NCBI GenBank assembly: GCA_004431415.1
Contig: QPMI01000564.1
Coordinates: 1 to 64,000 of the forward strand
Length of the DNA stretch: 64,000 nucleotides
Direction: 5' to 3'
DNA from: Cyanophora paradoxa CCMP329
Taxonomy: Eukaryota > Plantae > Glaucophyta
Shown: in pieces, positions 1 to 64,000 of the stretch
How positions within the stretch are numbered: the first letter of the stretch is position 1
How the letters are laid out: every line of letters begins with the position of its first letter
Translations under genes and position numbers: made by a program
The notes under the pieces: model-generated
What the model was told of the DNA's origin: nothing
Database searches by the model: none
What the model saw: the letters and a program-made list of their open reading frames with translations, nothing else

Positions 1-622
1 CACGGGCGCTCCAGGCCCTGAGGCCCCGCGACCGCTTCCGCGGTCTTATGCGGCCCACACGCCTCCGCGCGGCGCGCTTCCGCGCCTAACCTGCTTGCAC
101 AGGGCAGGACGGTGGTGGGCTCGCTTTCGGTGCCCACCGGCTGGGATGGTTGTAGATTCCGCCGCGGCCCCGAGGTCCGTAACGGCCTCGCGCAACTTCA
201 CGCCGACGCGCAGTGCGACCGCCTTGCCCGCCCTCCACCCGTAGCGCGCCCCTGGCCCGCACCGCCCAGCATGACTTGTCGGCGGCGGAGATCTGGCGGC
301 GCCATTATCCAGCACCGCCCCGGTTCGTCGACTGCCCCATAGGGGTACGGCGAGACCTCCCCCCAGCCTTCTGGGCCGGCTCGTTACCTCGGGCTTCGTG
401 GCCCGCCCCGGCCCTATGTTTGTTTGTCCGAATTCACGCTCTCTGCCCGTTCCTCCTACAGCGCAGTGCGCTGGGAGAGGGAGGCCTAGCGTCTAGGACA
501 CGTGGGGTGGCAGGGAAGGAGGAAGGAGAGGGGGGGAAGGGGGAGGGCGAAACAACCTTCGCCCTCTTGCTCACTTTGTTCCTATGTATGCTATTCTGGC
601 TGGCTGTGACCTGACTCTTGTT

Positions 623-1174
623 TGGTAGGGGGTACTGCATTCGTGCTGCGTTCGCTACGCTCACCCCCGCGGCCTCCGGCGCGGTACCCGGCTTCGGATC
701 CCCGAACCCGGAAGAAACGCGTACCCCTCCCCGGGGTACGCCGTTCGCCCCAACCGGCCCCACAAGGCGCGGCCCGAGGCCGAACGCGTACCCCGGAGAG
801 GGGTACGCGTCAGAGCGGCCCCGATCAAGTGTACCCCCGAGCGGGGTACCCGATCGGTCCGCGACGGCCCCGAGCGGAGTACCCCGAGCGGGGTACACCG
901 TCTCGGCCCGCAACGGCCCTCACCGGGGTACAGGCGCCTAGCGCGCTTACCCGGAGAGTTCTTGTTCCGGAACTCGCAGGGCGAGGCCGGAATGGCATAC
1001 GGCGATCCGCCTGGTCGGTCGCCAACGTATTATGATACGTGGTTCCCGGGAAAGCAGCCATATAGAGCTGCCGTACCTCAGGGCCCAACCGATGCGCTAT
1101 CCGTGCATCTAGCTAAGTAGTGCCAGGCGTAAGATAGCTAGGTCTTCTGCATTCGAATGAAGCGAGGCGTAAAT
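623..1174 (+). repeat. ~550-bp direct repeat, copy 1 (LTR-like, or first part of a partial tandem 1.5-kb unit)
   Basis: Runs from TGGTAGGGGGTACTGC to GAGGCGTAAAT and is nearly identical to 2138-2699. Contains many GTACCCC...GGGGTAC hairpins. Confidence 0.85.
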
Positions 1175-2137
1175 CGGGATTTGCGCTCTCAATGCGTAAA
1201 TCGAGTTTTGCGCCGACGGAATGCGAACAAAGAAGACCGTAGCCGAGCGCCAGGCACGAAAGAGCTGAGCGACTCGCTAGCCGCGGAGCGGCGCGAGGCG
1301 AGCACGGGATAAGCAGCAGGCTGCAGCAAGCGTCCCGCAAGGGACTAGCTGAGCTAGCCGTTGGGCCGAGCCGGCGGGCTTGAAGCCGCCGAGCTCCGGG
1401 GGGTACGCTGATTCGGGGTTTCCCTGCACGCCCAGCTTCGCTCGTGGCCGCCCCAGGCCACGAAGCGACCAGCGGCGAAGCGAAATCGCTCCCGCCCACC
1501 TCCCCGCGATTTTCCCTCTGGGGCGCCGAACCTCGCTACCCAGCGAGCCCCGACGCCGCGAAAAGTTCGCGCAAAGAGGCAATGCATACGGCGACCAGCG
1601 CCAGCGTTCGCCGAGGGTTTTATAATACGTGGTTCCTTGTCGTCTCCTGCGCACGCGGTTCCGGATGTTACTCCCGCTCGGTGCCGGCCACCAGCACGGA
1701 CATGATCGTGCACAGCTGATTCGTGGTGATTTCCGATGGTTCCGTCGAAGATTCGGGCACGAACCGCGCCGACCCGGTGTACCGGTCGTCAGTCGTGTTT
1801 TTCACGCGCGCCGCTGGACCCACTGGTGCCGGGCCGGGTCCAGCACGCCCCCAAGAAACAGTCGCGCGGCTTCGTGGAGAATCTCGAGTTTTTCCCCGCC
1901 TGGTTTACCCTGCTATTCCTCTGGACCCGCGGGCGCCGAGCCGCGGTCCAGCGTGCATTACCGTTACGCGGTTTTTCCCGCGGTAACTTGCCGGTTTTTC
2001 GAGTCTGCCGCCCCGGCGCGGGGGGAGACTTCGCGCATGAATTCGGAATCCTATTGGTCTTGATGAGCCTCGGTTGTCGTACGTGTACGACCCCTTGGTC
2101 TCATGGTCGTCCGCGGACGACGGGCACGCTACGCGTG

Positions 2138-2699
2138 TGGTAGGGGGTACTGCATTCGTGCTGCGTTCGCTACGCTCACCCCCGCGGCCTCCGGCGGCGG
2201 TACCCGGCTTCGGATCCCCGAACCCGGAAGAAACCGCGTACCCCTCCCCGGGGTACGCCGTTCGCCCCAACCGGCCCCACAAGGCGCGGCCCGAGGCCGA
2301 ACGCGTACCCCGGAGAGGGGTACGGCGTCAGAGCGGCCCCGATCAAGTGTACCCCCGAGCGGGGTACCCCGATCGGTCCCGCGACGGCCCCGAGCGGAGT
2401 ACCCCCGAGCGGGGTACACCGTCTCGGCCCGCAACGGCCCTCACCGGGGTACAGGCGCCTAGCGCGCTTACCCCGGAGAGTTCTTGTTCCGGAACTCGCA
2501 AGGGCGAGGCCGGAATGGCATACGGCGATCCGCCCTGGTCGGTCGCCAACGTATTATGATACGTGGTTCCCGGGAAAGCAGCCATATAGAGCTGCCGTAC
2601 CTCAGGGCCCAACCGATGCGCTATCCCGTGCATCTAGCTAAGTAGTGCCAGGCGTAAGATAGCTAGGTCTTCTGCATTCGAATGAAGCGAGGCGTAAAT
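2138..2699 (+). repeat. ~560-bp direct repeat, copy 2
   Basis: Same sequence as 623-1174 apart from single-base indels. Confidence 0.85.
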
Positions 2700-5600
2700 T
2701 CTAGTAAACAGGCTGTACCTAGCCCTGGCGCACTAGAGCCAGTCTGCCTGGCATCTGGCATGTTAATGTACCGGGCTGACTGTGATTGGGGTTTGGCGAG
2801 CCAATCATGTGCGAGGGCGGACTCGGCTGGAAATGAGTTTTTTTCTCGTCTGACCGATGCCTCCCGGTACACCCGGAACGCCGGCGAGGAGAGGGGGGGA
2901 AGAGGCGCACCCGGCTCCGCATGATAGGCGGTACTATTGTTGTTCATCAAGTAGGGCCACTGCTGGTGCCCTAACAGGGGGCGTTCCGGCCTGATATCTA
3001 CGGCCGCAGATGGCGCAGTCACTATATGCAGTAGGGCGGGCGGCGGAGTCGAGGCCTGCTCGCAGTCTGCAGCGGCCGGGGCCGCTGGCCTTAAAGGAGA
3101 GGGGAGCGCCGCGTCGGCGGCTGCCGCGGTGCGGGGGGGTACGACACCGCGAGGCCGGGGGGTACCCGAGAGCGATGCGGGGCGCGGGGCGGGTGCCTCA
3201 GGCGGCGGGGTCACGTCTGCAGCGGCCGGGGTCGCTGGCCTTGAGGGGGAGGGGGACGTCGCGGCGGCCGCTGCCGCGGCAGGGGGTACGACACCGCGAG
3301 AGAGGGGCCCGTGGCGGGCTCCCGGTAGGAGTGCCGCCGGGGGGGTACGCGGGGCGGGGGCGGCGAGCGGAGGGAGGGCTTCGGGCGCCGCTGACGGCGA
3401 TAGGGCGCGTCCCCGTTCGCCGATCGACGCCGAGTCCTGCTGTGGGGGTACAGCTTCCGGGGCGGGCGAGGGCTGGGGGGTACCCGAGAGCGCGACGGGG
3501 CTCGGAGCAGAAGCTTCGGGCGGCGGGGTCACGTCTGCAGCGGCCGGGGTCGCTGGCCTTGAAGGGGAGGGGGACGTCGCGGCGGCCGCTGCCGCGGCGG
3601 GGGGTATGACACCGCGAGAGGGGGGCCCGTGGCCGGCTCCCGGTAGGAGTGCCGCCGGGGGGTACGCGGGGCGGGGGCGGCGAGCGGAGGGAGGGCGTCG
3701 GGCGCCGCTGACGGCGATAAGGCGCGTCCCGTTCGCCGATCGACGCCGAGTCCTGCGGTGGGGGTACAGCTTCCGGGGCGGGCGAGGGCTGGGAGGTACC
3801 CGAGAGCGCGACGGGGCTCGGAGCAGAAGCCTCGGGCGGCGGAGTCGCGTCTGCAGCGGCCGGGGCCACTGGCCTAGAAGGAGAGGGGGCGCCGCGGCGG
3901 CCGCCGCCGCGGCGGCCGCCGTCGCGGCGGGGGGTACGACACCGCAAGAGGGACGTCGTGGCGGGCTCCCGGCAGGAGTGCCACCGGGGGGTACGCAGGG
4001 CGGGGGCGGCGAGCGGAGGGAAAACAAGAGCGGCGACGGGCGCCGTTGGCAGCGCCAGAGCACGTCTCACATCGCCGATCACCGCCGAGTGCTGCGGCGG
4101 CGTGTAGCTTCCGGGGCGAGCGAGGGCCGGGGGTACCCGAGAGCGATGCGGGGCGCGGGCGGGTGCCTCAGGCGGCGGGGTCACGTCTGCAGCGGCCGGG
4201 TCGCTGGCCTTGAAGGGGAGGGGGACTTCGCGGCGGCCGCTGCCGCGGGGGGGGTGCGACACCGCGAGAGGGGCCCGTGGCGGGCTCCGGGAAGGAGCGC
4301 CGCCGGGGGGTACGCAGGCGGGGGCGGCGAGCGGGGGCGGGCGTCGGGCGCCGCTGGCGGCGATAGGGCGCGTCTCCGTTCGCCGATCGACGCCGAGTCC
4401 TGCTGTGGGAGTACAGCTTCCGGGGCGGGCGAGAGCTGGGGGGTACCCGAGAGCGCGACGAGGCTCAGAGCAGAAGCCTCGGGCGGCGGAGTCGCGTCTG
4501 CAGCGGCCGGGGTCGCTGGCCTTGAAGGGGAGGGGGACGTCGCGGCGGCCGCTGCCGCGGCGGGGGGTATGACACCGCGAGAGGGGGGCCCGTGGCGGGC
4601 TCCCGGTAGGAGTGCCGCCGGGGGGGGTACGCGGGGCGGGGGCGGCGAGCGGAGGGAGGGCTTCGGGCGCCGCTGACGGCGATAGGGCGCGTCCCCGTTC
4701 GCCGATCGACGCCGAGTCCTGCGGTGGGGGTACAGCTTCCGGGGCGGGCGAGGGCTGGGAGGTACCCGAGAGCGCGACGGGGCTCGGAGCAGAAGCCTCG
4801 GGCGGCGGAGTCGCGTCTGCAGCGGCCGGGCCACTGGCCTAGAAGGAGAGGGGGCGCCGCGGCGGCCGCCGCCGCGGCGGCCACCGTCGCCGCGGGGGTA
4901 TGACACCGCGAGAGGGGACGTCGTGGCGGGCTCCCGGCAGGAGTGCCACCGGGGGGGTACGCAGGGCGGGGGCGGCGAGCGGAGGGAAAACAAGAGCGGC
5001 GACGGGCGCCGTTGGCAGCGCCAGAGCACGTCTCACATCGCCGATCACCGCCGAGTGCTGCGGCGGGCGTGTAGCTTCCGGGGCGAGCGAGGGCCGGGGG
5101 GTACCCAAGAGCGATGCGGGGCGCAGGGCGGGTGCCTCAGGCGGCGGGGTCACGTCTGCAGCGGCCGGGGTCGCTGGCCTTGAAGGGGAGGGGGACTTCG
5201 CGGCGGCCGCTGCCGCGGCGGGGGGTGCGACACCGCGAGAGGGGGCCCCGTGGCGGGCTCCAGGAAGGAGCGCCGCCGGGGGGGTACGCAGGGCGGGGGC
5301 GGCGAGCGGGGGGCGGGCGTCGGGCGCCGCTGGCGGCGATAGGGCGCGTCTCCGTTCGCCGATCGACGCCGAGTCCTGCTGTGGGAGTACAGCTTCCGGG
5401 CGGGCGAGAGCTGGGGGTACCCGAGAGCGCGACGAGGCTCAGAGCAGAAGCCTCGGGCGGCGGAGTCGCGTCTGCAGCGGCCGGGGCCACTGGCCTAGAA
5501 GGAGAGGGGGCGCCGCGGCGGCCGCCGCCGCGGCGGCCGCCGTCGCGGCGGGGGTACGACACCGCAAGAGGGGGCGTTGTGGCAGTCTCATGGCAGGAGT

Positions 5601-8600
5601 GCCGCCGGGGGGTACGCGGGCGGGGCGGCGAGCGGAGGGAGGGCGTCGGGCGCCGCTGACGGCGATAGGGCGCGTCTCCGTTCGCCGATCGACGCCGAGT
5701 CCTGCGGCGGGGATACAGCTTTCGGGGCGGGCGAGGGCTGGGGGGTACCCGAGAGCGCGACGGGGCTCGGAGCAGAAGCCTCGGGCGGCGGAGTCGTGTC
5801 TGCAACGGCCGGGGCCACTGGCCTAGAGGGAGAGGGGGGCGCCGCGGCGGCCGCCGTCGCGGCGGGGGGTACGACACTGCAAGAGGGGACGTCGTGGCAG
5901 TCTCCAGGAAGGAGCGCCGCCGGGGGGGTACGCGGGGCGGGGGCGGCGAGCGGAGGGCGGGCGTCGGGCGCCGCTGACGGCGATAGGGCGCGTCTCCGTT
6001 CGCCGATCGACGCCGAGTCCTGCGGTGGGGGTACAGCTTCCGGGGCGGGCGAGGGCTGGGAAATACCCGAGAGCGCGACGGGGCTCGGAGCAGAAGCCTC
6101 GGGCGGCGGAGTCGCGTCTGCAGCGGCCGGGGTCGCTGGCCTTGAAGGGGAGGGGGACGTCGCGGCGGCCGCTGCCGCGGCGGGGGGTATGACACCGCGA
6201 GAGGGGGGCCCGTGGCGGGCTCCCGGTAGGAGTGCCGCCGGGGGGGGTACGCGGGGCGGGGGCGGCGAGCGGAGGGAGGGCGTCGGGCGCCGCTGACGGC
6301 GATAGGGCGCGTCCCCGTTCGCCGATCGACGCCGAGTCCTGCGGTGGGGGTACAGCTTCCGGGGCGGGCGAGGGCTGGGAGGTACCCGAGAGCGCGACGG
6401 GGCTCGGAGCAGAAGCCTCGGGCGGCGGAGTCGCGTCTGCAGCGGCCGGGGCCACTGGCCTAGAAGGAGAGGGGGGCGCCGCGGCGGCCGCCGCCGCGGC
6501 GGCCACCGTCGCCGCGGGGGGTATGACACCGCGAGAGGGGACGTCGTGGCGGGCTCCCGGCAGGAGTGCCACCGGGGGGGTACGCAGGGCGGGGGCGGTG
6601 AGCGGAGGGAAAACAAGAGCGGCGACGGGCGCCGTTGGCAGCGCCAGAGCACGTCTCACATCGCCGATCACCGCCGAGTGCTGCGGCGGGCGTGTAGCTT
6701 CCGGGGCGAGCGAGGGCCGGGGGGTACCCGAGAGCGATGCGGGGCGCGGGGCGGGTGCCTCAGGCGGCGGGGTCACGTCTGCAGCGGCCGGGGTCGCTGG
6801 CCTTGAAGGGGAGGGGGACTTCGCGGCGGCCGCTGCCGCGGCGGGGGGTGCGACACCGCGAGAGGGGGCCCCGTGGCGGGCTCCGGGAAGGAGCGCCGCC
6901 GGGGGGGTACGCAGGGCGGGGGCGGCGAGCGGGGGGCGGGCGTCGGGCGCCGCTGGCGGCGATAGGGCGCGTCTCCGTTCGCCGATCGACGCCGAGTCCT
7001 GCTGTGGGAGTACAGCTTCCGGGGCGGGCGAGAGCTGGGGGGTACCCGAGAGCGCGACGGGGCTCGGAGCAGAAGCTTCGGGCGGCGGGGTCACGTCTGC
7101 AGCGGCCGGGGTCGCTGGCCTTGAAGGGGAGGGGGACGTCGCGGCGGCCGCCGCCGCGGCGGCCGCCGTTGCGGCGGGGGGTACGACACCGCAAGAGGGG
7201 GCGTTGTGGCAGTCTCATGGCAGGAGTGCCGCCGGGGGGGTACGCGGGGCGGGGGCGGCGAGCGGAGGGAGGGCGTCGGGCGCCGCTGACGGCGATAGGG
7301 CGCGTCTCCGTTCGCCGATCGACGCCGAGTCCTGCGGCGGGGATACAGCTTTCGGGGCGGGCGAGGGCTGGGGGGTACCCGAGAGCGCGACGGGGCTCGG
7401 AGCAGAAGCCTCGGGCGGCGGAGTCGCGTCTGCAGCGGCCGGGGTCGCTGGCCTTGAAGGGGAGGGGGACGTCGCGGTGGCCGCTGCCGCGGCGGGGGGT
7501 ATGACACCGCGAGAGGGGGGCCCGTGGCGGGCTCCCGGTAGGAGTGCCGCCGGGGGGGGTACGCGGGGCGGGGGCGGCGAGCGGAGGAGGGCGGCGGGCG
7601 CCGCTGACGGCGATAGGGCGCGTCCCCGTTCGCCGATCGACGCCGAGTCCTGCGGTGGGGGTACAGCTTCCGGGCGGGCGAGGGCTGGGAGGTACCCGAG
7701 AGCGCGACGGGGCTCGGAGCAGAAGCCTCGGGCGGCGGAGTCGCGTCTGCAGCGGCCGGGGCCACTGGCCTAGAAGGAGAGGGGGGCGCCGCGGCGGCCG
7801 CCGCCGCGGCGGCCACCGTCGCCGCGGGGGGTATGACACCGCGAGAGGGGACGTCGTGGCGGGCTCCCGGCAGGAGTGCCACCGGGGGGGTACGCAGGGC
7901 GGGGGCGGCGAGCGGAGGGAAAACAAGAGCGGCGACGGGCGCCGTTGGCAGCGCCAGAGCACGTCTCACATCGCCGATCACCGCCGAGTGCTGCGGCGGG
8001 CGTGTAGCTTCCGGGGCGAGCGAGGGCCGGGGGGTACCCGAGAGCGATGCGGGGCGCGGGGCGGGTGCCTCAGGCGGCGGGGTCACGTCTGCAGCGGCCG
8101 GGGTCGCTGGCCTTGAAGGGGAGGGGGACTTCGCGGCGGCCGCTGCCGCGGCGGGGGGTGCGACACCGCGAGAGGGGGCCCCGTGGCGGGCTCCGGGAAG
8201 GAGCGCCGCCGGGGGGGTACGCAGGGCGGGGGCGGCGAGCGGGGGGCGGGCGTCGGGCGCCGCTGGCGGCGATAGGGCGCGTCTCCATTCGCCGATCGAC
8301 GCCGAGTCCTGCTGTGGGAGTACAGCTTCCGGGGCGGGCGAGAGCTGGGGGGTACCCGAGAGCGCGACGAGGCTCAGAGCAGAAGCCTCGGGCGGCGGAG
8401 TCGCGTCTGCAGCGGCCGGGGCCACTGGCCTAGAAGGAGAGGGGGGCGCCGCGGCGGCCGCCGCCGCGGCGGCCGCCGTCGCGGCGGGGGGTACGACACC
8501 GCAAGAGGGGGCGTTGTGGCAGTCTCATGGCAGGAGTGCCGCCGGGGGGGTACGCGGGGCGGGGGCGGCGAGCGGAGGGAGGGCGTCGGGCGCCGCTGAC

Positions 8601-11600
8601 GGCGATAGGGCGCGTCTCCGTTCGCCGATCGACGCCGAGTCCTGCGGCGGGGATACAGCTTTCGGGGCGGGCGAGGGCTGGGGGGTACCCGAGAGCGCGA
8701 CGGGGCTCGGAGCAGAAGCCTCGGGCGGCGGAGTCGCGTCTGCAACGGCCGGGGCCACTGGCCTAGAGGGAGAGGGGGGCGCCGCGGCGGCCGCCGTCGC
8801 GGCGGGGGGTACGACACTGCAAGAGGGGACGTCGTGGCAGTCTCCAGGAAGGAGCGCCGCCGGGGGGGTACGCGGGGCGGGGGCGGCGAGCGGAGGGCGG
8901 GCGTCGGGCGCCGCTGACGGCGATAGGGCGCGTCTCCGTTCGCCGATCGACGCCGAGTCCTGCGGTGGGGGTACAGCTTCCGGGGCGGGCGAGGGCTGGG
9001 AAATACCCGAGAGCGCGACGGGGCTCGGAGCAGAAGCCTCGGGCGGCGGAGTCGCGTCTGCAGCGGCCGGGGTCGCTGGCCTTGAAGGGGAGGGGGACGT
9101 CGCGGCGGCCGCTGCCGCGGCGGGGGGTATGACACCGCGAGAGGGGGGCCCGTGGCGGGCTCCCGGTAGGAGTGCCGCCGGGGGGGGTACGCGGGGCGGG
9201 GGCGGCGAGCGGAGGGAGGGCGTCGGGCGCCGCTGACGGCGATAGGGCGCGTCCCCGTTCGCCGATCGACGCCGAGTCCTGCGGTGGGGGTACAGCTTCC
9301 GGGGCGGGCGAGGGCTGGGAGGTACCCGAGAGCGCGACGGGGCTCAGAGCAGAAGCCTCGGGCGGCGGAGTCGCGTCTGCAGCGGCCGGGGCCACTGGCC
9401 TAGAAGGAGAGGGGGGCGCCGCGGCGGCCGCCGCCGCGGCGGCCACCGTCGCCGCGGGGGGTATGACACCGCGAGAGGGGACGTCGTGGCGGGCTCCCGG
9501 CAGGAGTGCCACCGGGGGGGTACGCAGGGCGGGGGCGGTGAGCGGAGGGAAAACAAGAGCGGCGACGGGCGCCGTTGGCAGCGCCAGAGCACGTCTCACA
9601 TCGCCGATCACCGCCGAGTGCTGCGGCGGGCGTGTAGCTTCCGGGGCGAGCGAGGGCCGGGGGGTACCCGAGAGCGATGCGGGGCGCGGGGCGGGTGCCT
9701 CAGGCGGCGGGGTCACGTCTGCAGCGGCCGGGGTCGCTGGCCTTGAAGGGGAGGGGGACTTCGCGGCGGCCGCTGCCGCGGCGGGGGGTACGACACCGCA
9801 AGAGGGGGCGTTGTGGCAGTCTCATGGCAGGAGTGCCGCCGGGGGGGTACGCGGGGCGGGGGCGGCGAGCGGAGGGAGGGCGTCGGGCGCCGCTGACGGC
9901 GATAGGGCGCGTCTCCGTTCGCCGATCGACGCCGAGTCCTGCGGCGGGGATACAGCTTTCGGGGCGGGCGAGGGCTGGGGGGTACCCGAGAGCGCGACGG
10001 GGCTCGGAGCAGAAGCTTCGGGCGGCGGAGTCGTGTCTGCAACGGCCGGGGCCACTGGCCTAGAGGGAGAGGGGGGCGCCGCGGCGGCCGCCGCCGCGGC
10101 GGCCGCCGTTGCGGCGGGGGGTACGACACCGCAAGAGGGGGCGTTGTGGCAGTCTCATGGCAGGAGTGCCGCCGGGGGGGTACGCGGGGCGGGGGCGGCG
10201 AGCGGAGGGAGGGCGTCGGGCGCCGCTGACGGCGATAGGGCGCGTCTCCGTTCGCCGATCGACGCCGAGTCCTGCGGCGGGGATACAGCTTTCGGGGCGG
10301 GCGAGGGCTGGGGGGTACCCGAGAGCGCGACGGGGCTCGGAGCAGAAGCCTCGGGCGGCGGAGTCGCGTCTGCAGCGGCCGGGGTCGCTGGCCTTGAAGG
10401 GGAGGGGGACGTCGCGGCGGCCGCTGCCGCGGCGGGGGGTATGACACCGCGAGAGGGGGGCCCGTGGCGGGCTCCCGGTAGGAGTGCCGCCGGGGGGGGT
10501 ACGCGGGGCGGGGGCGGCGAGCGGAGGGAGGGCGTCGGGCGCCGCTGACGGCGATAGGGCGCGTCCCCGTTCGCCGATCGACGCCGAGTCCTGCGGTGGG
10601 GGTACAGCTTCCGGGGCGGGCGAGGGCTGGGAGGTACCCGAGAGCGCGACGGGGCTCGGAGCAGAAGCCTCGGGCGGCGGAGTCGCGTCTGCAGCGGCCG
10701 GGGCCACTGGCCTAGAAGGAGAGGGGGGCGCCGCGGCGGCCGCCGCCGCGGCGGCCACCGTCGCCGCGGGGGTATGACACCGCGAGAGGGGACGTCGTGG
10801 CGGGCTCCCGGCAGGAGTGCCACCGGGGGGTACGCAGGGCGGGGGCGGCGAGCGGAGGGAAAACAAGAGCGGCGACGGGCGCCGTTGGCAGCGCCAGAGC
10901 ACGTCTCACATCGCCGATCACCGCCGAGTGCTGCGGCGGGCGTGTAGCTTCCGGGGCGAGCGAGGGCCGGGGGGTACCCGAGAGCGATGCGGGGCGCGGG
11001 GCGGGTGCCTCAGGCGGCGGGTCACGTCTGCAGCGGCCGGGGTCGCTGGCCTTGAAGGGGAGGGGACTTCGCGGCGGCCGCTGCCGCGGCGGGGGGTGCG
11101 ACACCGCGAGAGGGGGCCCCGTGGCGGGCTCCGAGAAGGAGCGCCGCCGGGGGGGTACGCAGGGCGGGGGCGGCGAGCGGGGGGCGGGCGTCGGGCGCTG
11201 CTGGCGGCGATAGGGCGCGTCTCCGTTCGCCGATCGACGCCGAGTCCTGCTGTGGGAGTACAGCTTCCGGGGCGGGCGAGAGCTGGGGGGTACCCGAGAG
11301 CGCGACGAGGCTCAGAGCAGAAGCCTCGGGCGGCGGAGTCGCGTCTGCAGCGGCCGGGGCCACTGGCCTAGAAGGAGAGGGGGGCGCCGCGGCGGCCGCC
11401 GTCGCGGCGGGGGGTACGACACCGCAAGAGGGGGCGTCGTGGCAGTCTCCCGGCAGGAGTGCCGCCGGGGGGGTACGCGGGGCGGGGGCGGCGAGCGGAG
11501 GGAGGGCGTCGGGCGCCCCTGACGGCGATAGGGCGCGTCTCCGTTCGCCGATCGACGCCGAGTCCTGCGGTGGGGGTACAGCTTCCGGGGCGGGCGAGAG

Positions 11601-12311
11601 CTGGGGGGTACCCGAGAGCGCGACGGGGCTCGGAGCAGAAGCCTCGGGCGGCGGAGTCGCGTCTGCAGCGGCCGGGGCCACTGGCCTAGAAGGAGAGGGG
11701 GGCGCCGCGGCGGCCGCCGGTGCGGCGGGGGGTACGACACTGCAAGAGGGGACGTCGTGGCGGGCTCCCGGCAGGAGTGCCGCCGGGGGGGTACGCAGGG
11801 CGGGGGCGGCGAGCGGAGGGCGGGCGTCGGGCGCCGCTGGCGGCGATAGGGCGCGTCTCCGTTCGCCGATCGACGCTGAGTCCTGCGGCGGGGATACAGC
11901 TTCCGGGGCGGGCAAGGGCTGGGGGGTACCCGAGAGCGCGACGGGGCTCGGAGCAGAAGCCTCGGGCGGCGGAGTTGCGTCTGCAGCGGCCGGGGCCACT
12001 GGCCTAGAAGGAGAGGGGGGCGCCGCGGCGTCCGCCGTCGCGGGGGGAGGTACGACACCGCAAGAGGGGGCGTCGTGGCAGTCTTCCGGCAGGAGTGCCG
12101 CCAGGGGGGTACGCGGGGCGGGGGCGGCGAGCGGAGGGAGGGCGTTGTGCGCCGCTGACGGCGTCGGGGCACGGCTTGGATCGCTGATCGGCGCCGAGTT
12201 CTGCGGCTGGGGTACAGTTTCCGGGGCGAGCAAGGGCCGGGGGGTACCCGGGAGCGCGGCGGGGCGCGGGGCGGAGGCCTCGGACGGCGGCGTCTGCATG
12301 GGGACCGGCAT
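2663..12311 (-). CDS. Possible very long Pro/Ala-rich repeat protein (~107-aa repeats), split by homopolymer indels
   Basis: One minus-strand reading (PPPEASAPSPVALSGTPQPSPAPEAV...) recurs through all monomers with unique flanks (MPVPMQTPP... and ...LLGHQQWPYLMNNNSTAY...). The plus strand is also open, so coding status is uncertain. Confidence 0.3.
3055..12290. repeat. GC-rich tandem array, ~320-327-bp monomer, roughly 28 copies, with a 2,940-bp higher-order duplication
   Basis: Landmarks such as CCGATCGACGCCGAGTCCTGC and GGTACCCGAGAGCGCGACG recur about every 320 bp. The variant marker AAAACAAGAGC occurs near 4021, 4988, 6610, 7920, 9550 and 10860. The stretch from 5821 matches the stretch from 8761. 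Confidence 0.95.
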
Positions 12312-12539
12312 GGAGCAGGGGCTTGCGCCCTCTGTGGCGTTCTGCGCAAGAAAAGCAGTCCAGGGAAGGGGCGGGGGAGGTGTGACTGGCGAGGGGGGCG
12401 GGGACAGGCCAGCGGCGATTGGGACGCCGAGCGCGAGGACAAAGCATACCACGGTGGGTGCGGAGGAGAGTTGGAGGCCCAGGAGACGTTGCCGGCCGCG
12501 CCGGGCTGAGGCTACGCCGCAAGCAACGTACTCGTAGCT

Positions 12540-15500
12540 GTGGTGCACGCGCGAGCGCTCGCGCGGGCGGCGGCGGCGGCGGCGTCGGCGTCGTTGACGA
12601 TCGCCGCGGATCTCAGCGTGGGCGATCGCCGCTGTACTCGGCGTTCTGGCCGCTGCGGGCGCCCGGCCACTCCCTTGCGAGTCAGACTGGCGCGATGCGC
12701 TAGCCGGCGCGTACCAGAAGACCAAGAGAATCGCCGTGTAGAGAGTGTAGAGCCAGTCGCCCACGAGGGGCAGAGACCGACTATCGGAGCGCGAAGCGCC
12801 TTGCGGCGCTAAGCGCGGTGGATAGATACGGGATGGCCTTTCAGCGATGCCCGCGGTTCTCTCGACGCTTCCCAGCGACGAGAGACGACAGTAATGCCTT
12901 GCGGCATTCAGGTTGGGATGTGTCTCGCGCGCGACTCCGTCCTGCGGGGACGGTGAACTCGCGCGGCGGGAACAGACCGGCGCAGCTGCGGGCTTCGAGG
13001 TGCCGTCGCAGTCGCGCTTACTAGTCGCGTCGCCACCTCCGGTACCACTCCTGCGTACCGGGGTGGCGGCGCGGTCCTGATCCCCCAAATCTGCATGCGT
13101 GCGCTCCTCCTCGCCCGCGCAGCGCATCAGCGGTGTACCTGTCGCGCGGTCTACACTACTGTGGTCTTCGCTTATGGCTGCGAGACCACCAGACCGCGTT
13201 CCAGGAGCGCCGTGGCCGCCCGGCGCAGGCCCACCCCGAAGGATGGCCGGGTCACTTTGAGCGACCCAGGGAGAGCGTAGCCGCCCTAGGAAGGCCGCTA
13301 CGCCCGACGCATGCTGATTTTTGGGGTACAGCATTCCCCAACGATGGCCGTGGCTACGTAGACGCGTTGATGGACGCGCATCGCGCGCAGGTTCCAGCGA
13401 GCTCTCCGGCTGCGCATCCCGTCTACACGCTTAGCCCAGTAGGGGCGGGCGTCAAATTCGCCCCTCGGGCCGAGCGGGATGCCGAGCGTGGACGTGGACT
13501 TGACCCAGCGGATCGGAATCGCTTGGGTCCATGCTGGGAGGGTGACCGGGTGGCCGGGCCGCTTTGTCGGTGCTGCGGCTCCCGTGAACATGCCTTCGGT
13601 TTTGCCGAGATTGAGCGAGGAGCCGTTGTACTTCCCTGCTTTCTGGTACTTAGCTATGGTTTTCTTAACTGGCAGACCGGGGTCTGGGCTGCGGGGATTG
13701 ATCTTGAGCGAGTGCGCTGCGTCGTCGGCGTATTGGACCAGCTTGGATTCGATCCCGGGGTCCCGAGGGGCGGGTACGCCTGTGATTTCGGGGTCCGCGA
13801 GGATGTCTCGCGTGGTAGGCTCTTGCTGCGTGTTAAAGAACATGCACGCGAATGGGTCGCCCTGGAGAGCGCTGCGCGTAACCGGGATGATGGTTGGGAA
13901 GATCTGCCCGTTGATCATAATTTTTGATCTAGCGCCTTTCGTGATAGCTCGGACGTCGGCGAGGAATTCGGGCGGGAAGCCCTGGACCGCTAGGACCCGG
14001 AGCGCATAGAGGTGTTCTACGCGGTCGTACGCTTTCTCGAAGTCGGTATTTAGTATCACGACATGCTGGTCCGTACGGTCCGCGTGACGGATGACGGCTT
14101 GCATCTGCCAGACGTTGTCTGCCCCAGTGCGGTCCGGCATAAAGCCCGTTTGGACGGAGCTGATGGTGTGCTGGCATGCGGGCGCTATGCGCTTCGCGAG
14201 AACCGCTCCGAGGAGGCGGCGGTCGATTTGCAGGAGGGTGATCGGGCGCCAGTTCTGGATTTTATCGCGGTCTCCTTTCTTATATAGCAGTTGGGTTAGC
14301 CCCGTGCGTTGGCGCTTCGATAGGGTGCCCAGCGCGCGCGCGCAGTTATAGCTTTCTGTGACTATCGGGCCGAGGATGTCCCAGAACGTGAGATAGAACT
14401 TTACGGTGAGGCCGTCCTCGCCCGGCGCTGTCGACTTATTCATCTCTTTTAGGCTTTCCTCGATCTCGCCAACCGTATAGGAGGCGCGCATCGGGGGGTG
14501 CAAGGGCGGGGGCGCTGTATCGAGGCAGCGGGATAAGAGCTCGGCCTCCTCACACGTGAGGGGGTCGGCGGGGGTGAGAAGGTGGGCGGTGCGCAGTTTC
14601 TCGACGACCGCCGGGAAAGCGGCGGCGGCTTCCGGCGTCACGTCTACGGGGCCCGAGGCTCCCGGTTCCGAAGACGGGCGAGCGCCTTCCGGCTCGGGCC
14701 CCGTGGGCTGCGGGTTCGGCCTAGCCGTTCCCTGGTGCGGGCGAGCGCCTTCAGGCTCCGACCCCGCGGTGGTGCCTGGGCGAGCATTGGAATGCTCCGT
14801 TGCCCGTGGTTCTTGGCGGCGGGCCGGGGCCGCCGGAGCCGTGGGCGGCGTGGCCGCCGGGAGGTCGGGGGGGAGCGGGCGTTGGGCCGCGAGGAGCTCC
14901 GTGTAGTATGCGCAGGCGTGCGCCGCCATGTCTTCCTCCGTCGTGGCCGCCGGGGTACCCTCTCGCGGGGGGTACGGCTGCAGCGAGCGCATACGGTTGT
15001 CAGCCGAGGAGTACTTAATATGACGGGCGAGCTCGGGGGGGACTGTGTGCACGTGCGCGAGGGAGCGCTCTAGGTGCTTGCGGGAGCTAAGAGCCGCGTC
15101 TGCGGCATCGAGCGCTGCTTCCTGGACGGTCAGGTAGCCCATATCGGCGACCGCGTAGTCTTCTTCGGTGGTGTCTACCTTCGCGTCTTGGAGCGCTTGT
15201 TCCGCGTCGCGCCAGAGGCCTGCGATCACTTCGCGGGCGTCTCGGACTTCCGAGTCAGCCTGGGGGCGGGTGCGGCGGGCGATCTCCCTGTATGCAGCGA
15301 AGAGCTCGTCGAGCCAGCGCTGCCACTCCGTGGTGCCGAGAGCCGGCTGGCGAGTGAGCGCTTCGGCCGTGCAGGCCCGCACGGACCGCTGGAACGGCGG
15401 GAAGTGGAGGATGCGGTCGTGGAGCCTGAAGCGGGCCGCTCGGGGCGCGATGATGGCGTCCGTATGGAGCCGCGCGTAGACCGCGTCGTGGTCAGGGCGC

Positions 15501-15877
15501 GGGGCCGCGCCCGCCGTGCGAAGGATACCGACGCGCTCCGCCGCGACGCAGAGGTCGGCGGAGAGGAGGGCGTAGTCCAGGCGCGCCGCGTTCTGGTCGA
15601 AGCGGTTCGTCTTGCGGTGCCAGCGCGTGTAGATGCGGTCTCGTGGCCGCCTGCGGCGATGTTCGTCGAACAGGTCCAAGTCAGCCATGAGATCGGACCA
15701 GTGCCCGAAGGGGGGCGGTGCGCCGGCGCGGCGGCGGCTTTCTAAATGCGGGAGCGCGTAAGCGTTTAGGTCGCCGCCTAGAGTGAGGGCGTCGTTCGGG
15801 GGAAGCTGGAGCGATTCGATCGCCTGGGTGACGCCTGCCGCCAGGCGTTTCTGCGAGGCTGCGTCATTAGGGGCGTA
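12540..15877 (-). mobile_element. Non-LTR retrotransposon (L1/Tx1-like LINE), 5' part cut off by element 1; 3' boundary approximate
   Basis: APE endonuclease plus reverse transcriptase ORF, with a frameshifted C-terminal region continuing below 13298. GC content drops abruptly after ~15900. Confidence 0.85.
13298..15877 (-). pseudogene. LINE ORF2 (APE endonuclease + reverse transcriptase), N-terminally truncated and frameshifted near 13335
   Basis: Endonuclease motifs YAPN, LGGDLN, RLDYALLS, PDHDAV. RT motifs APGEDGLT, NWRPITLL, QTGFMPDR, DFEKAYDRVEH, LQGDP, QYADD. The ATG-TGT at 15883-15878 comes from the inserted element, not the LINE. Confidence 0.92.
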
Positions 15878-16173
15878 ACACATAGAGAAAGCCCGCGTTT
15901 TATCCCTCGGCTAAGTTTAATTATATTTTGTTTATATTTTACCTATATTTATTGCATATTTTACGTATATTTATGTGTATTTATCCTTTATTCTTGTCTT
16001 TTATGTGCGTATTTCGTATAAATTACTAACGTAACCCTTACTGAAATTTAATTTATTCGTATCTCCGATGTATTTTACCTCTATCTCTCGTAATCATTTG
16101 TATTTGAGGTGGATTTTAAACTTATTTAAATTATATCACGCCTCCTGATAAAACGCGGGCTTTCTCTATGTGT
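15878..16173. repeat. Terminal inverted repeat/hairpin of element 1 (27-bp perfect arms, 242-bp AT-rich spacer)
   Basis: ACACATAGAGAAAGCCCGCGTTTTATC (15878-15904) is the reverse complement of 16147-16173. Confidence 0.95.
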
Positions 16174-16465
16174 GATATTACGCATTATCGTGTATAATGA
16201 TATGGAAATAATATGTGTATGCATTATAATGAAATACTTTGAAAAATATGTATTTAATTATACAAGAAATATGTATGAAATTATAATGAAATTCCATCGA
16301 AAAATAATAAAATGTTCTGTGGATTAAATGCGTATCGTATATGGAGCGGATATGGCGCGTTGTAAACAGCTACAATGTGCTGTAAGGAGCGCGTGACGTG
16401 TAATACAATAAGGATATTATAGTATTCTAAATAGATCTTGTGTTATTATAATGGTATTTTCTATG

Positions 16466-16556
16466 TGTAACAGGTGTAACAGGTTCATCCCAAACTTTCC
16501 CCTAGGAGGAGGTCGGCGGTTTGGGAGTTTGGGATAGACCTGTTACACCCGTTACA
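16466..16556. promoter_or_regulatory. Putative origin-like cassette A1: inverted tandem TGTAACAGG iterons
   Basis: TGTAACAGGTGTAACAGG, ~55 bp, then CCTGTTACACCCGTTACA. Repeated at 16698 and 28371. Function is inferred. Confidence 0.55.
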
Positions 16557-16697
16557 ACGTAAACAACTACAATGTGCTGTATGGAACGCGGGGCGTATAA
16601 TACAACAAGGATAATATATGATACTTTATGATTACTTATAGTATTCTTTATGACTGAGATTATGTTATTTTAATGGGTTCTTACTGATAATGGTATT

Positions 16698-16788
16698 TGT
16701 AACAGGTGTTACGGGTTCATCCCAAACTTTCCCCTAGGAGAAGGTCGGCGGCTTGGAACTTTGGGGAGAACCTGTTACACCTGTTACA
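16698..16788. promoter_or_regulatory. Putative origin-like cassette A2
   Basis: Near-identical direct copy of 16466-16556. Confidence 0.55.
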
Positions 16789-17268
16789 CTACACTGAAAA
16801 TACATAAATTAACCTGTTACATCTTCTTTTACCACTTATTACCGTGTCGGAAATCTCGATAGCTTATGTCTCTCCGTTTGCGGAGATCCACCAAAGATAC
16901 CTATTATCCTCTCTTCTATTAAACATGATATATTACATGTCTTTCGCTCCGCTAAAAGAAAAGATCTTTAAACTAAACAGTAAAATCAGTTTATTGAGTA
17001 ATTTATAAAAATAATTTGGTTGTTCATCAATAAACACTTACAGTAAACTGTTTTACTGTCTGTTCTATCGTTAACTCTTTCACATTTTGCGAAAACCTTG
17101 ACAATAAAACACTCAGGTAGCCTGATTTTATTGACAGTAAAAATGAAAGCCTCACTGTATATCGTGCGAAAAATGAAAAGCCCCGTGAGCTACACAAATT
17201 GATTTAAGGAAGTTGTGATATAGAGGGTTAAGAAAGAAAAATATTTTCTGTGTAAGAGATAAGTAACA

Positions 17269-17589
17269 ATGGAACCCGTAGCTGATATACCACCTTTCCG
17301 TGAAAATAACAATAGAATTCGCGCTTACAATATTCCGATAGAAGGAAATCCTGCTTTTTCAGAAATTCTTAAATTAAGTATGTTTGCTAATATGCAAATG
17401 CTAACGGTTATACAAGCTATTGAATTTGGACGACATGGATTCGGTGATGATCTTAAACTTACTCATATCTCATCTATTGGATATTATCCGTCTAATACCA
17501 AAGAAGTATATGTTCATACCTATGATAATCGGTTTTGTCGGCTGTATGAAGATGAAGTAGACAAGATCCGTGCTCCTGCGGAGCACTAA
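17269..17589 (+). CDS. Hypothetical viral protein (106 aa)
   Basis: ATG preceded by the conserved ATTTAAGG...AAAAATATTTTCT motif; AT-rich codons. Confidence 0.7.
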   Translation: MEPVADIPPFRENNNRIRAYNIPIEGNPAFSEILKLSMFANMQMLTVIQAIEFGRHGFGDDLKLTHISSIGYYPSNTKEVYVHTYDNRFCRLYEDEVDKIRAPAEH

Positions 17590-17729
17590 GTACGGCGAAG
17601 CCTCGCGGACGCCCTCGCGGCTGTCACAGTCGGCCTATAGGGCACTGGCCAGCGGCCTGGCCGATCGCGAACAGCTTTCTGGCTGGAAGCTGGCTGGCTG
17701 ACGGCCAGTCCAGCTACTACTGGCCGGCT

Positions 17730-19190
17730 AGAGGAATATAACTAGAGAAATATTAATGTACTGAGGAAATAAAGGGAGGCCGGATCCCGGTGCAGGTTGA
17801 GAGGAGATGCATAATATAATATTGTTGAGAGGGAGGCCCGGAAGGGGCGAGGTTCTCGCGGCCAGGCGCATGCACAGAGCTTGCGAATCGCTTAAACAGA
17901 ATCTCGAATGCATATAGCATCGATGTGCGGGGCTACGGAGGCGAGGGCGCGCGGAAAGACGTGCAGGTCCATGCAGGATCGAATTTTCGGGGTCGGCTGG
18001 GTCCTCGCGCCCTGTCGCGCCCTTGGGGCTTGCATTACGCTTTGAAAAGCTCTCAAATGAATATTATAGCGATGCCCATGCGCAAGAATGCGAGGGCGCG
18101 CGGAAAGCGGTTCAGGTCCCTCAAGGATCGAATTTTCGGGGTCGGCTGGGTCCCCGCGGCCCGGCGCATCTGCAAAGCGTGCGGAACGCTTGATCTACAT
18201 CTCAAATGCTTATGCTATTGTTCCGCGCATGCGCCGCGGCGTGGGCGCGCGGAAAGATGTCCGGGCCCGTGCAGGATCGAATTTTTGCCGCCGGCTGGGT
18301 TCGCGTGCTCTTTCGCGTCTTCGAAGCTTGTGGAAGGCTTTGATAAAATCTCAAATGAATATTGTACCGATGCGCATGCGCAAGAATGCGAGGGCGCGCG
18401 GAAAGATGTTCAGGTCTGTCAAGGATCAAATTTTCGGGGTCGGCTGGGTCCTCGCGGCCTGGTGCATTTAGAGACCGTGCGAAAGGCTTCTTCTACATCT
18501 CAAATGCTTATGCTATTGTTGCGCGCATGCGCCGCAGCGTGAGCGCGCGGAAAGATGTCCGGGCCCGTGCAGGATCGAATTTTTGCCATCGGGTACCTTC
18601 CTGCGCTATTCCGGCTCCAAAAAGCGGATTTCGGGGGTGTGCAGGCGCTGCTATGTGTATGCGCGCCAGTTCGCATCGATTGCGCGCGTCGAGGGACCGG
18701 GCGGGACCGGCTGGATCAATGTTTCGAATTCGGCCGATTCTTCGCACTGGAGCGTCGAGGGCGCCCGAAATCGAGCTTGCGGCGATGCGCTCGCGCTCGC
18801 GCGTCATTCTGTATCGTTCTGGGGCGTCCCTGGCGCGATTTCGTCGCGGGACCGGGCGGGACCGGGTCCCACCTTCTGACTCGCACTGCGTTTGTCGGAG
18901 GTTAAGTACCGGAATTGATCCTGGAGGGAATTCGATTTTCGCGGGACGCCCACGGGAGAGCGGTCGTCTTAGGGGAGCCAGGACGCTAAAAATGGATCTA
19001 GAGAGGTCTGTGGGGGTTAGGGTAGGTGAGTCATTAGCGGCAATCGCGTCCGTGTCGAGGCAGAATTAATAATTCTGCCTCGAGGGAGTGCGACACGGAA
19101 ATTATTTAGCAGGGGGGATCTTGAGTGGAAAAAAAGGTTAAAAAAGGAATTAGGGTCGTCGGTTTTTGGGTTTGAGAAAGAGGCTTCGCC
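17730..19190 (+). repeat. Diverged single copy of the 1.3-kb macrosatellite unit inside element 1
   Basis: GGGGCGAGGTTCTCGCGGCCAGGCGCATG and ~149-bp subrepeats match the 34.6-44.3 kb array. Collinear anchors GAGTGGAAAAAAA and AAGAGGCTTCGCC extend to 19190. Confidence 0.85.
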
Positions 19191-19587
19191 TGATGAGGAT
19201 GTAAGGGTAAACATTGATAATTATCGGAAAATCTTAGACTTAACGGATGTTTTCAATGATGAAATTGAGCTACAAAATGAATTAACATTTCTTTTGGTTC
19301 GTGTAAGGGATTATATAGGTAAAAATGCTCGTCGGCTCGAAATTGAAAGGTTGCTACGTCGGGTTTATCTTGATGTGCCAAAACGTGATCTATCACGTGT
19401 TCATGATAAATTCGAAAAATACGGTTTAGTCATCAGAAGCCGTGTAAGTCTCCGTAAGTTGCTATATAAACATGGTGCAATTTGGACAACACGGACAGGA
19501 TGGTATATAGCCGAAAAAAATGAGAGTAATGAAATACTTGTGGACATTTTCGGTGCGCGGCATTACCCATATATTGATGAGTTTTAG
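19191..19587 (+). pseudogene. Hypothetical protein lacking an ATG (probably 5'-truncated)
   Basis: The frame is open from 19030 to 19587 with no ATG. AT-rich coding-like sequence begins right after the repeat copy. Confidence 0.45.
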
Positions 19588-19688
19588 GCAAAAATTGAAA
19601 GCCCCGTGAGCAACACAAAATGATTTAAGGAAGTTGCGATATATAGGGGTAAGAAAGAAAGAGAAAAATTTTTCCGTGACGTATTACA

Positions 19689-19967
19689 ATGTCGCGTGCT
19701 GAAATGTTTAAGGAGATCTCCGATATCATGGAAGCCGCCGAATACTTCTATAAAGAAAACGATACCCTTTACCCTTCTCTGTCTCAAATTGTGGCGATCG
19801 GTTTTTTAGCTGATAGACCCGACCGACTGTATGCAAAGAGTGATGAAAACCACTTTTTCCACTATCAAAAGCAAACTTTAAAAAGAGGAAAGGTGGAATA
19901 CAACGTTAAAGCACTGTTTAACTTTGGCGGCGAGTTCATCCCTCTTATCGAATTCAAAAACCACTAA
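19689..19967 (+). CDS. Hypothetical viral protein (92 aa)
   Basis: The ~100 bp upstream is a near-duplicate of the region upstream of 17269. Confidence 0.7.
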   Translation: MSRAEMFKEISDIMEAAEYFYKENDTLYPSLSQIVAIGFLADRPDRLYAKSDENHFFHYQKQTLKRGKVEYNVKALFNFGGEFIPLIEFKNH

Positions 19968-20875
19968 TCATTACCTAACGCTAAAAATTCCAATTGGAAC
20001 GAATTATCGATACCGTTCATATCTACAACATCACCGTAATAATCACGAAACTCTACCGTTAACTCATTAATCACCAAATTACGATCGTTTATTTTTATGT
20101 ATTCGCCATGCTCTCCGCTATGGTAGATATACTTCCCGATGTCCTGACTTAATTGTAAACGCAAAATTGCGCCTTGGTTCTGTGGTTGCGATCGTGGAAC
20201 TATGTTATGGTTTGCCGCAAATGTGGCAATTTCTTTAATGTGCATATAAATGTATTGTTCAGCGTTCATATCCGCCATCTTTGGACTAACCCCTTTAAAA
20301 GCCATCGGTGCCGCTACTAACTCCGCTCCCTCGAATGTTATACCCCACTGTGGGTGATCCGGTGTTATCGGAGTCCCCGCATAAAATAAGATATTTTCGG
20401 GAGCATATAAAGACCTATTATTATCTATTATCTGTTCTGCGCTTCCTAATAATGTTGTTGCACTGAGACCCAATAACTTAGCTATCCTATTGTTTCCGGC
20501 GATGAGTTCAAAAGCATAATTACTATAAAACTCTAACTTGTATGTCGTCGGATTGTAGTATATCTTAAATAATATATTGTCAGTAACGGCATAATTTAAA
20601 CCATAATTATATGGCTGTGTCACCCCGAAGTGTCCTTGGTTTATGTTACCACTCGGTAACGGAAATACTTGCTGATTGACATAAACGCCATCAATATTAT
20701 ATCGTATGTAAATAAAATCGGTTCCTATTGAATTATAGATACTGTTCGGAATCTCAGCATACAAAACGCGACATTGCCGCGGTTTGGTTATTCGTCTTGT
20801 GAGTGCAACCCTATAAGAGTTTTCTTTTTGTCCTTGTTGTCGATCTCTACTATCGACATTGATAAGACGAATCAT
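19964..20875 (-). CDS. Minor capsid (penton-like) protein A
   Basis: N-terminal VDSRDR...YAEIPNSIYN and C-terminal DYYGDVVDMNGIDNSFQLEF, as in PLV/NCLDV single jelly-roll minor capsid proteins. Confidence 0.75.
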   Translation of the reverse strand: MIRLINVDSRDRQQGQKENSYRVALTRRITKPRQCRVLYAEIPNSIYNSIGTDFIYIRYNIDGVYVNQQVFPLPSGNINQGHFGVTQPYNYGLNYAVTDNILFKIYYNPTTYKLEFYSNYAFELIAGNNRIAKLLGLSATTLLGSAEQIIDNNRSLYAPENILFYAGTPITPDHPQWGITFEGAELVAAPMAFKGVSPKMADMNAEQYIYMHIKEIATFAANHNIVPRSQPQNQGAILRLQLSQDIGKYIYHSGEHGEYIKINDRNLVINELTVEFRDYYGDVVDMNGIDNSFQLEFLALGND

Positions 20876-20904
20876 TTTATTATATGAATATAGATTAAAG
20901 AAAC

Positions 20905-21915
20905 ATGCCGGTCAAATATGTCGAAGTTTCATCATTTAGACAGGCTCCTAATCTCGATGCGCCGACGTCTAAGTTTATCGCTGAATTACCAAAGATGTAT
21001 GAGAATGTAAGAGCTGTCCGACTTGTTTCGGCGGAATTCTATAACTCCATTCCTCTTATCAGCGGTGAAAGTGTCCCCGGAGATGTCACAGTTAATGATT
21101 CTTTCACTATTAATTTTAGTATCGCTAATTCAGCTATCAACTCTACCAATGCACCCGCTCCCGGTTTCGATGTTTGGCGCTCGATTCGTCCCGGTCAAAG
21201 TAGCGGAAGCTTAGTAATTAATACGCATCAGGAATTAGTAAACCGTATTAATACTCGGTTTACTGGTTTAACACCCGATCCTCAAATTAGGTGTAAATGG
21301 GATACCAAAAATAAACGCGTAATATTCTATGCTCCACATGAATTTTACATAGCATTCACAACTGCTAAGGATCCTTCTAGTTCAATGGCTGAAAAATCAA
21401 ACCGACACGGTCGTATGCTTGGACTCGATGCCGGAAGAGCCGGTAACCGTTTCATCAAATCTAACATTTACTCAACTGAATATGATTCAGTTTTTACCGG
21501 TGCTAATGTTCATGGTATCATCTCTACATTCCCTACTAAGAGTTGCAAAGATAACGTATTATTTGTAAGAGTAAAAGAACTGGGTGACCTCGTTCAATGT
21601 GCCGATGGTCTCCTATCTGGATACTTCCATAAACTCGTGGTGCAAGATAAAGACTTTGCGGAACACGTTGTTTATAACTCAACAGAAGCAAACCCGTTAT
21701 ATAAATATTATGGTAAATCATTCTCTATTTCTCAATTGTCTGTAGAAATTGTGAATGCTCAAAACGAATTAATTGATTTCGAAGGGCAACCTGTGCATTT
21801 AACTTTCGAAATCCGATATGGAAATGAGCCCGCCGGTGATCCTATTTATGAGTATTTCAAAATGCGGATGGCGGAAACGCATCCAAATTATCCGGTGATT
21901 TGCAATTTTGGATAA
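20905..21915 (+). CDS. Minor capsid (penton-like) protein B
   Basis: LPKMYENVRAVRLVSAEFYNS and LSVEIVNAQNELIDFEGQPVHLTFEI; paralogue of protein A. Confidence 0.72.
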   Translation: MPVKYVEVSSFRQAPNLDAPTSKFIAELPKMYENVRAVRLVSAEFYNSIPLISGESVPGDVTVNDSFTINFSIANSAINSTNAPAPGFDVWRSIRPGQSSGSLVINTHQELVNRINTRFTGLTPDPQIRCKWDTKNKRVIFYAPHEFYIAFTTAKDPSSSMAEKSNRHGRMLGLDAGRAGNRFIKSNIYSTEYDSVFTGANVHGIISTFPTKSCKDNVLFVRVKELGDLVQCADGLLSGYFHKLVVQDKDFAEHVVYNSTEANPLYKYYGKSFSISQLSVEIVNAQNELIDFEGQPVHLTFEIRYGNEPAGDPIYEYFKMRMAETHPNYPVICNFG

Positions 21916-21966
21916 TTAAGGATCATTCACAGAATTTTTATATTTTATTATTGTAAAAGAGAAAAC

Positions 21967-23367
21967 ATGGACGTCACCACAACCCTCCAACGTCTTTCCC
22001 TCAAAGAGGCGCTAACCACCCCCGAAGACGCGAAGGCGTTCTTCCTCGATAACTCGCTTATGCTTGGTCTGGAATCGAAGACTAAACCCGTTCTCGTTAC
22101 TGTTAGCCCATCGACAACCTTCCCTAACAACGCTGCGCAACGAGTAAGTTTCAAACTTCCACGTTACAACTTTATCGGTAAGCTGGAACTCGCTTTCGAT
22201 CTAAGCGAAATTGCGGGTTTCATCGGTGATACCGATCTTGTTCGTAATGGTTATGTGCGCCCCGTCGGCGCTCTCGTAGAGCGTCTGGAAATCTCGTATG
22301 GCTCTTACCTTTTCACTGTGCCTTCTGATTTCCTCGCTCACTTCCCTCTGGTTTATTATTCGGAGGATCAGCTAGCGAAAAAGAAACGTTCGGCTGGTTT
22401 CCTACACGGCATCCCACAACACGGAACTAACCGACTTGGTGGGTCATTCTTTGTGGAAATCCCGGTGCCATGGTTAAATAGTTACCTACCCCTTGGCGCG
22501 CTCTCAGGTGAAATGGTAGTTACCGCATGGTTCCGTGACCCCGCTAAGGGTGGATTCATTGAGACTTCTTATGGTGGTCGCGCTCTTCCGGTTGTAGGTG
22601 GAACCGCTGCCGATCAAACCGCTAATGACGGTCTCGGAGACGCTACTTATGTAACCCTTGCTAATGTCGGTCAAAACATCACAACTGGAACCATTACCGG
22701 TCTGTCCATTCCATCATCTGCACCTGTGGATACTATTATGATCACCAACCCACGCCTTTACATGCATGCTGTCAATGTTTCCGATGAGCTGTTCGCTACG
22801 GTCATTGAGAAGGTTAAGACTACTGGTATTGCGATCCCGGCTATCGACATCGGCTACGTCGATGCTTTCGATGTTGCCGCCAACGGCAACAACCAACCCA
22901 ACCGTATTAACATTAGCCAAATGTCGGGGCTTGCTTTCGCTCTTCTATTCTCGGTTCGTGACTACCTTAAAACCGGTCAGGATAACAGCGGCTCCCACAG
23001 TGTCCTTAAAACATATGCGGACTCGAAGGATATCACATACACTGTGGAGATTAACGGACAGCGTCTTTATTCCACGGAGCCTATCCCACTCCTCAAAGGT
23101 GCGGAACTCATCGCTGATGCATTCAAGTGTTCGAATATGGACAAGGAAGCTAACCGCTATGTCCTGTCCGGTCTTCCGTTCTGTCTGGACGGAGAGAAGG
23201 CGATTCGTAACATCGCCCAAAGTGGTTATGTCGATCTAACTAACTCCTCATCAAGTTTCCTTACCCTCTACGTCCCACAAAACATGCGCCTTACTGTTAA
23301 CGTGCGCGCTCTCATGCACACTATGTTAATTTGTGATCGCGACGGTCTCAGGCGAGTCAATCTCTAA
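21967..23367 (+). CDS. Major capsid protein (probable double jelly-roll)
   Basis: 466 aa, beta-rich. VSFKLPRYNFIGKLEL resembles the NCLDV/PLV MCP N-terminus. Lies between penton and ATPase; homologue at 56806. Confidence 0.75.
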   Translation: MDVTTTLQRLSLKEALTTPEDAKAFFLDNSLMLGLESKTKPVLVTVSPSTTFPNNAAQRVSFKLPRYNFIGKLELAFDLSEIAGFIGDTDLVRNGYVRPVGALVERLEISYGSYLFTVPSDFLAHFPLVYYSEDQLAKKKRSAGFLHGIPQHGTNRLGGSFFVEIPVPWLNSYLPLGALSGEMVVTAWFRDPAKGGFIETSYGGRALPVVGGTAADQTANDGLGDATYVTLANVGQNITTGTITGLSIPSSAPVDTIMITNPRLYMHAVNVSDELFATVIEKVKTTGIAIPAIDIGYVDAFDVAANGNNQPNRINISQMSGLAFALLFSVRDYLKTGQDNSGSHSVLKTYADSKDITYTVEINGQRLYSTEPIPLLKGAELIADAFKCSNMDKEANRYVLSGLPFCLDGEKAIRNIAQSGYVDLTNSSSSFLTLYVPQNMRLTVNVRALMHTMLICDRDGLRRVNL

Positions 23368-23449
23368 TAAAGAATGTATGTGTTTGTTACCATTATTTAG
23401 TCATATTTCGTTATTTTTATCTGTCTTTATTCAGAAGATCTACAACACC

Positions 23450-24232
23450 ATGGATGATGTCCCCGAATTTAACGCTGGCGAAATGATAAAACCACCTTTT
23501 CGCGTCCTTGCAATCGGAAAATCGGCTACGGGTAAGTCGGAAGCGGTAAAGTATTGGTTAAAACAGTTACACGATCAAAAAAAGTTAGATGTCGTTTTAG
23601 TTGTAAGTGGAACCGCATTTAATCATTTCTGGAATAATGTAGCTACTATACAGCTCGGTAAATGGGATGCGCCTTACATCGCTAAACTTCTCGATGAAAG
23701 ACAAGAGAAAATAGAGAAAGGAGAACCTGTTAACCAATTGTGTGTAGTTCTCGATGATCTTTTAGATAATGAGTTAGTCGACCTAACCCGTGATAAAATT
23801 ATAGGCTCTCTTTACAGTTGGGGGAGGCATTCCCAAATTTCGATAATTTGCATAACTCAGAAACTGCGTAAGGTTTCTTCCACTATTCGCGTTAATTCGG
23901 ATTATGCAATGTTTCTTAGCGCCGCCAATCGCAAAGAACTCGAAGCGATTGAAGAAGAATACAATATAATGCGGGATAAAGACGCTTTTTATAAGATGTT
24001 TGAGGAATACGTGCATTCCTATCAGTTTCTCATTTGGTCATCCGCTGATTATTCGGTAAAGTATTATGTAGATAAAGCGGATCTCGTTAAAAACTTTGGA
24101 TTTCCGCGGTTCCATCGCAAACCTAAAAAGAAAGAAGATGAATTAAAACCACCTGAGAAGGAGGAAGCGCCAAAAGAAATTAAAAGCGCTATTCATACGA
24201 ATAAATTGATGCGATATAAGAGAGGACTTTAA
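23450..24232 (+). CDS. A32-like (FtsK/HerA) DNA packaging ATPase
   Basis: Walker A GKSATGKS, Walker B VVLDD, plus GRH, ITQ and IRVNSDY motifs. Confidence 0.9.
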   Translation: MDDVPEFNAGEMIKPPFRVLAIGKSATGKSEAVKYWLKQLHDQKKLDVVLVVSGTAFNHFWNNVATIQLGKWDAPYIAKLLDERQEKIEKGEPVNQLCVVLDDLLDNELVDLTRDKIIGSLYSWGRHSQISIICITQKLRKVSSTIRVNSDYAMFLSAANRKELEAIEEEYNIMRDKDAFYKMFEEYVHSYQFLIWSSADYSVKYYVDKADLVKNFGFPRFHRKPKKKEDELKPPEKEEAPKEIKSAIHTNKLMRYKRGL

Positions 24233-24260
24233 AAATATCTTCCATATAATTAAAGATACA

Positions 24261-24992
24261 ATGCCGCCAAAACGTAAAGTAGGTGTCCCCGCTGGGGCTA
24301 TTTCATATTCTGGTGGTGAAAGTTACGGATCACTTAATACTACACCTATGAAATTCGACGGAGTTAATCAAGTGAAACCATCGCAACCCGAAGAAGATCC
24401 CTTAAACGCCGCTTATGAAGAATCGCCGGCGGACAAAGCGCCGCAAGCATCGACAAGTGAAACACTCAATGTATCACCGGATGCATCGAAGATGAAGGCG
24501 GTCGGTGAGGGTGCGCGTCGTATTATCGGTGCTGCTGATGATCGCGGTCTTGGTCTACAAGATCTTGCACTTGCTCGTAAAGGTCAAGGTGTTTCGAAAG
24601 AATCGGACAAGGTTATACAATCGATGGCGGGAGAAGTAACTTATAAAGTCGCTCCGACTCAAAACGTCCACCGAATGCCAAAGGCTGAATGGGACACAAT
24701 GACCGCTAAACTACGTGATCTCGAAGCTAAGTCAAGTGCATTAGAACAGTATGTTATGGAGAAGAAAGAACGCGCTAAATTAAAGGAAATGCTGCGTAAA
24801 GAAGTTTATCGCATGGGAATTACGGGACTTCCTGATACTCAATTTATTCGGAAGAAAGAGGCACAAATAGATGATCAAGCGGTAGATGAAATGAATACCA
24901 AAAAGAAGGGAACCATAGAGCCTGGCGCTACCAAAGCGGAAGTAGAGAAAGCCGTAGCACCAACAGTATACAAGCGGAGAGTTTGGCTTTAA
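24261..24992 (+). CDS. Hypothetical low-complexity/coiled-coil protein (possible core or scaffold)
   Basis: MPPK start and coiled-coil segment; positional homologue at 60055. Confidence 0.75.
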   Translation: MPPKRKVGVPAGAISYSGGESYGSLNTTPMKFDGVNQVKPSQPEEDPLNAAYEESPADKAPQASTSETLNVSPDASKMKAVGEGARRIIGAADDRGLGLQDLALARKGQGVSKESDKVIQSMAGEVTYKVAPTQNVHRMPKAEWDTMTAKLRDLEAKSSALEQYVMEKKERAKLKEMLRKEVYRMGITGLPDTQFIRKKEAQIDDQAVDEMNTKKKGTIEPGATKAEVEKAVAPTVYKRRVWL

Positions 24993-25019
24993 ATATATCT
25001 GATTAATAAAGGATTCTCG

Positions 25020-25268
25020 ATGGACTTTCTCCAAAAGATCATAGAGATGTTTAACCTGCACATTGTAAGCAATTGCCATAGCGGGTGCTGTGATACAACC
25101 GTAGAACTTGGTTTTTCAGATACCGAAGATAATGTAACGGAACGTAGAGAGTCCCGGAGACATTCGGTAGATTCCACACATTCAGAACCCGCTACAAATG
25201 GTCGCCGGTTTTCCGTAGATAATAGCGATGATTTACGAAGACAAGCGTTTGATCATCGCGGTAATTAA
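25020..25268 (+). CDS. Small CxSGCC protein
   Basis: IEMFNLHIVSNCHSGCCDTTVE is conserved with 60926. Confidence 0.8.
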   Translation: MDFLQKIIEMFNLHIVSNCHSGCCDTTVELGFSDTEDNVTERRESRRHSVDSTHSEPATNGRRFSVDNSDDLRRQAFDHRGN

Positions 25269-25292
25269 AATATTTGTAATAAGTATCGGAAA

Positions 25293-25418
25293 ATGCTCGA
25301 AGAAGTCTATAATATTATTTTAGCGAAACGTCAGATTTACGCCGTTGCATCTGCGATAGAAAAACGTAGACAAGAGCTTGTCCGGTCACCAAAAAATGAC
25401 AACCCTAAAAGTATTTAA
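25293..25418 (+). CDS. 41-aa ORF not in the ORF track
   Basis: MLEEVYNIILAKRQIYAVASAIEKRRQEL...; syntenic similar ORF at 61300. Confidence 0.5.
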   Translation: MLEEVYNIILAKRQIYAVASAIEKRRQELVRSPKNDNPKSI

Positions 25419-25470
25419 AGAAACAGCGATAATACAAACTGATAAAATATTTTCTGTGCTGAAAGTAAGA

Positions 25471-25746
25471 ATGGCTGCTATCGCCGATGATGTTAGCGTT
25501 ATTGAATTCGAATTCGAAAGTGACAGCGATGAAATTGTTAACTCACCACCAAAGGTTAAACTTAATCCTAAGAGTGCCGATGGGTTAAATTATCGAATCC
25601 GTGAAGTGCTGAGACTGCGAAAGAAGTATGAGGAAGACCCCGAATACCGCGAATTCAAAAAAAAGCAATCTTTGGAGAACTATTACCGTCGCAAAGAATT
25701 GGAAGGTATCCATAGTGCAAAGCGTGGACGTCCTCGCAAATACTGA
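25471..25746 (+). CDS. Small basic DNA-binding protein with C-terminal AT-hook
   Basis: DGLNYRIRE...DPEYREFKK...KRGRPRKY; homologue at 61490. Confidence 0.8.
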   Translation: MAAIADDVSVIEFEFESDSDEIVNSPPKVKLNPKSADGLNYRIREVLRLRKKYEEDPEYREFKKKQSLENYYRRKELEGIHSAKRGRPRKY

Positions 25747-25927
25747 AATGCCGCTATTGCCGCTGAAACATCATTACTTATTTTTCGAGCGGCTTACCGA
25801 TCATATTCGGTAATCCCGTTACAGTTTCCCGATCGAGAAAAAAAAGTGTAGGGCATTTAAAGACAAGGCGCCAAAAAATGATTAACAAGAAAAATTTTTA
25901 TCTTTTGTTAAAGTAGAACGCGCAACG

Positions 25928-28267
25928 ATGGACAGCAAAAGTAAAACCCTGCTTACGAAACTCGCTAATTGGCTCCGCTCTAACGATGAGCTGGCGAAAA
26001 ACCTTCTGATTCCCGTCGATCCTGTCGAAAAGCTTCCGGCTTTCGGTCATAAGGAGGATACATGGAATTGGAAGAGATACGAAGAAGCGGTTAAGTCAAA
26101 CAAGTATGTCGCGTGGGGTATCCTCGCTAAAAACATCCTCTGTGTCGATTTCGATCAGGAAGAAGACTTTAACAAGTTCGAAGAACTCTTTCCTGACGAT
26201 TTTACCGCCGCTATTCCAATCGAAAAGACTAAGAAGGGCTACCATGTGTTCTTTGCACGCCCTCCTAAGTTTGATGAGCTGAAACTATTCGACAAAGCCG
26301 GAGCTTTCAAAGGCTACGAAAAGATCGATTTTAAAACAATTTGCTCTACCGGAACCGCTGGCGTTATCAATGTTTGCCCCTCTCCCGGTAAAACATGGAT
26401 TCGCGAGCCATGGGCTACGGGATGTGAGCTTATCGAGCCATCGGAAGCTTTCCAAAATTGGATGATCGAAAACTATAAACACAATGTTGTTATTAACATC
26501 GACAAAGCAAAGATTACAGGCAATGAGTTCTTAACCACTCTTAATGAGAAACTTATTGAAATTGGCTTTGATTTCCCTTCTATCATCAGTCAAACCGAAA
26601 ATGGCTATAACTTTACTGCTCAGAACAAAGGCGGAATATGCCCCTGCTGCAATAATACACATGATAAGAACAATTGGTATGTGATGAAAGCACAGGGAAA
26701 CGATAAGGACAAATTCGTGGTTTCTAATTACAGTTCCCGATGCAAAAAACTATTTGTTAACATCGTAACGAAAACAGAACAATATGTTAAGCTTACTGGT
26801 CTTATTGATCTTGCGATTGGATCTAATGGCGCTCATTATGATGTCGCAAAAGTAGCTTATGAAGTCCTGAAAGATGATTACCGCTACTCAAATAAGACAT
26901 GGTTCGAATTTGACACTAACTATGGTATTTGGGAGACTGACGAAACCTCAAAGCGTATTTATCTTGCTATGAGCTGCAAGGTTTGCGCGGCATTCATGAA
27001 TCGTTCCTATGAGCTTGGATTTAAAGCCATGAGAGACGAAGAAAACCGCGAATCCTTAGATGAAAAAAGTAAACTCGCTCTCAGTATCGCAAAGAATCTT
27101 AAACAGACTGCTTACCGCACTTCCCTTATGACAGACTTAACCGTTATGTTTAGTTGTCCTACCTTTTTCGAAAGATTGGACACAGTGCCTAACATTATCG
27201 GTTTCACTAATGGTGTTTTCGATCTTAACACTATGACCTTCCGTAAGGGAAAACCCGATGATATGGTTAGCAAGACCGTAGGCTACGAATTCATCGCTGC
27301 TGACCGTCAGAAAATCGCTAAGATTCAGTCCATCTATGCTGATATCATCGAAGATCCCGATGAGCGTAACTATATAATCGGGGCGCTTGCTTTCGCTCTC
27401 ACAGGTCGGACTGATATCCAAAAATTCAATTTCTGGTCTGGAAAAGGTGCTAATGGTAAATCGCTACTGCAAGAAATGGCTAAGAAAACATTCGGCGATT
27501 ACTACGGCTCGATCAGTATGAGCTACTGGACAAAGCCTAAAAAGAATTCATCAGATGCTACGCCCGATCTTGCCGCAATTCTTGGGAAGCGAATCGTATT
27601 CAGTAACGAAGCGGAAGATGGCGATAAGTTGCAAATCAGTAAGATTAAGGAAATTACAGGTGGTAACGAAATGAAGGTTCGCGCTCTCTTTAAGGATCCC
27701 GTCGCCTTTATTCCAATGTGTCAAATCTTCCTATCCACCAATGATAACCTTTCTCTCAGCAAAGCTGACGAAGCTATATTACGTCGGCTCATCTATTGCA
27801 CATTCAAGAGTGTCTTTAAGCCGAATCCTAAGGAAGGTGAAAAGAAAGCCGATATTACCCTAATGCATCTTCTCAATGACGACAAGTATAAAATGGCTCA
27901 AATGTCTATATTCTTGGACATGTTTAGAACGCAAGACCTTGCCGACCTAATGCAAAATCCGCCCCAATCTATTATCGATTACGGATCAGAATATTTCGCT
28001 GAAAATGATAAGATCGGTGAATGGATCAGAAATACTTATGAAAAGACAGGAAACCGCGACGACTTTGTTTCAAGTGATTCTATCATGAAGAAGTATAGAC
28101 AAGTGGATGATAAGGCGGAACCGACAAGCATCGGTAAACGGATGCGCGAGATTTTTAATGTTAAGTCTGAGTCTAAGCGTGAAAGGGGCGCGGTTATTCG
28201 TGGATACTACGGTATTAAAGCCATAATTCACCATAACGAATTTGTGGATGATGATGTAGAAGCGTAA
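25928..28267 (+). CDS. Prim-Pol-type primase fused to D5/P4-type SF3 helicase
   Basis: CVDFD and TKKGYHVFF (Prim-Pol); CPCC zinc-like segment; FTNGVFDL (D5_N); Walker A GKGANGKS; KEITGG and LSTND. Confidence 0.9.
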   Translation: MDSKSKTLLTKLANWLRSNDELAKNLLIPVDPVEKLPAFGHKEDTWNWKRYEEAVKSNKYVAWGILAKNILCVDFDQEEDFNKFEELFPDDFTAAIPIEKTKKGYHVFFARPPKFDELKLFDKAGAFKGYEKIDFKTICSTGTAGVINVCPSPGKTWIREPWATGCELIEPSEAFQNWMIENYKHNVVINIDKAKITGNEFLTTLNEKLIEIGFDFPSIISQTENGYNFTAQNKGGICPCCNNTHDKNNWYVMKAQGNDKDKFVVSNYSSRCKKLFVNIVTKTEQYVKLTGLIDLAIGSNGAHYDVAKVAYEVLKDDYRYSNKTWFEFDTNYGIWETDETSKRIYLAMSCKVCAAFMNRSYELGFKAMRDEENRESLDEKSKLALSIAKNLKQTAYRTSLMTDLTVMFSCPTFFERLDTVPNIIGFTNGVFDLNTMTFRKGKPDDMVSKTVGYEFIAADRQKIAKIQSIYADIIEDPDERNYIIGALAFALTGRTDIQKFNFWSGKGANGKSLLQEMAKKTFGDYYGSISMSYWTKPKKNSSDATPDLAAILGKRIVFSNEAEDGDKLQISKIKEITGGNEMKVRALFKDPVAFIPMCQIFLSTNDNLSLSKADEAILRRLIYCTFKSVFKPNPKEGEKKADITLMHLLNDDKYKMAQMSIFLDMFRTQDLADLMQNPPQSIIDYGSEYFAENDKIGEWIRNTYEKTGNRDDFVSSDSIMKKYRQVDDKAEPTSIGKRMREIFNVKSESKRERGAVIRGYYGIKAIIHHNEFVDDDVEA

Positions 28268-28370
28268 ATATAAATGAATTGAATGATTACTTTCTTACTA
28301 TTTTTTATAACCTTACTGTGTATGGTAAGAATTAACAATGTAACAGGTGGTTTTTTGGTTTTCAGTCTCA

Positions 28371-28461
28371 TGTAACAGGTGTAACAGGTCTATCCCAAAG
28401 TTCCGACCTCCGACCCCCCTCCTAGGGGAAAGTTTGGGATGAACCTGTTACACCTGTTACA
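28371..28461. promoter_or_regulatory. Putative origin-like cassette A3 (inverted relative to A1/A2), just downstream of the primase-helicase
   Basis: Reverse-complement copy of 16466-16556. Confidence 0.6.
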
Positions 28462-28578
28462 CATACCATTCTCAGTAAGACCCCTTATTAATATTATTTG
28501 TAGTGTTTTATTACTATAATCTGTAAAAATTGATCAAGATATTTAAGCATTTCTTTGTTTGACTATACGAAGTTATCA

Positions 28579-28842
28579 ATGGCTACCCGTAAGTTTGCGT
28601 TCGAAATGACCGATGAAGAATTAGACCAAAACATAAAACAAGAAATTACCATGGAAGCAACAGCGGAATATTTAAAAAGGGTATTCGGTTCTAATCCGTT
28701 ATTGGAAACAAAGAAACGCCGCACTCATGTTATTAAAGCGAATAACGTCCAACTTAACCTTATACTTCCTGAGGGCGTTAAAGTGCGCATTCGTGGAGTT
28801 ACCGTTTATGATCCTGAACGCGTTTCATTTCCGAAAAAATAA
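28579..28842 (+). CDS. Hypothetical protein (87 aa)
   Basis: ORF between the cassette and pPolB, with AAAATTGA and ATTTAAG upstream. Confidence 0.6.
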   Translation: MATRKFAFEMTDEELDQNIKQEITMEATAEYLKRVFGSNPLLETKKRRTHVIKANNVQLNLILPEGVKVRIRGVTVYDPERVSFPKK

Positions 28843-28860
28843 TGTTCCTATAAAGCAAAG

Positions 28861-31800
28861 ATGCCCCGCCAAACTAATAGACTTATCAAAGAAAAGAAAA
28901 ATGAGATTCTCGGACTGTTAGGAACCCTTTTAGCCACCGGTGAAATCACAGAAGCGGAATATGATAGAGAAGCCGCCATTTTAGATCGGAAGCCGCGACT
29001 ACAACAACTTACCGATATCGCTAATGACCTCTACGATCGCATGCAAAGAATGGAAGACTTTATGGACGAAGGACAACGCTTAGGAGCGATTGAACCCGAA
29101 GTAGAAGATGGTGAGGCAATGAATCAGGCTTACTCGTGGCATTCTTACCGCGCAAGAAATCAAATAGTTGTGGATACTATCGATTATTTGGAACGCATCG
29201 CTACTAACCTTCCACAGCGAATTAGAACGAAGTTAGAACAACTCAGAGCCGTTAAAGTCCGTCTTACATTCGTTTGTCGGTTCGTTAAAGTAAGTAATGA
29301 ACGCATTTTTATTACTAAATACATTTACAGTGACTACTTTGTTATCACGCGATCCCGTAATATAAATACGGAATTGCGTAAAGCTCTACAAGAAATGCAA
29401 GAGCAAATGAAACAAGTAGATAGTTACCGTTTGGATCGCTTAGAGATCCTTAGGGTAGTTATCATGTCTTACGCACCGGTAGGTGGTTGCTATTTCTCTA
29501 CTCCCGAATGGATCGCAAGAAAGAAAGCAACCGTTAATGTTAAGAATATCGATGGACAAGATTGTTTTAAATATGCTATTTTGGCTCATCTACACCGAAA
29601 GGACATTAACCGCCATAAAAGCTATGATCCCATTCAATATCGCCGTTGGCTTAATGAACTGAACTTTAATAATATCGAATTTCCGGTAGCATGTGATGCT
29701 GATGTTATCGATCGATTCGAAGAACAGAACCCGGACTTATCGGTTAATATCTACGGTGCCGATAACGAAAAGGAGTCATTCTATCCGTTACATATGTCGA
29801 GCAATTCACGTAGAAAGAATAAGATTAACCTTTTACTCATTGAAAATACGGAGGAGAATAGAGGACATTATGTAGCTATCGTGTCTCTAAGTCGCCTCCT
29901 TAAAACCACGTTCGATAAAGCATGTGATGGACGCATTTATTACTGTGAAACCTGTCTATCACGTTTCCGATCTCAGGCGAAATTAGACCTACACATAGAA
30001 GCTAATCGGTGCATCGATTGGAGGGAAAGTAAAGGAAAATGTCCGAAACCTGATACTTACATGGAATTCGGATTAAAACACCTAAGAAAGACTGTATGGC
30101 TTCCTGTGATTTGTTACGTTAAAATCGAAGATCATTCGGTATCTATCGGAGCAAATAAAAGTAAACGTGAAATTAAAGCTGTGTCACTGAGAGTGGTAAT
30201 AGGAGAAGAGGTGGTAGCTTTTCATTTTGAGGGAGCCGATCCTTTGGGTTCGCTGTTCGCAAAACTCATAGAAATAAGACCGCATGTAGTGCAAACTCTA
30301 TTTAGAAATATTCCCATGCATCCACTCACAGAAGATCAGAAGGCGGAATATAGAACCACAAAACATTGTTATATTTGCTTGCAACGATTCACAGCCGAAA
30401 ACGTTTCGGTTCGCGATCACTGTCACCAAACGGGCGATTATATCGGGAAAGCATGCCGAAACTGTAACCTCCATAGACGAATCTCTAAACAAACAAAAGT
30501 AGCTATCGTGGTGGATCAAATGGACGAATGCGGACATGGGATATTCCGAAAGATTGCCCAACAAGACGACACACAACGTGTGGAAATTCTAAGTAAAAAT
30601 TTCGATCAATACCTTTTGCTACAATGGGGCATGTGGAAATTCATCGATGCATCACATTTTATGGATTTCCAAAGTGCAAATGTCGATGATCTTATGTTTA
30701 AATTCGAAGAATTCCGTAAATTGGCGTTCTCGCAATATGGATTAGATCCATGTCATTACGTTAGCGCTCCGGGTCTATCATGGGACGCTATGTTAAAACA
30801 TACAAAGGCAAAGATTGCACTTATCGATGATGTAGAGAAATACGAATTTATTGAAAGAGCCATAAGGGGTGGATTTGCCACAATGCCCACACGATATGCA
30901 AAGGTAGAGAATCCCGATGATCATATAGTTTTATTAGACGCAAATAATCTTTATGGTTATGCACTCAGCCAACCTTTACCTATTGGTGACTATCGATGGG
31001 AAGAAACCACAGAGGCACTAAAAGAAGTAGAAGGACGAAACGCATTTATTGAGGTCGATTTAGAATATCCTATTTCCCTCGAAGATCATTATGATTTTCC
31101 ACTTATTGTGAATAAAGAAGTGATCACAACAGATATGTTAGGTGAATACCAACAAAACCTATTATATATGACAGGTGAAAAGTTAACCAAAGATCCACGA
31201 CTTACAGCAACATTTACACCAAAGACTAACTATGTCATCTCACAACCTCTACTTATCTATCTTGTTAAAAAGGGTGTAGTCATAAAGGCGATTCATAAGG
31301 TGATCTCATTCGCTACGTCCCCTTTCATGAAATCTTACATAGCTCTAAATACAAGACTACGACACGAATCAGGGAATAGATTCGAAAGCGACTTTTTTAA
31401 ACTCATGAATAATGCGATATATGGAAAATGCTTAGAATCTTGTAGGGGTCGCTCTTCTGTAAAGATCGCCAATAGTGAGAAACTATGTAAGAAATATGCC
31501 GCAAGTCCACTTATCAAAGCAACCAATGTATTAAACGAAAACGCCGTAGCGTTTGAAATGTATTCGAAACATGTAAACTTAGATAAACCCGTAGCTATTG
31601 GTGCTTTCGTTTTGGATTTCGCAAAGTTACATAATTATCAATTCTTTTATGAGGTGGTAAAAAAGAAATGGGAAATGGCTAAGCTACTTTTCCACGATAC
31701 CGATTCGTTCTGTCTATTTCTGAAAACTGATAATTTAAATGCGGACATGAAAGCCATCGGTGAACACCTCGATAGGAGTAATTATAATCGCGATCATCAT

Positions 31801-32141
31801 TATTTAGTTTGTCGAATCGATTGACTCCGGGGAAGTATAAAAACGAATTCCCAAATGCAAAGATCTTAGAATATGTGGGTTTGAGATCGAAACTTTACGC
31901 TTTCAGAACTGAAACCTATGAAAAAATAAAAATGTCCGGAACAGCATCGAAAGAAGTCCATTTTGACGATTTTAAGAAATGTCTATTCGAAGGTATCACC
32001 AAAACAGTAACAGTAAGAAACAAGCGACGGCAAGACCACAGCCTATATGATTTGGAGAGTAGAAGGGTGGCGCTAAACCAAATCAATAGCAAAAGGAAGA
32101 TATCAAACGACGGCATTCACAGTATCCCATTTGGTGTCTGA
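28861..32141 (+). CDS. polB: Polinton/adintovirus-type protein-primed DNA polymerase B (one frameshift at ~31798)
   Basis: DANNLYGYALSQPLP, FKLMNNAIYGK, HDTDS and GLRSKLY motifs, plus the EndoVII-like RDHCHQTG...CRNCNL. Adding one base gives DHPLFSLSNRLTPGKYKNE, joining the two ORFs. Confidence 0.92.
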
Positions 32142-32299
32142 TACACTGTATCTATACTTCTCTTTTTATTTTTTCGGTCTCCTAAAAGTAATATACCTCG
32201 GAGGATATGTAATAACCATATACATTTTTGAAATGGATCTTTTGGGTCAATTTCATAGAAATTAGGTATGGGTTTCTCTTTCCATACTGGGTCATCCAT
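32117..32299 (-). CDS. Hypothetical protein (60 aa)
   Basis: ATG after an AT-rich spacer, divergent from the 32326 ORF. Confidence 0.4.
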   Translation of the reverse strand: MDDPVWKEKPIPNFYEIDPKDPFQKCIWLLHILRGILLLGDRKNKKRSIDTVYQTPNGIL

Positions 32300-32325
32300 T
32301 ATAAATATATCAGAGATTAAGTAGG

Positions 32326-32475
32326 ATGCGCACCATCTTAGCGAAAGTATTCCCATATGAGCTTGTGGATATCATAATGATCTATCACCATAAGACGTGT
32401 CCGAATTGCTTTAATACTCGTATAATCACCAAAGGTAAATGTGGAAAGATTCTTATTTGTATGTCTAAAATTTAA
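32326..32475 (+). CDS. 49-aa CxxC protein not in the ORF track
   Basis: MRTILAKVFPYELVDIIM...TCPNC matches MRVLLARLFPYELVDLIM...TCPFC at 60877. Confidence 0.75.
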   Translation: MRTILAKVFPYELVDIIMIYHHKTCPNCFNTRIITKGKCGKILICMSKI

Positions 32476-32744
32476 TCAAAATACAACATAACGGGTTTCT
32501 CCTCTATGACTATTCCCCATGTTGTCCTTTTTCTGTATGCGTGAGAGTGTTTTTTAGAACACTGTCGGCAACCTGACCCCTTAATATGATTAAATCCGTA
32601 GGTTTGGAACGTTTTATTACATTGTAAGCATCTAACAGATACCTTTTCTTGCGCTTTCTTATAAACAGTGTCGGTATAATCAAATTTATCCTTACCATGG
32701 ACTGACACAGCGGTATCTATAAACTTTCTTGTTTTTTCATCCAT
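32472..32744 (-). CDS. Zinc-ribbon protein (DUF723/CapR-like repeat of viral homing endonucleases)
   Basis: FIDTAVSVHGKDKFDYTDTVY...VRCLQC...F...NHIKGSGCRQC pattern. Confidence 0.7.
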   Translation of the reverse strand: MDEKTRKFIDTAVSVHGKDKFDYTDTVYKKAQEKVSVRCLQCNKTFQTYGFNHIKGSGCRQCSKKHSHAYRKRTTWGIVIEEKPVMLYFD

Positions 32745-32764
32745 TCCCTATATATACCTTAGAT

Positions 32765-33610
32765 TTATGGTTGTGGATCGCTACCGCCGACGGGATTGTA
32801 TAGATTGGTATTTAGATACTGACCGAATCGGTTAGCTGTTGCGATTGCGTCGTTTCTTTCGGCATACATAATAACTCTGTAATTTCCGAGTTGTGTAGCT
32901 CTTATTATAAATTGGTTATCCTGTGTATCTAAAAGAGGTATTGAGTGGAACGCCTGACCGAAATTATCTATGGGGATAATGTGTATCGTTAGGCGCGGTC
33001 TTGCTCCATCGGTTCTTCTACATAATGCGTAGATGTCCTCAGGTATCATGTCTATATATCTATAATGATTTCCTAACGGTTCTAAAACATCGGCTACCGC
33101 TGTTTGTAAACTAATAACGATTGTATAAATCTTTATAATATACGGCTCATTCATACCTGGGCAATATGTCCTAATTCGTGTGTTTGCATCATCAGGATTT
33201 GGTTGATCATTAACCAATAGAGGCGCTCCAATGATACCACCAACTCGGAGGCCATCACCAATGTAAGCGCCTCCCGATCTACATTTAATTGCTCCGTTTC
33301 TCGATTCATAAGCAAAGTTAGTAACCTTGTTATCATCGTTATAACTGTCGGGATCTCCATAAAAAGCGTTAAAGTTTGCATTTGTAACAAGAAGTTTCGT
33401 AGTTTTCACGATTCCATTATTTTTGTCACATCTTAACTCTTTGAGTCGCAATTTATGCCTATCACCAAAAGTATTAAGAGTAGGTGCAAGTTCGGTAGAT
33501 TCGAGACCATCGACATTATCGATAACAGCATGTTGTAATACGTGATTAGCTGGCGCGGCTAATGAAAGTTGCGCTGTTAAGATACGCTCAGGTGGAGCGG
33601 GTGCCGCCAT
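32765..33610 (-). CDS. Putative fibre/spike protein 1
   Basis: N-terminal QH.V.D...STE.A...RLKELRCDKNNGIVKTT shared with 33630 and with the S74 fibre at 48579. Confidence 0.65.
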   Translation of the reverse strand: MAAPAPPERILTAQLSLAAPANHVLQHAVIDNVDGLESTELAPTLNTFGDRHKLRLKELRCDKNNGIVKTTKLLVTNANFNAFYGDPDSYNDDNKVTNFAYESRNGAIKCRSGGAYIGDGLRVGGIIGAPLLVNDQPNPDDANTRIRTYCPGMNEPYIIKIYTIVISLQTAVADVLEPLGNHYRYIDMIPEDIYALCRRTDGARPRLTIHIIPIDNFGQAFHSIPLLDTQDNQFIIRATQLGNYRVIMYAERNDAIATANRFGQYLNTNLYNPVGGSDPQP

Positions 33611-33629
33611 TTAATATATTAAAACATAA

Positions 33630-34472
33630 TTATGGTGTGGGATCACCTGGGAATGGATCATCGTAGAAGTTATTTAGGTTGTTATCGGGATTGAGACCAC
33701 GTGTAGCCGCCACAGCGGCTGGATCTGTTCGCATTCCGAAAATGAGAATATCATAACCTCCTACTTCTGTCGTCCAAACATTAAACGTAGCAGGGTTCTG
33801 GTTGTCGAATTCCACCCAACCTCTACCGTGTCCGATTCCCTGAACAAAGAAAGTATAAGCCGGACCAATAATACCATTTTGTGAACGACATATAGACTCA
33901 ATAGATTTAGGAATAGCAATATTTGGTAATAACCAATTTCCCATAATTCCATCGGGTTGTGTTGCATTTACGTTATCTACCCCAACTCTGACCATTCCAA
34001 ACACATACGGATAATCACCACATGGAGTATACATACGGATACGTTGCGGATTGTCCGCATGCTCAGGTAGAGTATCGGGAATATCGGTAACAGCAACGGA
34101 GGATGCAAGCATACCCGACACAGGACAACCGCCACCAATAACAGCGCCTCCCGATCGGACAACAGCGGCGGCACGTTCTCCGTCAAAATCTAACGTTCTA
34201 ATATCCACACCCCATGCGTCAGGTTGCCCAATACCCGCGTTAAAATTCGCATTTGTTACAAGAAGCTGAGTCGTTTTAACCACTCCCGAATTCTTATCGG
34301 CTCGGAGTTCTTTTACTCGTATCATACTGTTTTTATCGAATGCATTCGCGGAATTAGCGCGTTCCGTAGATTCCACACCGCGGATTTCGTCGGCTACCTC
34401 ATGTTGTCGAAAATGGACGGCGGGCGATCCCAAAGCGTAAACAGGTAATTGCACACGATTATATTCGCCCAT
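33630..34472 (-). CDS. Putative fibre/spike protein 2 (tandem paralogue)
   Basis: RVKELRADKNSGVVKTTQLLVTNANFNA; similar to 32765 over its full length. Confidence 0.65.
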   Translation of the reverse strand: MGEYNRVQLPVYALGSPAVHFRQHEVADEIRGVESTERANSANAFDKNSMIRVKELRADKNSGVVKTTQLLVTNANFNAGIGQPDAWGVDIRTLDFDGERAAAVVRSGGAVIGGGCPVSGMLASSVAVTDIPDTLPEHADNPQRIRMYTPCGDYPYVFGMVRVGVDNVNATQPDGIMGNWLLPNIAIPKSIESICRSQNGIIGPAYTFFVQGIGHGRGWVEFDNQNPATFNVWTTEVGGYDILIFGMRTDPAAVAATRGLNPDNNLNNFYDDPFPGDPTP

Positions 34473-34508
34473 TGCTTCTTTTACTAAGAAGGAAAGAAAA
34501 ATAAACCA

Positions 34509-34595
34509 TTAAGCCAATGTGATAAGATTCGATCCAAGAGATTGGTAAGCGGTCGTTAGACATTGGAGGTTTGATGTCATCGCTTTAAGATTAGA
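34509..34595 (-). pseudogene. 3' remnant of a viral gene cut by the macrosatellite
   Basis: Open frame SNLKAMTSNLQCLTTAYQSLGSNLITLA* abuts the array start. Confidence 0.4.
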
Positions 34596-37500
34596 ACAAG
34601 CCCTGGGCCCCTGCGGGTCCCAAACATCGGGCGAAGCCTCAGCGGCCCTCCTCGCGCCCCCCTTGTTCATCGCGGCCCGTCGTTGCTGTTGCTGGGTCGG
34701 TGGGGCAGGGAGAGGAGAGGGGAGGGCTGCTGAGAGGGAATATAATTATGGGGGGAGTTGTCCTGAGATGAGTTGTCGTAACAGAATATAATTATGGAAT
34801 AAGGGGAATTGGTGAGTATATAATGAGGGGAGGAGTGGTGCTGCCAATCAGCTAGCTGTAGTTGAGCTCGAGGCCTGAGGAAATTGAGAGGAGATTGTTG
34901 AGGGGACGGGCGAGGTTCTCGCGGCCAGGCGCATGCGCTGAGCTTACAAATCGCTTAAACAGAATCTCGGATGCATACAGGATCGATGTCCAGGGCTGCG
35001 GAGGCGAGGGCGCCGAGAAATATGTGCAGGCCTGTCCAGGATCGAAATTTTCGCGTCGGCTGGGTTCTCGTGCTCTTTCGCGCCCACAGAGGTCGCGCAA
35101 GGCTTCGTTTAGATCTGAAATGAATACTGTAGCGATGGGCATGGGTGAGGATGCGATGGCGCGCAGAAAGATGCGCAGGTCCGTCGAGGATCGAATTTTC
35201 GGGGTCGACTGGGTCCTCGCGGCGCGGCGCATTTAGAGACCGTGCGGAAGTCTTCTCTTACATCTCAAATGCATATACTATCGTTCCGCGCATGCGCCGC
35301 GGCGTCGGCGCGCGGAGAGATGCCCGGGGCCGTGGAGGATCGAATTTGCGCCGTCGGGCACCTTGCTGCGCTGTTCCGGCTCCGAAAAGCGGATATCTGG
35401 AGTGCGCAGGCCCTGCTATGCCTATGCGCGCCAGTACGCATCGAATGCGCGCGTCGGGGGACCGCCCGGAACCGGCAGGATCAGATTTTCGGCCGACTCT
35501 CTGGACTGGAGTGTCGGCGGCGGCCGAAATCGAGCTTGCCGTGATGCGCACGCTCTTGGCTGTCATTCTGACCGTTGTGGAGCCTCTCTGGCGCGCTTTC
35601 GTCGCGGGACCGGGTCCCACTTTTTGGGATTTCGCGATCGAACCCCGGGGTATAAATACCGGAATTGATCCGTGAGGGAAATTTGATTTTCGCACGATGC
35701 CTACGGGAGAGCGATCGTCTTAGGTAAATTCTAGGGGAGCTATGAGTGCGAAAATAGATCAATGGAGCCGTGTAACTCTGTGTCACGTCGGAGACCGGTC
35801 GCCTTCGTTGCGGAGGTTGCGAATCTGGACGCTCGGACCAATCGGACTCGAGTGGAAAAAAAATAGAACCGGTCGTTCACCATCGATCAACGGACAAGCC
35901 CTGGGCCCCTGCGGGTCCCAAACATCGGGCGAAGCCTCAGCGGCCCTCCTCGCGTCCCCCTTAATCATCGCGGCCCGTCGTGGCTGTCTTTGGGTTGGTG
36001 GGGCAGGGAGAGGGGAGGGGAGGGCTGCTGAGAGGGAATATAATTCTGGGAGGAGTTGTCCTGAGAGGAGTTGTCCTGAGAGAATATAATTATGTTATAA
36101 GGGGATCGGAATTGCTGCGGCTGAGAGAGGATATAATGTGGGGAGGAGTGGTGCTGCCAATCATGCTGCTAGCTGTAGTTGAGCTCGAGGCCCTGAGGGA
36201 ATTGAGAGGAGATTGTTGAGGGGAGGGGCGAGGTTCTCGCGGCCAGGCGCATGCGCAGAGCTTGCGAATCGCTTAAACAGAATCTCGAACGCATATAGCA
36301 TCGATGTCCAGGGCTGCAAAGACAAGGGCGCGCGGAAATATATGCAGGACTGTCCAGGATCGAAAATTTGGCGTCGGCTGGGTTCTCGTGCTCTTTCGCG
36401 CCCACCCAGCTTGCGAAAAGGTTTAAAAAGCTCTCAAATGAATATTGTAGCGATGGGCATGGGTGAGGATGCGAGGGCGCGCGGAAAGATGCGCAGGTCC
36501 GTCCAGGATCGAATTTTCGGGGTCGGCTGGGTCCTCGCGGCCCGGCGCATTTAGAGACCGTGCGAAAGGCTTCTTCTATATCTCAAATGCATATACTATT
36601 GATGCGCGCTGCGCCGCGGCGTGGGCGCGCGGAAAGCTGCCGGGGGCTGTGCAGGATCGAATTTTCGCCGTCGGACACCTGCCTGCGCTGTTCCGGCTCC
36701 AAAAAGCGGATATCTGGAGGGCGCAGGCCCTGCTATGTCTATGCGCGCCAGTACGCATCGAATGCGCGCGTCGGGGGACCGGTCGGAACCGGCAGGATCA
36801 GATTTTCGGCCGACTCTCTGGACTGGAGCGTCGACGGCGGCCGAAATCGAGCTTGCAGCGGTGCGCGCGCTCTTGGCTGTCATTCTGAGCGCTCTGGTGC
36901 GTCCCTGGCGCGCCTTCGTCGCGGGACCGGGTCCCACTTTTTGGGATTTCGCGATCGAACCCCGGGGTATAAGTACTGGAATTGATCCTGGAGGGAAATT
37001 CGATTTTCGCGCGATGCCCACGGGAGAGCGATCGTCTTGGGTAAATTCTAGGGGAGCTATGAGTGCGAAAATAGATCAATGGAGGCGTGTAACTCTGTGT
37101 GACGTCGGAGACCGTTCGCCTTCATTGCGGAGGTTGCGAATCTGGACTCTCGGACCAATCGGACTCGAGTGGAAAAAAAATAGATGGGGACGTTCACCAT
37201 CGATTTACGGAAGAGGCTTCGCCCGACAAGCCCTGGGCCCCTGCGGGTCCCAAACATCGGGCGAAGCCTCAGCGGCCCACCTCGCGTCCCCCTTAATCAT
37301 CGCGGCCCGTCGTGGCTGTCTTTGGGTTGGTGGGGCAGGGAGAGGGGAGGGGAGGGCTGCTGAGAGGGAATATAATTCTGGGAGGAGTTGTCCTGAGAGG
37401 AGTTGTCCTGAGAGAATATAATTATGTTATAAGGGGATCGGAATTGCTGCGGCTGAGAGAGGATATAATGTGGGGAGGAGTGGTGCTGCCAATCATGCTG

Positions 37501-40500
37501 CTAGCTGTAGTTGAGCTCGAGGCCCTGAGGGAATTGAGAGGAGATTGTTGAGGGGAGGGGCGAGGTTCTCGCGGCCAGGCGCATGCGCAGAGCTTGCGAA
37601 TCGCTTAAACAGAATCTCGAACGCATATAGCATCGATGTCCAGGGCTGCAAAGACAAGGGCGCGCGGAAATATATGCAGGACTGTCCAGGATCGAAAATT
37701 TGGCGTCGGCTGGGTTCTCGTGCTCTTTCGCGCCCACCCAGCTTGCGAAAAGGTTTAAAAAGCTCTCAAATGAATATTGTAGCGATGGGCATGGGTGAGG
37801 ATGCGAGGGCGCGCGGAAAGATGCGCAGGTCCGTCCAGGATCGAATTTTCGGGGTCGGCTGGGTCCTCGCGGCCCGGCGCATTTAGAGACCGTGCGAAAG
37901 GCTTCTTCTACATCTGAAATGCATATACTATTGATGCGCGCATGCGCCGCGGCGTGGGCGCGCGGAAAGCTGCCGGGGGCTGTGCAGGATCGAATTTGCG
38001 CTGTCGGGTACCTTCCTGCGCTGTTCCGGCTCCGAAAAGCGGATATCTGGAGTGCGCAGGCCCTGCTATGTCTATGCGTGCCAGTACGCATCGATTGCGC
38101 GCGTCGCGGGACCGGCCGGAACCGGCAGGATCAAAATTTCGGCCGACTCTCTGGACTGGAGCGTCGAGGGCGGCCCGGCGGCCGAAATCGAGCTTGCCGC
38201 GATGCGCGCGCTCTTGGCTGTCATTGTGACCGCTCTGGCGCGTCCCTGGCGCGCTTTCGTCGCGGGACCGGGTCCCACTTTTTGGAGTTTCGCGATCGAG
38301 CCCCGGGGTATAAATACCGGAATTGATCCTGGAGGGAAATTCGATTTTCGCGCGATGCCCACGGGAGAGCGATCGTCTTAGGGGAGCTTCGAGTCCAAAA
38401 ATAAGTGTCACGTCCGCGGACAGTCAAATCACCTCGAGGACCGGTCGCCTTCATTGCGGAGGTTGCGAATCTGGACGCTCGGACCAATCGGACTCGAGTG
38501 GAAAAAAAATAGAACCGGTCGTTCACCATTGACATACGGAAGAGGCTTCGCCCGACAAGCCCTGGGCCCCTGCGGGTCCCAAACATCGGGCGAAGCCTCA
38601 GCAGCCCTCCTCGCGCCCCCCTTGTTCATCGCGGCACGTCGTGGCTGTTGCTGGGTCGGTGGGGCAGGGAGAGGGGGGGGGGAGGGATGCTGAGAGGAAA
38701 TATAATTATGGGGGGAGTTGTCCTGAGTGGAGTTGTCGTGAGAGAATATAATTATGGAATTAGGGGAATTGGTGAGAATATAATGAGGGGAGGAGTGGTG
38801 CCGCCAATCAGCTAGCTGTAGTTGAGCTCGAGGCCCTGAGGAAATTGAGAGGAGATTGGTGAGGGGAGGGGCGAGGTTCTCGCGGCCAGGCGCATACGTA
38901 GAGCTTATGAATCGCTTAAACATAAACAGAGTCTGGAATGCATACAGGATCGATTCCAGGGCTGCGGAGGCGAGGGCGCGCGGAAATATGTGCAGGCCTG
39001 TCCAGGATCGAAAATTCGGCGTCGGCTGGGTTCTCGTTCTCTTTCGCGGCCACAGAGGTTGCGGAAGGCTTCGTTTAGATCTCAAATGAATACTGTAGCG
39101 ATGGGCATGGGAGAGGACGCGAGGGCGCGCGGAAAGATGCGCAGGTCCGTCGAGGATCGAATTTTCGGGGACGGCTGGGTCCTCGCGGCCCGGCGCATTT
39201 ACAGACCGTGCGGAAGTCTTCTTCTACATCTCAAATGCATATACTATTGATCCGCGCATGCGCCGCGGCGTCGGCGCGCGGAAAGTTGCCCGGGCCTGAG
39301 CAGGATCGAATTTTTGACATCGGGCACCTTCCTGCGCTGGTCCGGCTCCGAAAAGAGGATATCTGGAGTGCGCAGGCCCTGCTATGTCTATGCGCGCCAG
39401 TACGCATCGAATGCGCGCGTTGGGGGACCGGACGGAACCGGCAGGATCAAAATTTCGGCCGACTCTTCGGACTGGAGCGTCGGCGGCGGCCAAAATCGAG
39501 CTTGCCGCAATGGTCGCGCTCTTGGCTGTCATTCTGACCTCTCTGGCGCGTTCCGCTTTCGTCGCGGGACCGGGTCCCACTTTTTGAAATTTCGCGATCG
39601 AGGCGGGGTATAAATACCGGAATTGATCCGTGAGAGAAATTCGATTTTCGCGCGACGTCCACGGGAGAGCGGTCGTCTTGGGCAAATTCTAGGGGAGCTA
39701 TGAGTGCGAAAATAGATCAATGGAGCCGTGTAACTCTGTGTGACGTCGGAGATCGTTCGCCTTCATTGCGGAGGTTGCGACTCTGGACGCTCGGACCAAT
39801 CGGACTCGAGTGGAAAAAAAATAGATGGGGACGTTCACCATCGATCTACGGAAGAGGCTTCGCCCGACAAGCCCTGGGCCCCTGCGGGTCCCAAACATCG
39901 GGCGAAGCCTCAGCGGCCCTCCTCGCGCCCCCCTTGTTCATCGCGGCCCGTCGTTGCTGTTGCTGGGTCGGTGGGGCAGGGAGAGGAGAGGGGAGGGCTG
40001 CTGAGAGGGAATATAATTATGGGGGGAGTTGTCCTGAGATGAGTTGTCGTAACAGAATATAATTATGGAATAAGGGGAATTGGTGAGTATATAATGAGGG
40101 GAGGAGTGGTGCTGCCAATCAGCTAGCTGTAGTTGAGCTCGAGGCCTGAGGAAATTGAGAGGAGATTGTTGAGGGGACGGGCGAGGTTCTCGCGGCCAGG
40201 CGCATGCGCTGAGCTTACAAATCGCTTAAACAGAATCTCGGATGCATACAGGATCGATGTCCAGGGCTGCGGAGGCGAGGGCGCCGAGAAATATGTGCAG
40301 GCCTGTCCAGGATCGAAATTTTCGCGTCGGCTGGGTTCTCGTGCTCTGTCGCGGCCGCAGAGGTCGCGCAAGGCTTCGTTTAGATCTCAAATGAATACTG
40401 TAGCGATGGGCATGGGTGAGGACGCGAGGGCGCGCAGAAAGATGCGCAGGTCCGTCGAGGATCGAATTTTCGGGGACGGCTGGGTCCTCGCGGCCCGGCG

Positions 40501-43500
40501 CATTTAGAGACCGTGCGGAAGTCTTCTCCTACATCTCAAATGCATATACTATCGTTCCGCGCATGCGCCGCGGCGTCGGCGCGCGGAGAGATGCCCGGGG
40601 CCGTGGAGGATCGAATTTGCGCCGTCGGGCACCTTGCTGCGCTGTTCCGGCTCCGAAAAGCGGATATCTGGAGTGCGCAGGCCCTGCTATGCCTATGCGC
40701 GCCAGTACGCATCGAATGCGCGCGTCGGGGGACCGCCCGGAACCGGCAGGATCAGATTTTCGGCCGACTCTCTGGACTGGAGTGTCGGCGGCGGCCGAAA
40801 TCGAGCTTGCCGTGATGCGCACGCTCTTGGCTGTCATTCTGACCGTTGTGGAGCCTCTCTGGCGCGCTTTCGTCGCGGGACCGGGTCCCACTTTTTGGGA
40901 TTTCGCGATCGAACCCGGGGTATAAATACCGGAATTGATCCGTGAGGGAAATTTGATTTTCGCACGATGCCTACGGGAGAGCGATCGTCTTAGGTAAATT
41001 CTAGGGGAGCTATGAGTGCGAAAATAGATCAATGGAGCCGTGTAACTCTGTGTCACGTCGGAGACCGGTCGCCTTCGTTGCGGAGGTTGCGAATCTGGAC
41101 GCTCGGACCAATCGGACTCGAGTGGAAAAAAAATAGAACCGGTCGTTCACCATCGATCAACGGACAAGCCCTGGGCCCCTGCGGGTCCCAAACATCGGGC
41201 GAAGCCTCAGCGGCCCACCTCGCGTCCCCCTTAATCATCGCGGCCCGTCGTGGCTGTCTTTGGGTTGGTGGGGCAGGGAGAGGGGAGGGGAGGGCTGCTG
41301 AGAGGGAATATAATTCTGGGAGGAGTTGTCCTGAGAGGAGTTGTCCTGAGAGAATATAATTATGTTATAAGGGGATCGGAATTGCTGCGGCTGAGAGAGG
41401 ATATAATGAGGGGAGGAGTGGTGCTGCCAATCATGCTGCTAGCTGCAGTTGAGCTCGAGGCCCTGAGGGAATTGAGAGGAGATTGTTGAGGGGAGGGGCG
41501 AGGTTCTCGCGGCCAGGCGCATGCGCAGAGCTTGCGAATCGCTTAAACAGAATCTCGAACGCATATAGCATCGATGTCCAGGGCTGCAAAGACAAGGGCG
41601 CGCGGAAATATATGCAGGACTGTCCAGGATCGAAAATTTGGCGTCGGCTGGGTTCTCGTGCTCTTTCGCGCCCACCCAGCTTGCGAAAAGGTTTAAAAAG
41701 CTCTCAAATGAATATTGTAGCGATGGGCATGGGTGAGGATGCGAGGGCGCGCGGAAAGATGCGCAGGTCCGTCCAGGATCGAATTTTCGGGGTCGGCTGG
41801 GTCCTCGCGGCCCGGCGCATTTAGAGACCGTGCGAAAGGCTTCTTCTATATCTCAAATGCATATACTATTGATGCGCGCTGCGCCGCGGCGTGGGCGCGC
41901 GGAAAGTTGCCCGGGGCTGTGCAGGATCGAATTTTCGCCGTCGGACACCTGCCTGCGCTGTTCCGGCTCCAAAAAGCGGATATCTGGAGTGCGCAGGCCC
42001 TGCTATGTCTATTCGCGCCAGTACCCATCGAATGCGCGCGTCGGGGGACCGGCCGGAACCAGCAGGATCAAAATCGTGGCGTTCGCGCGCGGAAAGTTGC
42101 CCGGGGCTGTGCAGGATCGAATTTTCGCCGTCGGACACCTGCCTGCGCTGTTCCAGCTCCAAAAAGCGGATATCTGGAGGGCGCAGGCCCTGCTATGTCT
42201 ATGCGCGCCAGTACGCATCGAATGCGCGCGTCGGGGGACCGGTCGGAACCGGCAGGATCAGATTTTCGGCCGACTCTCTGGACTGGAGCGTCGACGGCGG
42301 CCGAAATCGAGCTTGCAGCGGTGCGCGCGCTCTTGGCTGTCATTCTGAGCGCTCTGGCGCGTCCCTGGCGCGCCTTCGTCGCGGGACCGGGTCCCACTTT
42401 TTGGGATTTCGCGATCGAACCCCGGGGTATAAGTACTGGAATTGATCCTGGAGGGAAATTCGATTTTCGCGCGATGCCCACGGGAGAGCGATCGTCTTGG
42501 GTAAATTCTAGGGGAGCTATGAGTGCGAAAATAGATCAATGGAGGCGTGTAACTCTGTGTGACGTCGGAGACCGTTCGCCTTCATTGCGGAGGTTGCGAA
42601 CCTGGACGGTCGGACCAATTGCAGAGCGGTGGAAAAAAAATAGATGGGGACGTTCACCATCGATTTACGGAAGAGGCTTCGCCCGACAAGCCCTGGGCGA
42701 AGCCTCAGCCGCCCTCCTCGCGCCCCCCTTTATCATCGCGGCCCGTCGTTGCTGTTGCTGGGTCGGTGGGGCAGGGAGAGGTGAGGGGAGGACTGGTGAG
42801 ATGGAATATAATAATGGGAGCACTTTTCCTGCAGGGCATAAGGGGAGAAAGTTAAGAGGAGTTTGAGGAGGCGCTGGGTCGGTGGGGAAGGTCTAGGAAG
42901 AGGGGAGGGCTGTTGAGAGGGAATATAATTATGGGAGGAGTTGTCCTGAGAGGAGTTGTTAAGGGGAGTTTGAGGAGGCGCTGGGTCGGTGGGGAAGGTC
43001 TAGGAAGAGGGGAGGGCTGTCGAGAGGGAATATAATTATGGGAGGAGTTGTCCTGAGAGGAGTTGTCCTGAGAGAATATAATTATGTATTTAGGGTAATT
43101 GGTTGAGCTGAGAGAGAATATAATGAGGGGAGGAGTGGTGCTGCCAATCAGCTAGGTGTAGTTGAGCTCGAGGCCCTGAGGAAATTGAGAGGAGATTGGT
43201 GAGGGGAGGGGCGAGGTTCTCGCGGCCAGACGCATGCGCAGAGCTCGCGAATCGCTTAAACAGAGTCTAGAATGCATACATGATCGATGTCCAGGGATGC
43301 AGAGGCCAGGGCGTGCGAAAATATGTGCAGGCCTGTCCAGGATCGAAATTTTCGCGTCGGCTGGGTTCTCGTGCTCTTTCGTGCCCTCAGAGCTTGCGAA
43401 AGAGTTTAAAAAGCTCTCAAATGAATACTGTAGCGATGGGCATGGGTGAGGACGCGAGGGCGCGCGGAAAGATGCGCAGGTCCGTCCAGGATCGAATTTT

Positions 43501-44349
43501 CGGGGACGGCTGGGTCCCCGCGGTCCGGCGCATTTAGAGACCGTGCGAAAGGCTTCTTCTACATCTCAAATGCTTATGCTATCGTTCCGCGCATGCGCCG
43601 CGGCGTGGGCGCGCGGAAAGTTGCCCGGGCCTGTGCAGGATCGAATTTTTGCCATCGGGCACCTTCCTGCGCTGTTCCGGCTCCGAAAAGCGGATATCTG
43701 GAGTGCGCAGGCCCTGCTATGTCTATGCGCGCCAGTACGCATCGAACGCGCGCGTCGGGGGACCGGCCGGAACCGGCTGGATCAAAATTTCGATCGACTC
43801 TTTGGACTGGAGCGTCGGCGGCGGCCGAAATCGAGCTTGCCGCGATGCGTGCGCTCTTTGCTGTCATCCTGACCGCTCTGGGACGTCCCTGGCAGGCTTT
43901 CGTCGGGGGACCGGGTCCCACTTTTTGGAGTTTCGCGATCGAGGCGGGGTATAAATACCGGAATTGATCCGTGAGGGAAATTCGATTTTCGCGCGATGCC
44001 CAGGGGAGAACGATCGAATCTTCTTGGGTAAATTCTAGGGGAGCCATGAGTGCGAAAATAGATCAATGGAGCCGTGTAACTCTGTGTGACGTCGGAGACC
44101 GTTCGCTTTCATTGCGGAGGTTGCGAACCTGGACGGTCGGACCAATCGCAGAGCGGTAGAAAAAAAATAGATGGGGACGTTCACCATCGACCTACGGAAG
44201 AGGCTTCGCCCGACAAGCCCTGGGCGAAGCCTCAGCCGCCCTCCTCGCGCCCCCCTTTATCATCGCGGCCCGTCGTTGCTGTTGCTGGGTCGGTGGGGCA
44301 GGGAGAGGTGAGGGGAGGACTGGTGAGATGGAATATAATAATGGGAGGC
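34596..44349 (+). repeat. GC-rich macrosatellite: about 7 units of ~1.3-1.5 kb, with a ~5.27-kb higher-order repeat and ~149-bp subrepeats
   Basis: ACAAGCCCTGGGC landmark at about 34596, 35894, 37226, 38555, 39867, 41164, 42686 and 44213. Units 1-2 recur as units 5-6. Confidence 0.95.
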
Positions 44350-44807
44350 TCGCATGCAGGTAACCCCCACCAATTGCGCGCAAAAAAGCCGACCATGTCA
44401 ATAAGCAGCTCTTACATCTCCCACAATTCTCAGTGCGAAAATCACAAATTCGCACTGAGCCACACTGTATTTTTCGAACTTCTAACCTCTCCTTACTGAA
44501 ACCAATCACGAAACCCATTCAATCTCCTATTTTCTAATCTCTTACCATTTTCAGTAAGCCCTAAAACCCTCCCTCGATTTCTCAGTAAGGACAGTAAGAC
44601 CCCTATTTTTACGAAATGTTCCCGATAGTTTCCAAACTGTTTTCAGTTAGCAAATTGAAAAATAAAGGTGACCCCCACCGATAGCCTTAATCCGGATAAA
44701 TCAAATACGAAATCAAGGTGACCCCCACCGATAGAGTACAATGAATTCGCGAGTATGTGCATGAGCAAGCATGCCAAAAATGCCCACCTGCACACACTCG
44801 CGACTTC

Positions 44808-44894
44808 AATCGAAATGTACGAATCGAAATGTACGAATCGAAATGTACTTCAATCGAAATGTACGAATCGAAATGTACGAATCGAAATGTACGA
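44808..44894. repeat. 14-bp minisatellite (AATCGAAATGTACG) x6
   Basis: Read directly from the sequence. Confidence 0.9.
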
Positions 44895-45228
44895 TTAGCA
44901 TATTTACGACGAAGTACGACGATAGACCACGTTAAAATACACTCGCGCCCCGCCCACTATGCAAGATACATGCAAACAACATGCGAGTTCTATGAAAAAT
45001 AAACAATTCAGTCATGTATATATTTCGTATATATGTCTGAACCTCCGTGCTTGTGATCCCGCACAACTTTCACTTTTTTGGTTTTTCTTTTTTTCGCATA
45101 TTCCGACATATACATATATACACCGACGTCACCGACACACTGGGGGTCATCAAATCACGGCGACTCCGGAAACATATATGGATGGAATGCCGGCGCCCCA
45201 CACAAATTCGTCGACCAATCAGGATAGG

Positions 45229-45434
45229 ATCGCCGGATAGAATTACCCGGGGCGATAGTATCGCCGGATAGTATGACCTCGGGGCGATAGTATCGCCGGA
45301 TAGTATGACCTCGGGGCGATAGTATCGCCGGATAGTATGCCCTCGGGGCGATAGTATCGCCGGATAGTATGACCTTGGGGCGATAGTATCGCCGGATAGT
45401 ATGACCTCGGGGCGATAGTATCGCCGGATAGTAT
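45229..45434. repeat. 32-bp tandem repeat, about 6 copies, with palindrome GGCGATAGTATCGCC
   Basis: ATCGCC starts at 45260, 45292, 45324, 45356, 45388 and 45420. Confidence 0.92.
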
Positions 45435-45969
45435 ACCCGATAGCCGGGTAGTGTGCTCAGCAATTGATGACGTGGCATATATATATATGTATATAACTGA
45501 CCAGTGACTGACTCAGTGACCGACTTGCCACTGTTGCCGGTTGCAATTTTCAAGTCCCGAGTCCCCAGTCCCGAGTCCCGACTTGATAACACCGGCGATC
45601 GCGACTTCGCGGAGACCCCCCCTTCCGTTTTTCCCGCATAACTTTGGACAGGAAGCCGATCTCGGCGCGCTCTCAATTGCTATGTGCTCACAACTTGATT
45701 CCGGGCATGATGGTTATGCTTTGACTAGCTTAGCCTACCGTGGAGCAAAGACCGACTTCGATTTCTGCACAAGTGCCCGAAAACGGAGGCGTCCGCTACA
45801 TTCTGAGCGCCGGCGCGTGTTCCCGGAGGGCTCCACTAGTCATACTTTGCATCCGTGTGCGTATAGAGTAGTTCTACGCTACTACAAAGCGGCGCGGTCA
45901 GATTCGCAAAAGGCGCGATTTGGCGGCTACGAAAGCACATAGCTCACAAAAATATCGACTTAAATAATA

Positions 45970-46362
45970 ATGGATTCCCGATACCGCGGCTACCACGTCA
46001 TGCTCGACTATATAACCGAGCCGTTCACCGAGTCCCCGGAGGCATGCGCCGAGTGGATCACAGCGAACCTATCGCAATATATCACAGATCGCAATATGCG
46101 CATCGTGCACCAGCACACTTGCATTTTCGATGGCTCTATTTCCCCTCCCGGTTTCGCGATTGGCTTTCTATTAGATGAGTCGCACGCAACAGCCCACTCT
46201 TATAGCGACAGGGGACTCTTAGCAATCGATATCTTCACCTGCGGGTCAAATGCCGAAGCGAAGACAATGGGTATAGCACGGGACATTAACGAACTCATAC
46301 AAGAAAGGCTGAAAGTGCGAAAGTGGGACTTACAGGTCGAGCAAAGGTTCCCAATTTCATAA
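45970..46362 (+). CDS. speD: S-adenosylmethionine decarboxylase proenzyme (short, bacterial/viral type)
   Basis: GYHVMLD, PPGF...LLDESH self-cleavage motif, HSY and AIDIFTCG; 130 aa. Confidence 0.85.
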   Translation: MDSRYRGYHVMLDYITEPFTESPEACAEWITANLSQYITDRNMRIVHQHTCIFDGSISPPGFAIGFLLDESHATAHSYSDRGLLAIDIFTCGSNAEAKTMGIARDINELIQERLKVRKWDLQVEQRFPIS

Positions 46363-46386
46363 AAAATGAAAAAAACGACATATACA

Positions 46387-46701
46387 TTAATGCTCCTTGA
46401 TCGGAAACTTGCCCATTAGCGGGTGATCGAGACCCATGACATACCAGCATCGCATAACGGGATCCCAGCGGGCTTTCTCAGCCTTCGCTTGATCCTTAAA
46501 TTCATAAGGAATATCGAGGTAAACCTTCACGTTTCTTTGATACACTTGCTCATAGCTTAAAGTCTTGAACTGAGAGCATAGGGGGTGATCTTTCTGTGTC
46601 ACATACCAGCAAGAATTCTCGGGATCCCACTTTCCACCGAGGGATTTCGCAACGTTCTTTTTATCATAGGGAATATCAACATAATGCTTTTCACCCTCCA
46701 T
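46387..46701 (-). CDS. Tandem DUF5710-like protein
   Basis: Two copies of Y.DIPY..K..AK....WDP...CWYV. Confidence 0.8.
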   Translation of the reverse strand: MEGEKHYVDIPYDKKNVAKSLGGKWDPENSCWYVTQKDHPLCSQFKTLSYEQVYQRNVKVYLDIPYEFKDQAKAEKARWDPVMRCWYVMGLDHPLMGKFPIKEH

Positions 46702-46740
46702 CGCTTTTATATTTACCGGAGAAAATAATTTCGGGGTTTG

Positions 46741-46900
46741 TTATGAACGAGATGACCGAAGAATGCGCGTAGTAGGGGCTGTATAGCTTGCGCTCTGATT
46801 CTTGAATGATTTATACCACCGCTGACTGTTTACCTCTGAGAGCTTCTCAGTGCCGGCAATCGTTAATTTCGCGAGCTCTCTAAGCGCCCTCTTAGTCTTC
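46741..46900 (-). pseudogene. 3' remnant of a gene interrupted by element 2
   Basis: The frame KTKRALRELAKLTIAGTEKLSEVNSQRWYKSFKNQ...SSRS* is open up to the hairpin and has no ATG. Confidence 0.55.
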
Positions 46901-46972
46901 ACACATATAAAAACAAATATTATTATCCCTCGCGTTCCGCTCAGGATAATAATATTTGTTTTTATATGTGTG
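46900..46972. repeat. Terminal hairpin of element 2 (29-bp perfect stem, 15-nt loop)
   Basis: CACACATATAAAAACAAATATTATTATCC, loop CTCGCGTTCCGCTCA, then the exact reverse complement. Confidence 0.95.
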
Positions 46973-47231
46973 TTACTATAAGTTATATAAAGATATTAGC
47001 AATTTTATCATAGTGTATATCGATATGTGATATGTATTCTATCGGTAGTTCGTAAATGAATCAATAAAAATAATATAAGTATCGTGGAATCTTTGTAAAA
47101 TATGTATATATAATATGTAATCGCGATATAGCCGATATGTGTTTACGATGCGCGATGTGTATCTAAAACAACTACAATGTGCTGCTTGGGACGCGCCTCA
47201 TATAGTCATGTGTATCACCTACGTAGCTTCG

Positions 47232-48140
47232 ATAGGGTGGGGCGGGTGGGGTGAGGTGGGGCATTTTTTTGAATTCCCTAAAATGTTTCACTCCCAAAAA
47301 TTCTTGGTCAAAAAAGACCCCACCCAACCCCACTTACCCCACCCTGTATTATTCTCTTTATCTATGATTGATTTCAATGTAATTTAAATATAAATATGTA
47401 TGATTGAGTATGTTAAATTAATACTGGGTGGGGTGTGAGGGTGGGGTGTGAGTGGTATCGGTATGGTAGTCCAATCTAAGATGGCACACATAAAATCATG
47501 ATGTGTTATTTTTACTTCCGGTTTGATACTTATCGGACTTCGATAACTTCGATAGGGTGGGGCGGGTGGGGTGAGGTGGGGCATTTTTTTGAATTCCCTA
47601 AAATAATTCCCCCTCAAAAATTCTTGGTCAAAAAAGACCCCACCCAACCCCACTTACCCCACCCTGTATCTTTTATTATATTTATGATTGATTTCAATGT
47701 AATTAATGTATAAAGTATAGAGATTATGTATGTTAAATTAATACCGGGTGGGGTGTGAGGGTGGGGTGTGAAAGTGGTATCAGCCAACCATTTAATAATT
47801 ACGATATTGAACCGACGTGATACCGACGAGATATGATATATTCAGATCGTATTAGAACGGCGCGATCACTAAGAAAAACAAGTATCATGTGCTGTATATT
47901 TCGCGATCCCTGAATCGCGAATCGATAGGGTGGGGTGAGAAAGTGGGGCACCACCCTCACTGTATACACTGTGATATGATCGCAATCCCGATGTAGCCTA
48001 CTATGATATCGTGCGGACTTCGATAGGGTGGGGTAAGTGGGGTGAGGTGGGGCATTTTTTTGAATCCCTTAAATTTTTGGGGGGTCAAATATTTTTGGGC
48101 AAAAAAGACCCCACCCAACCCCACCCTCCCCACCCTGTAT
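47232..48140. promoter_or_regulatory. Three origin-like cassettes with inverted GTGGGG/CCCCAC iterons (47232-47349, 47552-47669, 48023-48140)
   Basis: GGGTGGGG...GTGGGG...GTGGGG, ~55-60 bp, then CCCCAC...CCCCAC...CCCCACCC. Copies 1-2 lie in a 320-bp tandem duplication. Function is inferred. Confidence 0.55.
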
Positions 48141-48578
48141 TACTTATCGATACACCTCACTTATTTCAATGTATAAACTCTATTAAATTAGATAGTAAAT
48201 ATGTATAGAAATAACGAGATTGTAGTATAGGGTGGGGTGTAGGGTGGGGGCAAAATGCAAACTGAATCAGTGCGATATAATTTAGTGAACACAAAGTGGA
48301 TATGAAGTGGATACGAAGTGGATACGAAGGGGATAAGTGCGCCCCGCCCACTATGCAAGATACATGCCTTTCTTATGCATGATCTATGAAAAATAACAAT
48401 AAACCCAGTCGTCAGACAAGCTGCCTCGGCTGCGCCTCTCTCATTCTTCGAATTCTTCACATAGAAGCACTCACAGGAATTTCGCTTGCCTTTCGAACAG
48501 TCCCCCTTGCAAACGCTTGCTCCACAATCGCTTCCTTTGTGAGTGGAATCGGAATTCCAGCTTCAAAAGCGCGCTCTC

Positions 48579-49637
48579 TTAAAGGGGAGCTTTGAGATCA
48601 ACTTGCGTTTTTAATTCTTTTATGGCTTCAACCAGCAACCCAACAATGCTTGAATACTCAACTCCATAATAGCCATTGATATCCTGATTTACAACCTCAG
48701 GAAGAATTGGTAAAACATCCTGAGCAACTAATCCTATTTTATTTGTATTGTTTGGATCATCATTCCATTTGTATGTAACACCTGTTAGGTTGATTACTTT
48801 GTTAAGAGCATTTTCGATAGGAGCAATGTCATGCTTCCATCTTCGATCACTTGCGTTTGTGTATAGACCACCAGTCACAGGGGCATATCCAGCACCATAA
48901 TTATTTCGGAAATACACGTTTTGATTTGCCTTGTATAAATCAAAGTATACACTCCCCCCTGTGAAGCAAACAACGGACAAACCATTGTTCAAACCTGCAT
49001 TTGTAAAAGCTACTGCATTAGTGACAGATGATTCGGGCATCATTAATGCAGGTGTGTATGCGTGTGTCGATGTTGCAATTCTTTGCGAAAATGTCCCAGT
49101 GGTTCCACTTATTCCTCCATTTGCTGTAAGAAGCCCTGAAAAAGTTCCAGTGGTTCCAGTAACTCCTCCATTCGCTGAAAGTAGCCCTGAGAAAGTCCCA
49201 GTGGTTCCACTAACACCACCATTTGCTGTAAGAAGCCCAGTAAATCCACTCGTCCCACTTACTGTCATTGTCCCATTCACAGCCAGTGCAGTCCCAATCC
49301 ATGCCCCGCCACTGTAAACTTGAAAAGCCGCCGAATTCCTATCAGCCGGATTAAAAGCCGTTTTGGAATCCTGTTGACCTTCATATAGATTTTCTTTGGT
49401 GACCAGCCCCGAAGAGATTGCGGGTCGATTAGATACGATCATTTGAGTAGCTTTAACGAGTCCATCAATCTTGTCAGCTCTGAGTTCTTTGACTCTGAGT
49501 ATGCTTTGGTCATTAAAAGAATCGGTTTTCGCTGTCTCAGTCGAAGGGTGGCTCGGAGATAAATCATAGACTGTGTGTTGAACATTATGGACAGCACTGG
49601 CTGATAAGGAAAACACAGGTGTGAATACAGTCGACAT
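48579..49637 (-). CDS. Fibre protein with C-terminal peptidase S74 (intramolecular chaperone) domain
   Basis: SDRRWKHDI...LTGVTYKW...IGLVAQDV...PEVV...GVEYSSIVGLLVEAIKEL; GTTGTFSGLL.ANGG shaft repeats. Confidence 0.88.
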   Translation of the reverse strand: MSTVFTPVFSLSASAVHNVQHTVYDLSPSHPSTETAKTDSFNDQSILRVKELRADKIDGLVKATQMIVSNRPAISSGLVTKENLYEGQQDSKTAFNPADRNSAAFQVYSGGAWIGTALAVNGTMTVSGTSGFTGLLTANGGVSGTTGTFSGLLSANGGVTGTTGTFSGLLTANGGISGTTGTFSQRIATSTHAYTPALMMPESSVTNAVAFTNAGLNNGLSVVCFTGGSVYFDLYKANQNVYFRNNYGAGYAPVTGGLYTNASDRRWKHDIAPIENALNKVINLTGVTYKWNDDPNNTNKIGLVAQDVLPILPEVVNQDINGYYGVEYSSIVGLLVEAIKELKTQVDLKAPL

Positions 49638-49658
49638 CTTTTGATTGTTCTTTACTTA

Positions 49659-51113
49659 TTAAGCGAGAATATTATTGTTTTGGAGAGGTCCGACAGCAAT
49701 CCAATGGAGTTTAAGGGTTCTTTCGTTTTGAGGCACATTCGTATAATTGATCGCCGAATAACAAGTAAATATAGCAATCCAAGTGAATTTATTTTTGAAC
49801 CCAATGCGATTCCCGAACTGATATTCAGAAGAGAGATATATGCTATTGGTGAAATCGACACTCGTTAAAATAATACTGTTTTCGAGAGTAGCATTAACTA
49901 TTGGATCACTATAATATGGGGTAGAAAACGTAACGGTTCCTGATGCTGTAAACACTTGCCCTACTGTATAAACTTGATTAGGTATAACTACATCCGCTGT
50001 CCCCTGTTGCACATATGCATTTGGATTTACATAGCTACCGAAATTCGTGAGCAACTCGATGCTGTGATTGTGAGTAGGTGGCGAAGTAGGTGTGTTAATC
50101 AGGTCATCATAATTTCCACTTGTAGCCACAGCATGTAGGTTTGGTGTGTTTATCAGATCATCATAATTTCCACTTGTAGCCACAGCATGTAGGTTTGGTG
50201 TGTTTATCAGATCATCATAATTTCCACTTGTGGCAACAGCATGTAAATTCGGTTTAGTAAATAATCTATCCCATGTCCCATTGAAAGGTAGTGTAGATTC
50301 TGATATAATTACACCTTGATCGATCCAACGAGGTATATAGCTTGTGAAATCGGGAGGATTTACAAGATCATAGTAATTTCCTGTGTATGCTACACTACTC
50401 CAAGTCGGCTTCTGAATGATATCACTCCACTTCCCACTGAATCCCGCCGGCACATCTGTAAGCTCCTTATAGCTCACCTTTTGCTTTGGTATAGACAGCT
50501 CAATTGGTGAGAATGCACCCGAAAGGCGATTTTCAGAGGTGAAATACATGAGACTTTGACTGTTAGGGAACTCATCCACGAGATTAAATGTGAAATTCGT
50601 GGGTAATTCGAGGCGGCTGATTGGGGTGTTGTCGCCCAATATAAATTCGGCACCTGTATGGACGACCGGATTTCTTTGGATATACATATTGGATGCACCT
50701 ATTACAGGTGCTACAATGGGCACATCTGAACATACAAGGTTGCAAGTGATGGAGAAAATGGTTTTAGGGGCGAATAGATTGCAATCAAAGGTCACAGTAG
50801 CTGGATCAATAGTAGGATCGACATTTGAACAGATCTGAAACATCCACCCTCCCACACAGTTGCAATTTAGATTTCGAAAGGCTGTTCCTGCCATTGCATC
50901 CACATAGCCAATCCCATTTGCTATGTCATATATGTGACCAAACTCGTAACCAAAAATGTCATTCCACAGATTGGAAGCCATAGCTCCCATCACATACCCT
51001 TTTAGATCTACTATCAGGTCATTGGATTCACTGGGTATATTGGCATGGGTTATATAAAATTGATTATCCAAGACAGCATTCTTTATTGTCGTTTCTACTA
51101 TGGGTTCAGTCAT
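49659..51113 (-). CDS. Fibre-like structural protein with three LHAVATSGNYDDLINTP repeats and an H-type lectin-like C-terminus
   Basis: 51-bp tandem repeats at ~50090-50250 resembling phage tail repeats; GTVTFSTPY..DPIV motif. Confidence 0.7.
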   Translation of the reverse strand: MTEPIVETTIKNAVLDNQFYITHANIPSESNDLIVDLKGYVMGAMASNLWNDIFGYEFGHIYDIANGIGYVDAMAGTAFRNLNCNCVGGWMFQICSNVDPTIDPATVTFDCNLFAPKTIFSITCNLVCSDVPIVAPVIGASNMYIQRNPVVHTGAEFILGDNTPISRLELPTNFTFNLVDEFPNSQSLMYFTSENRLSGAFSPIELSIPKQKVSYKELTDVPAGFSGKWSDIIQKPTWSSVAYTGNYYDLVNPPDFTSYIPRWIDQGVIISESTLPFNGTWDRLFTKPNLHAVATSGNYDDLINTPNLHAVATSGNYDDLINTPNLHAVATSGNYDDLINTPTSPPTHNHSIELLTNFGSYVNPNAYVQQGTADVVIPNQVYTVGQVFTASGTVTFSTPYYSDPIVNATLENSIILTSVDFTNSIYLSSEYQFGNRIGFKNKFTWIAIFTCYSAINYTNVPQNERTLKLHWIAVGPLQNNNILA

Positions 51114-51150
51114 TATACTCTATTATGGAATACTACAAAAATTAAGGTTG

Positions 51151-54100
51151 TTACATAACATTTGGAACATGTTCATATATTCTCCCTTCTCGCTGTGCCA
51201 TTTCCGCCATAAAGTCTCTATCATTGTTCATCGTTTGCTCTGCCAATTCTTGTGCTCGTGATTTTTTGGGTGCTGCCCTACTTGCTGGTGGTTGATCAGT
51301 TCTCACAACACTTAGACCATGCCCCTCGGCTGACCTCACCTCTAACCCCACATCTCCTTCGGCTGTTTGGGTCACATTCAGCTCAGGTGTGGAGTATTTA
51401 TTACCTGCTCCTGCAATGGTTCTGTCTATGCAAGCACAACATAAAGCTCGGAATTTGTATGCAAGCACAAGCCCAAGAGCACCGAGAATCGGTAAGAGAA
51501 TCATAAGCACTAACGTTCCTGGATCAGTTCCCGGTGCTCCGACTGGATTAGTAGGATTTGTGGGATTATTAGGTGTTGTAGGATCAGTGGTAGGTGGGGT
51601 CTGTGGGTCTGACTCATCAGGAGGCAAGTTAGGATCTGAATCTGGGGGCGGTTCCGTCGACCCTGCTAATGAGGTCGGCGCTGTGTATGCATTTGCAAAC
51701 ACGATGGGAGCCGTCGCTGGATTTCCTGTGGAGGATCCTGAGATTGCACCATAGGTATCTGACAGATATTTATACAATTCCTGTGTCACAGGCGGATTAC
51801 TCACAGATCGACACACCCAAATATTGCATGTGGTATCATAGACTGTGTCCCTGATAAAGGGCGGTAGAGCCGTCCCACTGAATGACTCAAAGAGTCCATT
51901 TCGCGATAGCAACCTATGTCCTGTATCACAATTTCCACCCTCAAAATATTTGGTAGCCGAAATCGCACCTTGCACATAAATATTGCATGTCGAGTGCAAT
52001 CCAATGTTATTTAGGTTAGGAGTGTATCTGTCATCAAGCCGGACAGTGCACACCCATGGGGAAGCGGTTTTTATATATTTCTTATCGCCTGCTGTGATCA
52101 CATCAGTGTTTGGGTGGCTTTCGATTTGGGTAGCAATTGACTCATATTTGTAAGAGTAATAAACTAAGAGACCATCTGTGGAGGATGTAAAATAAAAGAA
52201 GTCTCTCATGAAGTCTGTGGATCCAAAGAAGTCAGCATTGGTCGATGTTAGGGTGACTCTGGGATAGCTCATGTTGACAGTCTCAGAAGGATATGGAATA
52301 TAAGAGGTGTAATAGCGATTTAACAGATAATAGTAAAATCCATCTGAGACATTCGAGTGAGTGGGCAAGGTCACTGTTAAGGTCTTACTGCGATCCTCAA
52401 ACGTTTTCTGTATGACAATGTTGCAAGTATTAATATATCGAGAATCGAAAAAGTAATTATTTGTGACTCTATTATCGATCAAAGTCGCATTGGTTCCATT
52501 AAACACGAAATTCTGCCCATTGATCCTCGTAGTATGGAGGTCGGTCACATCGAGAGGATACCTTATTTTTAATCGATCTTCGGGGTCAAATCGCGGAATA
52601 GTTCCTGTTGCCTTCCAACTGATAGTAAAGGGAGGAGCAAGGGACACTGCTGGGATAACAGAGAGATTAAATTTCGAAAAATACAACCCAACAGGATACC
52701 CTGACAGAGCATATGTCACTGTTGCATTTCCGACAAGTGTGAAGCCGGTGGTTGTTATGTTAGTTGCAACAAATGGGGAGTAGCCGGCTGGTGCATTTTG
52801 AAGTGATGTAGCTGACCCATCATTGACCACATACAAATTCGTGTCTGTTATTTCAATAGTAGGAGGGGAAACAAATGGTGTCTCAAATGTGAAATTAAAA
52901 TTCGCTGGAACCCCTGCAAGATATCTATATGTTGTTGCTGATATCTCGGATGCCTGGAATACTTTGCTTCCACTCCGCACTACATTACTTGTGTCTTTCA
53001 CATTGTGGTATGAGATGCTGGGAGTCGGGGAGAGCACCAACGAAATAGCATCTGGTAAATCAGACTTTGTAATATACAGTTCTTTAAGATACTCCTTTTT
53101 AAAAGGGGCGGTCAGATCTCCAATAGTAGCCGATGAACCTGCGACTACAATATTACAGGTGTTTGCACTCAAAGAATAAACTGTGTTCCACCTTAAAGAG
53201 TTCGCGCCAAGATCGAAACTCTGTGAGAAGGGCACGATATTGCTACCTTGTAAATCTCGGTAAACCTTTACTCTGGGTTTGCTATCGAATTCAGGGGTGA
53301 TATAATTGATGTTAAGAGTGAAACTAATAGTAGCTTCGGAAGTCAATAAGTTGTTTCGGATGATAAGTAAATTGTATGTCTCGTTAATGACAAACGAAAC
53401 CTGAAACCCTGTGGAGCTGACATTTTGAATAAATGCTTTATTCGATTCATTATTGTTAGTGATAGGATTATAATAAGTAGTGTGATCCACCAATGAAACA
53501 GTGGGTATAGTCGTCTCAAAACCTGTGACACCCAACTGATCCCAAGTGAATGTATATGTAGGTTTGCCTACATAAGCGACATAGACCCCATTTGCGAGCT
53601 GCTGAGGGTATCCCTCGACAGTGTAGGTCTCAGTTCGCGAAACTGAGCGGGAAAGATTGCTGTTAAAGTCGTTATAGCTGATCAGAGCTCTCTCATCAGT
53701 GGGTAAATCACTGGGTCGGACTGAGTGATTGAAAGGCAAGATTATGTTACTTGTTTTTGAGGTCGTGCTATAAAGGTTAGTCGTGTGCAAGTCATCAAAC
53801 CACCCATCATAGGCATACACATTGAGCCATTTCTTAACAGCATCAGTGTTAGATTGCCCGAGATTAAACTGATGATCGAGCAAAGGCACCAAATCGCGGG
53901 ATAAATACATGATCGCATCAGTGATGGTGATAGCCCCTGTTAAAACAGCGAGCCCTGCCGTGTTTGCTGCGGTAGCAATTGATAAACCCGAGATTTCGAG
54001 ATCCTGGGCTGCATCTCGCTCATTTCTGGTGAATCGCTCACTATAAAACTCCTTTACAAGGTCGACCCCCATGACATCAATTAAATGCGGTCGAGTGAGG

Positions 54101-54468
54101 GTGATATTGCTTGTGATGCTCTGCGAATATTCAACAGGATCCCATTCGACGACAGCTGTCAGTGGGATGGGGCGGGCTTTATTGATTTCGTGCTGGAAGG
54201 TTCGCACAGTGGGGAAATTGCTGCCAAAGAATGCAACAGGTGAGCCCCCATGATAGATAACGAGGGCTGAGTTATCAGTGCCATAGGTAAAAGGGAGATT
54301 GCTGGTGATATCAATATATTCAAGGTTGCTCTGATTTAATAGAAAGTCTTTTACCACAAGGTTCGAAGATATGGTCACATTGGAAGCGGTAATGTTACTG
54401 CTGAGCTCGAAACCGTCATCCAAATACAAGGTTTCCCGAGTGATAAAGGGGAGATTCGTGATACTCAT
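51151..54468 (-). CDS. Large fibre-like protein (1105 aa) with Pro/Thr stalk and a transmembrane helix near the C-terminus
   Basis: DLGANSLRWNTVY-type tail repeats, FETPFVSPPTI lectin-like motif, and TLVLMILLPILGALGLVLAY followed by ALCCAC. Confidence 0.75.
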   Translation of the reverse strand: MSITNLPFITRETLYLDDGFELSSNITASNVTISSNLVVKDFLLNQSNLEYIDITSNLPFTYGTDNSALVIYHGGSPVAFFGSNFPTVRTFQHEINKARPIPLTAVVEWDPVEYSQSITSNITLTRPHLIDVMGVDLVKEFYSERFTRNERDAAQDLEISGLSIATAANTAGLAVLTGAITITDAIMYLSRDLVPLLDHQFNLGQSNTDAVKKWLNVYAYDGWFDDLHTTNLYSTTSKTSNIILPFNHSVRPSDLPTDERALISYNDFNSNLSRSVSRTETYTVEGYPQQLANGVYVAYVGKPTYTFTWDQLGVTGFETTIPTVSLVDHTTYYNPITNNNESNKAFIQNVSSTGFQVSFVINETYNLLIIRNNLLTSEATISFTLNINYITPEFDSKPRVKVYRDLQGSNIVPFSQSFDLGANSLRWNTVYSLSANTCNIVVAGSSATIGDLTAPFKKEYLKELYITKSDLPDAISLVLSPTPSISYHNVKDTSNVVRSGSKVFQASEISATTYRYLAGVPANFNFTFETPFVSPPTIEITDTNLYVVNDGSATSLQNAPAGYSPFVATNITTTGFTLVGNATVTYALSGYPVGLYFSKFNLSVIPAVSLAPPFTISWKATGTIPRFDPEDRLKIRYPLDVTDLHTTRINGQNFVFNGTNATLIDNRVTNNYFFDSRYINTCNIVIQKTFEDRSKTLTVTLPTHSNVSDGFYYYLLNRYYTSYIPYPSETVNMSYPRVTLTSTNADFFGSTDFMRDFFYFTSSTDGLLVYYSYKYESIATQIESHPNTDVITAGDKKYIKTASPWVCTVRLDDRYTPNLNNIGLHSTCNIYVQGAISATKYFEGGNCDTGHRLLSRNGLFESFSGTALPPFIRDTVYDTTCNIWVCRSVSNPPVTQELYKYLSDTYGAISGSSTGNPATAPIVFANAYTAPTSLAGSTEPPPDSDPNLPPDESDPQTPPTTDPTTPNNPTNPTNPVGAPGTDPGTLVLMILLPILGALGLVLAYKFRALCCACIDRTIAGAGNKYSTPELNVTQTAEGDVGLEVRSAEGHGLSVVRTDQPPASRAAPKKSRAQELAEQTMNNDRDFMAEMAQREGRIYEHVPNVM

Positions 54469-54486
54469 TTGTAATATAAGATTATT

Positions 54487-55459
54487 TTAACCCGATAGCA
54501 CCTCTAATATAAAGCTGTGATTAACGCCATTAAAGTCGACTACATTATTGTAGGCATCGAGCCATTTAATTGTGAGGGTGTCTATATCATAAGCCTGATC
54601 GTGGGAATTAAAGAACTCCACAGTATCGATTCTGCGGAATGTCAGGTAGTAAACAAACGATCCCAAGGGGCTGGTTAGTGGGATCTTAGCGAGGTTTGCA
54701 TTTCCGCCCTCATCTGTCTTTGCTGCTACCATATACCTGTCGTAAAAGGGAGTAAACTCTTTAATTTGTAGGTAAACATAGGGGTCGGATTTAGATTAAT
54801 CGCATTTGGGAAGGTCACTGCATGTTCGAGAGGGAATGGAAGCACAGATATTCCGGCGGGGTATTTTGTTTTGCCCTCATAGGCTTGTAGAAATGAGTAT
54901 TTTGGATTGCTGGGTGTGAGGGGTAAATAGTCTACCGTGAGATGCTCTGAACCCTCACCAACTGGAATTGTTTGATAAATATCCCCTTTGATCATTCCAT
55001 GGAACCTTGCGAAGTCGTCATGTGCACAGCTCAGTGTGAGGGGAATGCTCGAATAAAACGTAATTTTCATAGTCGCTGGATTATAGAGCCACTTGTAGTA
55101 GACTGTGACGCTTTCGCTTGTGAGAGGGTTTACATCGACAAAACCGCCCGAATAGCCTAAGTTCTTATTACCATATCCCCAAATCGCTGGGGTGTAGTTT
55201 CCTATGTCAGGGAAAGGGGAAAAGGTGATGCTGTTAGTCATTCCCTGTATGGTCACGCCTCTGGAATTATCGGTGACAGCATAAATCGTGTTTGGGAGCT
55301 CGGCGCTCGCAATGCGCACCCTTTTACGTTCAGAAGTCGCTGAGAAAGCTTTACTGTATATTCTCCCGGGTGCCCTGCACTGCGCTCAATAGAATCGATA
55401 TTAACATTGACCCTCGTAAACTTGCCATTATAGAAATCGTTAACTGGCTTCCGAATCAT
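54487..55459 (-). pseudogene. Penton-like protein A homologue split by two frameshifts (~55320 and ~54780)
   Basis: NIDSIER, RIASAELPNTIY and DAYNNVVDFNGVNHSFILEV lie in three successive ORFs. Confidence 0.8.
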
Positions 55460-55486
55460 TTTTATTTCCTATTAATAAAGAATAAA

Positions 55487-56905
55487 ATGCGCGAGTATCT
55501 CAGCATCAGTAGCCGTGATCGATCAGAGGGCTCGGCTCATTCCTATAAGGTGACCCTTCCAAAGCAATACCACAATGTGAAGAGCATCGCTGTGCGACAG
55601 ATCGAATTTTCCAACACGATTCCGACGGTTCCAAGCCCTCAATTCTATACTGAAATCGGGGAGACGAAAGCCGATGATGCTAATACGATTTTCATATCAT
55701 TTCCTTACCGATTTTCGAGTGGACAGCTCAATGGTGCCACTGAGCAAATAAGAGAAACACAAGCGACTGCAATATATGACGCTTACAAAGCCATAGATGC
55801 TGGCGACCAAGGCAACTATATACCGCCTGATTACCTAAACACTTTCAGAAGATATACCCGATACAGAGACGTAGCAATTACGATCCCTCCGGGCACATAC
55901 TCGACTGGAACCGACCTTGCCACTGCAATCGATAACATCTTAACGAAAAATGGAACTGGCAACTACATCAAGGATATGATCGACACAAAAATTAATCCAA
56001 GCTACGCATCGACAGGAGGAACCTTTTACCCGGTGGTGAGATGTCGTTTTGAGAGCACATTAAATGCTATATGCTTTTATTCGAGTGATTATGTCTACAT
56101 AGCTTTCACGAAATATGGACCGAGTAATGCCACTGCGTCTACTGCGAATGAAAGAAAGGTGCTCGCCTATCGCACGATGACTCTTCTCGGGTTTACATCG
56201 ATCAGAGAGAATATAATGATAGATCAATACAACGGATCGGGCTACACAGCCTTCGCTGGGAGCGGTGTCGTTTACTCAGCTGGTGATGCATTCCGCAATT
56301 ATAATTCGACGGCTCTGGTCTTAGGCATAGCCGGAGGCACTGCCCCTGATTATACACCGGATAATGCAATAGTTTTAAAGATCACAGAGCCGGACTGCTC
56401 GCTTTTTACGACATGCACCGAGGCTACTAATGGATTCCTCGCTAAGATCCCGATTTCGAAAGGCACAGCCTATGCGGATGCTGAGCTAATTAATTATGGG
56501 GCGGATGCTTTCACGAAATACTTTAACACCCGCCTCTCCTTTGATAGTTTAACCGTTCAAATTCTCACGGAGAGCGGTTATAGGTATTTCCTCGGAAGCT
56601 GTGAGCACACATTCATTTTGGAAATTACTATGGGAGTGGATGAGCCCGACGACGATTTACAGCGCATTGTTAATAAGGGATTCGCGAAAATGCTATATGA
56701 GGACTACCCGCATTGCGGCAATTTAACGAATGCGTTGAGCGGGGTGGCTGTAAAAATAATCCGTTCTTCTAAAATAAATTTCTCAGCGGAAGATAAAAAC
56801 GAAATATGGATCCCACGACCTCGCTTAGCCGCCTCACGCTCAAATCCGTCCTGGAAACCCCGGAGGACTACAAGAGCATGCTTTTGGATCGCGGATTTAT
56901 CGTAG
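55487..56905 (+). CDS. Penton-like protein B homologue (true stop probably near 56730)
   Basis: ISSRDR...LPKQYHNVKSI...IEFSNTIP and HTFILEI. The read-through overlaps the MCP gene, suggesting an indel. Confidence 0.72.
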   Translation: MREYLSISSRDRSEGSAHSYKVTLPKQYHNVKSIAVRQIEFSNTIPTVPSPQFYTEIGETKADDANTIFISFPYRFSSGQLNGATEQIRETQATAIYDAYKAIDAGDQGNYIPPDYLNTFRRYTRYRDVAITIPPGTYSTGTDLATAIDNILTKNGTGNYIKDMIDTKINPSYASTGGTFYPVVRCRFESTLNAICFYSSDYVYIAFTKYGPSNATASTANERKVLAYRTMTLLGFTSIRENIMIDQYNGSGYTAFAGSGVVYSAGDAFRNYNSTALVLGIAGGTAPDYTPDNAIVLKITEPDCSLFTTCTEATNGFLAKIPISKGTAYADAELINYGADAFTKYFNTRLSFDSLTVQILTESGYRYFLGSCEHTFILEITMGVDEPDDDLQRIVNKGFAKMLYEDYPHCGNLTNALSGVAVKIIRSSKINFSAEDKNEIWIPRPRLAASRSNPSWKPRRTTRACFWIADLS

Positions 56906-58254
56906 GTGTGGACAAACAATTCAAGCCTTCTCGTGTGGAGGTGCTTCCAATTGCGGATCCCGGCAATCTGTTCTCCTCTACTGGTGCTACCACTCGTGTG
57001 GTCTTCTATCTCCCTCGCTACAATTGGTGCAATGGTATTAGCCTCCAAGTTACCATTCCGTCGGCGAAGGCGCTGACTGCCATCGCCAAGACCTCGGCTG
57101 ACTGCTCGGCTGATCTATTCAATACTGGATTCGTCCGCGGGCTTCCTGGCTCGTTTGTTCAGCGAGTCAGCATTAAATACGGGTCGTATGAGCAAATTAT
57201 TCCGGCTGAGCGACTGGTAGATTACGCTTTCCTGGCTAACACTCCGGCTGAATTCGACCAAAAGAAGCGCAAGCATGGGCTGCATCTCGGACCGAAGGTA
57301 GAGGGCGGCAACCAAGCTGGCGGCATTTTTACCATGCGAATTCCGAGTTTCCTCGATGCTGGCGTGCCCATCGGTGCGCTCCCATCCGAAATCGCGGTCG
57401 AAGTATATTTCCAAACCCCTGCGCTTCTCGAAACTGCGGCGGTTCCTGGCGTTTACGCTCAGAATAACACGACTGCAATTACTGCTGCCAATTCGACTGA
57501 TGGCGAGACGACGCTTGCTGTTGCGGCTGCTTTCGGAAATATTAAGACCTTAGCCCACCCTAATGCCACTGCGATTTTCGATAGTGCGGCTCTCACACCT
57601 ACACCTGCTCTTGCGAATCTGGAAATGACGACCCCTCGTCTTATTATGGATGCTGTTAACATCGATGAGGAAACGATGGGCGAAATCATTACTCGTGTTA
57701 AGACCTCTGGCATCGCCATCCCATACACTGATATTCAGTTTGCGGATTATACCGGTCAAGCTCTCGGCTCCGGTCTCCGCCTGTCACTATCTCAAATTTC
57801 TGGACTTGTTTACGCACTTGTTGTCAAGATTCGCGACGAAAACACACTCGGCGATAATAAAGGAGGGCACTCTACTGTTCGCACCCTTGCTTTCGATGAT
57901 AATGTCGTGATGCAAGTCCTAAACAACAACAATTACCTATATTCTAACACTGGTGTCCCGCTGCAATCCGCGGCTATGGAGCTCGCCGATAAATTCAAGA
58001 TGACTAACTGGATCGATAGCAACAAGCGCCCCATTTACACTGGCTTCTGCTTTGCTCTCGATGGTAAAGCGGCGCTCAAAGGTGAGAAGGCGACTGGCTA
58101 CGTCGATCTAACACAATCAGCTTCAAGTTTCCTGCTGCTCACACCAAATGGCACGCCCCTCGCCACCTGGACAAAGGTCGGTGTTCAGATTTCGGCTTAC
58201 TGCCACAACATTCTTGTAATGAATGCCAATGGATTGTCTAGAGTGACGGCATGA
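56806..58254 (+). CDS. Major capsid protein (probable double jelly-roll)
   Basis: Similar to 21967 over its full length (LPRYN, KTSGIAIP, GYVDLT.S.SSFL). Confidence 0.75.
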   Translation: MDPTTSLSRLTLKSVLETPEDYKSMLLDRGFIVGVDKQFKPSRVEVLPIADPGNLFSSTGATTRVVFYLPRYNWCNGISLQVTIPSAKALTAIAKTSADCSADLFNTGFVRGLPGSFVQRVSIKYGSYEQIIPAERLVDYAFLANTPAEFDQKKRKHGLHLGPKVEGGNQAGGIFTMRIPSFLDAGVPIGALPSEIAVEVYFQTPALLETAAVPGVYAQNNTTAITAANSTDGETTLAVAAAFGNIKTLAHPNATAIFDSAALTPTPALANLEMTTPRLIMDAVNIDEETMGEIITRVKTSGIAIPYTDIQFADYTGQALGSGLRLSLSQISGLVYALVVKIRDENTLGDNKGGHSTVRTLAFDDNVVMQVLNNNNYLYSNTGVPLQSAAMELADKFKMTNWIDSNKRPIYTGFCFALDGKAALKGEKATGYVDLTQSASSFLLLTPNGTPLATWTKVGVQISAYCHNILVMNANGLSRVTA

Positions 58255-58328
58255 GGACTGTCGCGGGCAAAATTTGATGTCATTTTTAATCCTTTGTCTA
58301 TTTAAGGACAAGACGATTATAAGATTTA

Positions 58329-59051
58329 ATGGCGTATCTCGAACAAATGGAAGGGATCAGGCGAATCGCTTTGTGTGGAAAGCATGGCGAGGGCAAGTAT
58401 GCGCTTATAGATGAAGCCGATTATGATCATGTCATGAAAATAAGCAAGTGGTATTACCATAACCAACGGGGATATGCATGGGGTTACATTGCTGGTGTAA
58501 AGAAAAACATCGACATGCACAAATGGATTTTCGGACATCAACAAGGGCACTTTGTTGATCATATCAGTAGAGACAAACTCGATAATCGTCGCTGTAATCT
58601 TAGATTCTTAACACCGCAAGACAGCGTATTTAATACGGGTATGAGAAAACGAAACAAAACTGGTTTCAAAGGTGTTTTCCAAGAGAAAAGAACCGGTCGG
58701 TTCAGGGCAAATATTCAAAAAAGTGGTGTCCCATACAATTTGGGAACGTTTGATACAAAAGAAGAAGCTGCTGCCGCTTACAACCAAAAAGCAAAAGAGC
58801 TATTTGGAGATCTTGCTGTTTTGAATGAGGTAAACCCTGAAATTAAACCAAAACCTCCTCTTTACTCACTGAATACAAGTGGATTTCGTGGTGTGACTGA
58901 AACAGCGACTGGAAAATGGGAAGGATGCTTTTCATATAAGAAACAGCGGTGGCGAAAAGTGTGCAACACAAAGGAGGAGGCTGCACTTTTCTACAACTCA
59001 AAAGCCAAAGAAATTCTCGGTGATAAAGCGATCCTCAATGATGTTGAGTAA
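58329..59051 (+). CDS. HNH endonuclease with two AP2 domains
   Basis: VDHISRDKLDNRRCNLR; GFKGV...LGTFDTKEEAAAAYN; second SGFRGV...EEAALFYN. Confidence 0.92.
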   Translation: MAYLEQMEGIRRIALCGKHGEGKYALIDEADYDHVMKISKWYYHNQRGYAWGYIAGVKKNIDMHKWIFGHQQGHFVDHISRDKLDNRRCNLRFLTPQDSVFNTGMRKRNKTGFKGVFQEKRTGRFRANIQKSGVPYNLGTFDTKEEAAAAYNQKAKELFGDLAVLNEVNPEIKPKPPLYSLNTSGFRGVTETATGKWEGCFSYKKQRWRKVCNTKEEAALFYNSKAKEILGDKAILNDVE

Positions 59052-59107
59052 ATAGAGGGCTGTCGCGTTTCGTAATTTTTATATGTTTCTTATAAGGGAA
59101 AGCAAAT

Positions 59108-60031
59108 ATGACTGGAAACGTGAGTATAGAAGATCTTGCGGAATTCGACCCGGCAAGTCTTTCATTCCCTTGCCGTTTACTTGCTGTCGGAAAAACGGGA
59201 GTAGGTAAGTCAGTATTCTTAAAATACCTGCTTTACCACAACGAGGACAAGATAGATTCGGTGATGATATTCGCTTCCACGATCTGGAACCATCAATATG
59301 ACAATGTCACATCGTATTTGTATGAGGATTTCGATCATAAGCTGATCGACAATATAATACAGAAACGCAAGGAGCGAATCAAGAAAAAGGAGAAAGTCGG
59401 TAACCTGTTAATCATACTCGATGATTTCATTGACAATCCAAGTCTTTCGATGTCAGGAAGAGGTGAACCTATATTAAATCAGCTATTCACGTCGGGGCGC
59501 CATTTATTCATATCTGTGTGGATTCTGTCACAAAAACTCACTAAGATTTCGCCGACACTTAGGGTTAACTCCGAATATATCTTTCTATTCTCGCTGCCCA
59601 ACAGAAAAGAGATGGAGAGTGCTGAGGACGAGTTTAATCCATACGAAAAGCATTGGTTTGAGAAGGTGATGAACGAATACAGTCACAGCTATCAGGTTAT
59701 CTGCATTGACAACTCGAAATATAGCCTGGAATTCTCTGTGGGCAAGGCTGATCCGGTGCCTGACGAATATAAATTCAAGCGGTTCTTTAAAAAAGCGGTG
59801 GAAGAGATAAAGCCCGCTGGTAAACAGCCGGTAAAACAGAGCTCCACAGAGGTAAATGGCGACCAACCCCAAACCACCGATATAACGAAACCTGTGAGTG
59901 GAAACGTCGCCACCTTAAAGCGATCCACCAAAAGAATAATCGAAGCCGACCTACTTAAAGACCCCAATCTATTGCTGGCATACCAAGAAAAGCGCCGCCC
60001 AAAATTTGCAAAGAAATTGGGTAAATTTTGA
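59108..60031 (+). CDS. A32-like packaging ATPase
   Basis: GKTGVGKS, IILDD, GRH, LSQ and LRVNSEY. Confidence 0.9.
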   Translation: MTGNVSIEDLAEFDPASLSFPCRLLAVGKTGVGKSVFLKYLLYHNEDKIDSVMIFASTIWNHQYDNVTSYLYEDFDHKLIDNIIQKRKERIKKKEKVGNLLIILDDFIDNPSLSMSGRGEPILNQLFTSGRHLFISVWILSQKLTKISPTLRVNSEYIFLFSLPNRKEMESAEDEFNPYEKHWFEKVMNEYSHSYQVICIDNSKYSLEFSVGKADPVPDEYKFKRFFKKAVEEIKPAGKQPVKQSSTEVNGDQPQTTDITKPVSGNVATLKRSTKRIIEADLLKDPNLLLAYQEKRRPKFAKKLGKF

Positions 60032-60054
60032 ATAAATTTCTCGCATAATGATAA

Positions 60055-60726
60055 ATGCCACCCAAGAACTCGCGGAAAGCTATCCAAATGGAAGATCAAA
60101 GCGCTGTTGTCGCTGGCAAGATCAATCCTGCGGAGGATGCCGGTCGCACTGGTGGTGCTGCCGCTTCTGACCAAATAGATTTCGATCTGATTGACCCGAA
60201 TACAAAGGTTTCAGAGCGTGCTCAAAAGGCGGATGCTAAGCGGGAGCCGGTCGATTCCACTGATAGAAAGCTGGCGGATCAATCCCTCGCCGAATCACAG
60301 CTCACAGGCGAAAAGCTAACCGATAATAAGGTGGTAAAAGCCGAAGCAACAGCCGCTTTACCTGCATCGATGGAAGCCCCTAAAAAGCGGGCATCTGTCT
60401 ATGTGACCAAGGGCGAGAAAGTCGGTCAGGAATTAGAGGAGAAGTTTAGGGCACTGGAAGCGCGTTTAGCTACATACGACACTACTGTGCGAGCCTTTGA
60501 TGATTTCACTAAGGAATACAAACAGCGCAAGCTGATTAAACAAGCTGTTCGCGTGGAAATGGAAAAGAAGCGGGCAACTGTTCCCGATGTTCAGACAGTC
60601 GAAAGAAAAGAGACAGTCATAGCTGAAAATGCACCAAAGCCGGGCGGTTTCGTTAACCCATCGGGTGTGCATGCACAGCCGGGTGCCAATCTGTCATCTA
60701 TGTTCGGTGGGCGTCGTCGCTTCTAA
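60055..60726 (+). CDS. Hypothetical coiled-coil protein (homologue of 24261)
   Basis: MPPK start, KFRALEAR and PDVQ..RKE segments, same position in the gene order. Confidence 0.75.
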   Translation: MPPKNSRKAIQMEDQSAVVAGKINPAEDAGRTGGAAASDQIDFDLIDPNTKVSERAQKADAKREPVDSTDRKLADQSLAESQLTGEKLTDNKVVKAEATAALPASMEAPKKRASVYVTKGEKVGQELEEKFRALEARLATYDTTVRAFDDFTKEYKQRKLIKQAVRVEMEKKRATVPDVQTVERKETVIAENAPKPGGFVNPSGVHAQPGANLSSMFGGRRRF

Positions 60727-60877
60727 TGTGCAAGTCGTTCAAACATAAATGAATCCGCCCGTATTTAGAGCGGGTCTTAATATGAATTCCCTTGCAAAAG
60801 GGACAGGTCGGCTCCACAAACACCATTATAAGGTCGACTAATTCGTATGGGAACAGGCGAGCAAGTAACACCCTCAT
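60698..60877 (-). CDS. Small CxxC protein (homologue of 32326)
   Basis: FPYELVDLIM...TCPFC. Confidence 0.7.
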   Translation of the reverse strand: MRVLLARLFPYELVDLIMVFVEPTCPFCKGIHIKTRSKYGRIHLCLNDLHIRSDDAHRT

Positions 60878-60925
60878 TCCTTTTCTTTTCTCCAATATTT
60901 AATACGTTGTGCAATATTAGGGTCG

Positions 60926-61150
60926 ATGAATTTCATCACACAATGCATTGAGATGTTTCACCTGCATTTCATATCTCACTGTAAGTCCGGATGCTGCGAC
61001 ACAACCGTAGAGTTTGACATTTCGGACGAGGATAATGGAGGTAGGCGATCATCTGTATATTCCAACCACAGTGATAATCACGATCGTCCCCGATCTCAAT
61101 CGCCCTCGCCTGTGCCTGCGAACTCCAATATAGTCCACAGACAGCAATAG
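60926..61150 (+). CDS. Small CxSGCC protein (homologue of 25020)
   Basis: IEMFHLHFISHCKSGCCDTTVE. Confidence 0.8.
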   Translation: MNFITQCIEMFHLHFISHCKSGCCDTTVEFDISDEDNGGRRSSVYSNHSDNHDRPRSQSPSPVPANSNIVHRQQ

Positions 61151-61299
61151 AAGACGTGCAAGTATCCTATATAAGACGCCGCTCGTGCCCTAATTCCGTG
61201 GAAGGTCATTTTCGCGTTGATTCCCCGTATCCGCCAATAAATCCGCTTTATTTGGGCGAATACGATCGCTGAAACTATTTTCGCGTTAAATAGTATCGA

Positions 61300-61439
61300 A
61301 TGCCCGACCCCGATCTCTACGCGATCCTATACAGGAAACGCGCGCAATACGCATTGGAAGTCGCTATTAAAAACGTAGAGAAGAACTCGCTTCGATCACA
61401 AAAAATGACAGCTCAGAAAATGATTTAAAGAAGAAATAG
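61300..61439 (+). CDS. Short ORF homologous to 25293 (probable one-base indel in an A-run)
   Basis: LYAILYRKRAQYALEVAI; adding one A gives KKRREEL...KND. Confidence 0.45.
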
Positions 61440-61489
61440 GAAATACGACTGATAAAATATTTTCTCCGCTTATAGTAAGGAACGAAAAG

Positions 61490-61720
61490 ATGACCACCAT
61501 CGCTGCTGTAAATATTGAGGCAAAGCTTGTCACTGAGGACATGAAGAAAGGCGACGGACTTAATTATCGGATCCGTGAAATCATCAAAATGCGGAATCGG
61601 TATAACGAGGATCCCGAATATCGCGAATTCAAGAAGAAGATGGCTTTGGAATCGTATTATCGTCGCAAAGCCGAGGAGGGGAGCCATATGGGAAAGCGGG
61701 GGCGCCCCCGTAAGTATTAG
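61490..61720 (+). CDS. AT-hook DNA-binding protein (homologue of 25471)
   Basis: DGLNYRIRE...DPEYREFKKK...KRGRPRKY. Confidence 0.8.
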   Translation: MTTIAAVNIEAKLVTEDMKKGDGLNYRIREIIKMRNRYNEDPEYREFKKKMALESYYRRKAEEGSHMGKRGRPRKY

Positions 61721-61930
61721 AAAACGCAAACTCTCGATTGCCGCTGAGCGCATTCCTTATTTTTCGTGCGGCTTTCCGATGTAAATCGGGAAGCTCCTTA
61801 CCATACTATCGATTGCCCCGATGCTAATCGATTTTATCATCGGGAAAAAACTGTAAAGGGATTTAAGGATAATGCGCAAAAAATGAACAACCTGAAAAAT
61901 ATTTTCTCCGCTTAGAGTAAAACAGAGAAG

Positions 61931-64000
61931 ATGGACGCTATCACGAAATTCGCATTCTCTAATGTCAAGGGCACCTTTCTGAAATGTCTGACTGGTTCTC
62001 GCAATACGTCTAATTTGGTTGAGTTAACCGATGATGAAATTATTGAGCGCATCAATAACTCAAAGAAACGGGACAATATGACCTATCCTACATGGGCGGA
62101 ATGCATACAACCTGATCAAGTGACTCGTGTTTATCTGGATCTGGACAAGTTCGTTGATCTGAAACCTGATGTAGCCGACAACTATAAGGAAGCCGAAGAG
62201 ATCATCAGGGAAATGCGCAAGAAATTGCAAACCCTGTCGGGATCTACAATTGCGGTTGCTGTTCGCCATCGCCGGGTTCATTTAATCAAAGAGAATGTCA
62301 CTAAGTTCAAGATTTCCGGGCATTTCGTATTTACCGATCTGGCCTGCCGCCACGAAGACATTCCAAAGCTTTTTAAAGCGATGGGTCTCATCAAAAATGT
62401 TGAATTCGATAGTGGCGTTTATGGAACAACTCAAAACCTGATCTGCCTCCGTTGCTGCAAAGGCGAAGCTTTGGACGCTCAAAGCAAATCAAAGCACGAT
62501 GTCGATAAGAATGTGGTGTTCACTAAGTTTATTGATTGCGAGAAAGAAGGCATGCACGATGGTTTTTTCCTGGTGCAATGTTTCGATCGCCCCACTAAGT
62601 GGGTGGAAGTAGACACCATGTCAGCCTTTGCGGTCGATAAACCAAAGGAAGCTACAAAGCCTGAGGAACCTAAGCAAACGGTGGCGCCCAAGTCTGTTAA
62701 GGACAAGCCCTGTAAAGAACCTGTGAAGAAGAAGGAGGAGGTGTTGGAGGATCTCAAAGATAATAAGGTTTCGTTTGAACTGTTGCAAGAAGTCATTATG
62801 AGCCTCAGTGGCGAGCGAGCTAATGAATATAAGACATGGATCGACGTAGGTATTGCTATAATCAATACTTGCGAAGACAACAATATCCCTCGCAAGCAAC
62901 AAGTAGAGCTATTTCATAAGTTCTCGGAGAAAAGCGAAAAATATGAATATGATGACTGTCATGAGAAGTTCATGAGCCTTTGCAAAGGCAAGAAAATGGT
63001 GGAAGGGAAGCGAGTCACATTCGGTTCGATTGTTTACTGGCTGAAAAAGGATAACAGCGACAGTTATAATAAGCTATTCCCCAAGAAATATTCGTTTCAG
63101 CCTGAGGATTCCGACGATATTGACTACAAGACTGCCCCCATTCCACCTATGGTCGATAGCTTTGAAGTCCATCTGCGATATTTAAATGCGAGGCTGCATC
63201 ACATCGAGAGCATCGGCACTGTCATGTATTGGGATGAACAGCTATTATCCTGGCGACCGAAAGATATTACGAAATTGGCGACCAAACATTTTCCCCATCT
63301 GTTTCACAAGGTGATTCTCAATGAGGGGACTGAGAACCAAACCGAAAAGTGGGTAAAAACGCTACCTGAATGGATTACTGACCCAAGGGCGACACGATCC
63401 ACTTATATGGATTTCCTGCCGCCTCCTGCAAAGCTGAGCGCGAAATGCAAGTCTGTGTTTAATCTCTACCCTGGATTCAAGATTGATCATGAAGAATTCG
63501 AGGAGCCGCCCCCCGAGGATGTGACAGAAGAGATGATTCAGCCTTTTCTGACACATCTATATTTAATGTCAGGCGAAGATGATAAGACATTCGATTATCT
63601 TAAAAAGTGGTTTGCCCACATGATGCAAAAGCCGGGGGAACTAAATAACGTGTCCCTCATCTTCCTAGGTCGCCAAGGCGCTGGAAAGAATATGCTCATT
63701 GATACCTTTGAGAAGAAGATCCTCGGTGATGCATTGGCATACTCGACAGCCAAACCAAAGGATGATCTATTCGGGCGATTTGCTCACAATCGGGAGGATA
63801 AGATTATGATTGTGGTAAATGAAGCTTCTGGAAAGGATACCTTTGAACATAGCGACCTTCTCAAAGATATTGTCACAGCCCCGAAGATTGTAATCGAGCA
63901 CAAGGGAATCGATTCTTATGATAAGACGAATTTCGCGCGAATCGTTTTCACAAGCAACAATACTGTCCCTGTCAAGATCGAGGCTGATGATCGTCGCTTT
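61931..64000 (+). CDS. AEP primase + PriCT-2 + DUF5906/NrS-1-like SF3 helicase (runs off the window, absent from the ORF track)
   Basis: Manual translation: MDAITKF..., VYLDLD, KISGHFV, FDSGVYG, YKTWIDVGIAI, Walker A GRQGAGKN, IVVNEA, VFTSNN. Confidence 0.88.
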   Translation, partial: MDAITKFAFSNVKGTFLKCLTGSRNTSNLVELTDDEIIERINNSKKRDNMTYPTWAECIQPDQVTRVYLDLDKFVDLKPDVADNYKEAEEIIREMRKKLQTLSGSTIAVAVRHRRVHLIKENVTKFKISGHFVFTDLACRHEDIPKLFKAMGLIKNVEFDSGVYGTTQNLICLRCCKGEALDAQSKSKHDVDKNVVFTKFIDCEKEGMHDGFFLVQCFDRPTKWVEVDTMSAFAVDKPKEATKPEEPKQTVAPKSVKDKPCKEPVKKKEEVLEDLKDNKVSFELLQEVIMSLSGERANEYKTWIDVGIAIINTCEDNNIPRKQQVELFHKFSEKSEKYEYDDCHEKFMSLCKGKKMVEGKRVTFGSIVYWLKKDNSDSYNKLFPKKYSFQPEDSDDIDYKTAPIPPMVDSFEVHLRYLNARLHHIESIGTVMYWDEQLLSWRPKDITKLATKHFPHLFHKVILNEGTENQTEKWVKTLPEWITDPRATRSTYMDFLPPPAKLSAKCKSVFNLYPGFKIDHEEFEEPPPEDVTEEMIQPFLTHLYLMSGEDDKTFDYLKKWFAHMMQKPGELNNVSLIFLGRQGAGKNMLIDTFEKKILGDALAYSTAKPKDDLFGRFAHNREDKIMIVVNEASGKDTFEHSDLLKDIVTAPKIVIEHKGIDSYDKTNFARIVFTSNNTVPVKIEADDRRF

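What the first reader, a model, noticed from the sequence alone, without database searches (positions are those of the whole stretch)
15878..64000. Candidate new family of endogenous capsid-encoding (PLV-type) viruses nested at one locus
Seen: two divergent elements share the order penton A(-), penton B(+), MCP, A32 ATPase, MPPK protein, CxSGCC protein, short ORF, AT-hook protein, primase-helicase. They also share a fibre N-terminal domain and the left-end motif AAACA(A/G)CTACAATGTGCTG (~16364, 16561, 47167). Established: jelly-roll capsids plus an A32 ATPase define Polintons, PLVs and virophages. Inference: double pentons, an NCLDV-like MCP start, hairpin ends and swappable replication genes do not fit canonical Polintons. 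Novelty cannot be confirmed without searches.
Basis: partly seen in the sequence, partly recalled or inferred. Interest (0 to 1): 0.85.

Follow-up and report, generated by a model that had tools for sequence, protein, structure and literature searches.

The report
Twin-penton endogenous viruses of glaucophyte alga
Two related small DNA viruses sit side by side in the genome of a freshwater alga, sharing a predicted giant-virus-like shell with two vertex proteins and a fold-back end but carrying different copying enzymes; their shell genes were already catalogued in 2023, but the lineage appears never to have been named or described.

Summary
Two divergent elements share the module penton A(-), penton B, MCP, A32 ATPase, three small conserved genes plus a short ORF, and a primase-helicase. 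They also share a fibre N-domain and a palindrome followed about 190 nt later by the motif. The host is Cyanophora paradoxa or a very close relative. The MCP1 model is a double jelly-roll (Z 28.9 to PBCV-1); the penton A model is a single jelly-roll (Z 15.9). The family is not undiscovered: Bellas 2023 lists a near-identical MCP among 366 in this alga, outside its named groups, and Bulzu 2025 tallies 156 elements. Each 'odd' trait has a precedent: two pentons, terminal palindromes, two replicases, tandem insertion. What this work adds: an isolated MCP lineage (6 hits in 1.8 billion proteins), a palindrome starting at the host junction, inverted repeats bracketing the capsid-primase core, a proofreading-dead pPolB beside an SF3 helicase, and depth ratios that suggest recent module swapping. 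Nesting is unproven: no right end or target duplication was found. Placement against the named MCP profiles was not testable. This scan noted similar mosaic, palindrome-ended elements elsewhere in this genome.

The parts
13298..15877 (-). Host LINE (endonuclease + RT), cut off inside its endonuclease domain by element 1; flank, not part of the virus
   Evidence: RVT_1 E 2e-19; 96% identical to residues ~140-997 of a 1604-aa C. paradoxa LINE protein, similarity starting at the codon that ends at 15877
15878..16173 (.). E1 terminal palindrome: 27-bp perfect arms around an AT-rich 242-nt spacer; starts at the LINE junction (plus or minus 1 nt)
16362..16835 (+). Two tandem units of motif + ~95-nt imperfect palindrome; likely origin or subterminal repeats
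   Evidence: 72% direct repeat; fold z -6; motif at 16364 and 16561
17169..19660 (+). Optional cassette between 71-bp direct repeats: ORF 17269-17589, inserted 149-bp-subunit repeat (~17.6-19.0 kb), ORF remnant 19030-19587
   Evidence: repeat 90%; joint 17155->19589 in both DNA runs
19689..19967 (+). 92-aa ORF, no family match
19964..20875 (-). E1 penton A, predicted single jelly-roll
   Evidence: model pLDDT 60; Z 15.9 to a PBCV-1 capsid chain, 11.2 Sputnik 3j26_N, 10.6 mavirus penton
20905..21915 (+). E1 penton B, likely paralog of penton A; not folded itself
   Evidence: hhalign A versus B: probability 37.6%, E 3e-4; shared N-terminal pattern
21967..23367 (+). E1 major capsid protein, predicted double jelly-roll
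   Evidence: pLDDT 68; Foldseek E 5e-19; Z 28.9 PBCV-1, 15.7 Sputnik
23378..24232 (+). E1 A32 packaging ATPase
   Evidence: Pox_A32 E 5e-11
24261..25746 (+). E1 conserved cassette: MPPK protein 24261-24992, CxSGCC protein 25020-25268, short ORF 25293-25418, AT-hook-like basic protein 25396-25746
   Evidence: homologous to the E2 cassette; no family match for the three scanned
25928..28267 (+). E1 Prim-Pol / D5_N / SF3 primase-helicase
28322..28570 (-). Inverted copy of the second left-end unit (16594-16835); brackets the capsid-primase core
   Evidence: local score 212 versus shuffled maximum 44; 83% over 159 nt
28861..32141 (+). Polinton-type pPolB with vOTU Cys/His, an endonuclease-VII-like insert and intact polymerase motifs; all three exonuclease motifs altered and ~100 aa missing; frame break near 31.8 kb
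   Evidence: short-read contigs of both DNA runs differ by one base there
32472..32747 (-). Zinc-finger / endonuclease-associated small ORF
   Evidence: phrog_681 E 2e-10
32765..34472 (-). Two paralogous likely fibre genes (32765-33610, 33630-34472) with the shared N-domain; E1 is cut at ~34506
   Evidence: loose ends at 34506 in both DNA runs
34507..44350 (.). Tandem array of a ~1.3-kb GC-richer repeat, the same family as the 17.6-19.0 kb insert; not viral
   Evidence: no Pfam match in the 5 repeat-region ORFs scanned
44400..46800 (.). Virus-type segment of uncertain ownership: E1-type repeat relics (44543, 44592), 63-bp repeat shared with 48339, 32-bp tandem repeat, AdoMet decarboxylase 45970-46362 (+), DUF5710 46387-46701 (-)
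46900..46972 (.). E2 palindrome, 29-bp perfect arms and 15-nt loop; likely left end
   Evidence: downstream alignment with the E1 end scores 83 versus shuffled maximum 69
47166..48240 (+). Motif + three ~115-nt imperfect palindromes, different in sequence from those of E1
48579..54468 (-). E2 fibre-like genes: 48579-49637 (shared N-domain + S74 chaperone), 49659-51113 (repeats), 51151-54468 (1105 aa, hydrophobic stretch near the C-end)
   Evidence: Peptidase_S74 E 8e-17; PHROG tail-fibre matches for the first
54487..55385 (-). E2 penton A, in pieces in the window
   Evidence: single-base differences at 54780 and 55318 in short-read contigs
55487..56905 (+). E2 penton B (frame break near 56.75 kb)
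56806..58254 (+). E2 major capsid protein (not folded; homologous to MCP1 over its length)
58329..59051 (+). HNH-AP2 endonuclease, likely a homing insertion
   Evidence: HNH_3 and AP2; lower contig depth than the capsid genes
59108..60031 (+). E2 A32 ATPase
   Evidence: Pox_A32 E 1e-10
60055..61720 (+). E2 conserved cassette: MPPK 60055-60726, CxSGCC 60926-61150, short ORF 61300-61428, AT-hook-like 61490-61720
61931..64000 (+). E2 primase-helicase (PriCT_2 + SF3), runs off the window

Best explanation
These are two divergent integrated members of a multi-copy, unnamed polinton-like virus lineage of Cyanophora that share a predicted double jelly-roll capsid module with two likely pentons and likely exchange their replication, fibre and accessory genes by recombination between neighbouring copies. 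Shown: the gene homologies, the palindrome at the host junction of E1, the inverted repeats around the E1 core, the different replicases, and many variant copies in two DNA runs. Predicted: the MCP1 and penton A folds. Inferred: (a) after excision the primase-SF3 helicase copies the genome, with the terminal palindrome folding back as a primer and the repeated ~100-nt palindromes acting as origins; (b) the ATPase packs DNA into a capsid whose vertices use both pentons and carry interchangeable fibres attached by the shared N-domain; (c) integration uses an rve integrase encoded in the missing right parts or supplied by sister copies; (d) E1 is a ~12.7-kb primase-type core joined to a pPolB-fibre module, whose polymerase would be error-prone and lean on the helicase, as proposed for mavirus; (e) activation by a co-infecting giant virus is plausible by analogy only.
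For: MCP1 model: PBCV-1 Z 28.9 (rmsd 2.9, 338 aligned), faustovirus 27.0, Sputnik 15.7, mavirus 15.2. Penton A model: Z 15.9 (rmsd 2.8, 141 aligned); the best non-viral row is 5.7. Pox_A32 in both elements. Bellas 2023 Table S2 lists a 465-aa C. paradoxa MCP with about five differences from MCP1 in the 400 residues shown (compared by eye), and Table S4 gives 366 MCPs in two clusters (272 + 94) under 'Iterative HMM searches'. Bulzu 2025 Table S6, of 156 glaucophyte elements: PLV-type ATPase profile 107, NCLDV-type 1, protease 0, rve 85, tyrosine recombinase 0, AdoMetDC 66, PF03175 pPolB 49, D5_N 40, HNH_3 40, S74 37, PriCT_2 15, Prim-Pol 8; the window's own accessory domains are in that list. 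Contig depth relative to a zero-difference low-depth contig, two DNA runs: E2 capsid genes about 21-30, E2 primase about 9-11, HNH about 7, E1 MCP about 6-8, E1 primase about 4-5; rough, but alike in both runs. pPolB: the ExoI aspartate is present in 7 of 7 references that cover it and the ExoII and ExoIII aspartates in 8 of 8, and all are absent here, while polymerase motifs A, B and C are kept. Krupovic 2024 links exonuclease loss to helicase gain.
Against: No integrase was found in the visible parts: Pfam scans of the main ORFs and 62 minor viral-region frames of 75 aa or more gave none; both elements are incomplete. No right terminus or target duplication was seen, so element limits and nesting are open. 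The structural matches are all to Nucleocytoviricota first, and the Atlas's nearest clusters for a sister MCP are mostly Nucleocytoviricota-labelled, with Capsid_N on 12-18% of members (recognition score low). Penton B and MCP2 were not folded, and the A-B profile match is modest (37.6%). The models are of moderate confidence (pLDDT 68 and 60). Contig depth is by the tool's own warning no copy number. Bulzu's 156 elements pool both MCP clusters. Hairpin priming is untested here and in the precedent, whose authors also offer accidental annealing. The AdoMetDC-DUF5710 segment has about the same depth as E2 (24-32), which also fits the E2 palindrome being internal.
Confidence: 0.78

Rival explanations
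1. The elements belong to the Nucleocytoviricota-related continuum (mriyavirus, Zora or Zephyr type): dwarf relatives of giant viruses that would replicate on their own in the nucleus.
For: Best structural matches of both MCP1 and penton A are PBCV-1, iridovirus and faustovirus proteins; HHpred in Bellas 2023 gives an iridovirus MCP at 98.5% for a sister protein; Atlas neighbours. Zephyr-type PLVs have NCLDV-related capsids with variable replicases and few mriyavirus genes.
Against: No VLTF2, VLTF3, HUH or RuvC match in the visible ORFs. Most Polinton/PLV MCPs model closer to NCLDV capsids anyway. In Bulzu's table 107 of 156 ATPases fit the PLV profile and 1 the NCLDV profile. A pPolB is present, while mriyaviruses lack a DNA polymerase. 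A Zephyr-like placement remains open and would change the label more than the mechanism.
Confidence: 0.13
2. The locus is a pile-up of decayed pieces shuffled by host repeats; the palindrome at the LINE junction is a break point of a cruciform, not a functional end, and the copies spread only inside the genome.
For: E1 is cut at ~34506 and carries a repeat insertion; a 9.8-kb repeat array splits the locus; the rest of the LINE was not found; there are frame breaks in four genes; the pPolB exonuclease is eroded.
Against: The capsid, ATPase and helicase frames are open. At the four breaks short-read contigs of both DNA runs carry one more base (all or about half of the depth), so the breaks are likely assembly errors or peculiar to this copy. 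The end structure is conserved between elements whose MCPs are only 39% identical. Polymerase and vOTU catalytic residues are kept.
Confidence: 0.09

Closest known systems
Cyanophora paradoxa endogenous viral elements of Bellas et al. 2023 (PMC10120064, Tables S2/S4) and Bulzu et al. 2025 (PMC12220804, Table S6)
   Same: Near-identical MCP listed; same host; same accessory domains (A32, pPolB, D5_N, PriCT_2, Prim-Pol, HNH_3, S74, AdoMetDC); no protease.
   Different: Counted in tables only: no name, gene order, end structure, double penton or polymerase defect is described in the text I read. Most of their elements carry rve; none is visible here.
Halocafeteria seosinensis endogenous virophages and PLV subtype 4 (bioRxiv 10.64898/2026.07.28.741278)
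   Same: Terminal palindromes next to the host junction, linked to non-pPolB replicases; some elements with pPolB plus D5 primase-helicase; tandem and nested clusters near LINEs.
   Different: Other host and capsids; there TIRs, TSDs and rve are shown. Here the palindrome arms flank a loop of 15 or 242 nt and are followed by repeated ~100-nt palindromes.
Tandem/mosaic polisuviruses (Barth, Ha, Aylward, bioRxiv 10.64898/2026.10.13.758929)
   Same: Syntenic tandem capsid modules with different replicases; internal repeats that separate a replicase from the capsid module; endonucleases nearby; one example is EVE_QPMI01_83.
   Different: No glaucophyte capsid lineage is named; here the inverted repeats enclose capsid plus primase and leave the pPolB outside.
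Trimcap group B and Zephyr/VC40 PLVs (Bellas & Sommaruga, bioRxiv 10.64898/2026.06.19.733378)
   Same: Two penton genes in several Trimcap B members; NCLDV-related capsids with variable replicases in Zephyr.
   Different: One MCP per element here, not three; Zephyr has no known endogenous members; placement untested.
Mavirus (exonuclease-less pPolB plus separate SF3 helicase; Krupovic 2024, PMC11161782)
   Same: Polymerase without working proofreading motifs beside an SF3 helicase.
   Different: This pPolB is polinton-type (32-40% identical in the polymerase part to IMG/VR relatives), keeps an eroded exonuclease fold with a nuclease-like insert, and the MCP is not virophage-like; likely convergent.

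Membership tests
PLV in the broad sense (Bellas & Sommaruga 2026) | Double jelly-roll MCP | tested here: met
   Predicted for MCP1, Z 28.9 to PBCV-1; MCP2 by 39% identity
PLV in the broad sense (Bellas & Sommaruga 2026) | Penton (mCP) | tested here: met
   Penton A model Z 15.9, 11.2, 10.6 to capsid vertex proteins; penton B only by weak profile match
PLV in the broad sense (Bellas & Sommaruga 2026) | A32-like ATPase | tested here: met
   Pox_A32 above cut-off in both
PLV in the broad sense (Bellas & Sommaruga 2026) | Small genome (15-45 kb), often with integrase and TIRs | tested here: inconclusive
   E1 at least 18.6 kb, E2 at least 17 kb; right ends missing; no integrase match in visible parts
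Aquintoviricetes or any named PLV group (PgVV, TSV, GKS2/3, Trimcap, Zephyr, Zora) | MCP matches the group's profile and ATPase branches with it | not testable with these tools
   Profiles not held. Indirect: Bellas 2023 lists both C. paradoxa clusters outside its named groups; 2 of 156 match Bulzu's MCP-POL profile
Polintoviricetes (Maverick-Polintons) | pPolB | tested here: met
   E1 only; exonuclease motifs lost
Polintoviricetes (Maverick-Polintons) | rve integrase | tested here: inconclusive
   None in visible parts; elements incomplete; 85 of 156 in the host's elements
Polintoviricetes (Maverick-Polintons) | Adenain-type maturation protease | tested here: inconclusive
   No Pfam match in visible parts; 0 of 156 in Bulzu's table, which argues against membership
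Virophaviricetes (Roux 2023, PMC9952930) | Virophage-like MCP | tested here: not met
   Z 15.7 Sputnik and 15.2 mavirus against 28.9 PBCV-1; the ICTV profiles themselves were not run
Virophaviricetes (Roux 2023, PMC9952930) | Virophage cysteine protease | tested here: inconclusive
   As above; not seen, elements incomplete
Mriyaviricetes (Yutin 2024, PMC11253617) | VLTF2, VLTF3, RuvC, HUH endonuclease | tested here: inconclusive
   No Pfam match in visible ORFs; family-specific profiles not held; elements incomplete
Mriyaviricetes (Yutin 2024, PMC11253617) | No DNA polymerase | tested here: not met
   E1 carries a pPolB, although it lies outside the inverted-repeat-bracketed core

The most novel reading that the evidence does not exclude
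A deep, class-level lineage of double jelly-roll viruses between polinton-like viruses and giant viruses, so far tied to glaucophytes, with a two-penton vertex like that of large viruses, linear genomes closed or primed by terminal hairpins, joining to the chromosome at the foot of the hairpin without its own integrase, and a plug-in proofreading-dead polymerase that acts as a mutator module.
Probability: 0.15. Interest if true: 0.75.

Novelty: new variant of a known kind. Interest (0 to 1): 0.42.

Why it matters
Glaucophytes are an early branch of the plastid-bearing eukaryotes, and I recall no cultured glaucophyte virus (own knowledge, not searched). Bellas 2023 estimates about 7% of this genome as such elements, yet my searches found no description of them. 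A cultured host with many near-intact copies makes three open questions testable: whether terminal palindromes prime replication, how replicases are swapped between neighbouring proviruses, and where NCLDV-like small capsids branch. The concepts are already in print, so this is a good model system and a lineage to name, not a new kind of element.

Tried and rejected
DNA-pattern scans for relatives found none for the MCP in IMG/VR (28 stretches, 0 confirmed) or JGI metagenomes (0 of 91), for the ATPase (0 of 600), for the full pPolB (0 of 2), for distant MCP P0008 (0 of 1), or for the end motif (0); these scans reach close relatives only. Sequence search of the PDB with the MCP profile and with the pPolB gave nothing real. 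The pPolB had no tblastn match in plasmids or phages. No RNA holder was listed, and RNA-type contigs did not cover the capsid genes; this is no evidence on expression. The Atlas did not answer for MCP1 or the CxSGCC protein. ORFs 17269 and 19689 are not detectably paralogous (z 2.2). No tree was built, because no named PLV reference set was at hand; the 3 ATPases on pPolB-neighbour loci matched at 22-31% only. No complex prediction was run. Rejected: the 296-bp E1 palindrome as a separate MITE, because its arm and downstream sequence align with the E2 end; the internal inverted repeat as the full right end, because it lacks the motif and terminal palindrome; the four frame breaks as evidence of decay. 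Searches of earlier scan notes by sequence, by place 'near' and by words found nothing on this family's MCP or ends.

Full report
Setting. The window has a GC-rich left part (satellite and LINE, 63-78% GC) and an AT-richer right part from 15.9 kb. The LINE protein at 13298-15883 is the representative of a 90% cluster whose four named members are Cyanophora paradoxa proteins, and the only relative of MCP1 in the word-indexed search is a C. paradoxa protein at 58%. The host is therefore C. paradoxa or a very close relative.

Observation. Both elements carry penton A(-), penton B, MCP, ATPase, MPPK, CxSGCC, a short ORF, an AT-hook-like gene and a primase-helicase. All pairs align far above shuffles except the primase-helicases (z 1.0). 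E1's enzyme is Prim-Pol/D5_N/SF3 and E2's is PriCT_2/SF3. E2 has an extra HNH-AP2 gene after the MCP. The fibre N-domain is shared by two E1 genes and one E2 gene, but the fibres lie right of the core in E1 and left of it in E2. The 19-nt motif occurs three times exactly and once with three mismatches, with none expected by chance.

Capsid. An HMM of three MCPs found 6 proteins at E up to 0.001 among 1.84 billion representatives, 2 of them at E up to 1e-30; Pfam does not recognise the MCPs. The MCP1 model (8 sequences, pLDDT 68) matches iridovirus and PBCV-1 capsids at E about 5e-19 and NCLDV MCPs in BFVD. VIA-align gives Z 28.9 for PBCV-1, 27.0 faustovirus, 19.0 PRD1, 15.7 Sputnik and 15.2 mavirus. 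The penton A model (pLDDT 60) matches PBCV-1 capsid chains at Z 15.9 and 15.5, Sputnik 3j26_N at 11.2 and the mavirus penton at 10.6, against 5.7 for the best non-viral row. Penton B was not folded; the A and B profiles align at probability 37.6%, E 3e-4. The NCLDV-like fold does not by itself set the family apart: Bellas 2023 says MCPs of other Polintons and PLVs model closer to NCLDV capsids.

Ends. Comparison with a full-length LINE protein places the break at the codon ending at 15877, and the left arm of the E1 palindrome starts at 15878. E1's arms are 27 bp around 242 AT-rich nt; E2's are 29 bp around 15 nt. In both, the motif follows 190-193 nt later and then come repeated ~100-nt palindromes of unrelated sequence. 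A ~245-bp inverted copy of E1's second unit lies right after its primase gene (score 212 against a shuffled maximum of 44), so a 12.7-kb capsid-primase core is bracketed and the pPolB and fibres lie outside. E1 stops at ~34506, where contigs of both DNA runs continue into other sequence. The segment 44.4-46.8 kb holds short E1-type repeat relics, an E2-type repeat, AdoMetDC and DUF5710; its owner is unclear. With no right end and no target duplication, 'tandem cluster' is shown and 'nested' is not.

Copies. Twenty of 24 listed runs hold half or more of E1's words. Laying 2 DNA-type and 3 RNA-type runs shows hundreds of variant sites. At the four frame breaks (31797, 54780, 55318, 56751) contigs of both DNA runs have one more base, at all or about half of the depth, so the breaks are likely assembly errors or private to this copy. 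Using a zero-difference contig (depth 76.8 and 24.4) as the unit, single contigs give ratios of about 21-30 for E2 capsid genes, 9-11 for its primase, 7 for the HNH, 24-32 for AdoMetDC-DUF5710, 6-8 for the E1 MCP, 4-5 for its primase and 6-7 for the pPolB. The tool warns that depth is no copy number and I chose the unit contig myself, but both runs agree. The pattern suggests that near-identical capsid modules sit beside other replicases elsewhere. A joint 17155->19589 (ratio about 20) shows the cassette between the 71-bp repeats is absent from many relatives.

Polymerase. Eight IMG/VR loci encode relatives. Seven of 7 that cover ExoI have its aspartate and 8 of 8 have those of ExoII and ExoIII; the window's protein has none of them and lacks ~100 aa, while motifs A, B, C and the vOTU Cys/His are intact (motif names from my own knowledge). 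Krupovic 2024 reports exonuclease loss with helicase gain in mavirus and Tlr1-type PLVs, so this looks like an independent case of a known trend.

Prior art. Bellas 2023 (main-text part 2 of 7, passages, supplement rows) lists six C. paradoxa MCPs in Table S2. One differs from MCP1 at about five places in the 400 residues shown (by eye; HHpred 94% to a Pyramimonas virus MCP), and one is P0001 (98.5% to an iridovirus MCP). Table S4 counts 366 MCPs in two clusters under 'Iterative HMM searches'; I could not tell which cluster holds the window's MCPs, and the main text does not mention the alga. Bulzu 2025 (passages, supplement part 33) tallies 156 elements with the same accessory domains, rve in 85 and no protease. 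Bellas & Sommaruga 2026 (parts 1-3 of 5) report two pentons in Trimcap B and NCLDV-related PLV groups and do not mention glaucophytes in the main text; their supplements and profiles were not seen and could place this family. Barth 2026 (parts 1-3 of 5, section 13) describes tandem modules with swapped replicases, including EVE_QPMI01_83. The Halocafeteria preprint (passages, section 7) describes terminal palindromes and proposes hairpin priming. Yutin 2024, Roux 2023, Krupovic 2024 and the Oxyrrhis paper were seen as passages. Searches pairing the host with these viruses found no paper that describes this family; subscription journals are mostly not covered. Earlier scan notes on this genome (unchecked) led me to the Barth and Halocafeteria preprints and report similar mosaic and palindrome-ended elements on other pieces.

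Mechanism and verdict. The best reading (0.78) is a multi-copy PLV-type provirus lineage with a stable capsid cassette and exchangeable replicase, fibre and accessory modules. It likely replicates from palindromic ends and origins by a primase-helicase, and likely integrates by an rve supplied from missing parts or sister copies. The steps from excision to virion are inferred. It works like a PLV. It is not a virophage by MCP, not a mriyavirus by its polymerase, and not a canonical Polinton by its likely lack of protease. Membership of a named PLV group could not be tested. Novelty: new variant of a known kind, detected before but apparently undescribed. Interest 0.42.

Noticed in passing
window 28861-32141: pPolB with all three exonuclease motifs altered and ~100 aa missing between the FxDS block and ExoIII, but intact polymerase motifs and vOTU Cys/His; none of 8 IMG/VR relatives shows this.
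   Followed up: yes
window 34295-34441 and 51204-51508: RNA-type contigs (kind guessed) match parts of fibre-like genes at about 90% (1.4-kb contigs in two studies) and 96% (one contig of depth 2.8): a weak hint that related copies are transcribed.
   Followed up: no
window 17.6-19.0 kb and 34.5-44.35 kb: A ~1.3-kb repeat built of 149-bp subunits, very high depth in DNA runs, inserted once in E1 and arrayed about seven times between the elements; its edges match short parts of 1.8-kb and 5.5-kb RNA-type contigs. No Pfam match. Possibly a non-autonomous mobile element.
   Followed up: partly
window 3000-12400: GC-rich (77%) satellite of ~318-bp units, at least 26 copies, with strong G skew, running into the 3' part of the LINE.
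   Followed up: no
window 620-1174 and 2135-2699: A 98% identical 565-bp direct repeat containing a ~90-nt imperfect palindrome, enclosing ~960 bp without a known domain; LTR-like or split-repeat element.
   Followed up: no
window 48532-49212: The S74 fibre region has the lowest depth and no differences in both DNA runs, with joints across it: this fibre seems unique to this copy.
   Followed up: partly
window 48394 -> 45948: A joint in run X15 shows sister copies in which the 63-bp repeat leads straight to the AdoMetDC gene, suggesting that 44.4-46.8 kb is the left part of a third element or that E2's gene order differs among copies.
   Followed up: partly
window 19055-19083: A 29-nt near-perfect palindrome at the right edge of the repeat insertion.
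   Followed up: no
P0008-P0011, P0013: Distant MCP relatives (19-23% identity) on ENA/Logan contigs of 1-15.5 kb; hosts and neighbours unknown.
   Followed up: no

What the first reader, a model, noticed from the sequence alone, without database searches (positions are those of the whole stretch)
15878..16173. Element 1 starts with a perfect ACACATA-led inverted repeat exactly where it cuts a LINE
Seen: the LINE frame stops making sense just before YAPN, and the first 27 bp of the insert are mirrored 242 bp later. The inner arm continues as TATGTGTG, as in element 2. Inference: a conserved fold-back terminus used for priming, resolution or integration, unlike the long AG-initiated terminal repeats of Polintons. 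The ACAC dinucleotide start would suit slide-back protein priming.
Basis: partly seen in the sequence, partly recalled or inferred. Interest (0 to 1): 0.85.

Follow-up and report, generated by a model that had tools for sequence, protein, structure and literature searches.

The report
Long-loop fold-back end of algal provirus
A small DNA virus inserted in the genome of a likely algal host begins, exactly where it cuts a host retrotransposon, with a 27-base sequence mirrored 242 bases further in; a distant sibling virus has the same design with a 15-base loop, so the end of the free virus likely folds back on itself to be completed and repaired, a long-loop variant of hairpin ends already reported for related viruses.

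Summary
The arms 15878-15904 and 16147-16173 are perfectly complementary (27 bp, 242-nt spacer). Contigs of public runs show the intact LINE continuing differently from 15878 on, and other host flanks joined at exactly that base. So this is a true end of a multi-copy endogenous Polinton-like virus (double jelly-roll capsid, A32 ATPase, D5 primase-helicase). It is not a MITE: contigs run through the inner arm into the element. Element 2 (46901; capsid 37% identical) has the same end in register: 10 of 27 pairs changed on both sides, none broken, loop 15 nt. Contigs show two more mirrored changes. No flip/flop spacer was seen. Best reading (0.5): an orientation-fixed fold-back end that completes or repairs the 3' tip, whose first base is the integrase joining point. 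The right end, target-site duplication and integrase were not found in the window. AC-type ends are known in Mavericks, and terminal palindromes were reported in Halocafeteria virophages/PLVs (2026 preprint). The scan also noted different-sequence palindromic PLV ends before, in this genome and in a fungus. New variant of a known kind.

The parts
13298..15877 (-). Host LINE ORF2 (APE endonuclease remnant + reverse transcriptase), cut just before YAPN; about 147 N-terminal residues missing
   Evidence: RVT_1 E 2.4e-19; relatives P0002/P0003 at 82/80% identity; intact continuation in contigs
15878..15904 (+). Outer arm; first base of element 1, joined to host DNA
15905..16146 (.). 242-nt AT-rich spacer (26% GC, T-rich top strand), no fold of its own beyond shuffles
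   Evidence: 31 of 100 shuffles fold as well
16147..16173 (-). Inner arm, perfect mirror of the outer arm, followed by G
16362..16834 (+). Two subterminal repeat units, each with a CTACAATGTGCTG box and an imperfect palindrome of iterated short motifs (candidate origin, inferred)
19964..21915 (.). Two divergent ORFs, likely minor capsid proteins (by position and paralogy with element 2 only)
21967..23367 (+). [quoted passage not shown]
   Evidence: model pLDDT 67, pTM 0.73; Foldseek to iridovirus/PBCV-1 capsids, E 6e-18
23378..24232 (+). A32-like packaging ATPase
   Evidence: Pox_A32 E 5e-11
25928..28267 (+). Prim-Pol / D5-type primase-helicase
28323..28569 (-). Degenerate inverted copy of the subterminal repeat (83% over 28338-28494), without the hairpin; possible remnant of a right-hand terminal repeat
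28861..32141 (+). pPolB-like DNA polymerase with an endonuclease-VII-like insert; frame stops at 31824, and a likely C-terminal piece follows in another frame (31932-32141)
46901..46971 (+). Element 2 left end: homologous arms (28 bp; 29 with the flanking C/G), 15-nt loop
47166..48240 (+). Element 2 CTACAATGTGCTG box and three element-specific palindromic repeat units
56806..64000 (+). Element 2 capsid gene, HNH-AP2 gene, ATPase and PriCT-2/D5-type primase-helicase (runs off the window)

Best explanation
The 296-bp unit is the exact left end of a multi-copy endogenous Polinton-like virus, and in the free linear genome its 3'-terminal arm likely folds back onto the inner arm, so that the tip would be completed or repaired by copying one arm from the other, with the spacer keeping its orientation. 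Shown: the junction at the first A, several independent host flanks at that base, continuity into the viral interior, the same design in a distant sibling, and mirrored changes in both arms. Inferred: replication starts internally at the iterated subterminal palindromes with the D5 primase-helicase; the fold-back stem solves the end-replication problem (Streptomyces-like end patching or self-priming); an rve-type integrase, encoded beyond the window or by a sibling, joins the TGT-3' end to host DNA; and the same unit caps the unseen right end.
For: (1) True terminus. Contigs with other GC-rich flanks join at exactly 15878 in 4 of 4 runs (2 contigs each, agreement 0.58-0.65), and X5 shows a third flank joined to the variant arm. 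The 43-nt arm contigs of X10 start at 15878. (2) Contigs cross spacer, inner arm and interior unbroken in 4 of 4 runs (records 8, 16, 24, 32). (3) Element 1 against element 2, in register from the terminal A: 17 pairs same, 10 changed on both sides, 0 broken. Their capsids are only 37% identical and their loops are 242 and 15 nt. (4) Within the element 1 family, inner-arm changes 16161 T>A and 16164 C>G (X1, X5) mirror positions 15890 and 15887, and X5 shows an outer arm with exactly those two changes. (5) Both ends share the downstream box and iterated palindromes. (6) Published precedent: terminal palindromes next to target-site duplications, preferentially in elements with non-pPolB replicases, proposed to prime replication (10.64898/2026.07.28.741278, section 7).
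Against: No experiment shows folding or priming. The right end, a target-site duplication and an integrase were not found in the window, so 'both ends' and 'rve' are inferred. The phase of the two variant arms on one molecule is not shown, because the contigs are short. Simple hairpin self-priming with terminal resolution would invert the spacer, and no inverted form was laid (table 5), so only an orientation-preserving version survives. Mirroring could also come from neutral arm-to-arm conversion, an alternative the Halocafeteria authors raise in their own terms. Element 1 also carries a pPolB-like gene. Only two element types are compared.
Confidence: 0.5

Rival explanations
1. The arms are two inverted protein-binding sites in duplex DNA (integrase or end-processing protein). 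Their perfect match is kept by incidental arm-to-arm conversion rather than by a functional fold-back.
For: The conserved blocks (terminal 7 nt, and TTATC plus CCTCG at the inner edge) flank a variable middle, as in binding sites. Loop length varies 16-fold. Both inner arms continue with G, which could be a base removed from the outer arm during integration (n=2, weak).
Against: All 10 variable positions are mirrored, with 0 broken pairs; binding alone would not require that. No integrase gene was found in the window to tie the sites to.
Confidence: 0.2
2. Protein-primed initiation by the pPolB terminal-protein domain with jump-back on the ACAC repeat, as in Mavericks and adenovirus; the inner arm only serves as a repair template.
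For: Element 1 has a pPolB-like gene (phrog_1907 E 3.4e-8). An (AC)3A end motif is known in eel Mavericks, and repeated end motifs are tied to jumping-back (PMC8097293 passages).
Against: The AC repeat is only two units long. The pPolB lies beyond the internal inverted repeat copy, like an added module, and its frame is broken near the C-terminus. The part of element 2 in the window has a primase-helicase and no pPolB. Published terminal palindromes go with non-pPolB replicases.
Confidence: 0.15
3. The elements are one-ended: the hairpin exists only on the left (a circle junction or rolling-circle signal), and element 1 ends at 46900 with element 2 in head-to-tail tandem.
For: No second arm exists in the window even at 7 mismatches. 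From 15878 to 46900, minus the two repeat insertions, is about 19.8 kb, a typical PLV size. Tandem integration is published (10.64898/2026.10.13.758929 passages).
Against: A 52-codon open frame runs from 46899 and stops 40 nt before the next minus-strand gene, as if element 2 cut a gene of a viral neighbour (weak). No tyrosine recombinase or HUH gene was found. A published table lists rve in 85 and tyrosine recombinase in 0 for its glaucophyte row of 156 (PMC12220804 Table S6; I read 156 as the number of elements, and the host label comes from unchecked notes).
Confidence: 0.12
4. The 296-bp unit is a MITE that landed at the LINE/virus border.
For: Its size and arm-spacer-arm layout. One locus has only the first 46 nt between non-element sequence (loose end behind 15923 in 4 of 4 runs).
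Against: No loose end behind 16173/16174 among the 17 rows of table 7, and contigs continue into the interior in 4 of 4 runs. The homologous unit heads element 2 with a shared downstream box.
Confidence: 0.03

Closest known systems
Terminal palindromes of endogenous virophages (subtypes 1, 2, 5, 6) and PLV subtype 4 of Halocafeteria seosinensis (bioRxiv 10.64898/2026.07.28.741278; passages and section 7 read, supplements closed)
   Same: Palindrome at the very tip of an integrated small dsDNA virus, next to host DNA; associated with non-pPolB replicases; hairpin priming proposed.
   Different: There: 52-nt palindromes in the subtype shown, found with a gap limit of 10, within TIRs and next to target-site duplications. 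Here: loops of 242 and 15 nt, arms conserved in length and terminal motif between viruses with 37% identical capsids, and mirrored substitutions shown. Both-end presence and duplications were not seen here.
Vertebrate Mavericks/Polintons with 5'-(AC)3A end motif (PMC8097293, passages)
   Same: AC-initiated end; pPolB-like gene; capsid and ATPase module.
   Different: ACACATA has two AC units, not three. No rve integrase or protease was found in the window. The passages read describe no second arm within one end.
Streptomyces linear replicon telomeres, end patching (PMC4513846, passages)
   Same: Works-like analogy only: internal origin, about 300-nt 3' overhang, terminal palindrome able to pair with an internal one.
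   Different: Bacterial; needs Tap/Tpg, of which no homolog was reported; several tight G:A-capped hairpins instead of one long stem with an unstructured AT-rich loop.
Parvovirus/AAV rolling-hairpin ends (recalled)
   Same: Terminal fold-back able to supply a 3'-OH primer.
   Different: No HUH Rep was found, no flip/flop spacer was laid, and the genome is a dsDNA virus with a double jelly-roll capsid.

Membership tests
Polinton-like viruses | [quoted passage not shown] | tested here: met
Polinton-like viruses | A32-type packaging ATPase | tested here: met
   both elements
Polinton-like viruses | Minor capsid protein | tested here: inconclusive
   no Pfam/PHROG name; paralogous ORFs beside the capsid gene in both elements; not folded
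Polinton-like viruses | Own replicase (primase-helicase or pPolB) | tested here: met
Polinton-like viruses | Integrase (rve or tyrosine recombinase) | tested here: inconclusive
   none among the ORFs scanned (32, 21, 12, overlapping); the elements may run beyond the window
Polinton-like viruses | Terminal inverted repeats at both ends | tested here: inconclusive
   only a degenerate internal inverted copy without the hairpin
Polinton-like viruses | Target-site duplication | not testable with these tools
   no genome held; LINE 5' half not in window; no TGT + 6-nt flank word downstream
Polinton/Maverick sensu stricto | pPolB | tested here: met
   frame broken near the C-terminus; the terminal-protein domain was not tested
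Polinton/Maverick sensu stricto | rve integrase and maturation protease | tested here: inconclusive
   not found in the window
Halocafeteria-type terminal palindrome | Palindrome at the tip, adjacent to host DNA | tested here: met
Halocafeteria-type terminal palindrome | Short loop (their screen: gap limit 10) | tested here: not met
   242 nt in element 1, 15 nt in element 2
Halocafeteria-type terminal palindrome | Present at both ends, within TIRs, next to a target-site duplication | not testable with these tools
   right ends not in reach
MITE | Host DNA on both sides of the arm-spacer-arm unit | tested here: not met
   tables 7 and 8
AAV-type rolling hairpin | Flip and flop orientations of the loop in similar amounts | tested here: not met
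   no strand-changing joint, and unbroken spacer-arm-interior contigs in 4 of 4 runs; contigs drop rare forms, so only a common flop is excluded
AAV-type rolling hairpin | HUH Rep nickase | tested here: inconclusive
   none in the ORFs scanned

The most novel reading that the evidence does not exclude
This virus lineage uses a distinct telomere: a 27-28 bp stem with fixed terminal and inner boxes closing a loop of any length (15 to 242 nt). The stem is recopied arm-to-arm at each round without inverting the loop, a eukaryotic-virus counterpart of Streptomyces end patching run by a D5 primase-helicase. Such long-loop ends would be common in Polinton-like viruses but invisible to short-gap palindrome screens.
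Probability: 0.2. Interest if true: 0.75.

Novelty: new variant of a known kind. Interest (0 to 1): 0.47.

Why it matters
How linear Polinton-like viruses that rely on a primase-helicase copy and protect their ends is an open question. This locus gives a base-exact end, natural mirrored substitutions at two evolutionary depths, and a negative flip/flop test, which together narrow the models. It also shows that the loop can be far longer than the published screen allowed, so the trait may be under-counted. If the host label in the scan's notes is right, the host is a culturable alga and the end can be tested directly.

Tried and rejected
No whole genome is held, so no genome-wide census, right end or target-site duplication. 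No contig laid bridges the window's own LINE|element junction: depth at 15848-15873 equals the two LINE contigs that leave at 15877 (X10: 84 + 34.7 = 118.7). Contigs drop rare forms, so this shows neither a private insertion nor an assembly error. No RNA holder was listed. Contig depth in X10 puts outer-arm contigs at about 18-22 times two single-flank contigs, but the tool warns that depth is no copy number; this is a rough hint only. A terminal-motif scan of viral contigs gave 7 loci, 0 of 7 with a mirrored arm, so chance matches. The subterminal box in viral contigs and the arm in metagenomes gave 0 matches. Capsid relatives with DNA context: none confirmed in viral contigs or metagenomes; 6 protein hits without context, 3 of them looked up and unnamed. 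The first ORF after the end has no homolog. Rfam gave one mir-3145 match at 33 bits against a cut-off of 98, rejected as chance on a palindrome. The protein atlas did not answer. My first reading, a tyrosine-recombinase att site, was dropped: both arms sit at one end and no such gene was found. The repeat finder extension of the arms to 67 nt at 73% was not accepted as structure, since the spacer folds no better than shuffles. Passages of PMC12747079, PMC10120064 and 10.1101/2022.07.28.501842 gave nothing on such ends.

Full report
Observation. The first 27 bases of the AT-rich insert (15878-15904) are exactly mirrored at 16147-16173 around a 242-nt spacer. This exceeds chance (z -5.53, 0 of 100 shuffles; at most 14 bp in 200 shuffles). 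GC falls from 66% in the LINE to 34% in the first 1.7 kb of the insert. TATGTGTG follows in both elements and nowhere else on the + strand.

The breakpoint. The flank is a LINE ORF2 on the minus strand (RVT_1). Relatives at 80-82% identity carry 147 more residues before YAPN. In 4 of 4 runs laid on 15835-16215, two LINE contigs leave the window's sequence right behind 15877. The loose letters, translated by hand, match the residues before YAPN in P0002 at 8 of 10 for the X15 contig. The next LINE base differs from the window's, so the cut is exactly 15877|15878. The LINE 5' half is not in the window, so no target-site duplication could be read.

It is a terminus, not a MITE. In one search, two contigs per run carry unrelated GC-rich flanks joined at 15878 (4 of 4 runs, agreement 0.58-0.65). 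One of these loci is a 46-nt remnant. X5 adds a third flank on a variant arm. In contrast, none of the 17 loose-end rows lies behind the inner arm, and contigs run from spacer through arm into the interior in all four runs.

What the element is. Downstream lie a double jelly-roll capsid protein, an A32 ATPase, a Prim-Pol/D5 primase-helicase and a pPolB-like gene with a broken C-terminal frame: an endogenous Polinton-like virus. Element 2 has the same gene core at 37% capsid and ATPase identity. The scan's earlier notes on this genome name the host as the glaucophyte alga Cyanophora paradoxa. I did not test this; the runs are coded as organism A.

The end is conserved as a design. Element 2 starts at 46901 with 28-bp arms and a 15-nt loop. 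In register from the terminal A, 17 of 27 pairs are the same, 10 are changed on both sides and none is broken. The terminal seven bases and a ten-base block at the inner edge are identical. Both ends are followed by AT-rich DNA, a shared 13-nt box and two or three element-specific palindromic repeats. The left-end alignment beats 300 of 300 mononucleotide shuffles, also without the hairpin; this is a lenient control for AT-rich DNA. Within the element 1 family, X10 holds two 43-nt outer-arm contigs (0 and 2 differences, similar depth). X5 shows the two outer-arm changes, and X1 and X5 show the exactly mirrored inner-arm changes, while X2 and X10 keep the window's letters. Phase on one molecule is inferred, not shown.

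What is missing. No second arm of either element occurs in the window at up to 7 mismatches. An inverted, degenerate copy of the subterminal repeat follows the D5 gene but lacks the hairpin; the pPolB module comes after it. That layout recalls published PLVs with the primase-helicase next to the inverted repeat (PMC11296320, passages) and with second replicases bracketed by repeats (10.64898/2026.10.13.758929, passages). Element 2 probably cuts a gene of its viral neighbour (52 open codons from 46899; weak), so the right end of element 1 may lie beyond the window. No integrase was found in the ORFs scanned.

Mechanism. Perfect mirroring at freely varying positions is what pairing or templated copying gives, and more than two binding sites would need. 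Classical hairpin priming with terminal resolution would invert the spacer each round (established for AAV, recalled). One search shows no strand-changing joint and unbroken spacer-arm-interior contigs, so a common flop form is excluded. I therefore favour an orientation-preserving use. Replication would start internally; the 3' tip left single-stranded would fold onto the inner arm and be completed or repaired from it, as Streptomyces telomeres are patched (PMC4513846, passages; analogy only). An rve-type integrase would join the TGT-3' end. A published gene table gives rve 85, tyrosine recombinase 0 and AdoMet decarboxylase 66 for its glaucophyte row of 156 (PMC12220804, supplement row; I aligned the columns by hand). 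Every step after 'terminus with mirrored arms' is inferred; confidence 0.5. The rivals are a binding-site dyad (0.2), pPolB jump-back (0.15), a one-ended element (0.12) and a MITE (0.03).

Against what is known. Terminal palindromes in endogenous virophages and one PLV subtype, with a hairpin-priming model, are in a 2026 preprint (10.64898/2026.07.28.741278; passages and section 7; its supplements are closed and may list longer loops). Its screen used a gap limit of 10, far below 242. An AC-type end motif is known in Mavericks (PMC8097293, passages), so the AC start is not un-Polinton-like. pPolB domain structure is from PMC11071308 (passages). Searches listed no paper that, by title, abstract start or the passages read, describes these ends in glaucophyte PLVs or long-loop ends; the library lacks most subscription papers. 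The scan's notes record other palindromic PLV ends in this genome and in a fungus; none matched this sequence.

Verdict. Observation confirmed; interpretation partly supported; a new variant of a known kind; interest 0.47.

Noticed in passing
window 15881-15883 (-): The element's first bases read ATG on the minus strand in frame with the cut LINE, giving an 861-aa ORF that starts MC-YAPN and lacks half of the endonuclease. Probably coincidence, but gene callers treat it as a protein (P0001).
   Followed up: partly
window 34596-44348 and about 17590-19083: A roughly 1.3-kb GC-rich unit lies in tandem (about 7 copies) and once alone inside element 1. Summed contig depth at 17549-17600 is tens of times that of the neighbouring bins, so it is probably a very high-copy host repeat with small hairpins.
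   Followed up: no
other locus, seen (window 15878-15923): In 4 of 4 runs one contig carries only the first 46 nt of the element between non-element sequence: a truncated or interrupted end.
   Followed up: no
window 45970-46900: AdoMet decarboxylase and DUF5710 genes lie just left of element 2, with a 52-codon frame that looks cut by element 2. Whether they belong to element 1 or to a third element is open.
   Followed up: partly
window 44945-45007 and 48339-48400; 44742-44808: A 63-nt motif recurs at 83%, each time after short tandem repeats, and a 20-bp-arm hairpin lies just upstream of the first copy.
   Followed up: no
window 58329-59051: An HNH-AP2 gene sits between the capsid and ATPase genes of element 2 but not of element 1.
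   Followed up: no
window 32765-34472 and 48579-49637: Two paralogous ORFs of element 1 share their first 120 or so residues with element 2's fibre-like protein, which ends in a Peptidase_S74 chaperone domain.
   Followed up: partly
window 3018-12399: An array of about 28 GC-rich units of about 318 bp lies beyond the LINE's 3' side.
   Followed up: no
window 15979: In 4 of 4 runs all contig depth has one extra T here (table 4), so the spacer may be 243 nt and the window may carry small indel errors. The repeat at about 640-1180 / 2130-2700 also differs by single-base indels (seen by eye).
   Followed up: no

Follow-up and report, generated by a model that had tools for sequence, protein, structure and literature searches.

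Candidate iteron origins of SF3 primase-helicases in two Polinton-like viruses of Cyanophora paradoxa and in virophages

Known primase-helicase origins and the two integrated elements

Phage P4 alpha is a primase-helicase of the D5/P4 family whose C-terminal winged helix binds short direct and inverted repeats, and P4 replication also requires a second, distant repeat region. Both the word and the layout of the P4 origin differ from those of the cassettes described here. In SaPIs, as far as the available parts of the published accounts describe them, iterons lie directly 3' of rep, two or more of them on each side in opposed orientation (PMC9371898), PriRep5 binds its own iterons through a winged helix (10.64898/2026.10.17.759575), and the origin spans ~300 bp with 6–12 iterons and a ~100-bp AT-rich centre beside rep. 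For Polinton-like viruses and virophages, the available portions of three studies (PMC11296320; 10.64898/2026.10.13.758929; 10.64898/2026.07.28.741278) describe a capsid–ATPase module, exchangeable AEP/SF3 replicases, tandem integration, and terminal palindromes, and one of them (PMC11296320) places a primase-helicase origin at the inverted (terminal) repeats, as a hypothesis only. These portions contain neither iteron cassettes nor a helicase-linked change of word, and the supplements of the two preprints among them might show such repeats. A literature search found no mapped origins for virophages or for Polinton-like viruses with a primase-helicase.

The window analysed here, 64,000 nucleotides of contig QPMI01000564.1 from the glaucophyte Cyanophora paradoxa CCMP329, contains two Polinton-like viruses integrated in a eukaryotic genome (Table 1), the second of which is cut by the window end at 64000. 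The motif ACACAT-N17-TATCCCTCG is common to the left-end repeat arm of element 1 and the end of element 2, and a right end of element 1 matching its left-end palindrome was not found within the window. The major capsid candidate has no match in Pfam or PHROG, and that of element 1 has only three homologues, one of which (P0001) is 58% identical; the Atlas feature matches of P0001 to Capsid_N clusters reach 0.97–0.98, with a weak recognition score below the threshold of the tool. The capsid alignment had no match in metagenome_contigs and P0122 none in viral_contigs. A tRNA search and an Rfam family search gave no match, and the public runs matching the queried stretch in a DNA search include no RNA run.

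Table 1. Features of the two elements (window coordinates).
Feature	Position	Strand	Description
Element 1, left end	15878..16173	.	27-bp perfect inverted repeat flanking an AT-rich stretch; adjoins a 5'-cut LINE ORF
Element 1, cassette 1	16466..16556	+	(TGTAACAGG)2, 55 bp, (CCTGTTACA)2
Element 1, cassette 2	16698..16788	+	Same layout; two mismatches in inner left copy
Element 1, two divergent ORFs (303 and 336 aa)	19964..21915	.	Probably minor-capsid-like, judged from position; without curated family
Element 1, probable double-jelly-roll major capsid protein	21967..23367	+	38% identical to element 2 counterpart
Element 1, A32-type packaging ATPase	23378..24232	+	Pfam Pox_A32, E 5.5e-11; adjoins capsid gene
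Element 1, small basic ORF preceding helicase	25396..25746	+	71% identity over 58 aa with same-place element 2 ORF
Helicase 1	25928..28267	+	Prim-Pol, D5_N and SF3 ATPase; predicted winged-helix-like C-terminal domain
Element 1, cassette 3	28371..28461	-	Four perfect 9-mers; inverted
Element 1, family B DNA polymerase-like ORF	28861..31824	+	Endonuclease VII-like insert
Element 2, probable left end	46900..46972	.	Near-perfect terminal palindrome, z -13.6
Element 2, cassette 1	47237..47342	+	(GTGGGG)3, 56 bp, (CCCCAC)3; doublet 47428-47446
Element 2, cassette 2	47557..47662	+	101/106 bases as cassette 1; doublet 47748-47766
Element 2, cassette 3	48028..48133	+	86/106 bases as cassette 1; doublet 48232-48249
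Element 2, probable major capsid protein	56806..58254	+	38% identical to element 1 counterpart
Element 2, A32-type packaging ATPase	59108..60031	+	Pfam Pox_A32
Helicase 2	61931..64000	+	Cut by window end; PriCT-2 and SF3 ATPase, without D5_N

Cassettes and helicases in the window

The cassettes of both elements share one anatomy, with two facing arms of two to three short words each, a 9–10-bp period, a spacer of 55–56 bp, and three cassettes per element. The original prediction had placed two cassettes near the left end of element 1 and one, inverted, behind its helicase gene, and all three were located there. Each is 91 bp long, and the expected geometry of two-word arms ~55 bp apart holds, but the words are perfect only in cassette 3; cassette 1 has a single mismatch, in the outer right word copy. 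Cassettes 1 and 2 fall within a ~200–230-bp tandem duplication, whereas cassette 3 begins 103 bp after the helicase 1 stop codon (28267), and its reverse complement has the same base as cassettes 1 and 2 at 80 and 76 of 91 positions, respectively. A public-run contig spans the helicase 1 stop codon through the left arm of cassette 3. Lone extra TGTAACAGG words occur near cassette 2 (16813) and cassette 3 (28339), and the two-arm TGTAACAGG pattern has five matches in the window vs. none in 100 shuffles. Three GTGGGG cassettes were likewise present in element 2, although not with the two-word arms foreseen for them: each arm has three words, the spacer measures 56 bp, and an extra word doublet follows each cassette at about 85–98 bp. 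Applied to the 38.5 kb of element DNA, a motif-blind finder recovered five of the six cassettes, against a mean of 0.01 and at most 1 over 100 first-order Markov resamples; it missed cassette 2 of element 1 because of its word mismatches.

The same gene slot encodes unalignable helicases in the two elements (BLASTP without significant alignment, best E 0.57), with Pfam assignments of Prim-Pol, D5_N, and DUF5906 for helicase 1 and of PriCT-2 and DUF5906 for helicase 2. Helicase and word both differ between the elements, yet the ORF before the helicase stays 71% identical. This co-variation comprises n = 2 elements, with the helicase 2 gene running off at 64000, and lineage drift alone could explain the two words of the window, because the element capsids are only 38% identical. 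Neither helicase had a match in viral_contigs. A contig matching positions 61000-64000 runs on for 640 bases past the window end.

Element 1 resembles the SaPIs, as far as these are described in the available parts of the accounts, in having an SF3 primase-helicase of the same fold and, in cassette 3, opposed short iterons right behind the gene. The helicase 1 model (residues 284-771) aligns to the SaPI5 PriRep structure 7ola (318-762) over 393 residues (Z 28.6, rmsd 5.6). Its residues 695-765, modelled as helix-strand-helix-helix-strand with pLDDT of about 43-73, are aligned through 7ola residue 762; pLDDT falls below 50 in the wing region, the C-terminus has no Pfam winged-helix match, and folding the last 100 residues as a single sequence gave an unusable model (pLDDT 46.6). 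As described there, the SaPI iteron word also varies between islands having different Reps, and the PriRep5 word TGCAACC resembles the core of the element 1 word. In contrast to the SaPI origin of those accounts, the cassettes are compact (91-130 bp), occur in a eukaryotic host, and are present in three copies (up to five in virophage loci), which are either dispersed through the genome or clustered at one end. AT contents of 45–47% in the element 1 spacers, against 62–75% in their flanks, also differ from the AT-rich SaPI centre; spacers of element 2 reach 70–71%. Because their spacer is not AT-rich, we place the element 1 cassettes beside the class of SaPI/P4-type iteron origins, as probable functional counterparts and not as members.

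We interpret the cassettes as SaPI-like iteron origins of self-loading SF3 primase-helicases, a reading to which we assign a probability of roughly 0.7 and which predicts binding. Helicase 1 is the likely initiator for the TGTAACAGG cassettes, and helicase 2 is likely to serve the GTGGGG cassettes. The SF3 primase-helicase of each element would bind the words of its own cassettes through a C-terminal winged-helix domain, and would use one hexamer per arm for self-loading and DNA melting. That the cassettes are bound, melted, and fired as origins is what we infer by analogy with SaPI.

Cassette word and helicase type in virophages

The same cassette geometry is found in 38 of 44 loci of a virophage clade (70 cassettes in 501 kb), with spacers of 67% AT compared to 57% for whole loci. 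We searched 28 virophage records, and the comparison of word and helicase covers the 14 that contain a helicase. All records with a helicase matching only helicase 2 of the window (n = 3, 30–34% identity) have TGTAGGG cassettes only, and all those with a D5_N helicase (n = 11, 46–100% to the L071 helicase) have GTG-core cassettes, called by pattern in ten records and via locus L167 in G008. Across the helicase switch, the putative recombinase (92–96%), the ATPase (87–98%), and the capsid (88–94%) remain highly identical. The TGTAGGG rows do not form one clade in the capsid tree, which requires at least three changes (AU p 2.7e-76), helicases being known for three of the five TGTAGGG rows. The split of three vs. 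11 records may represent only two or three events.

The predicted correlation between motif and helicase type was therefore seen, as a correlation, across these 14 records, and the idea of cognate pairs gains support from a word that is independent of the capsid tree and of the putative recombinase. It does not extend across families: GTGGGG accompanies the element 2 helicase class in the window, whereas its virophage partner is the D5_N class, and, judged from these sequences, the cassette word is not predictable from the helicase class across families. The original prediction also invoked recognition by the C-terminal domain. C-terminal stretches beside the same word are no more alike than those beside different words: an all-against-all comparison of 15 such stretches (115 aa) gave no grouping by word (mean z 1.11 in 38 same-word pairs and 0.94 in 67 others). 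Within the D5_N class there is a weak trend, as the C-terminal domain of G020 scores best with G014, which has the same word, and with G016 (106 and 104 bits vs. 86-99 for eight others).

Exchange of word and helicase as one module accounts only for the helicase-adjacent copy; all three TGTAGGG records have cassette-like matches no more than about 1 kb from the helicase. Copies at a distance of 4–11 kb likewise have the resident word, and cassettes of the old type are absent or half deleted; none of the 38 loci has two complete types, and in the single mixed locus (L158) the second type is half deleted. A second step beyond module exchange is thus needed. We infer that recombination between shared flanks would bring in a new helicase along with the cassette next to it, that further non-coding sites would then gain the incoming cassette by copying or by selection, and that old-word cassettes would be deleted or decay, leaving one word per genome.

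A broader and more tentative proposal, to which we give somewhat less than even odds, is that virophages and Polinton-like viruses replicate from several compact iteron origins of the bacterial satellite type per genome, each read by the virus's own primase-helicase, the whole set being rewritten upon a helicase swap as the new cassette spreads to distant non-coding sites and the old ones are deleted. The word would then mark replicon identity and keep sibling viruses apart when they are co-resident or co-infecting. The available parts of the SaPI accounts describe no such multi-copy, genome-wide switch of word. Each cassette represents a testable origin candidate of ~100 bp with a built-in specificity control (swap the word, swap the helicase), offers a cis-element explanation of replicase turnover in these viruses, and provides in its word a simple sequence marker of replicon type.

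Alternative roles and wider occurrence of the cassettes

Could the cassettes instead be transcript 3'-end signals with freely drifting letters, i.e. fold-back polyadenylation or termination hairpins as in Mimivirus and Sputnik? Virophage cassettes do prefer gene 3' ends, occupying 22 of 64 convergent but 3 of 44 divergent gaps, and above-chance pairing extends to positions between the words (99/179); both fit a hairpin role. Nevertheless, we consider it unlikely, since it leaves the iterated words with their 9–10-bp period, the single word per genome, and the switch with the helicase unexplained. Furthermore, five of the six window cassettes sit in gene-free element ends, in six virophage loci four of the 16 cassettes separate divergent ORFs, and near-identical virophage genomes lack cassettes at homologous sites. 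Loops are short in giant-virus hairpins and 55–90 nt long in the cassettes. The Mimivirus/Sputnik polyadenylation hairpin, in the available part of its description (PMC6723459), shares with the cassettes that intergenic palindromes occur in virophage genomes, often at gene 3' ends, but differs from them in lacking iterated words, a helicase link, and a long loop. Use as a terminator in addition would be compatible with the origin reading as well.

It is also quite improbable that the words are sites of another protein travelling with the helicase, such as the Zn-ribbon or basic ORF product or a recombinase with arm sites, and function in regulation, recombination, or packaging. Several dispersed copies would be unusual as origins of 20-30-kb genomes, clusters at element ends could be integration or packaging signals, and the Zn-ribbon ORF beside the helicase is rearranged and falls to 46–52% identity in TGTAGGG records. 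However, GTG-type records show as much divergence in this ORF (45–68%), so that the two classes are not separated, and the putative recombinase is 92–96% identical to that of G001 in TGTAGGG records but 78–85% in most GTG-type records; this comparison covers the TGTAGGG-record genes with homologues among the queries. In the window, the small ORF is conserved although the word differs, and no integrase was found among the ORFs of element 1 scanned with Pfam and PHROG.

Least credible is an origin of the cassettes as small palindromic insertions, selfish or passively copied (template-switch or MITE-like), linked to the helicase only by shared ancestry of a few recombinants. In its favour, L158 has a 142-bp cassette, edged by a ~18-bp direct repeat, that L159 lacks, this cassette is flipped at the same site between L157 and L163, and the independent switches number just two or three. 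Against it, two complete types share none of the 38 loci, and the same geometry recurs at primase-helicase 3' ends of unrelated phage contigs and annotated phages.

In seven annotated phages with D5 primases, the strict finder gave no cassette at the primase stop, and inspection by eye showed wider opposed repeats at the stop in L206-L208 and none in four actinophages. Among the best 80 of 533 D5 loci, mostly giant-virus contigs, the finder returned four matches in 937 kb, compared to the 70 cassettes in 501 kb of the virophage clade, with no helicase-end cassette except in L135 (at the 6-mer level) and a weak 5-mer match in L118. The helicase of L135, a 16-kb contig, had no match in metagenome_contigs; 19 bp past its D5 helicase stop, a third word is found in the same geometry. 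A single-pair TGTAACAGG scan gave 62 loci, mostly chance pairs within ORFs, and the cassette finder was run on 15 of these, picked by eye. In phage contigs, TGTAACAGG adjoins genes for DUF927, AAA_25, DUF5906, and D5_N proteins.

Cassettes and replicases of the two elements

The inverted-iteron cassettes in the two integrated virus-like (Polinton-like) elements are a real feature. Our reading, to which we assign a probability of about 0.7, is that they represent helicase-cognate iteron origins, a variant of a bacterial type in eukaryotic viruses; the window DNA itself is eukaryotic. Each cassette consists of two facing arms of a short repeated word around a spacer. The three cassettes described for element 1 are present, although only the third has the expected perfect word pairs (four perfect words), the other two being imperfect. 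As proposed, the third lies inverted after the gene for helicase 1, the primase-helicase of this element: it is the reverse complement of the others (80 and 76 of 91 bases) and starts 103 bp past the stop codon. Element 2 carries three GTGGGG cassettes whose geometry differs slightly from that of element 1: each arm has three words, and the spacer measures 56 bp. Each element end shows a single cassette type. A motif-blind finder (a 6-mer occurring two or more times per arm, arms inverted, 25-95 bp apart) recovered 5 cassettes where 0.01 would be expected in the 38.5 kb of element DNA, and the element 1 copies located 9-11 kb away from helicase 1 bear the word of this helicase. One 16-bp motif precedes the first cassettes of both elements by about 65-135 bp despite their different words and is possibly a site for a factor common to both.

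Features of the window and their positions
Feature	Position	Description
318-bp satellite	about 3-12.4 kb	
LINE reverse transcriptase ORF	13298-15883	
Virus-like element 1	15878 to about 34.6 kb	AT-rich
Terminal palindrome, element 1	15878-16173	27-bp arms around 242 bp
16-bp motif	16367, 16564, 47169	
Element 1 cassettes	16466, 16698, 28371	91 bp each, 55-bp spacers
Promoter-like conserved blocks	17169-17239, 19590-19660, 25360-25469, 25840-25919, 61369-61479, 61845-61923	before several small ORFs and both helicases
GC-rich unit of ~1.6 kb	17594-19190	inside element 1; 149-bp internal repeats, inverted 11-mers at its bounds
Family B polymerase-like ORF and continuation	28861-32141	ORF ends at 31824; short ORF in another frame continues (31809-32141; weak PHROG match)
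Tandem array of ~1.3-kb GC-rich unit	34.6-44.3 kb (34596-44350)	same family as the ~1.6-kb unit; at the expected place of the right end of element 1
Array-to-element 2 interval	44350-46900	S-adenosylmethionine decarboxylase and DUF5710 genes, short tandem repeats, 63-bp block recurring at 48339-48400
Virus-like element 2	about 46900 to window end	
Terminal palindrome, element 2	46900-46972	near-perfect 73-bp hairpin
HNH-AP2 endonuclease gene	58329-59051	capsid-ATPase interval; element 2 only

Both elements share the gene order of two probable minor-capsid genes, a probable major capsid gene, an A32 ATPase gene, three small ORFs, and the primase-helicase gene. Their probable major capsids are 38% identical, and the window capsid has only three homologues, of which a EukProt protein is nearest. 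Helicase 1 combines Prim-Pol, D5_N, and SF3 domains; helicase 2, truncated by the window end, has PriCT-2 and SF3 without D5_N. The two do not align, and the small ORFs that directly precede them share 71% identity across 58 residues. The terminal palindromes of the two elements are homologous, with the first and last arm letters in common. The polymerase-like ORF and its continuation possibly form one frameshifted gene, and the interval before element 2 may be the remnant of a third element.

Contigs from public sequencing runs cover parts of this arrangement. The 60-64 kb stretch is present in 20 of the 21 listed runs, and a single contig bridges the helicase 1 stop and the left arm of the third cassette. 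In one run (X1), the cassette arms reach a summed contig depth of about 6,600-7,000 vs. 240-450 in the flanks, a depth that does not equal copy number; high values also occur at the polymerase gene start and in the small ORF that precedes helicase 2. Loose contig ends contain further spacer variants behind unchanged arms, and two at this small ORF translate, by eye, to its element 1 counterpart. These data fit a mosaic element family with common flanks and a variable helicase slot. Loose ends additionally suggest recombination at the promoter-like upstream blocks. A helicase 1 paralogue on a public-run contig is 83% alike over window positions 27950-28127 and unalignable toward the C-terminus.

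Cassette words and helicase types in virophages

A capsid search yielded 44 virophage loci (72-100% identical, near copies included; the 40 aligned capsids comprise 32 different ones). Cassettes occur in 38 of these loci (70 in 501 kb), with a single word type per locus. A record search from the 29 longer loci gave 28 records, half of them (n = 14) with an SF3 helicase. Three (G005, G007, and G015) encode a helicase of ~780 aa with a match to window helicase 2 but none to the D5_N helicase of the virophage locus L071, and the other 11 encode a D5_N helicase of 857-902 aa. The predicted correlation of motif with helicase type was borne out in these virophages: among the 14 records, the TGTAGGG word occurs in exactly the three helicase-2-like ones (3/3), and all 11 D5_N records have either the GTG-core word (n = 10) or, in the locus of the eleventh, three TAGTGAGG cassettes. 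The same three records are 87-98% identical to the virophage record G001 in the ATPase, 88-94% in the capsid, and 92-96% in a putative recombinase, an ORF lacking a Pfam match that we take, from a sequence motif, to be a tyrosine recombinase. Placing the five TGTAGGG rows (helicases known for three) on the capsid tree requires at least three changes, possibly one gain plus two losses, and the AU test rejects a single clade of these rows (p 2.7e-76). All three TGTAGGG records have cassette-like matches no farther than about 1 kb from the helicase; in G001, G006, and G020, such matches are located about 620 bp upstream of it. The virophage contigs L157-L202, a freshwater-type clade, have 1-5 cassettes per locus and at least 8 word variants, with one word per genome.

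Words also change at sites kilobases away from the helicase. Upstream of the capsid gene, at a distance of 1.7 kb, conserved flanks enclose a TGTAGGG cassette in loci L162 and L164 and a GTGGGG cassette in L163. On the downstream side of this gene, a GTGGGG cassette is present in L157, L158, and L163, flipped between L157 and L163, and absent from L159 and L162; in L158, a TGTAGGG cassette is half deleted, leaving the left arm and spacer. The virophage data support the cognate pairing inferred originally, but exchange as a module would account only for the helicase-adjacent cassette, and the switching of distant cassettes goes beyond one swap. An incoming helicase would bring one cassette, further copies might then arise, or be selected, at other sites, and cassettes of the old word would be lost.

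Alternative readings and comparison with known origins

A less likely alternative is that the cassettes are hairpin polyadenylation signals, as reported for Sputnik in the available text of PMC6723459, possibly in dual use besides an origin. Virophage cassettes favor gene 3' ends (22/64 convergent, 40/240 tandem, and 3/44 divergent gaps between ORFs of at least 100 aa, loci not dereplicated) and fold well as single strands, with 99/179 inter-word positions pairing vs. 419/533 word positions. However, such a hairpin does not explain why the words are iterated, why cassettes cluster at element ends in the window, or why the word switches with the helicase. At lower odds, a different binding protein co-swapped with the helicase could read the words; the neighboring Zn-ribbon ORF does not separate the two helicase classes. 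Passive palindromic insertion is conceivable, likewise at lower odds.

The helicase-cognate origin reading has a parallel in staphylococcal pathogenicity islands (SaPIs). According to the available text of PMC9371898, SaPI Reps bind penta- or hexanucleotide iterons directly 3' of their gene via a C-terminal winged helix, and the origin has an AT-rich center flanked on either side by two or more iterons in opposed orientation; the accessible part of 10.64898/2026.10.17.759575 places winged helices of PriRep5, the SaPI5 primase-helicase, on TGCAACC iterons. An AlphaFold2 model of helicase 1 (21-row alignment, mean pLDDT 68.9) matches ASFV C962R, poxvirus D5, and SaPI5 PriRep, with residues 284-771 aligning to the PriRep5 structure 7ola (Z 28.6, rmsd 5.6, 393 aligned). 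Its residues 695-765 have no Pfam match and a winged-helix-like element order at modest model confidence. In contrast to the SaPI center, the element 1 spacer is only 45-47% AT; therefore, we do not class the cassette as a SaPI origin, although it may work like one.

Replicase turnover in these viruses is already published (PMC11296320; 10.64898/2026.10.13.758929; 10.64898/2026.07.28.741278; PMC12220804, as far as their available text goes), and the part of PMC11296320 available to us hypothesizes an origin in terminal repeats. In the accessible portions of the literature searched, these papers included, we found no description of iteron cassettes in these viruses.

The cassette geometry in other viruses

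The cassette geometry is widespread, and helicase class is not predictable from the word, since one word adjoins many protein classes. Scanning viral contigs for the two window cassettes gave 62 loci for the element 1 word, a 9-mer, most of them chance pairs inside ORFs, and 14 for GTGGGG, all with iterated cassettes. The true element 1-word loci adjoin DUF927 (L014, L030), AAA_25 (L027), Toprim-D5_N (L040), and DUF3854-DUF5906 (L002) proteins. In six distinct GTGGGG loci, the cassette adjoins the 3' end of a gene for a Toprim, DUF3854, D5_N, CHC2-finger, Prim-Pol, or VapE protein. Three GTGGGG loci, L066, L068, and L071, belong to virophages and encode both a Sputnik-type capsid and a D5_N helicase. 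The pairing of GTGGGG with helicase class is reversed between window and virophages, and C-terminal helicase stretches do not group by word.

Among the best 80 of 533 D5 loci, mostly giant-virus contigs, a cassette at the helicase stop was found only in L135, which comes from a 16-kb contig. It has the same geometry with a third word, GGGCCGTCA, at a 9-bp period (positions 3015-3115), 19 bp past the D5 helicase stop. Unannotated opposed repeats were also seen by eye directly past the D5 primase stop in L206, L207, and L208, which are annotated Latilactobacillus, Methanoculleus, and Lacticaseibacillus viruses, respectively.

What the first reader, a model, noticed from the sequence alone, without database searches (positions are those of the whole stretch)
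46900..46972. Second ACACATA hairpin: structure conserved, stem sequence diverged
Seen: a 29-bp perfect stem that shares mainly ACACATA at the tip and TTATCCCTCG near the loop with element 1's arm. Arm pairing is perfect in both elements despite different stems and loop sizes (15 versus 242 nt). Inference: selection or copy-correction maintains the fold-back, supporting a functional terminus.
Basis: partly seen in the sequence, partly recalled or inferred. Interest (0 to 1): 0.8.

Follow-up and report, generated by a model that had tools for sequence, protein, structure and literature searches.

The report
GA-capped fold-back end of algal virus
A 71-base fold-back sits at the exact tip of a virus-like element inserted in a likely algal genome; related elements change its stem on both sides at once yet keep a G·A-rich cap on the strand that would form the free 3′ end, so it likely lets the linear virus copy its own ends.

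Summary
The hairpin is real and is the true left tip of an integrated polinton-like virus. Contigs from four sequencing runs show unlike flanks before 46901 and an empty site reading through 46900, so the element's stem is 28 bp, not 29. About 28-33 ends carry it, in one loop orientation. Elements 1 and 2 align without a gap for 35 pairs: 12 pairs changed on both sides, none broken. A third variant adds 6 such changes in 17 positions. The '15 versus 242 nt loops' open with the same cap on the bottom (3′-end) strand: tandem G·A/A·G, three G-C pairs and a G·A, closing 1 nt in element 2 and 226 nt in element 1. Best reading (0.5): a self-priming, hairpin-capped genome end, opened about 30 bp from the cap, in elements that replicate with a primase-helicase. 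Folding and function are inferred; no right end, integrase or raw read was available. Terminal palindromes of such viruses were described in a 2026 preprint, and this scan noted a G·A-capped end before on other DNA of this genome (e1-10595593). New variant of a known kind.

The parts
46901..46971 (-). Terminal fold-back of element 2 (71 nt); the bottom strand would be the 3′-ending strand
46901..46928 (.). Outer arm; begins with the conserved tip ACACATA
46929..46943 (-). Cap on the bottom strand: T·G, tandem G·A/A·G, three G-C pairs, G-A-A loop (sheared pairing predicted)
   Evidence: chemistry from PMC10085684, PMC5449611
46944..46971 (.). Inner arm
46901..48561 (.). Multi-copy end region of element 2 (about 1.66 kb, likely a TIR); depth falls to the single-copy level beyond it
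47166..47184 (+). Motif AAACA(A/G)CTACAATGTGCTG shared with element 1, 195 nt inside the inner arm (191 nt in element 1)
47228..48240 (.). Three copies of an imperfect inverted-repeat cassette (GGGTGGGG repeats), candidate origins
   Evidence: role inferred
56806..58254 (+). [quoted passage not shown]
59108..60031 (+). Element 2 A32-type packaging ATPase
61931..64000 (+). Element 2 primase-helicase (PriCT-2, DUF5906), runs off the window
45970..46900 (.). Target DNA: multi-copy virus-like region with AdoMetDC (45970-46362, +) and DUF5710 gene (46387-46701, -); element 2 sits after base 46900
15878..16173 (-). Terminal fold-back of element 1: 27-bp stem, same cap in register, 226-nt A-rich loop
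16364..16789 (.). Element 1: two copies of the shared motif, each followed by a TGTAACAGG inverted-repeat cassette
13298..15877 (-). Host LINE-type reverse transcriptase frame cut by element 1's tip
   Evidence: endonuclease motifs recalled
21967..23367 (+). Element 1 major capsid protein, 36% identical to element 2's
25928..28267 (+). Element 1 Prim-Pol/D5-type primase-helicase
28861..31824 (+). Polinton-type family B polymerase frame, broken near its C end; tie to element 1's left end unproven

Best explanation
The 71-nt hairpin is the exact left tip of an integrated polinton-like virus, and its bottom strand, which would end in the free 3′ end, is predicted to fold back under a sheared G·A cap and likely primes its own extension. 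Extension would close the end, so the two arms would be the two strands of the free genome's terminal duplex; that would keep them complementary while their sequence drifts. A nick about 30 bp from the cap, at the conserved TATGTGT, would free the 3′-OH for the next round or for joining to host DNA. Only the G·A-capped form would be used, as in the one-sided resolution of some parvovirus left ends. The element's primase-helicase, starting at the subterminal cassettes, would copy the body. Shown: tip position, copy number, one orientation, compensatory changes, fixed register. Inferred: folding, priming, nicking and the enzymes.
For: Tip: contigs covering 46830-46900 go on with another sequence in 4 of 4 runs; three unlike flanks precede 46897-46901 (one in 4 runs, one in X1, one in X2); X5 records 30-32 show further short unlike flanks on pieces that include loop bases. 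Element 1's tip cuts a LINE frame, GC 0.70 to 0.29. Copies: hairpin depth over body depth 28.0, 29.7, 29.9, 32.9, no other letters listed in the hairpin. Compensation: 12 of 30 jointly paired positions differ on both sides, 0 broken; a third variant differs at 6 of 17 positions on both arms. Register: G·A, A·G and G·A at pairs 30, 31 and 35 in both elements, no gap; the bottom-strand pattern occurs 2 times in the window, 0 in 100 shuffles (pattern derived from these two sites). One orientation: a flip/flop mix would break contigs at 46971; listed contigs run past it in 4 of 4 runs. Both elements encode primase-helicases, the class linked to terminal palindromes in Halocafeteria.
Against: No nickase, resolvase or integrase was found in either element inside the window (element 2 is cut off). 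Simple hairpin priming predicts flip and flop ends, and no common flop is seen, so an extra asymmetry has to be assumed. Element 1's region also holds a Polinton-type polymerase, which would allow protein priming. Standard DNA energies barely favour the bottom strand (-27.8 against -26.7 kcal/mol). The GAA loop is closed by G:C, the weaker closing pair (PMC3201870 abstract). In element 2 the pair next to the tandem is T·G and in element 1 G·G, not the canonical context. The window's own junction was not among the listed contigs of any run (32 of 75 pieces shown). No right end is in the window.
Confidence: 0.5

Rival explanations
1. Streptomyces-like end patching: replication from internal origins leaves a single-stranded 3′ tail; the tail folds under the G·A cap and is recognised by an end protein; the 5′ end is rebuilt by protein priming or by the element's primase at the tip. 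The hairpin is a signal and a repair template, not the main primer.
For: It explains the single orientation with no extra assumption. Streptomyces 3′ overhangs fold with GNA loops closed by sheared G:A, and Tap repairs truncated 3′ ends on the fold-back (PMC5449611 and PMC4513846, passages). A Polinton-type polymerase lies in element 1's region. The tip starts with a short ACACA repeat, as slide-back priming needs (recalled).
Against: One long stem perfect to the last base, with a freely drifting sequence, differs from the several short conserved palindromes of Streptomyces. No terminal-protein gene was identified for element 2 in the window. In Halocafeteria, palindromes go with non-pPolB replicases.
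Confidence: 0.25
2. The hairpin is a single-strand recognition signal for a mobilising enzyme (HUH-type, as IS200/IS605 or REP/RAYT use strand-specific hairpins), serving excision and insertion rather than replication.
For: Strand specificity, one orientation, a conserved tip at a fixed distance from the cap, no integrase in the window. An unchecked note reports an HUH element in the same genome (e1-10416734).
Against: No HUH gene was found in either element. The elements are large double-jelly-roll viruses. In IS200/IS605 the hairpins are subterminal and the two ends differ (recalled); here the stem starts at the first base. Flanks end in different letters, so no fixed target motif is apparent.
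Confidence: 0.12
3. A by-product or artefact: accidental fold-back during integration or repair, or an assembly or read error, with no role.
For: The Halocafeteria preprint names accidental annealing as an alternative. The window's own junction is not confirmed by listed contigs.
Against: About 30 unchanged ends in four short-read data sets; three sequence variants each perfectly paired; a non-complementary cap conserved in register, which accidental copying cannot produce.
Confidence: 0.04

Closest known systems
Terminal palindromes of endogenous virophages (subtypes 1, 2, 5, 6) and PLV subtype 4 of Halocafeteria seosinensis (bioRxiv 10.64898/2026.07.28.741278; passages and section 7 read)
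   Same: Palindrome at the tip of an integrated small DNA virus, within a terminal repeat, in elements with non-pPolB replicases; hairpin priming proposed; nested and tandem insertions.
   Different: There: found with a gap limit of 10, next to target duplications, with RVE integrases; no strand asymmetry, orientation or covariation is reported in the parts read.
Left-end (3′) hairpin of autonomous parvoviruses MVM and LuIII (PMC1185569, passages)
   Same: A 3′-OH at a paired hairpin end primes synthesis; a mismatch in the hairpin; asymmetric resolution; flip-only left end reported for the LuIII minus strand.
   Different: Small single-stranded genome with its own NS1 nickase; here a double-jelly-roll dsDNA virus with a primase-helicase and no nickase found.
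Streptomyces telomeres (PMC5449611, PMC4513846, passages)
   Same: Folding 3′ strand with GNA loops closed by sheared G:A; fold-back repair of the 3′ end.
   Different: Bacterial, several short palindromes, Tpg/Tap protein priming; none identified here.
   Same: G·A-built tip on the 3′ strands of a polinton-like virus.
   Different: A 95-nt palindrome with three tandem G·A pairs and a GCGAAGC cap; no look-alike by sequence was returned for these ends.

Membership tests
Polinton-like virus (Polisuviricotina) | [quoted passage not shown] | tested here: met
   Low-confidence model (pLDDT 48) matches PBCV-1, iridovirus and mavirus capsids, best E 1.6e-11; homologue P0001 scores 0.98 to Capsid_N clusters
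Polinton-like virus (Polisuviricotina) | A32-type packaging ATPase | tested here: met
   PF04665 above cut-off in both elements
Polinton-like virus (Polisuviricotina) | pPolB or primase-helicase replicase | tested here: met
Polinton-like virus (Polisuviricotina) | Integrase (RVE or tyrosine recombinase) | tested here: inconclusive
   No hit among ORFs scanned (28, 10, 16, overlapping sets); element 2 runs off the window
Polinton-like virus (Polisuviricotina) | Terminal inverted repeats at both ends | not testable with these tools
   No right end in the window; no genome held. The 1.66-kb multi-copy end region fits a TIR
Polinton-like virus (Polisuviricotina) | Placement of the MCP in a named PLV group | tested here: inconclusive
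   Only 2 relatives in 1.84 billion proteins; none in viral contigs
Halocafeteria-type terminal palindrome | Palindrome at the very end of the element | tested here: met
Halocafeteria-type terminal palindrome | Adjacent target-site duplication and RVE integrase | not testable with these tools
   Needs the right end
Halocafeteria-type terminal palindrome | Arms at most 10 nt apart (their search setting) | tested here: not met
   15 and 242 nt between Watson-Crick arms (setting)
AAV/poxvirus-type flip-flop terminus | Both loop orientations common | tested here: not met
   No contig break at 46971 in 4 of 4 runs where a mix would give one; a rare flop is not excluded, and only integrated copies are seen
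Streptomyces-type telomere | 3′ strand with GNA loop closed by G·A | tested here: met
   By sequence only; folding not measured
Streptomyces-type telomere | 5′ terminal protein and Tap-like end protein | not testable with these tools
   Needs free genomes
Known structured RNA (Rfam) | Match at gathering score | tested here: not met
   0 matches in the window

The most novel reading that the evidence does not exclude
These viruses use a distinct telomere: a one-strand G·A cap acts as a ruler from which a protein, not encoded by any recognisable gene of the element, opens the closed end exactly 30 bp away, so that one 3′-OH serves both replication and integration and ends never flip. That would be an end-replication route for primase-helicase viruses that is neither terminal-protein priming nor flip-flop hairpin transfer.
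Probability: 0.2. Interest if true: 0.8.

Novelty: new variant of a known kind. Interest (0 to 1): 0.55.

Why it matters
How polinton-like viruses without a protein-primed polymerase copy the ends of a linear genome is open; the 2026 preprint offers hairpin priming as an untested model and accident as the alternative. Here three variants show compensatory change, a conserved non-complementary cap and one orientation, which argues against accident and narrows the mechanism. The 71-nt end is small enough to test directly with the element's primase-helicase. Palindrome screens with short gap limits would miss such ends.

Tried and rejected
My reading after one search was that the hairpin is internal, because depth was similar on both sides of 46900; one search reversed this, since the left side belongs to another multi-copy element. 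A mirror (dimer) junction inferred from contigs breaking at 46973/46944 was rejected: many flanks alone give the same break. Relatives outside this organism were not found: shared motif 0 hits in viral contigs and 13 in metagenomes, none with similarity beyond the motif; tip pattern 1 hit in viral contigs, without an inverted arm; MCP gave no loci and no hit in the word search. A formal covariation analysis on many termini was therefore not possible. The polymerase's first 500 residues gave no hit and the whole protein no PDB sequence match, so its terminal-protein domain is unconfirmed. The empty-site continuation and one flank are not in the window. The missing contig for the window's own junction is not counted as absence, because contigs drop rare links. 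The paper on the asymmetric nucleotide in the parvoviral hairpin (PMC395337) was not held; one parvovirus search returned 0 papers. Supplements of the cited papers were not read; those of PMC10120064 and PMC12220804 may list elements of this host.

Full report
Observation. The stem is in the sequence as described: 46900-46928 pairs perfectly with 46944-46972 around 15 nt, and element 1 has 27-bp arms at 15878-15904 and 16147-16173 around 242 nt. It is far beyond chance: z = -9.7, 0 of 200 shuffles; longest arm 15 in 100 shuffles of 44400-64000.

Setting. The window holds GC-rich host DNA, then two collinear AT-rich virus-like elements. Each has a capsid gene, an A32 ATPase, small shared ORFs and a primase-helicase. 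The capsids are 36% identical. A low-confidence model of element 2's capsid matches double-jelly-roll capsids. Only 2 relatives were found among 1.84 billion proteins; one is labelled Cyanophora paradoxa by its source, which agrees with earlier unchecked notes on this genome. The host is therefore likely this glaucophyte alga.

Is it a terminus? Element 1's tip cuts a reverse-transcriptase frame, and GC drops from 0.70 to 0.29. For element 2 the window alone is unclear (GC 0.45 to 0.34), and a wide lay of contigs from 4 of 21 listed runs first suggested an internal position. The narrow lay settled it. In 4 of 4 runs, contigs covering the left side up to 46900 continue with another sequence, the empty site. 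Hairpin contigs start at 46897-46901 behind three unlike flanks: one in all four runs, one in X1 on a 2759-nt contig at single-copy depth (22 of the 30 letters shown are G or C, counted by hand), one in X2. X5 records 30-32 include loop bases and carry further short unlike flanks. So the tip is A46901, C46900 is target DNA, and the stem is 28 bp. Element 2 has inserted just upstream of a DUF5710 gene in another multi-copy virus-like region. Limits: 32 of 75 pieces were listed; the window's own junction was not among them; flanks on pieces ending at 46928 could also be inner arms of variants; the four runs may be one strain.

Copies and orientation. Hairpin depth over the depth of a 681-nt body contig, assumed single-copy, is 28.0, 29.7, 29.9 and 32.9. 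No other letters are listed within the hairpin. The multi-copy part ends at 48561, which fits a TIR of about 1.66 kb; TIRs of 583-1724 bp are reported for Tetraselmis PLVs (10.1101/2025.10.09.676808, passages). A simulation with 31-letter words shows that a flip/flop mix would break contigs at 46971, while one orientation with many flanks gives 46901-46973 and 46944 onward. The latter is what X2 shows, and listed contigs of X17, X1 and X5 also run past 46971. A common flop is excluded among integrated copies; a rare one is not.

Compensation. Aligned from the tip without a gap, elements 1 and 2 both pair at positions 1-27 and 32-34. Twelve of these 30 pairs differ, each on both sides, and none is broken. 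X17 record 15 is a third variant at about 5 copies: its loose ends ACACATAAAGATAAACG and CGTTTATCTTTATGTGTGT are complementary and differ from element 2 at 6 of 17 positions and from element 1 at 5. Its 4 other differences were not shown. It was listed in full for one run only; X1 record 5, with 8 differences, may be the same family.

The cap. On the bottom strand, which ends 3′ at the tip, both elements have G·A at pair 30, A·G at 31, three G-C pairs at 32-34 (two changed on both sides) and G·A at 35. In element 2 this closes a single A (a GAA loop); in element 1 it closes 226 nt, half of them A. Tandem sheared G·A pairs in pyrimidine-GA-purine context are stable in DNA (PMC10085684, passages), and GNA loops close by a sheared pair (PMC5449611). 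Against: the G:C closing pair is the weaker one (PMC3201870, abstract), the outer neighbour of the tandem is T·G or G·G, and standard energies differ by only 1.1 kcal/mol between strands. I looked at the bottom strand after reading note e1-10595593. The ends are homologous further in: a shared 19-mer lies 191 and 195 nt inside the inner arm, followed by element-specific inverted-repeat cassettes, which I read as candidate origins (inference).

Mechanism. A 3′ end paired to its last base is ready for extension, which would close the end. The arms would then be the two strands of one duplex, explaining free drift with perfect pairing. The conserved tip at a fixed distance from the cap suggests an opening site. 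One orientation needs an asymmetry, as in MVM, whose dimer junction is resolved asymmetrically (PMC1185569, passages). I give this 0.5. End patching as in Streptomyces explains the orientation directly and gets 0.25; a Polinton-type polymerase lies in element 1's region, a class that carries a terminal-protein domain (PMC11161782, passages), though that domain was not confirmed here. An HUH-type mobility signal gets 0.12 and accident 0.04. No enzyme for the opening or for integration was found in the window.

Comparison and novelty. Terminal palindromes with a proposed priming role were described for Halocafeteria virophages and one PLV subtype. Tandem insertion and double replicases are known (10.64898/2026.10.13.758929, passages and section 13). 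Four paper searches (listings, then passages of PMC12220804, PMC10120064 and PMC12747079) showed no description of a strand-specific G·A cap on PLV ends or of these elements; the library lacks most subscription papers and supplements were not read. The scan itself noted a related design on other DNA of this genome and palindromic tips in other genomes. It works like a parvoviral or Streptomyces 3′ end without belonging to either. Verdict: real, terminal, maintained; new variant of a known kind; interest 0.55.

Noticed in passing
window 17840-18980 and 34596-44348: A GC-rich 1.3-kb unit with 149-bp subrepeats and a TATA-like box occurs once near element 1's left end and about 7.5 times in tandem further right, in the same orientation; no Rfam match. 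Unexplained.
   Followed up: partly
window 25928-31824: A primase-helicase and a Polinton-type polymerase lie side by side, separated by a third, inverted copy of the TGTAACAGG cassette (28338-28494); may be a replicase swap or a decayed right end.
   Followed up: partly
window 32765-34472 and 48579-49637: Fibre-like ORFs share an N-terminal domain (39% over 125 aa for the pair compared; third by eye); one ends in a Peptidase_S74 chaperone domain.
   Followed up: partly
window 48288-48561 and 44945-45007: A stretch several times deeper than the hairpin in summed contig depth, sharing 63 bp with 44945-45007; likely a module common to several element families.
   Followed up: no
window 44428-46900: Multi-copy virus-like region with AdoMetDC, a double DUF5710 gene and a 32-bp tandem array (45223-45434); it is the target of element 2 and may be the right part of element 1.
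   Followed up: partly
window 58329-59051: An HNH-AP2 homing-endonuclease-like gene sits between capsid and ATPase in element 2 but not in element 1.
   Followed up: no
window 16462, 28459, 47486: The tip heptamer recurs at the outer edge of two element 1 cassettes and in a 6-bp inverted repeat at 47486-47506; may be chance.
   Followed up: no
window 3149-12294: Host tandem array of a 318-bp unit, about 28 copies.
   Followed up: no
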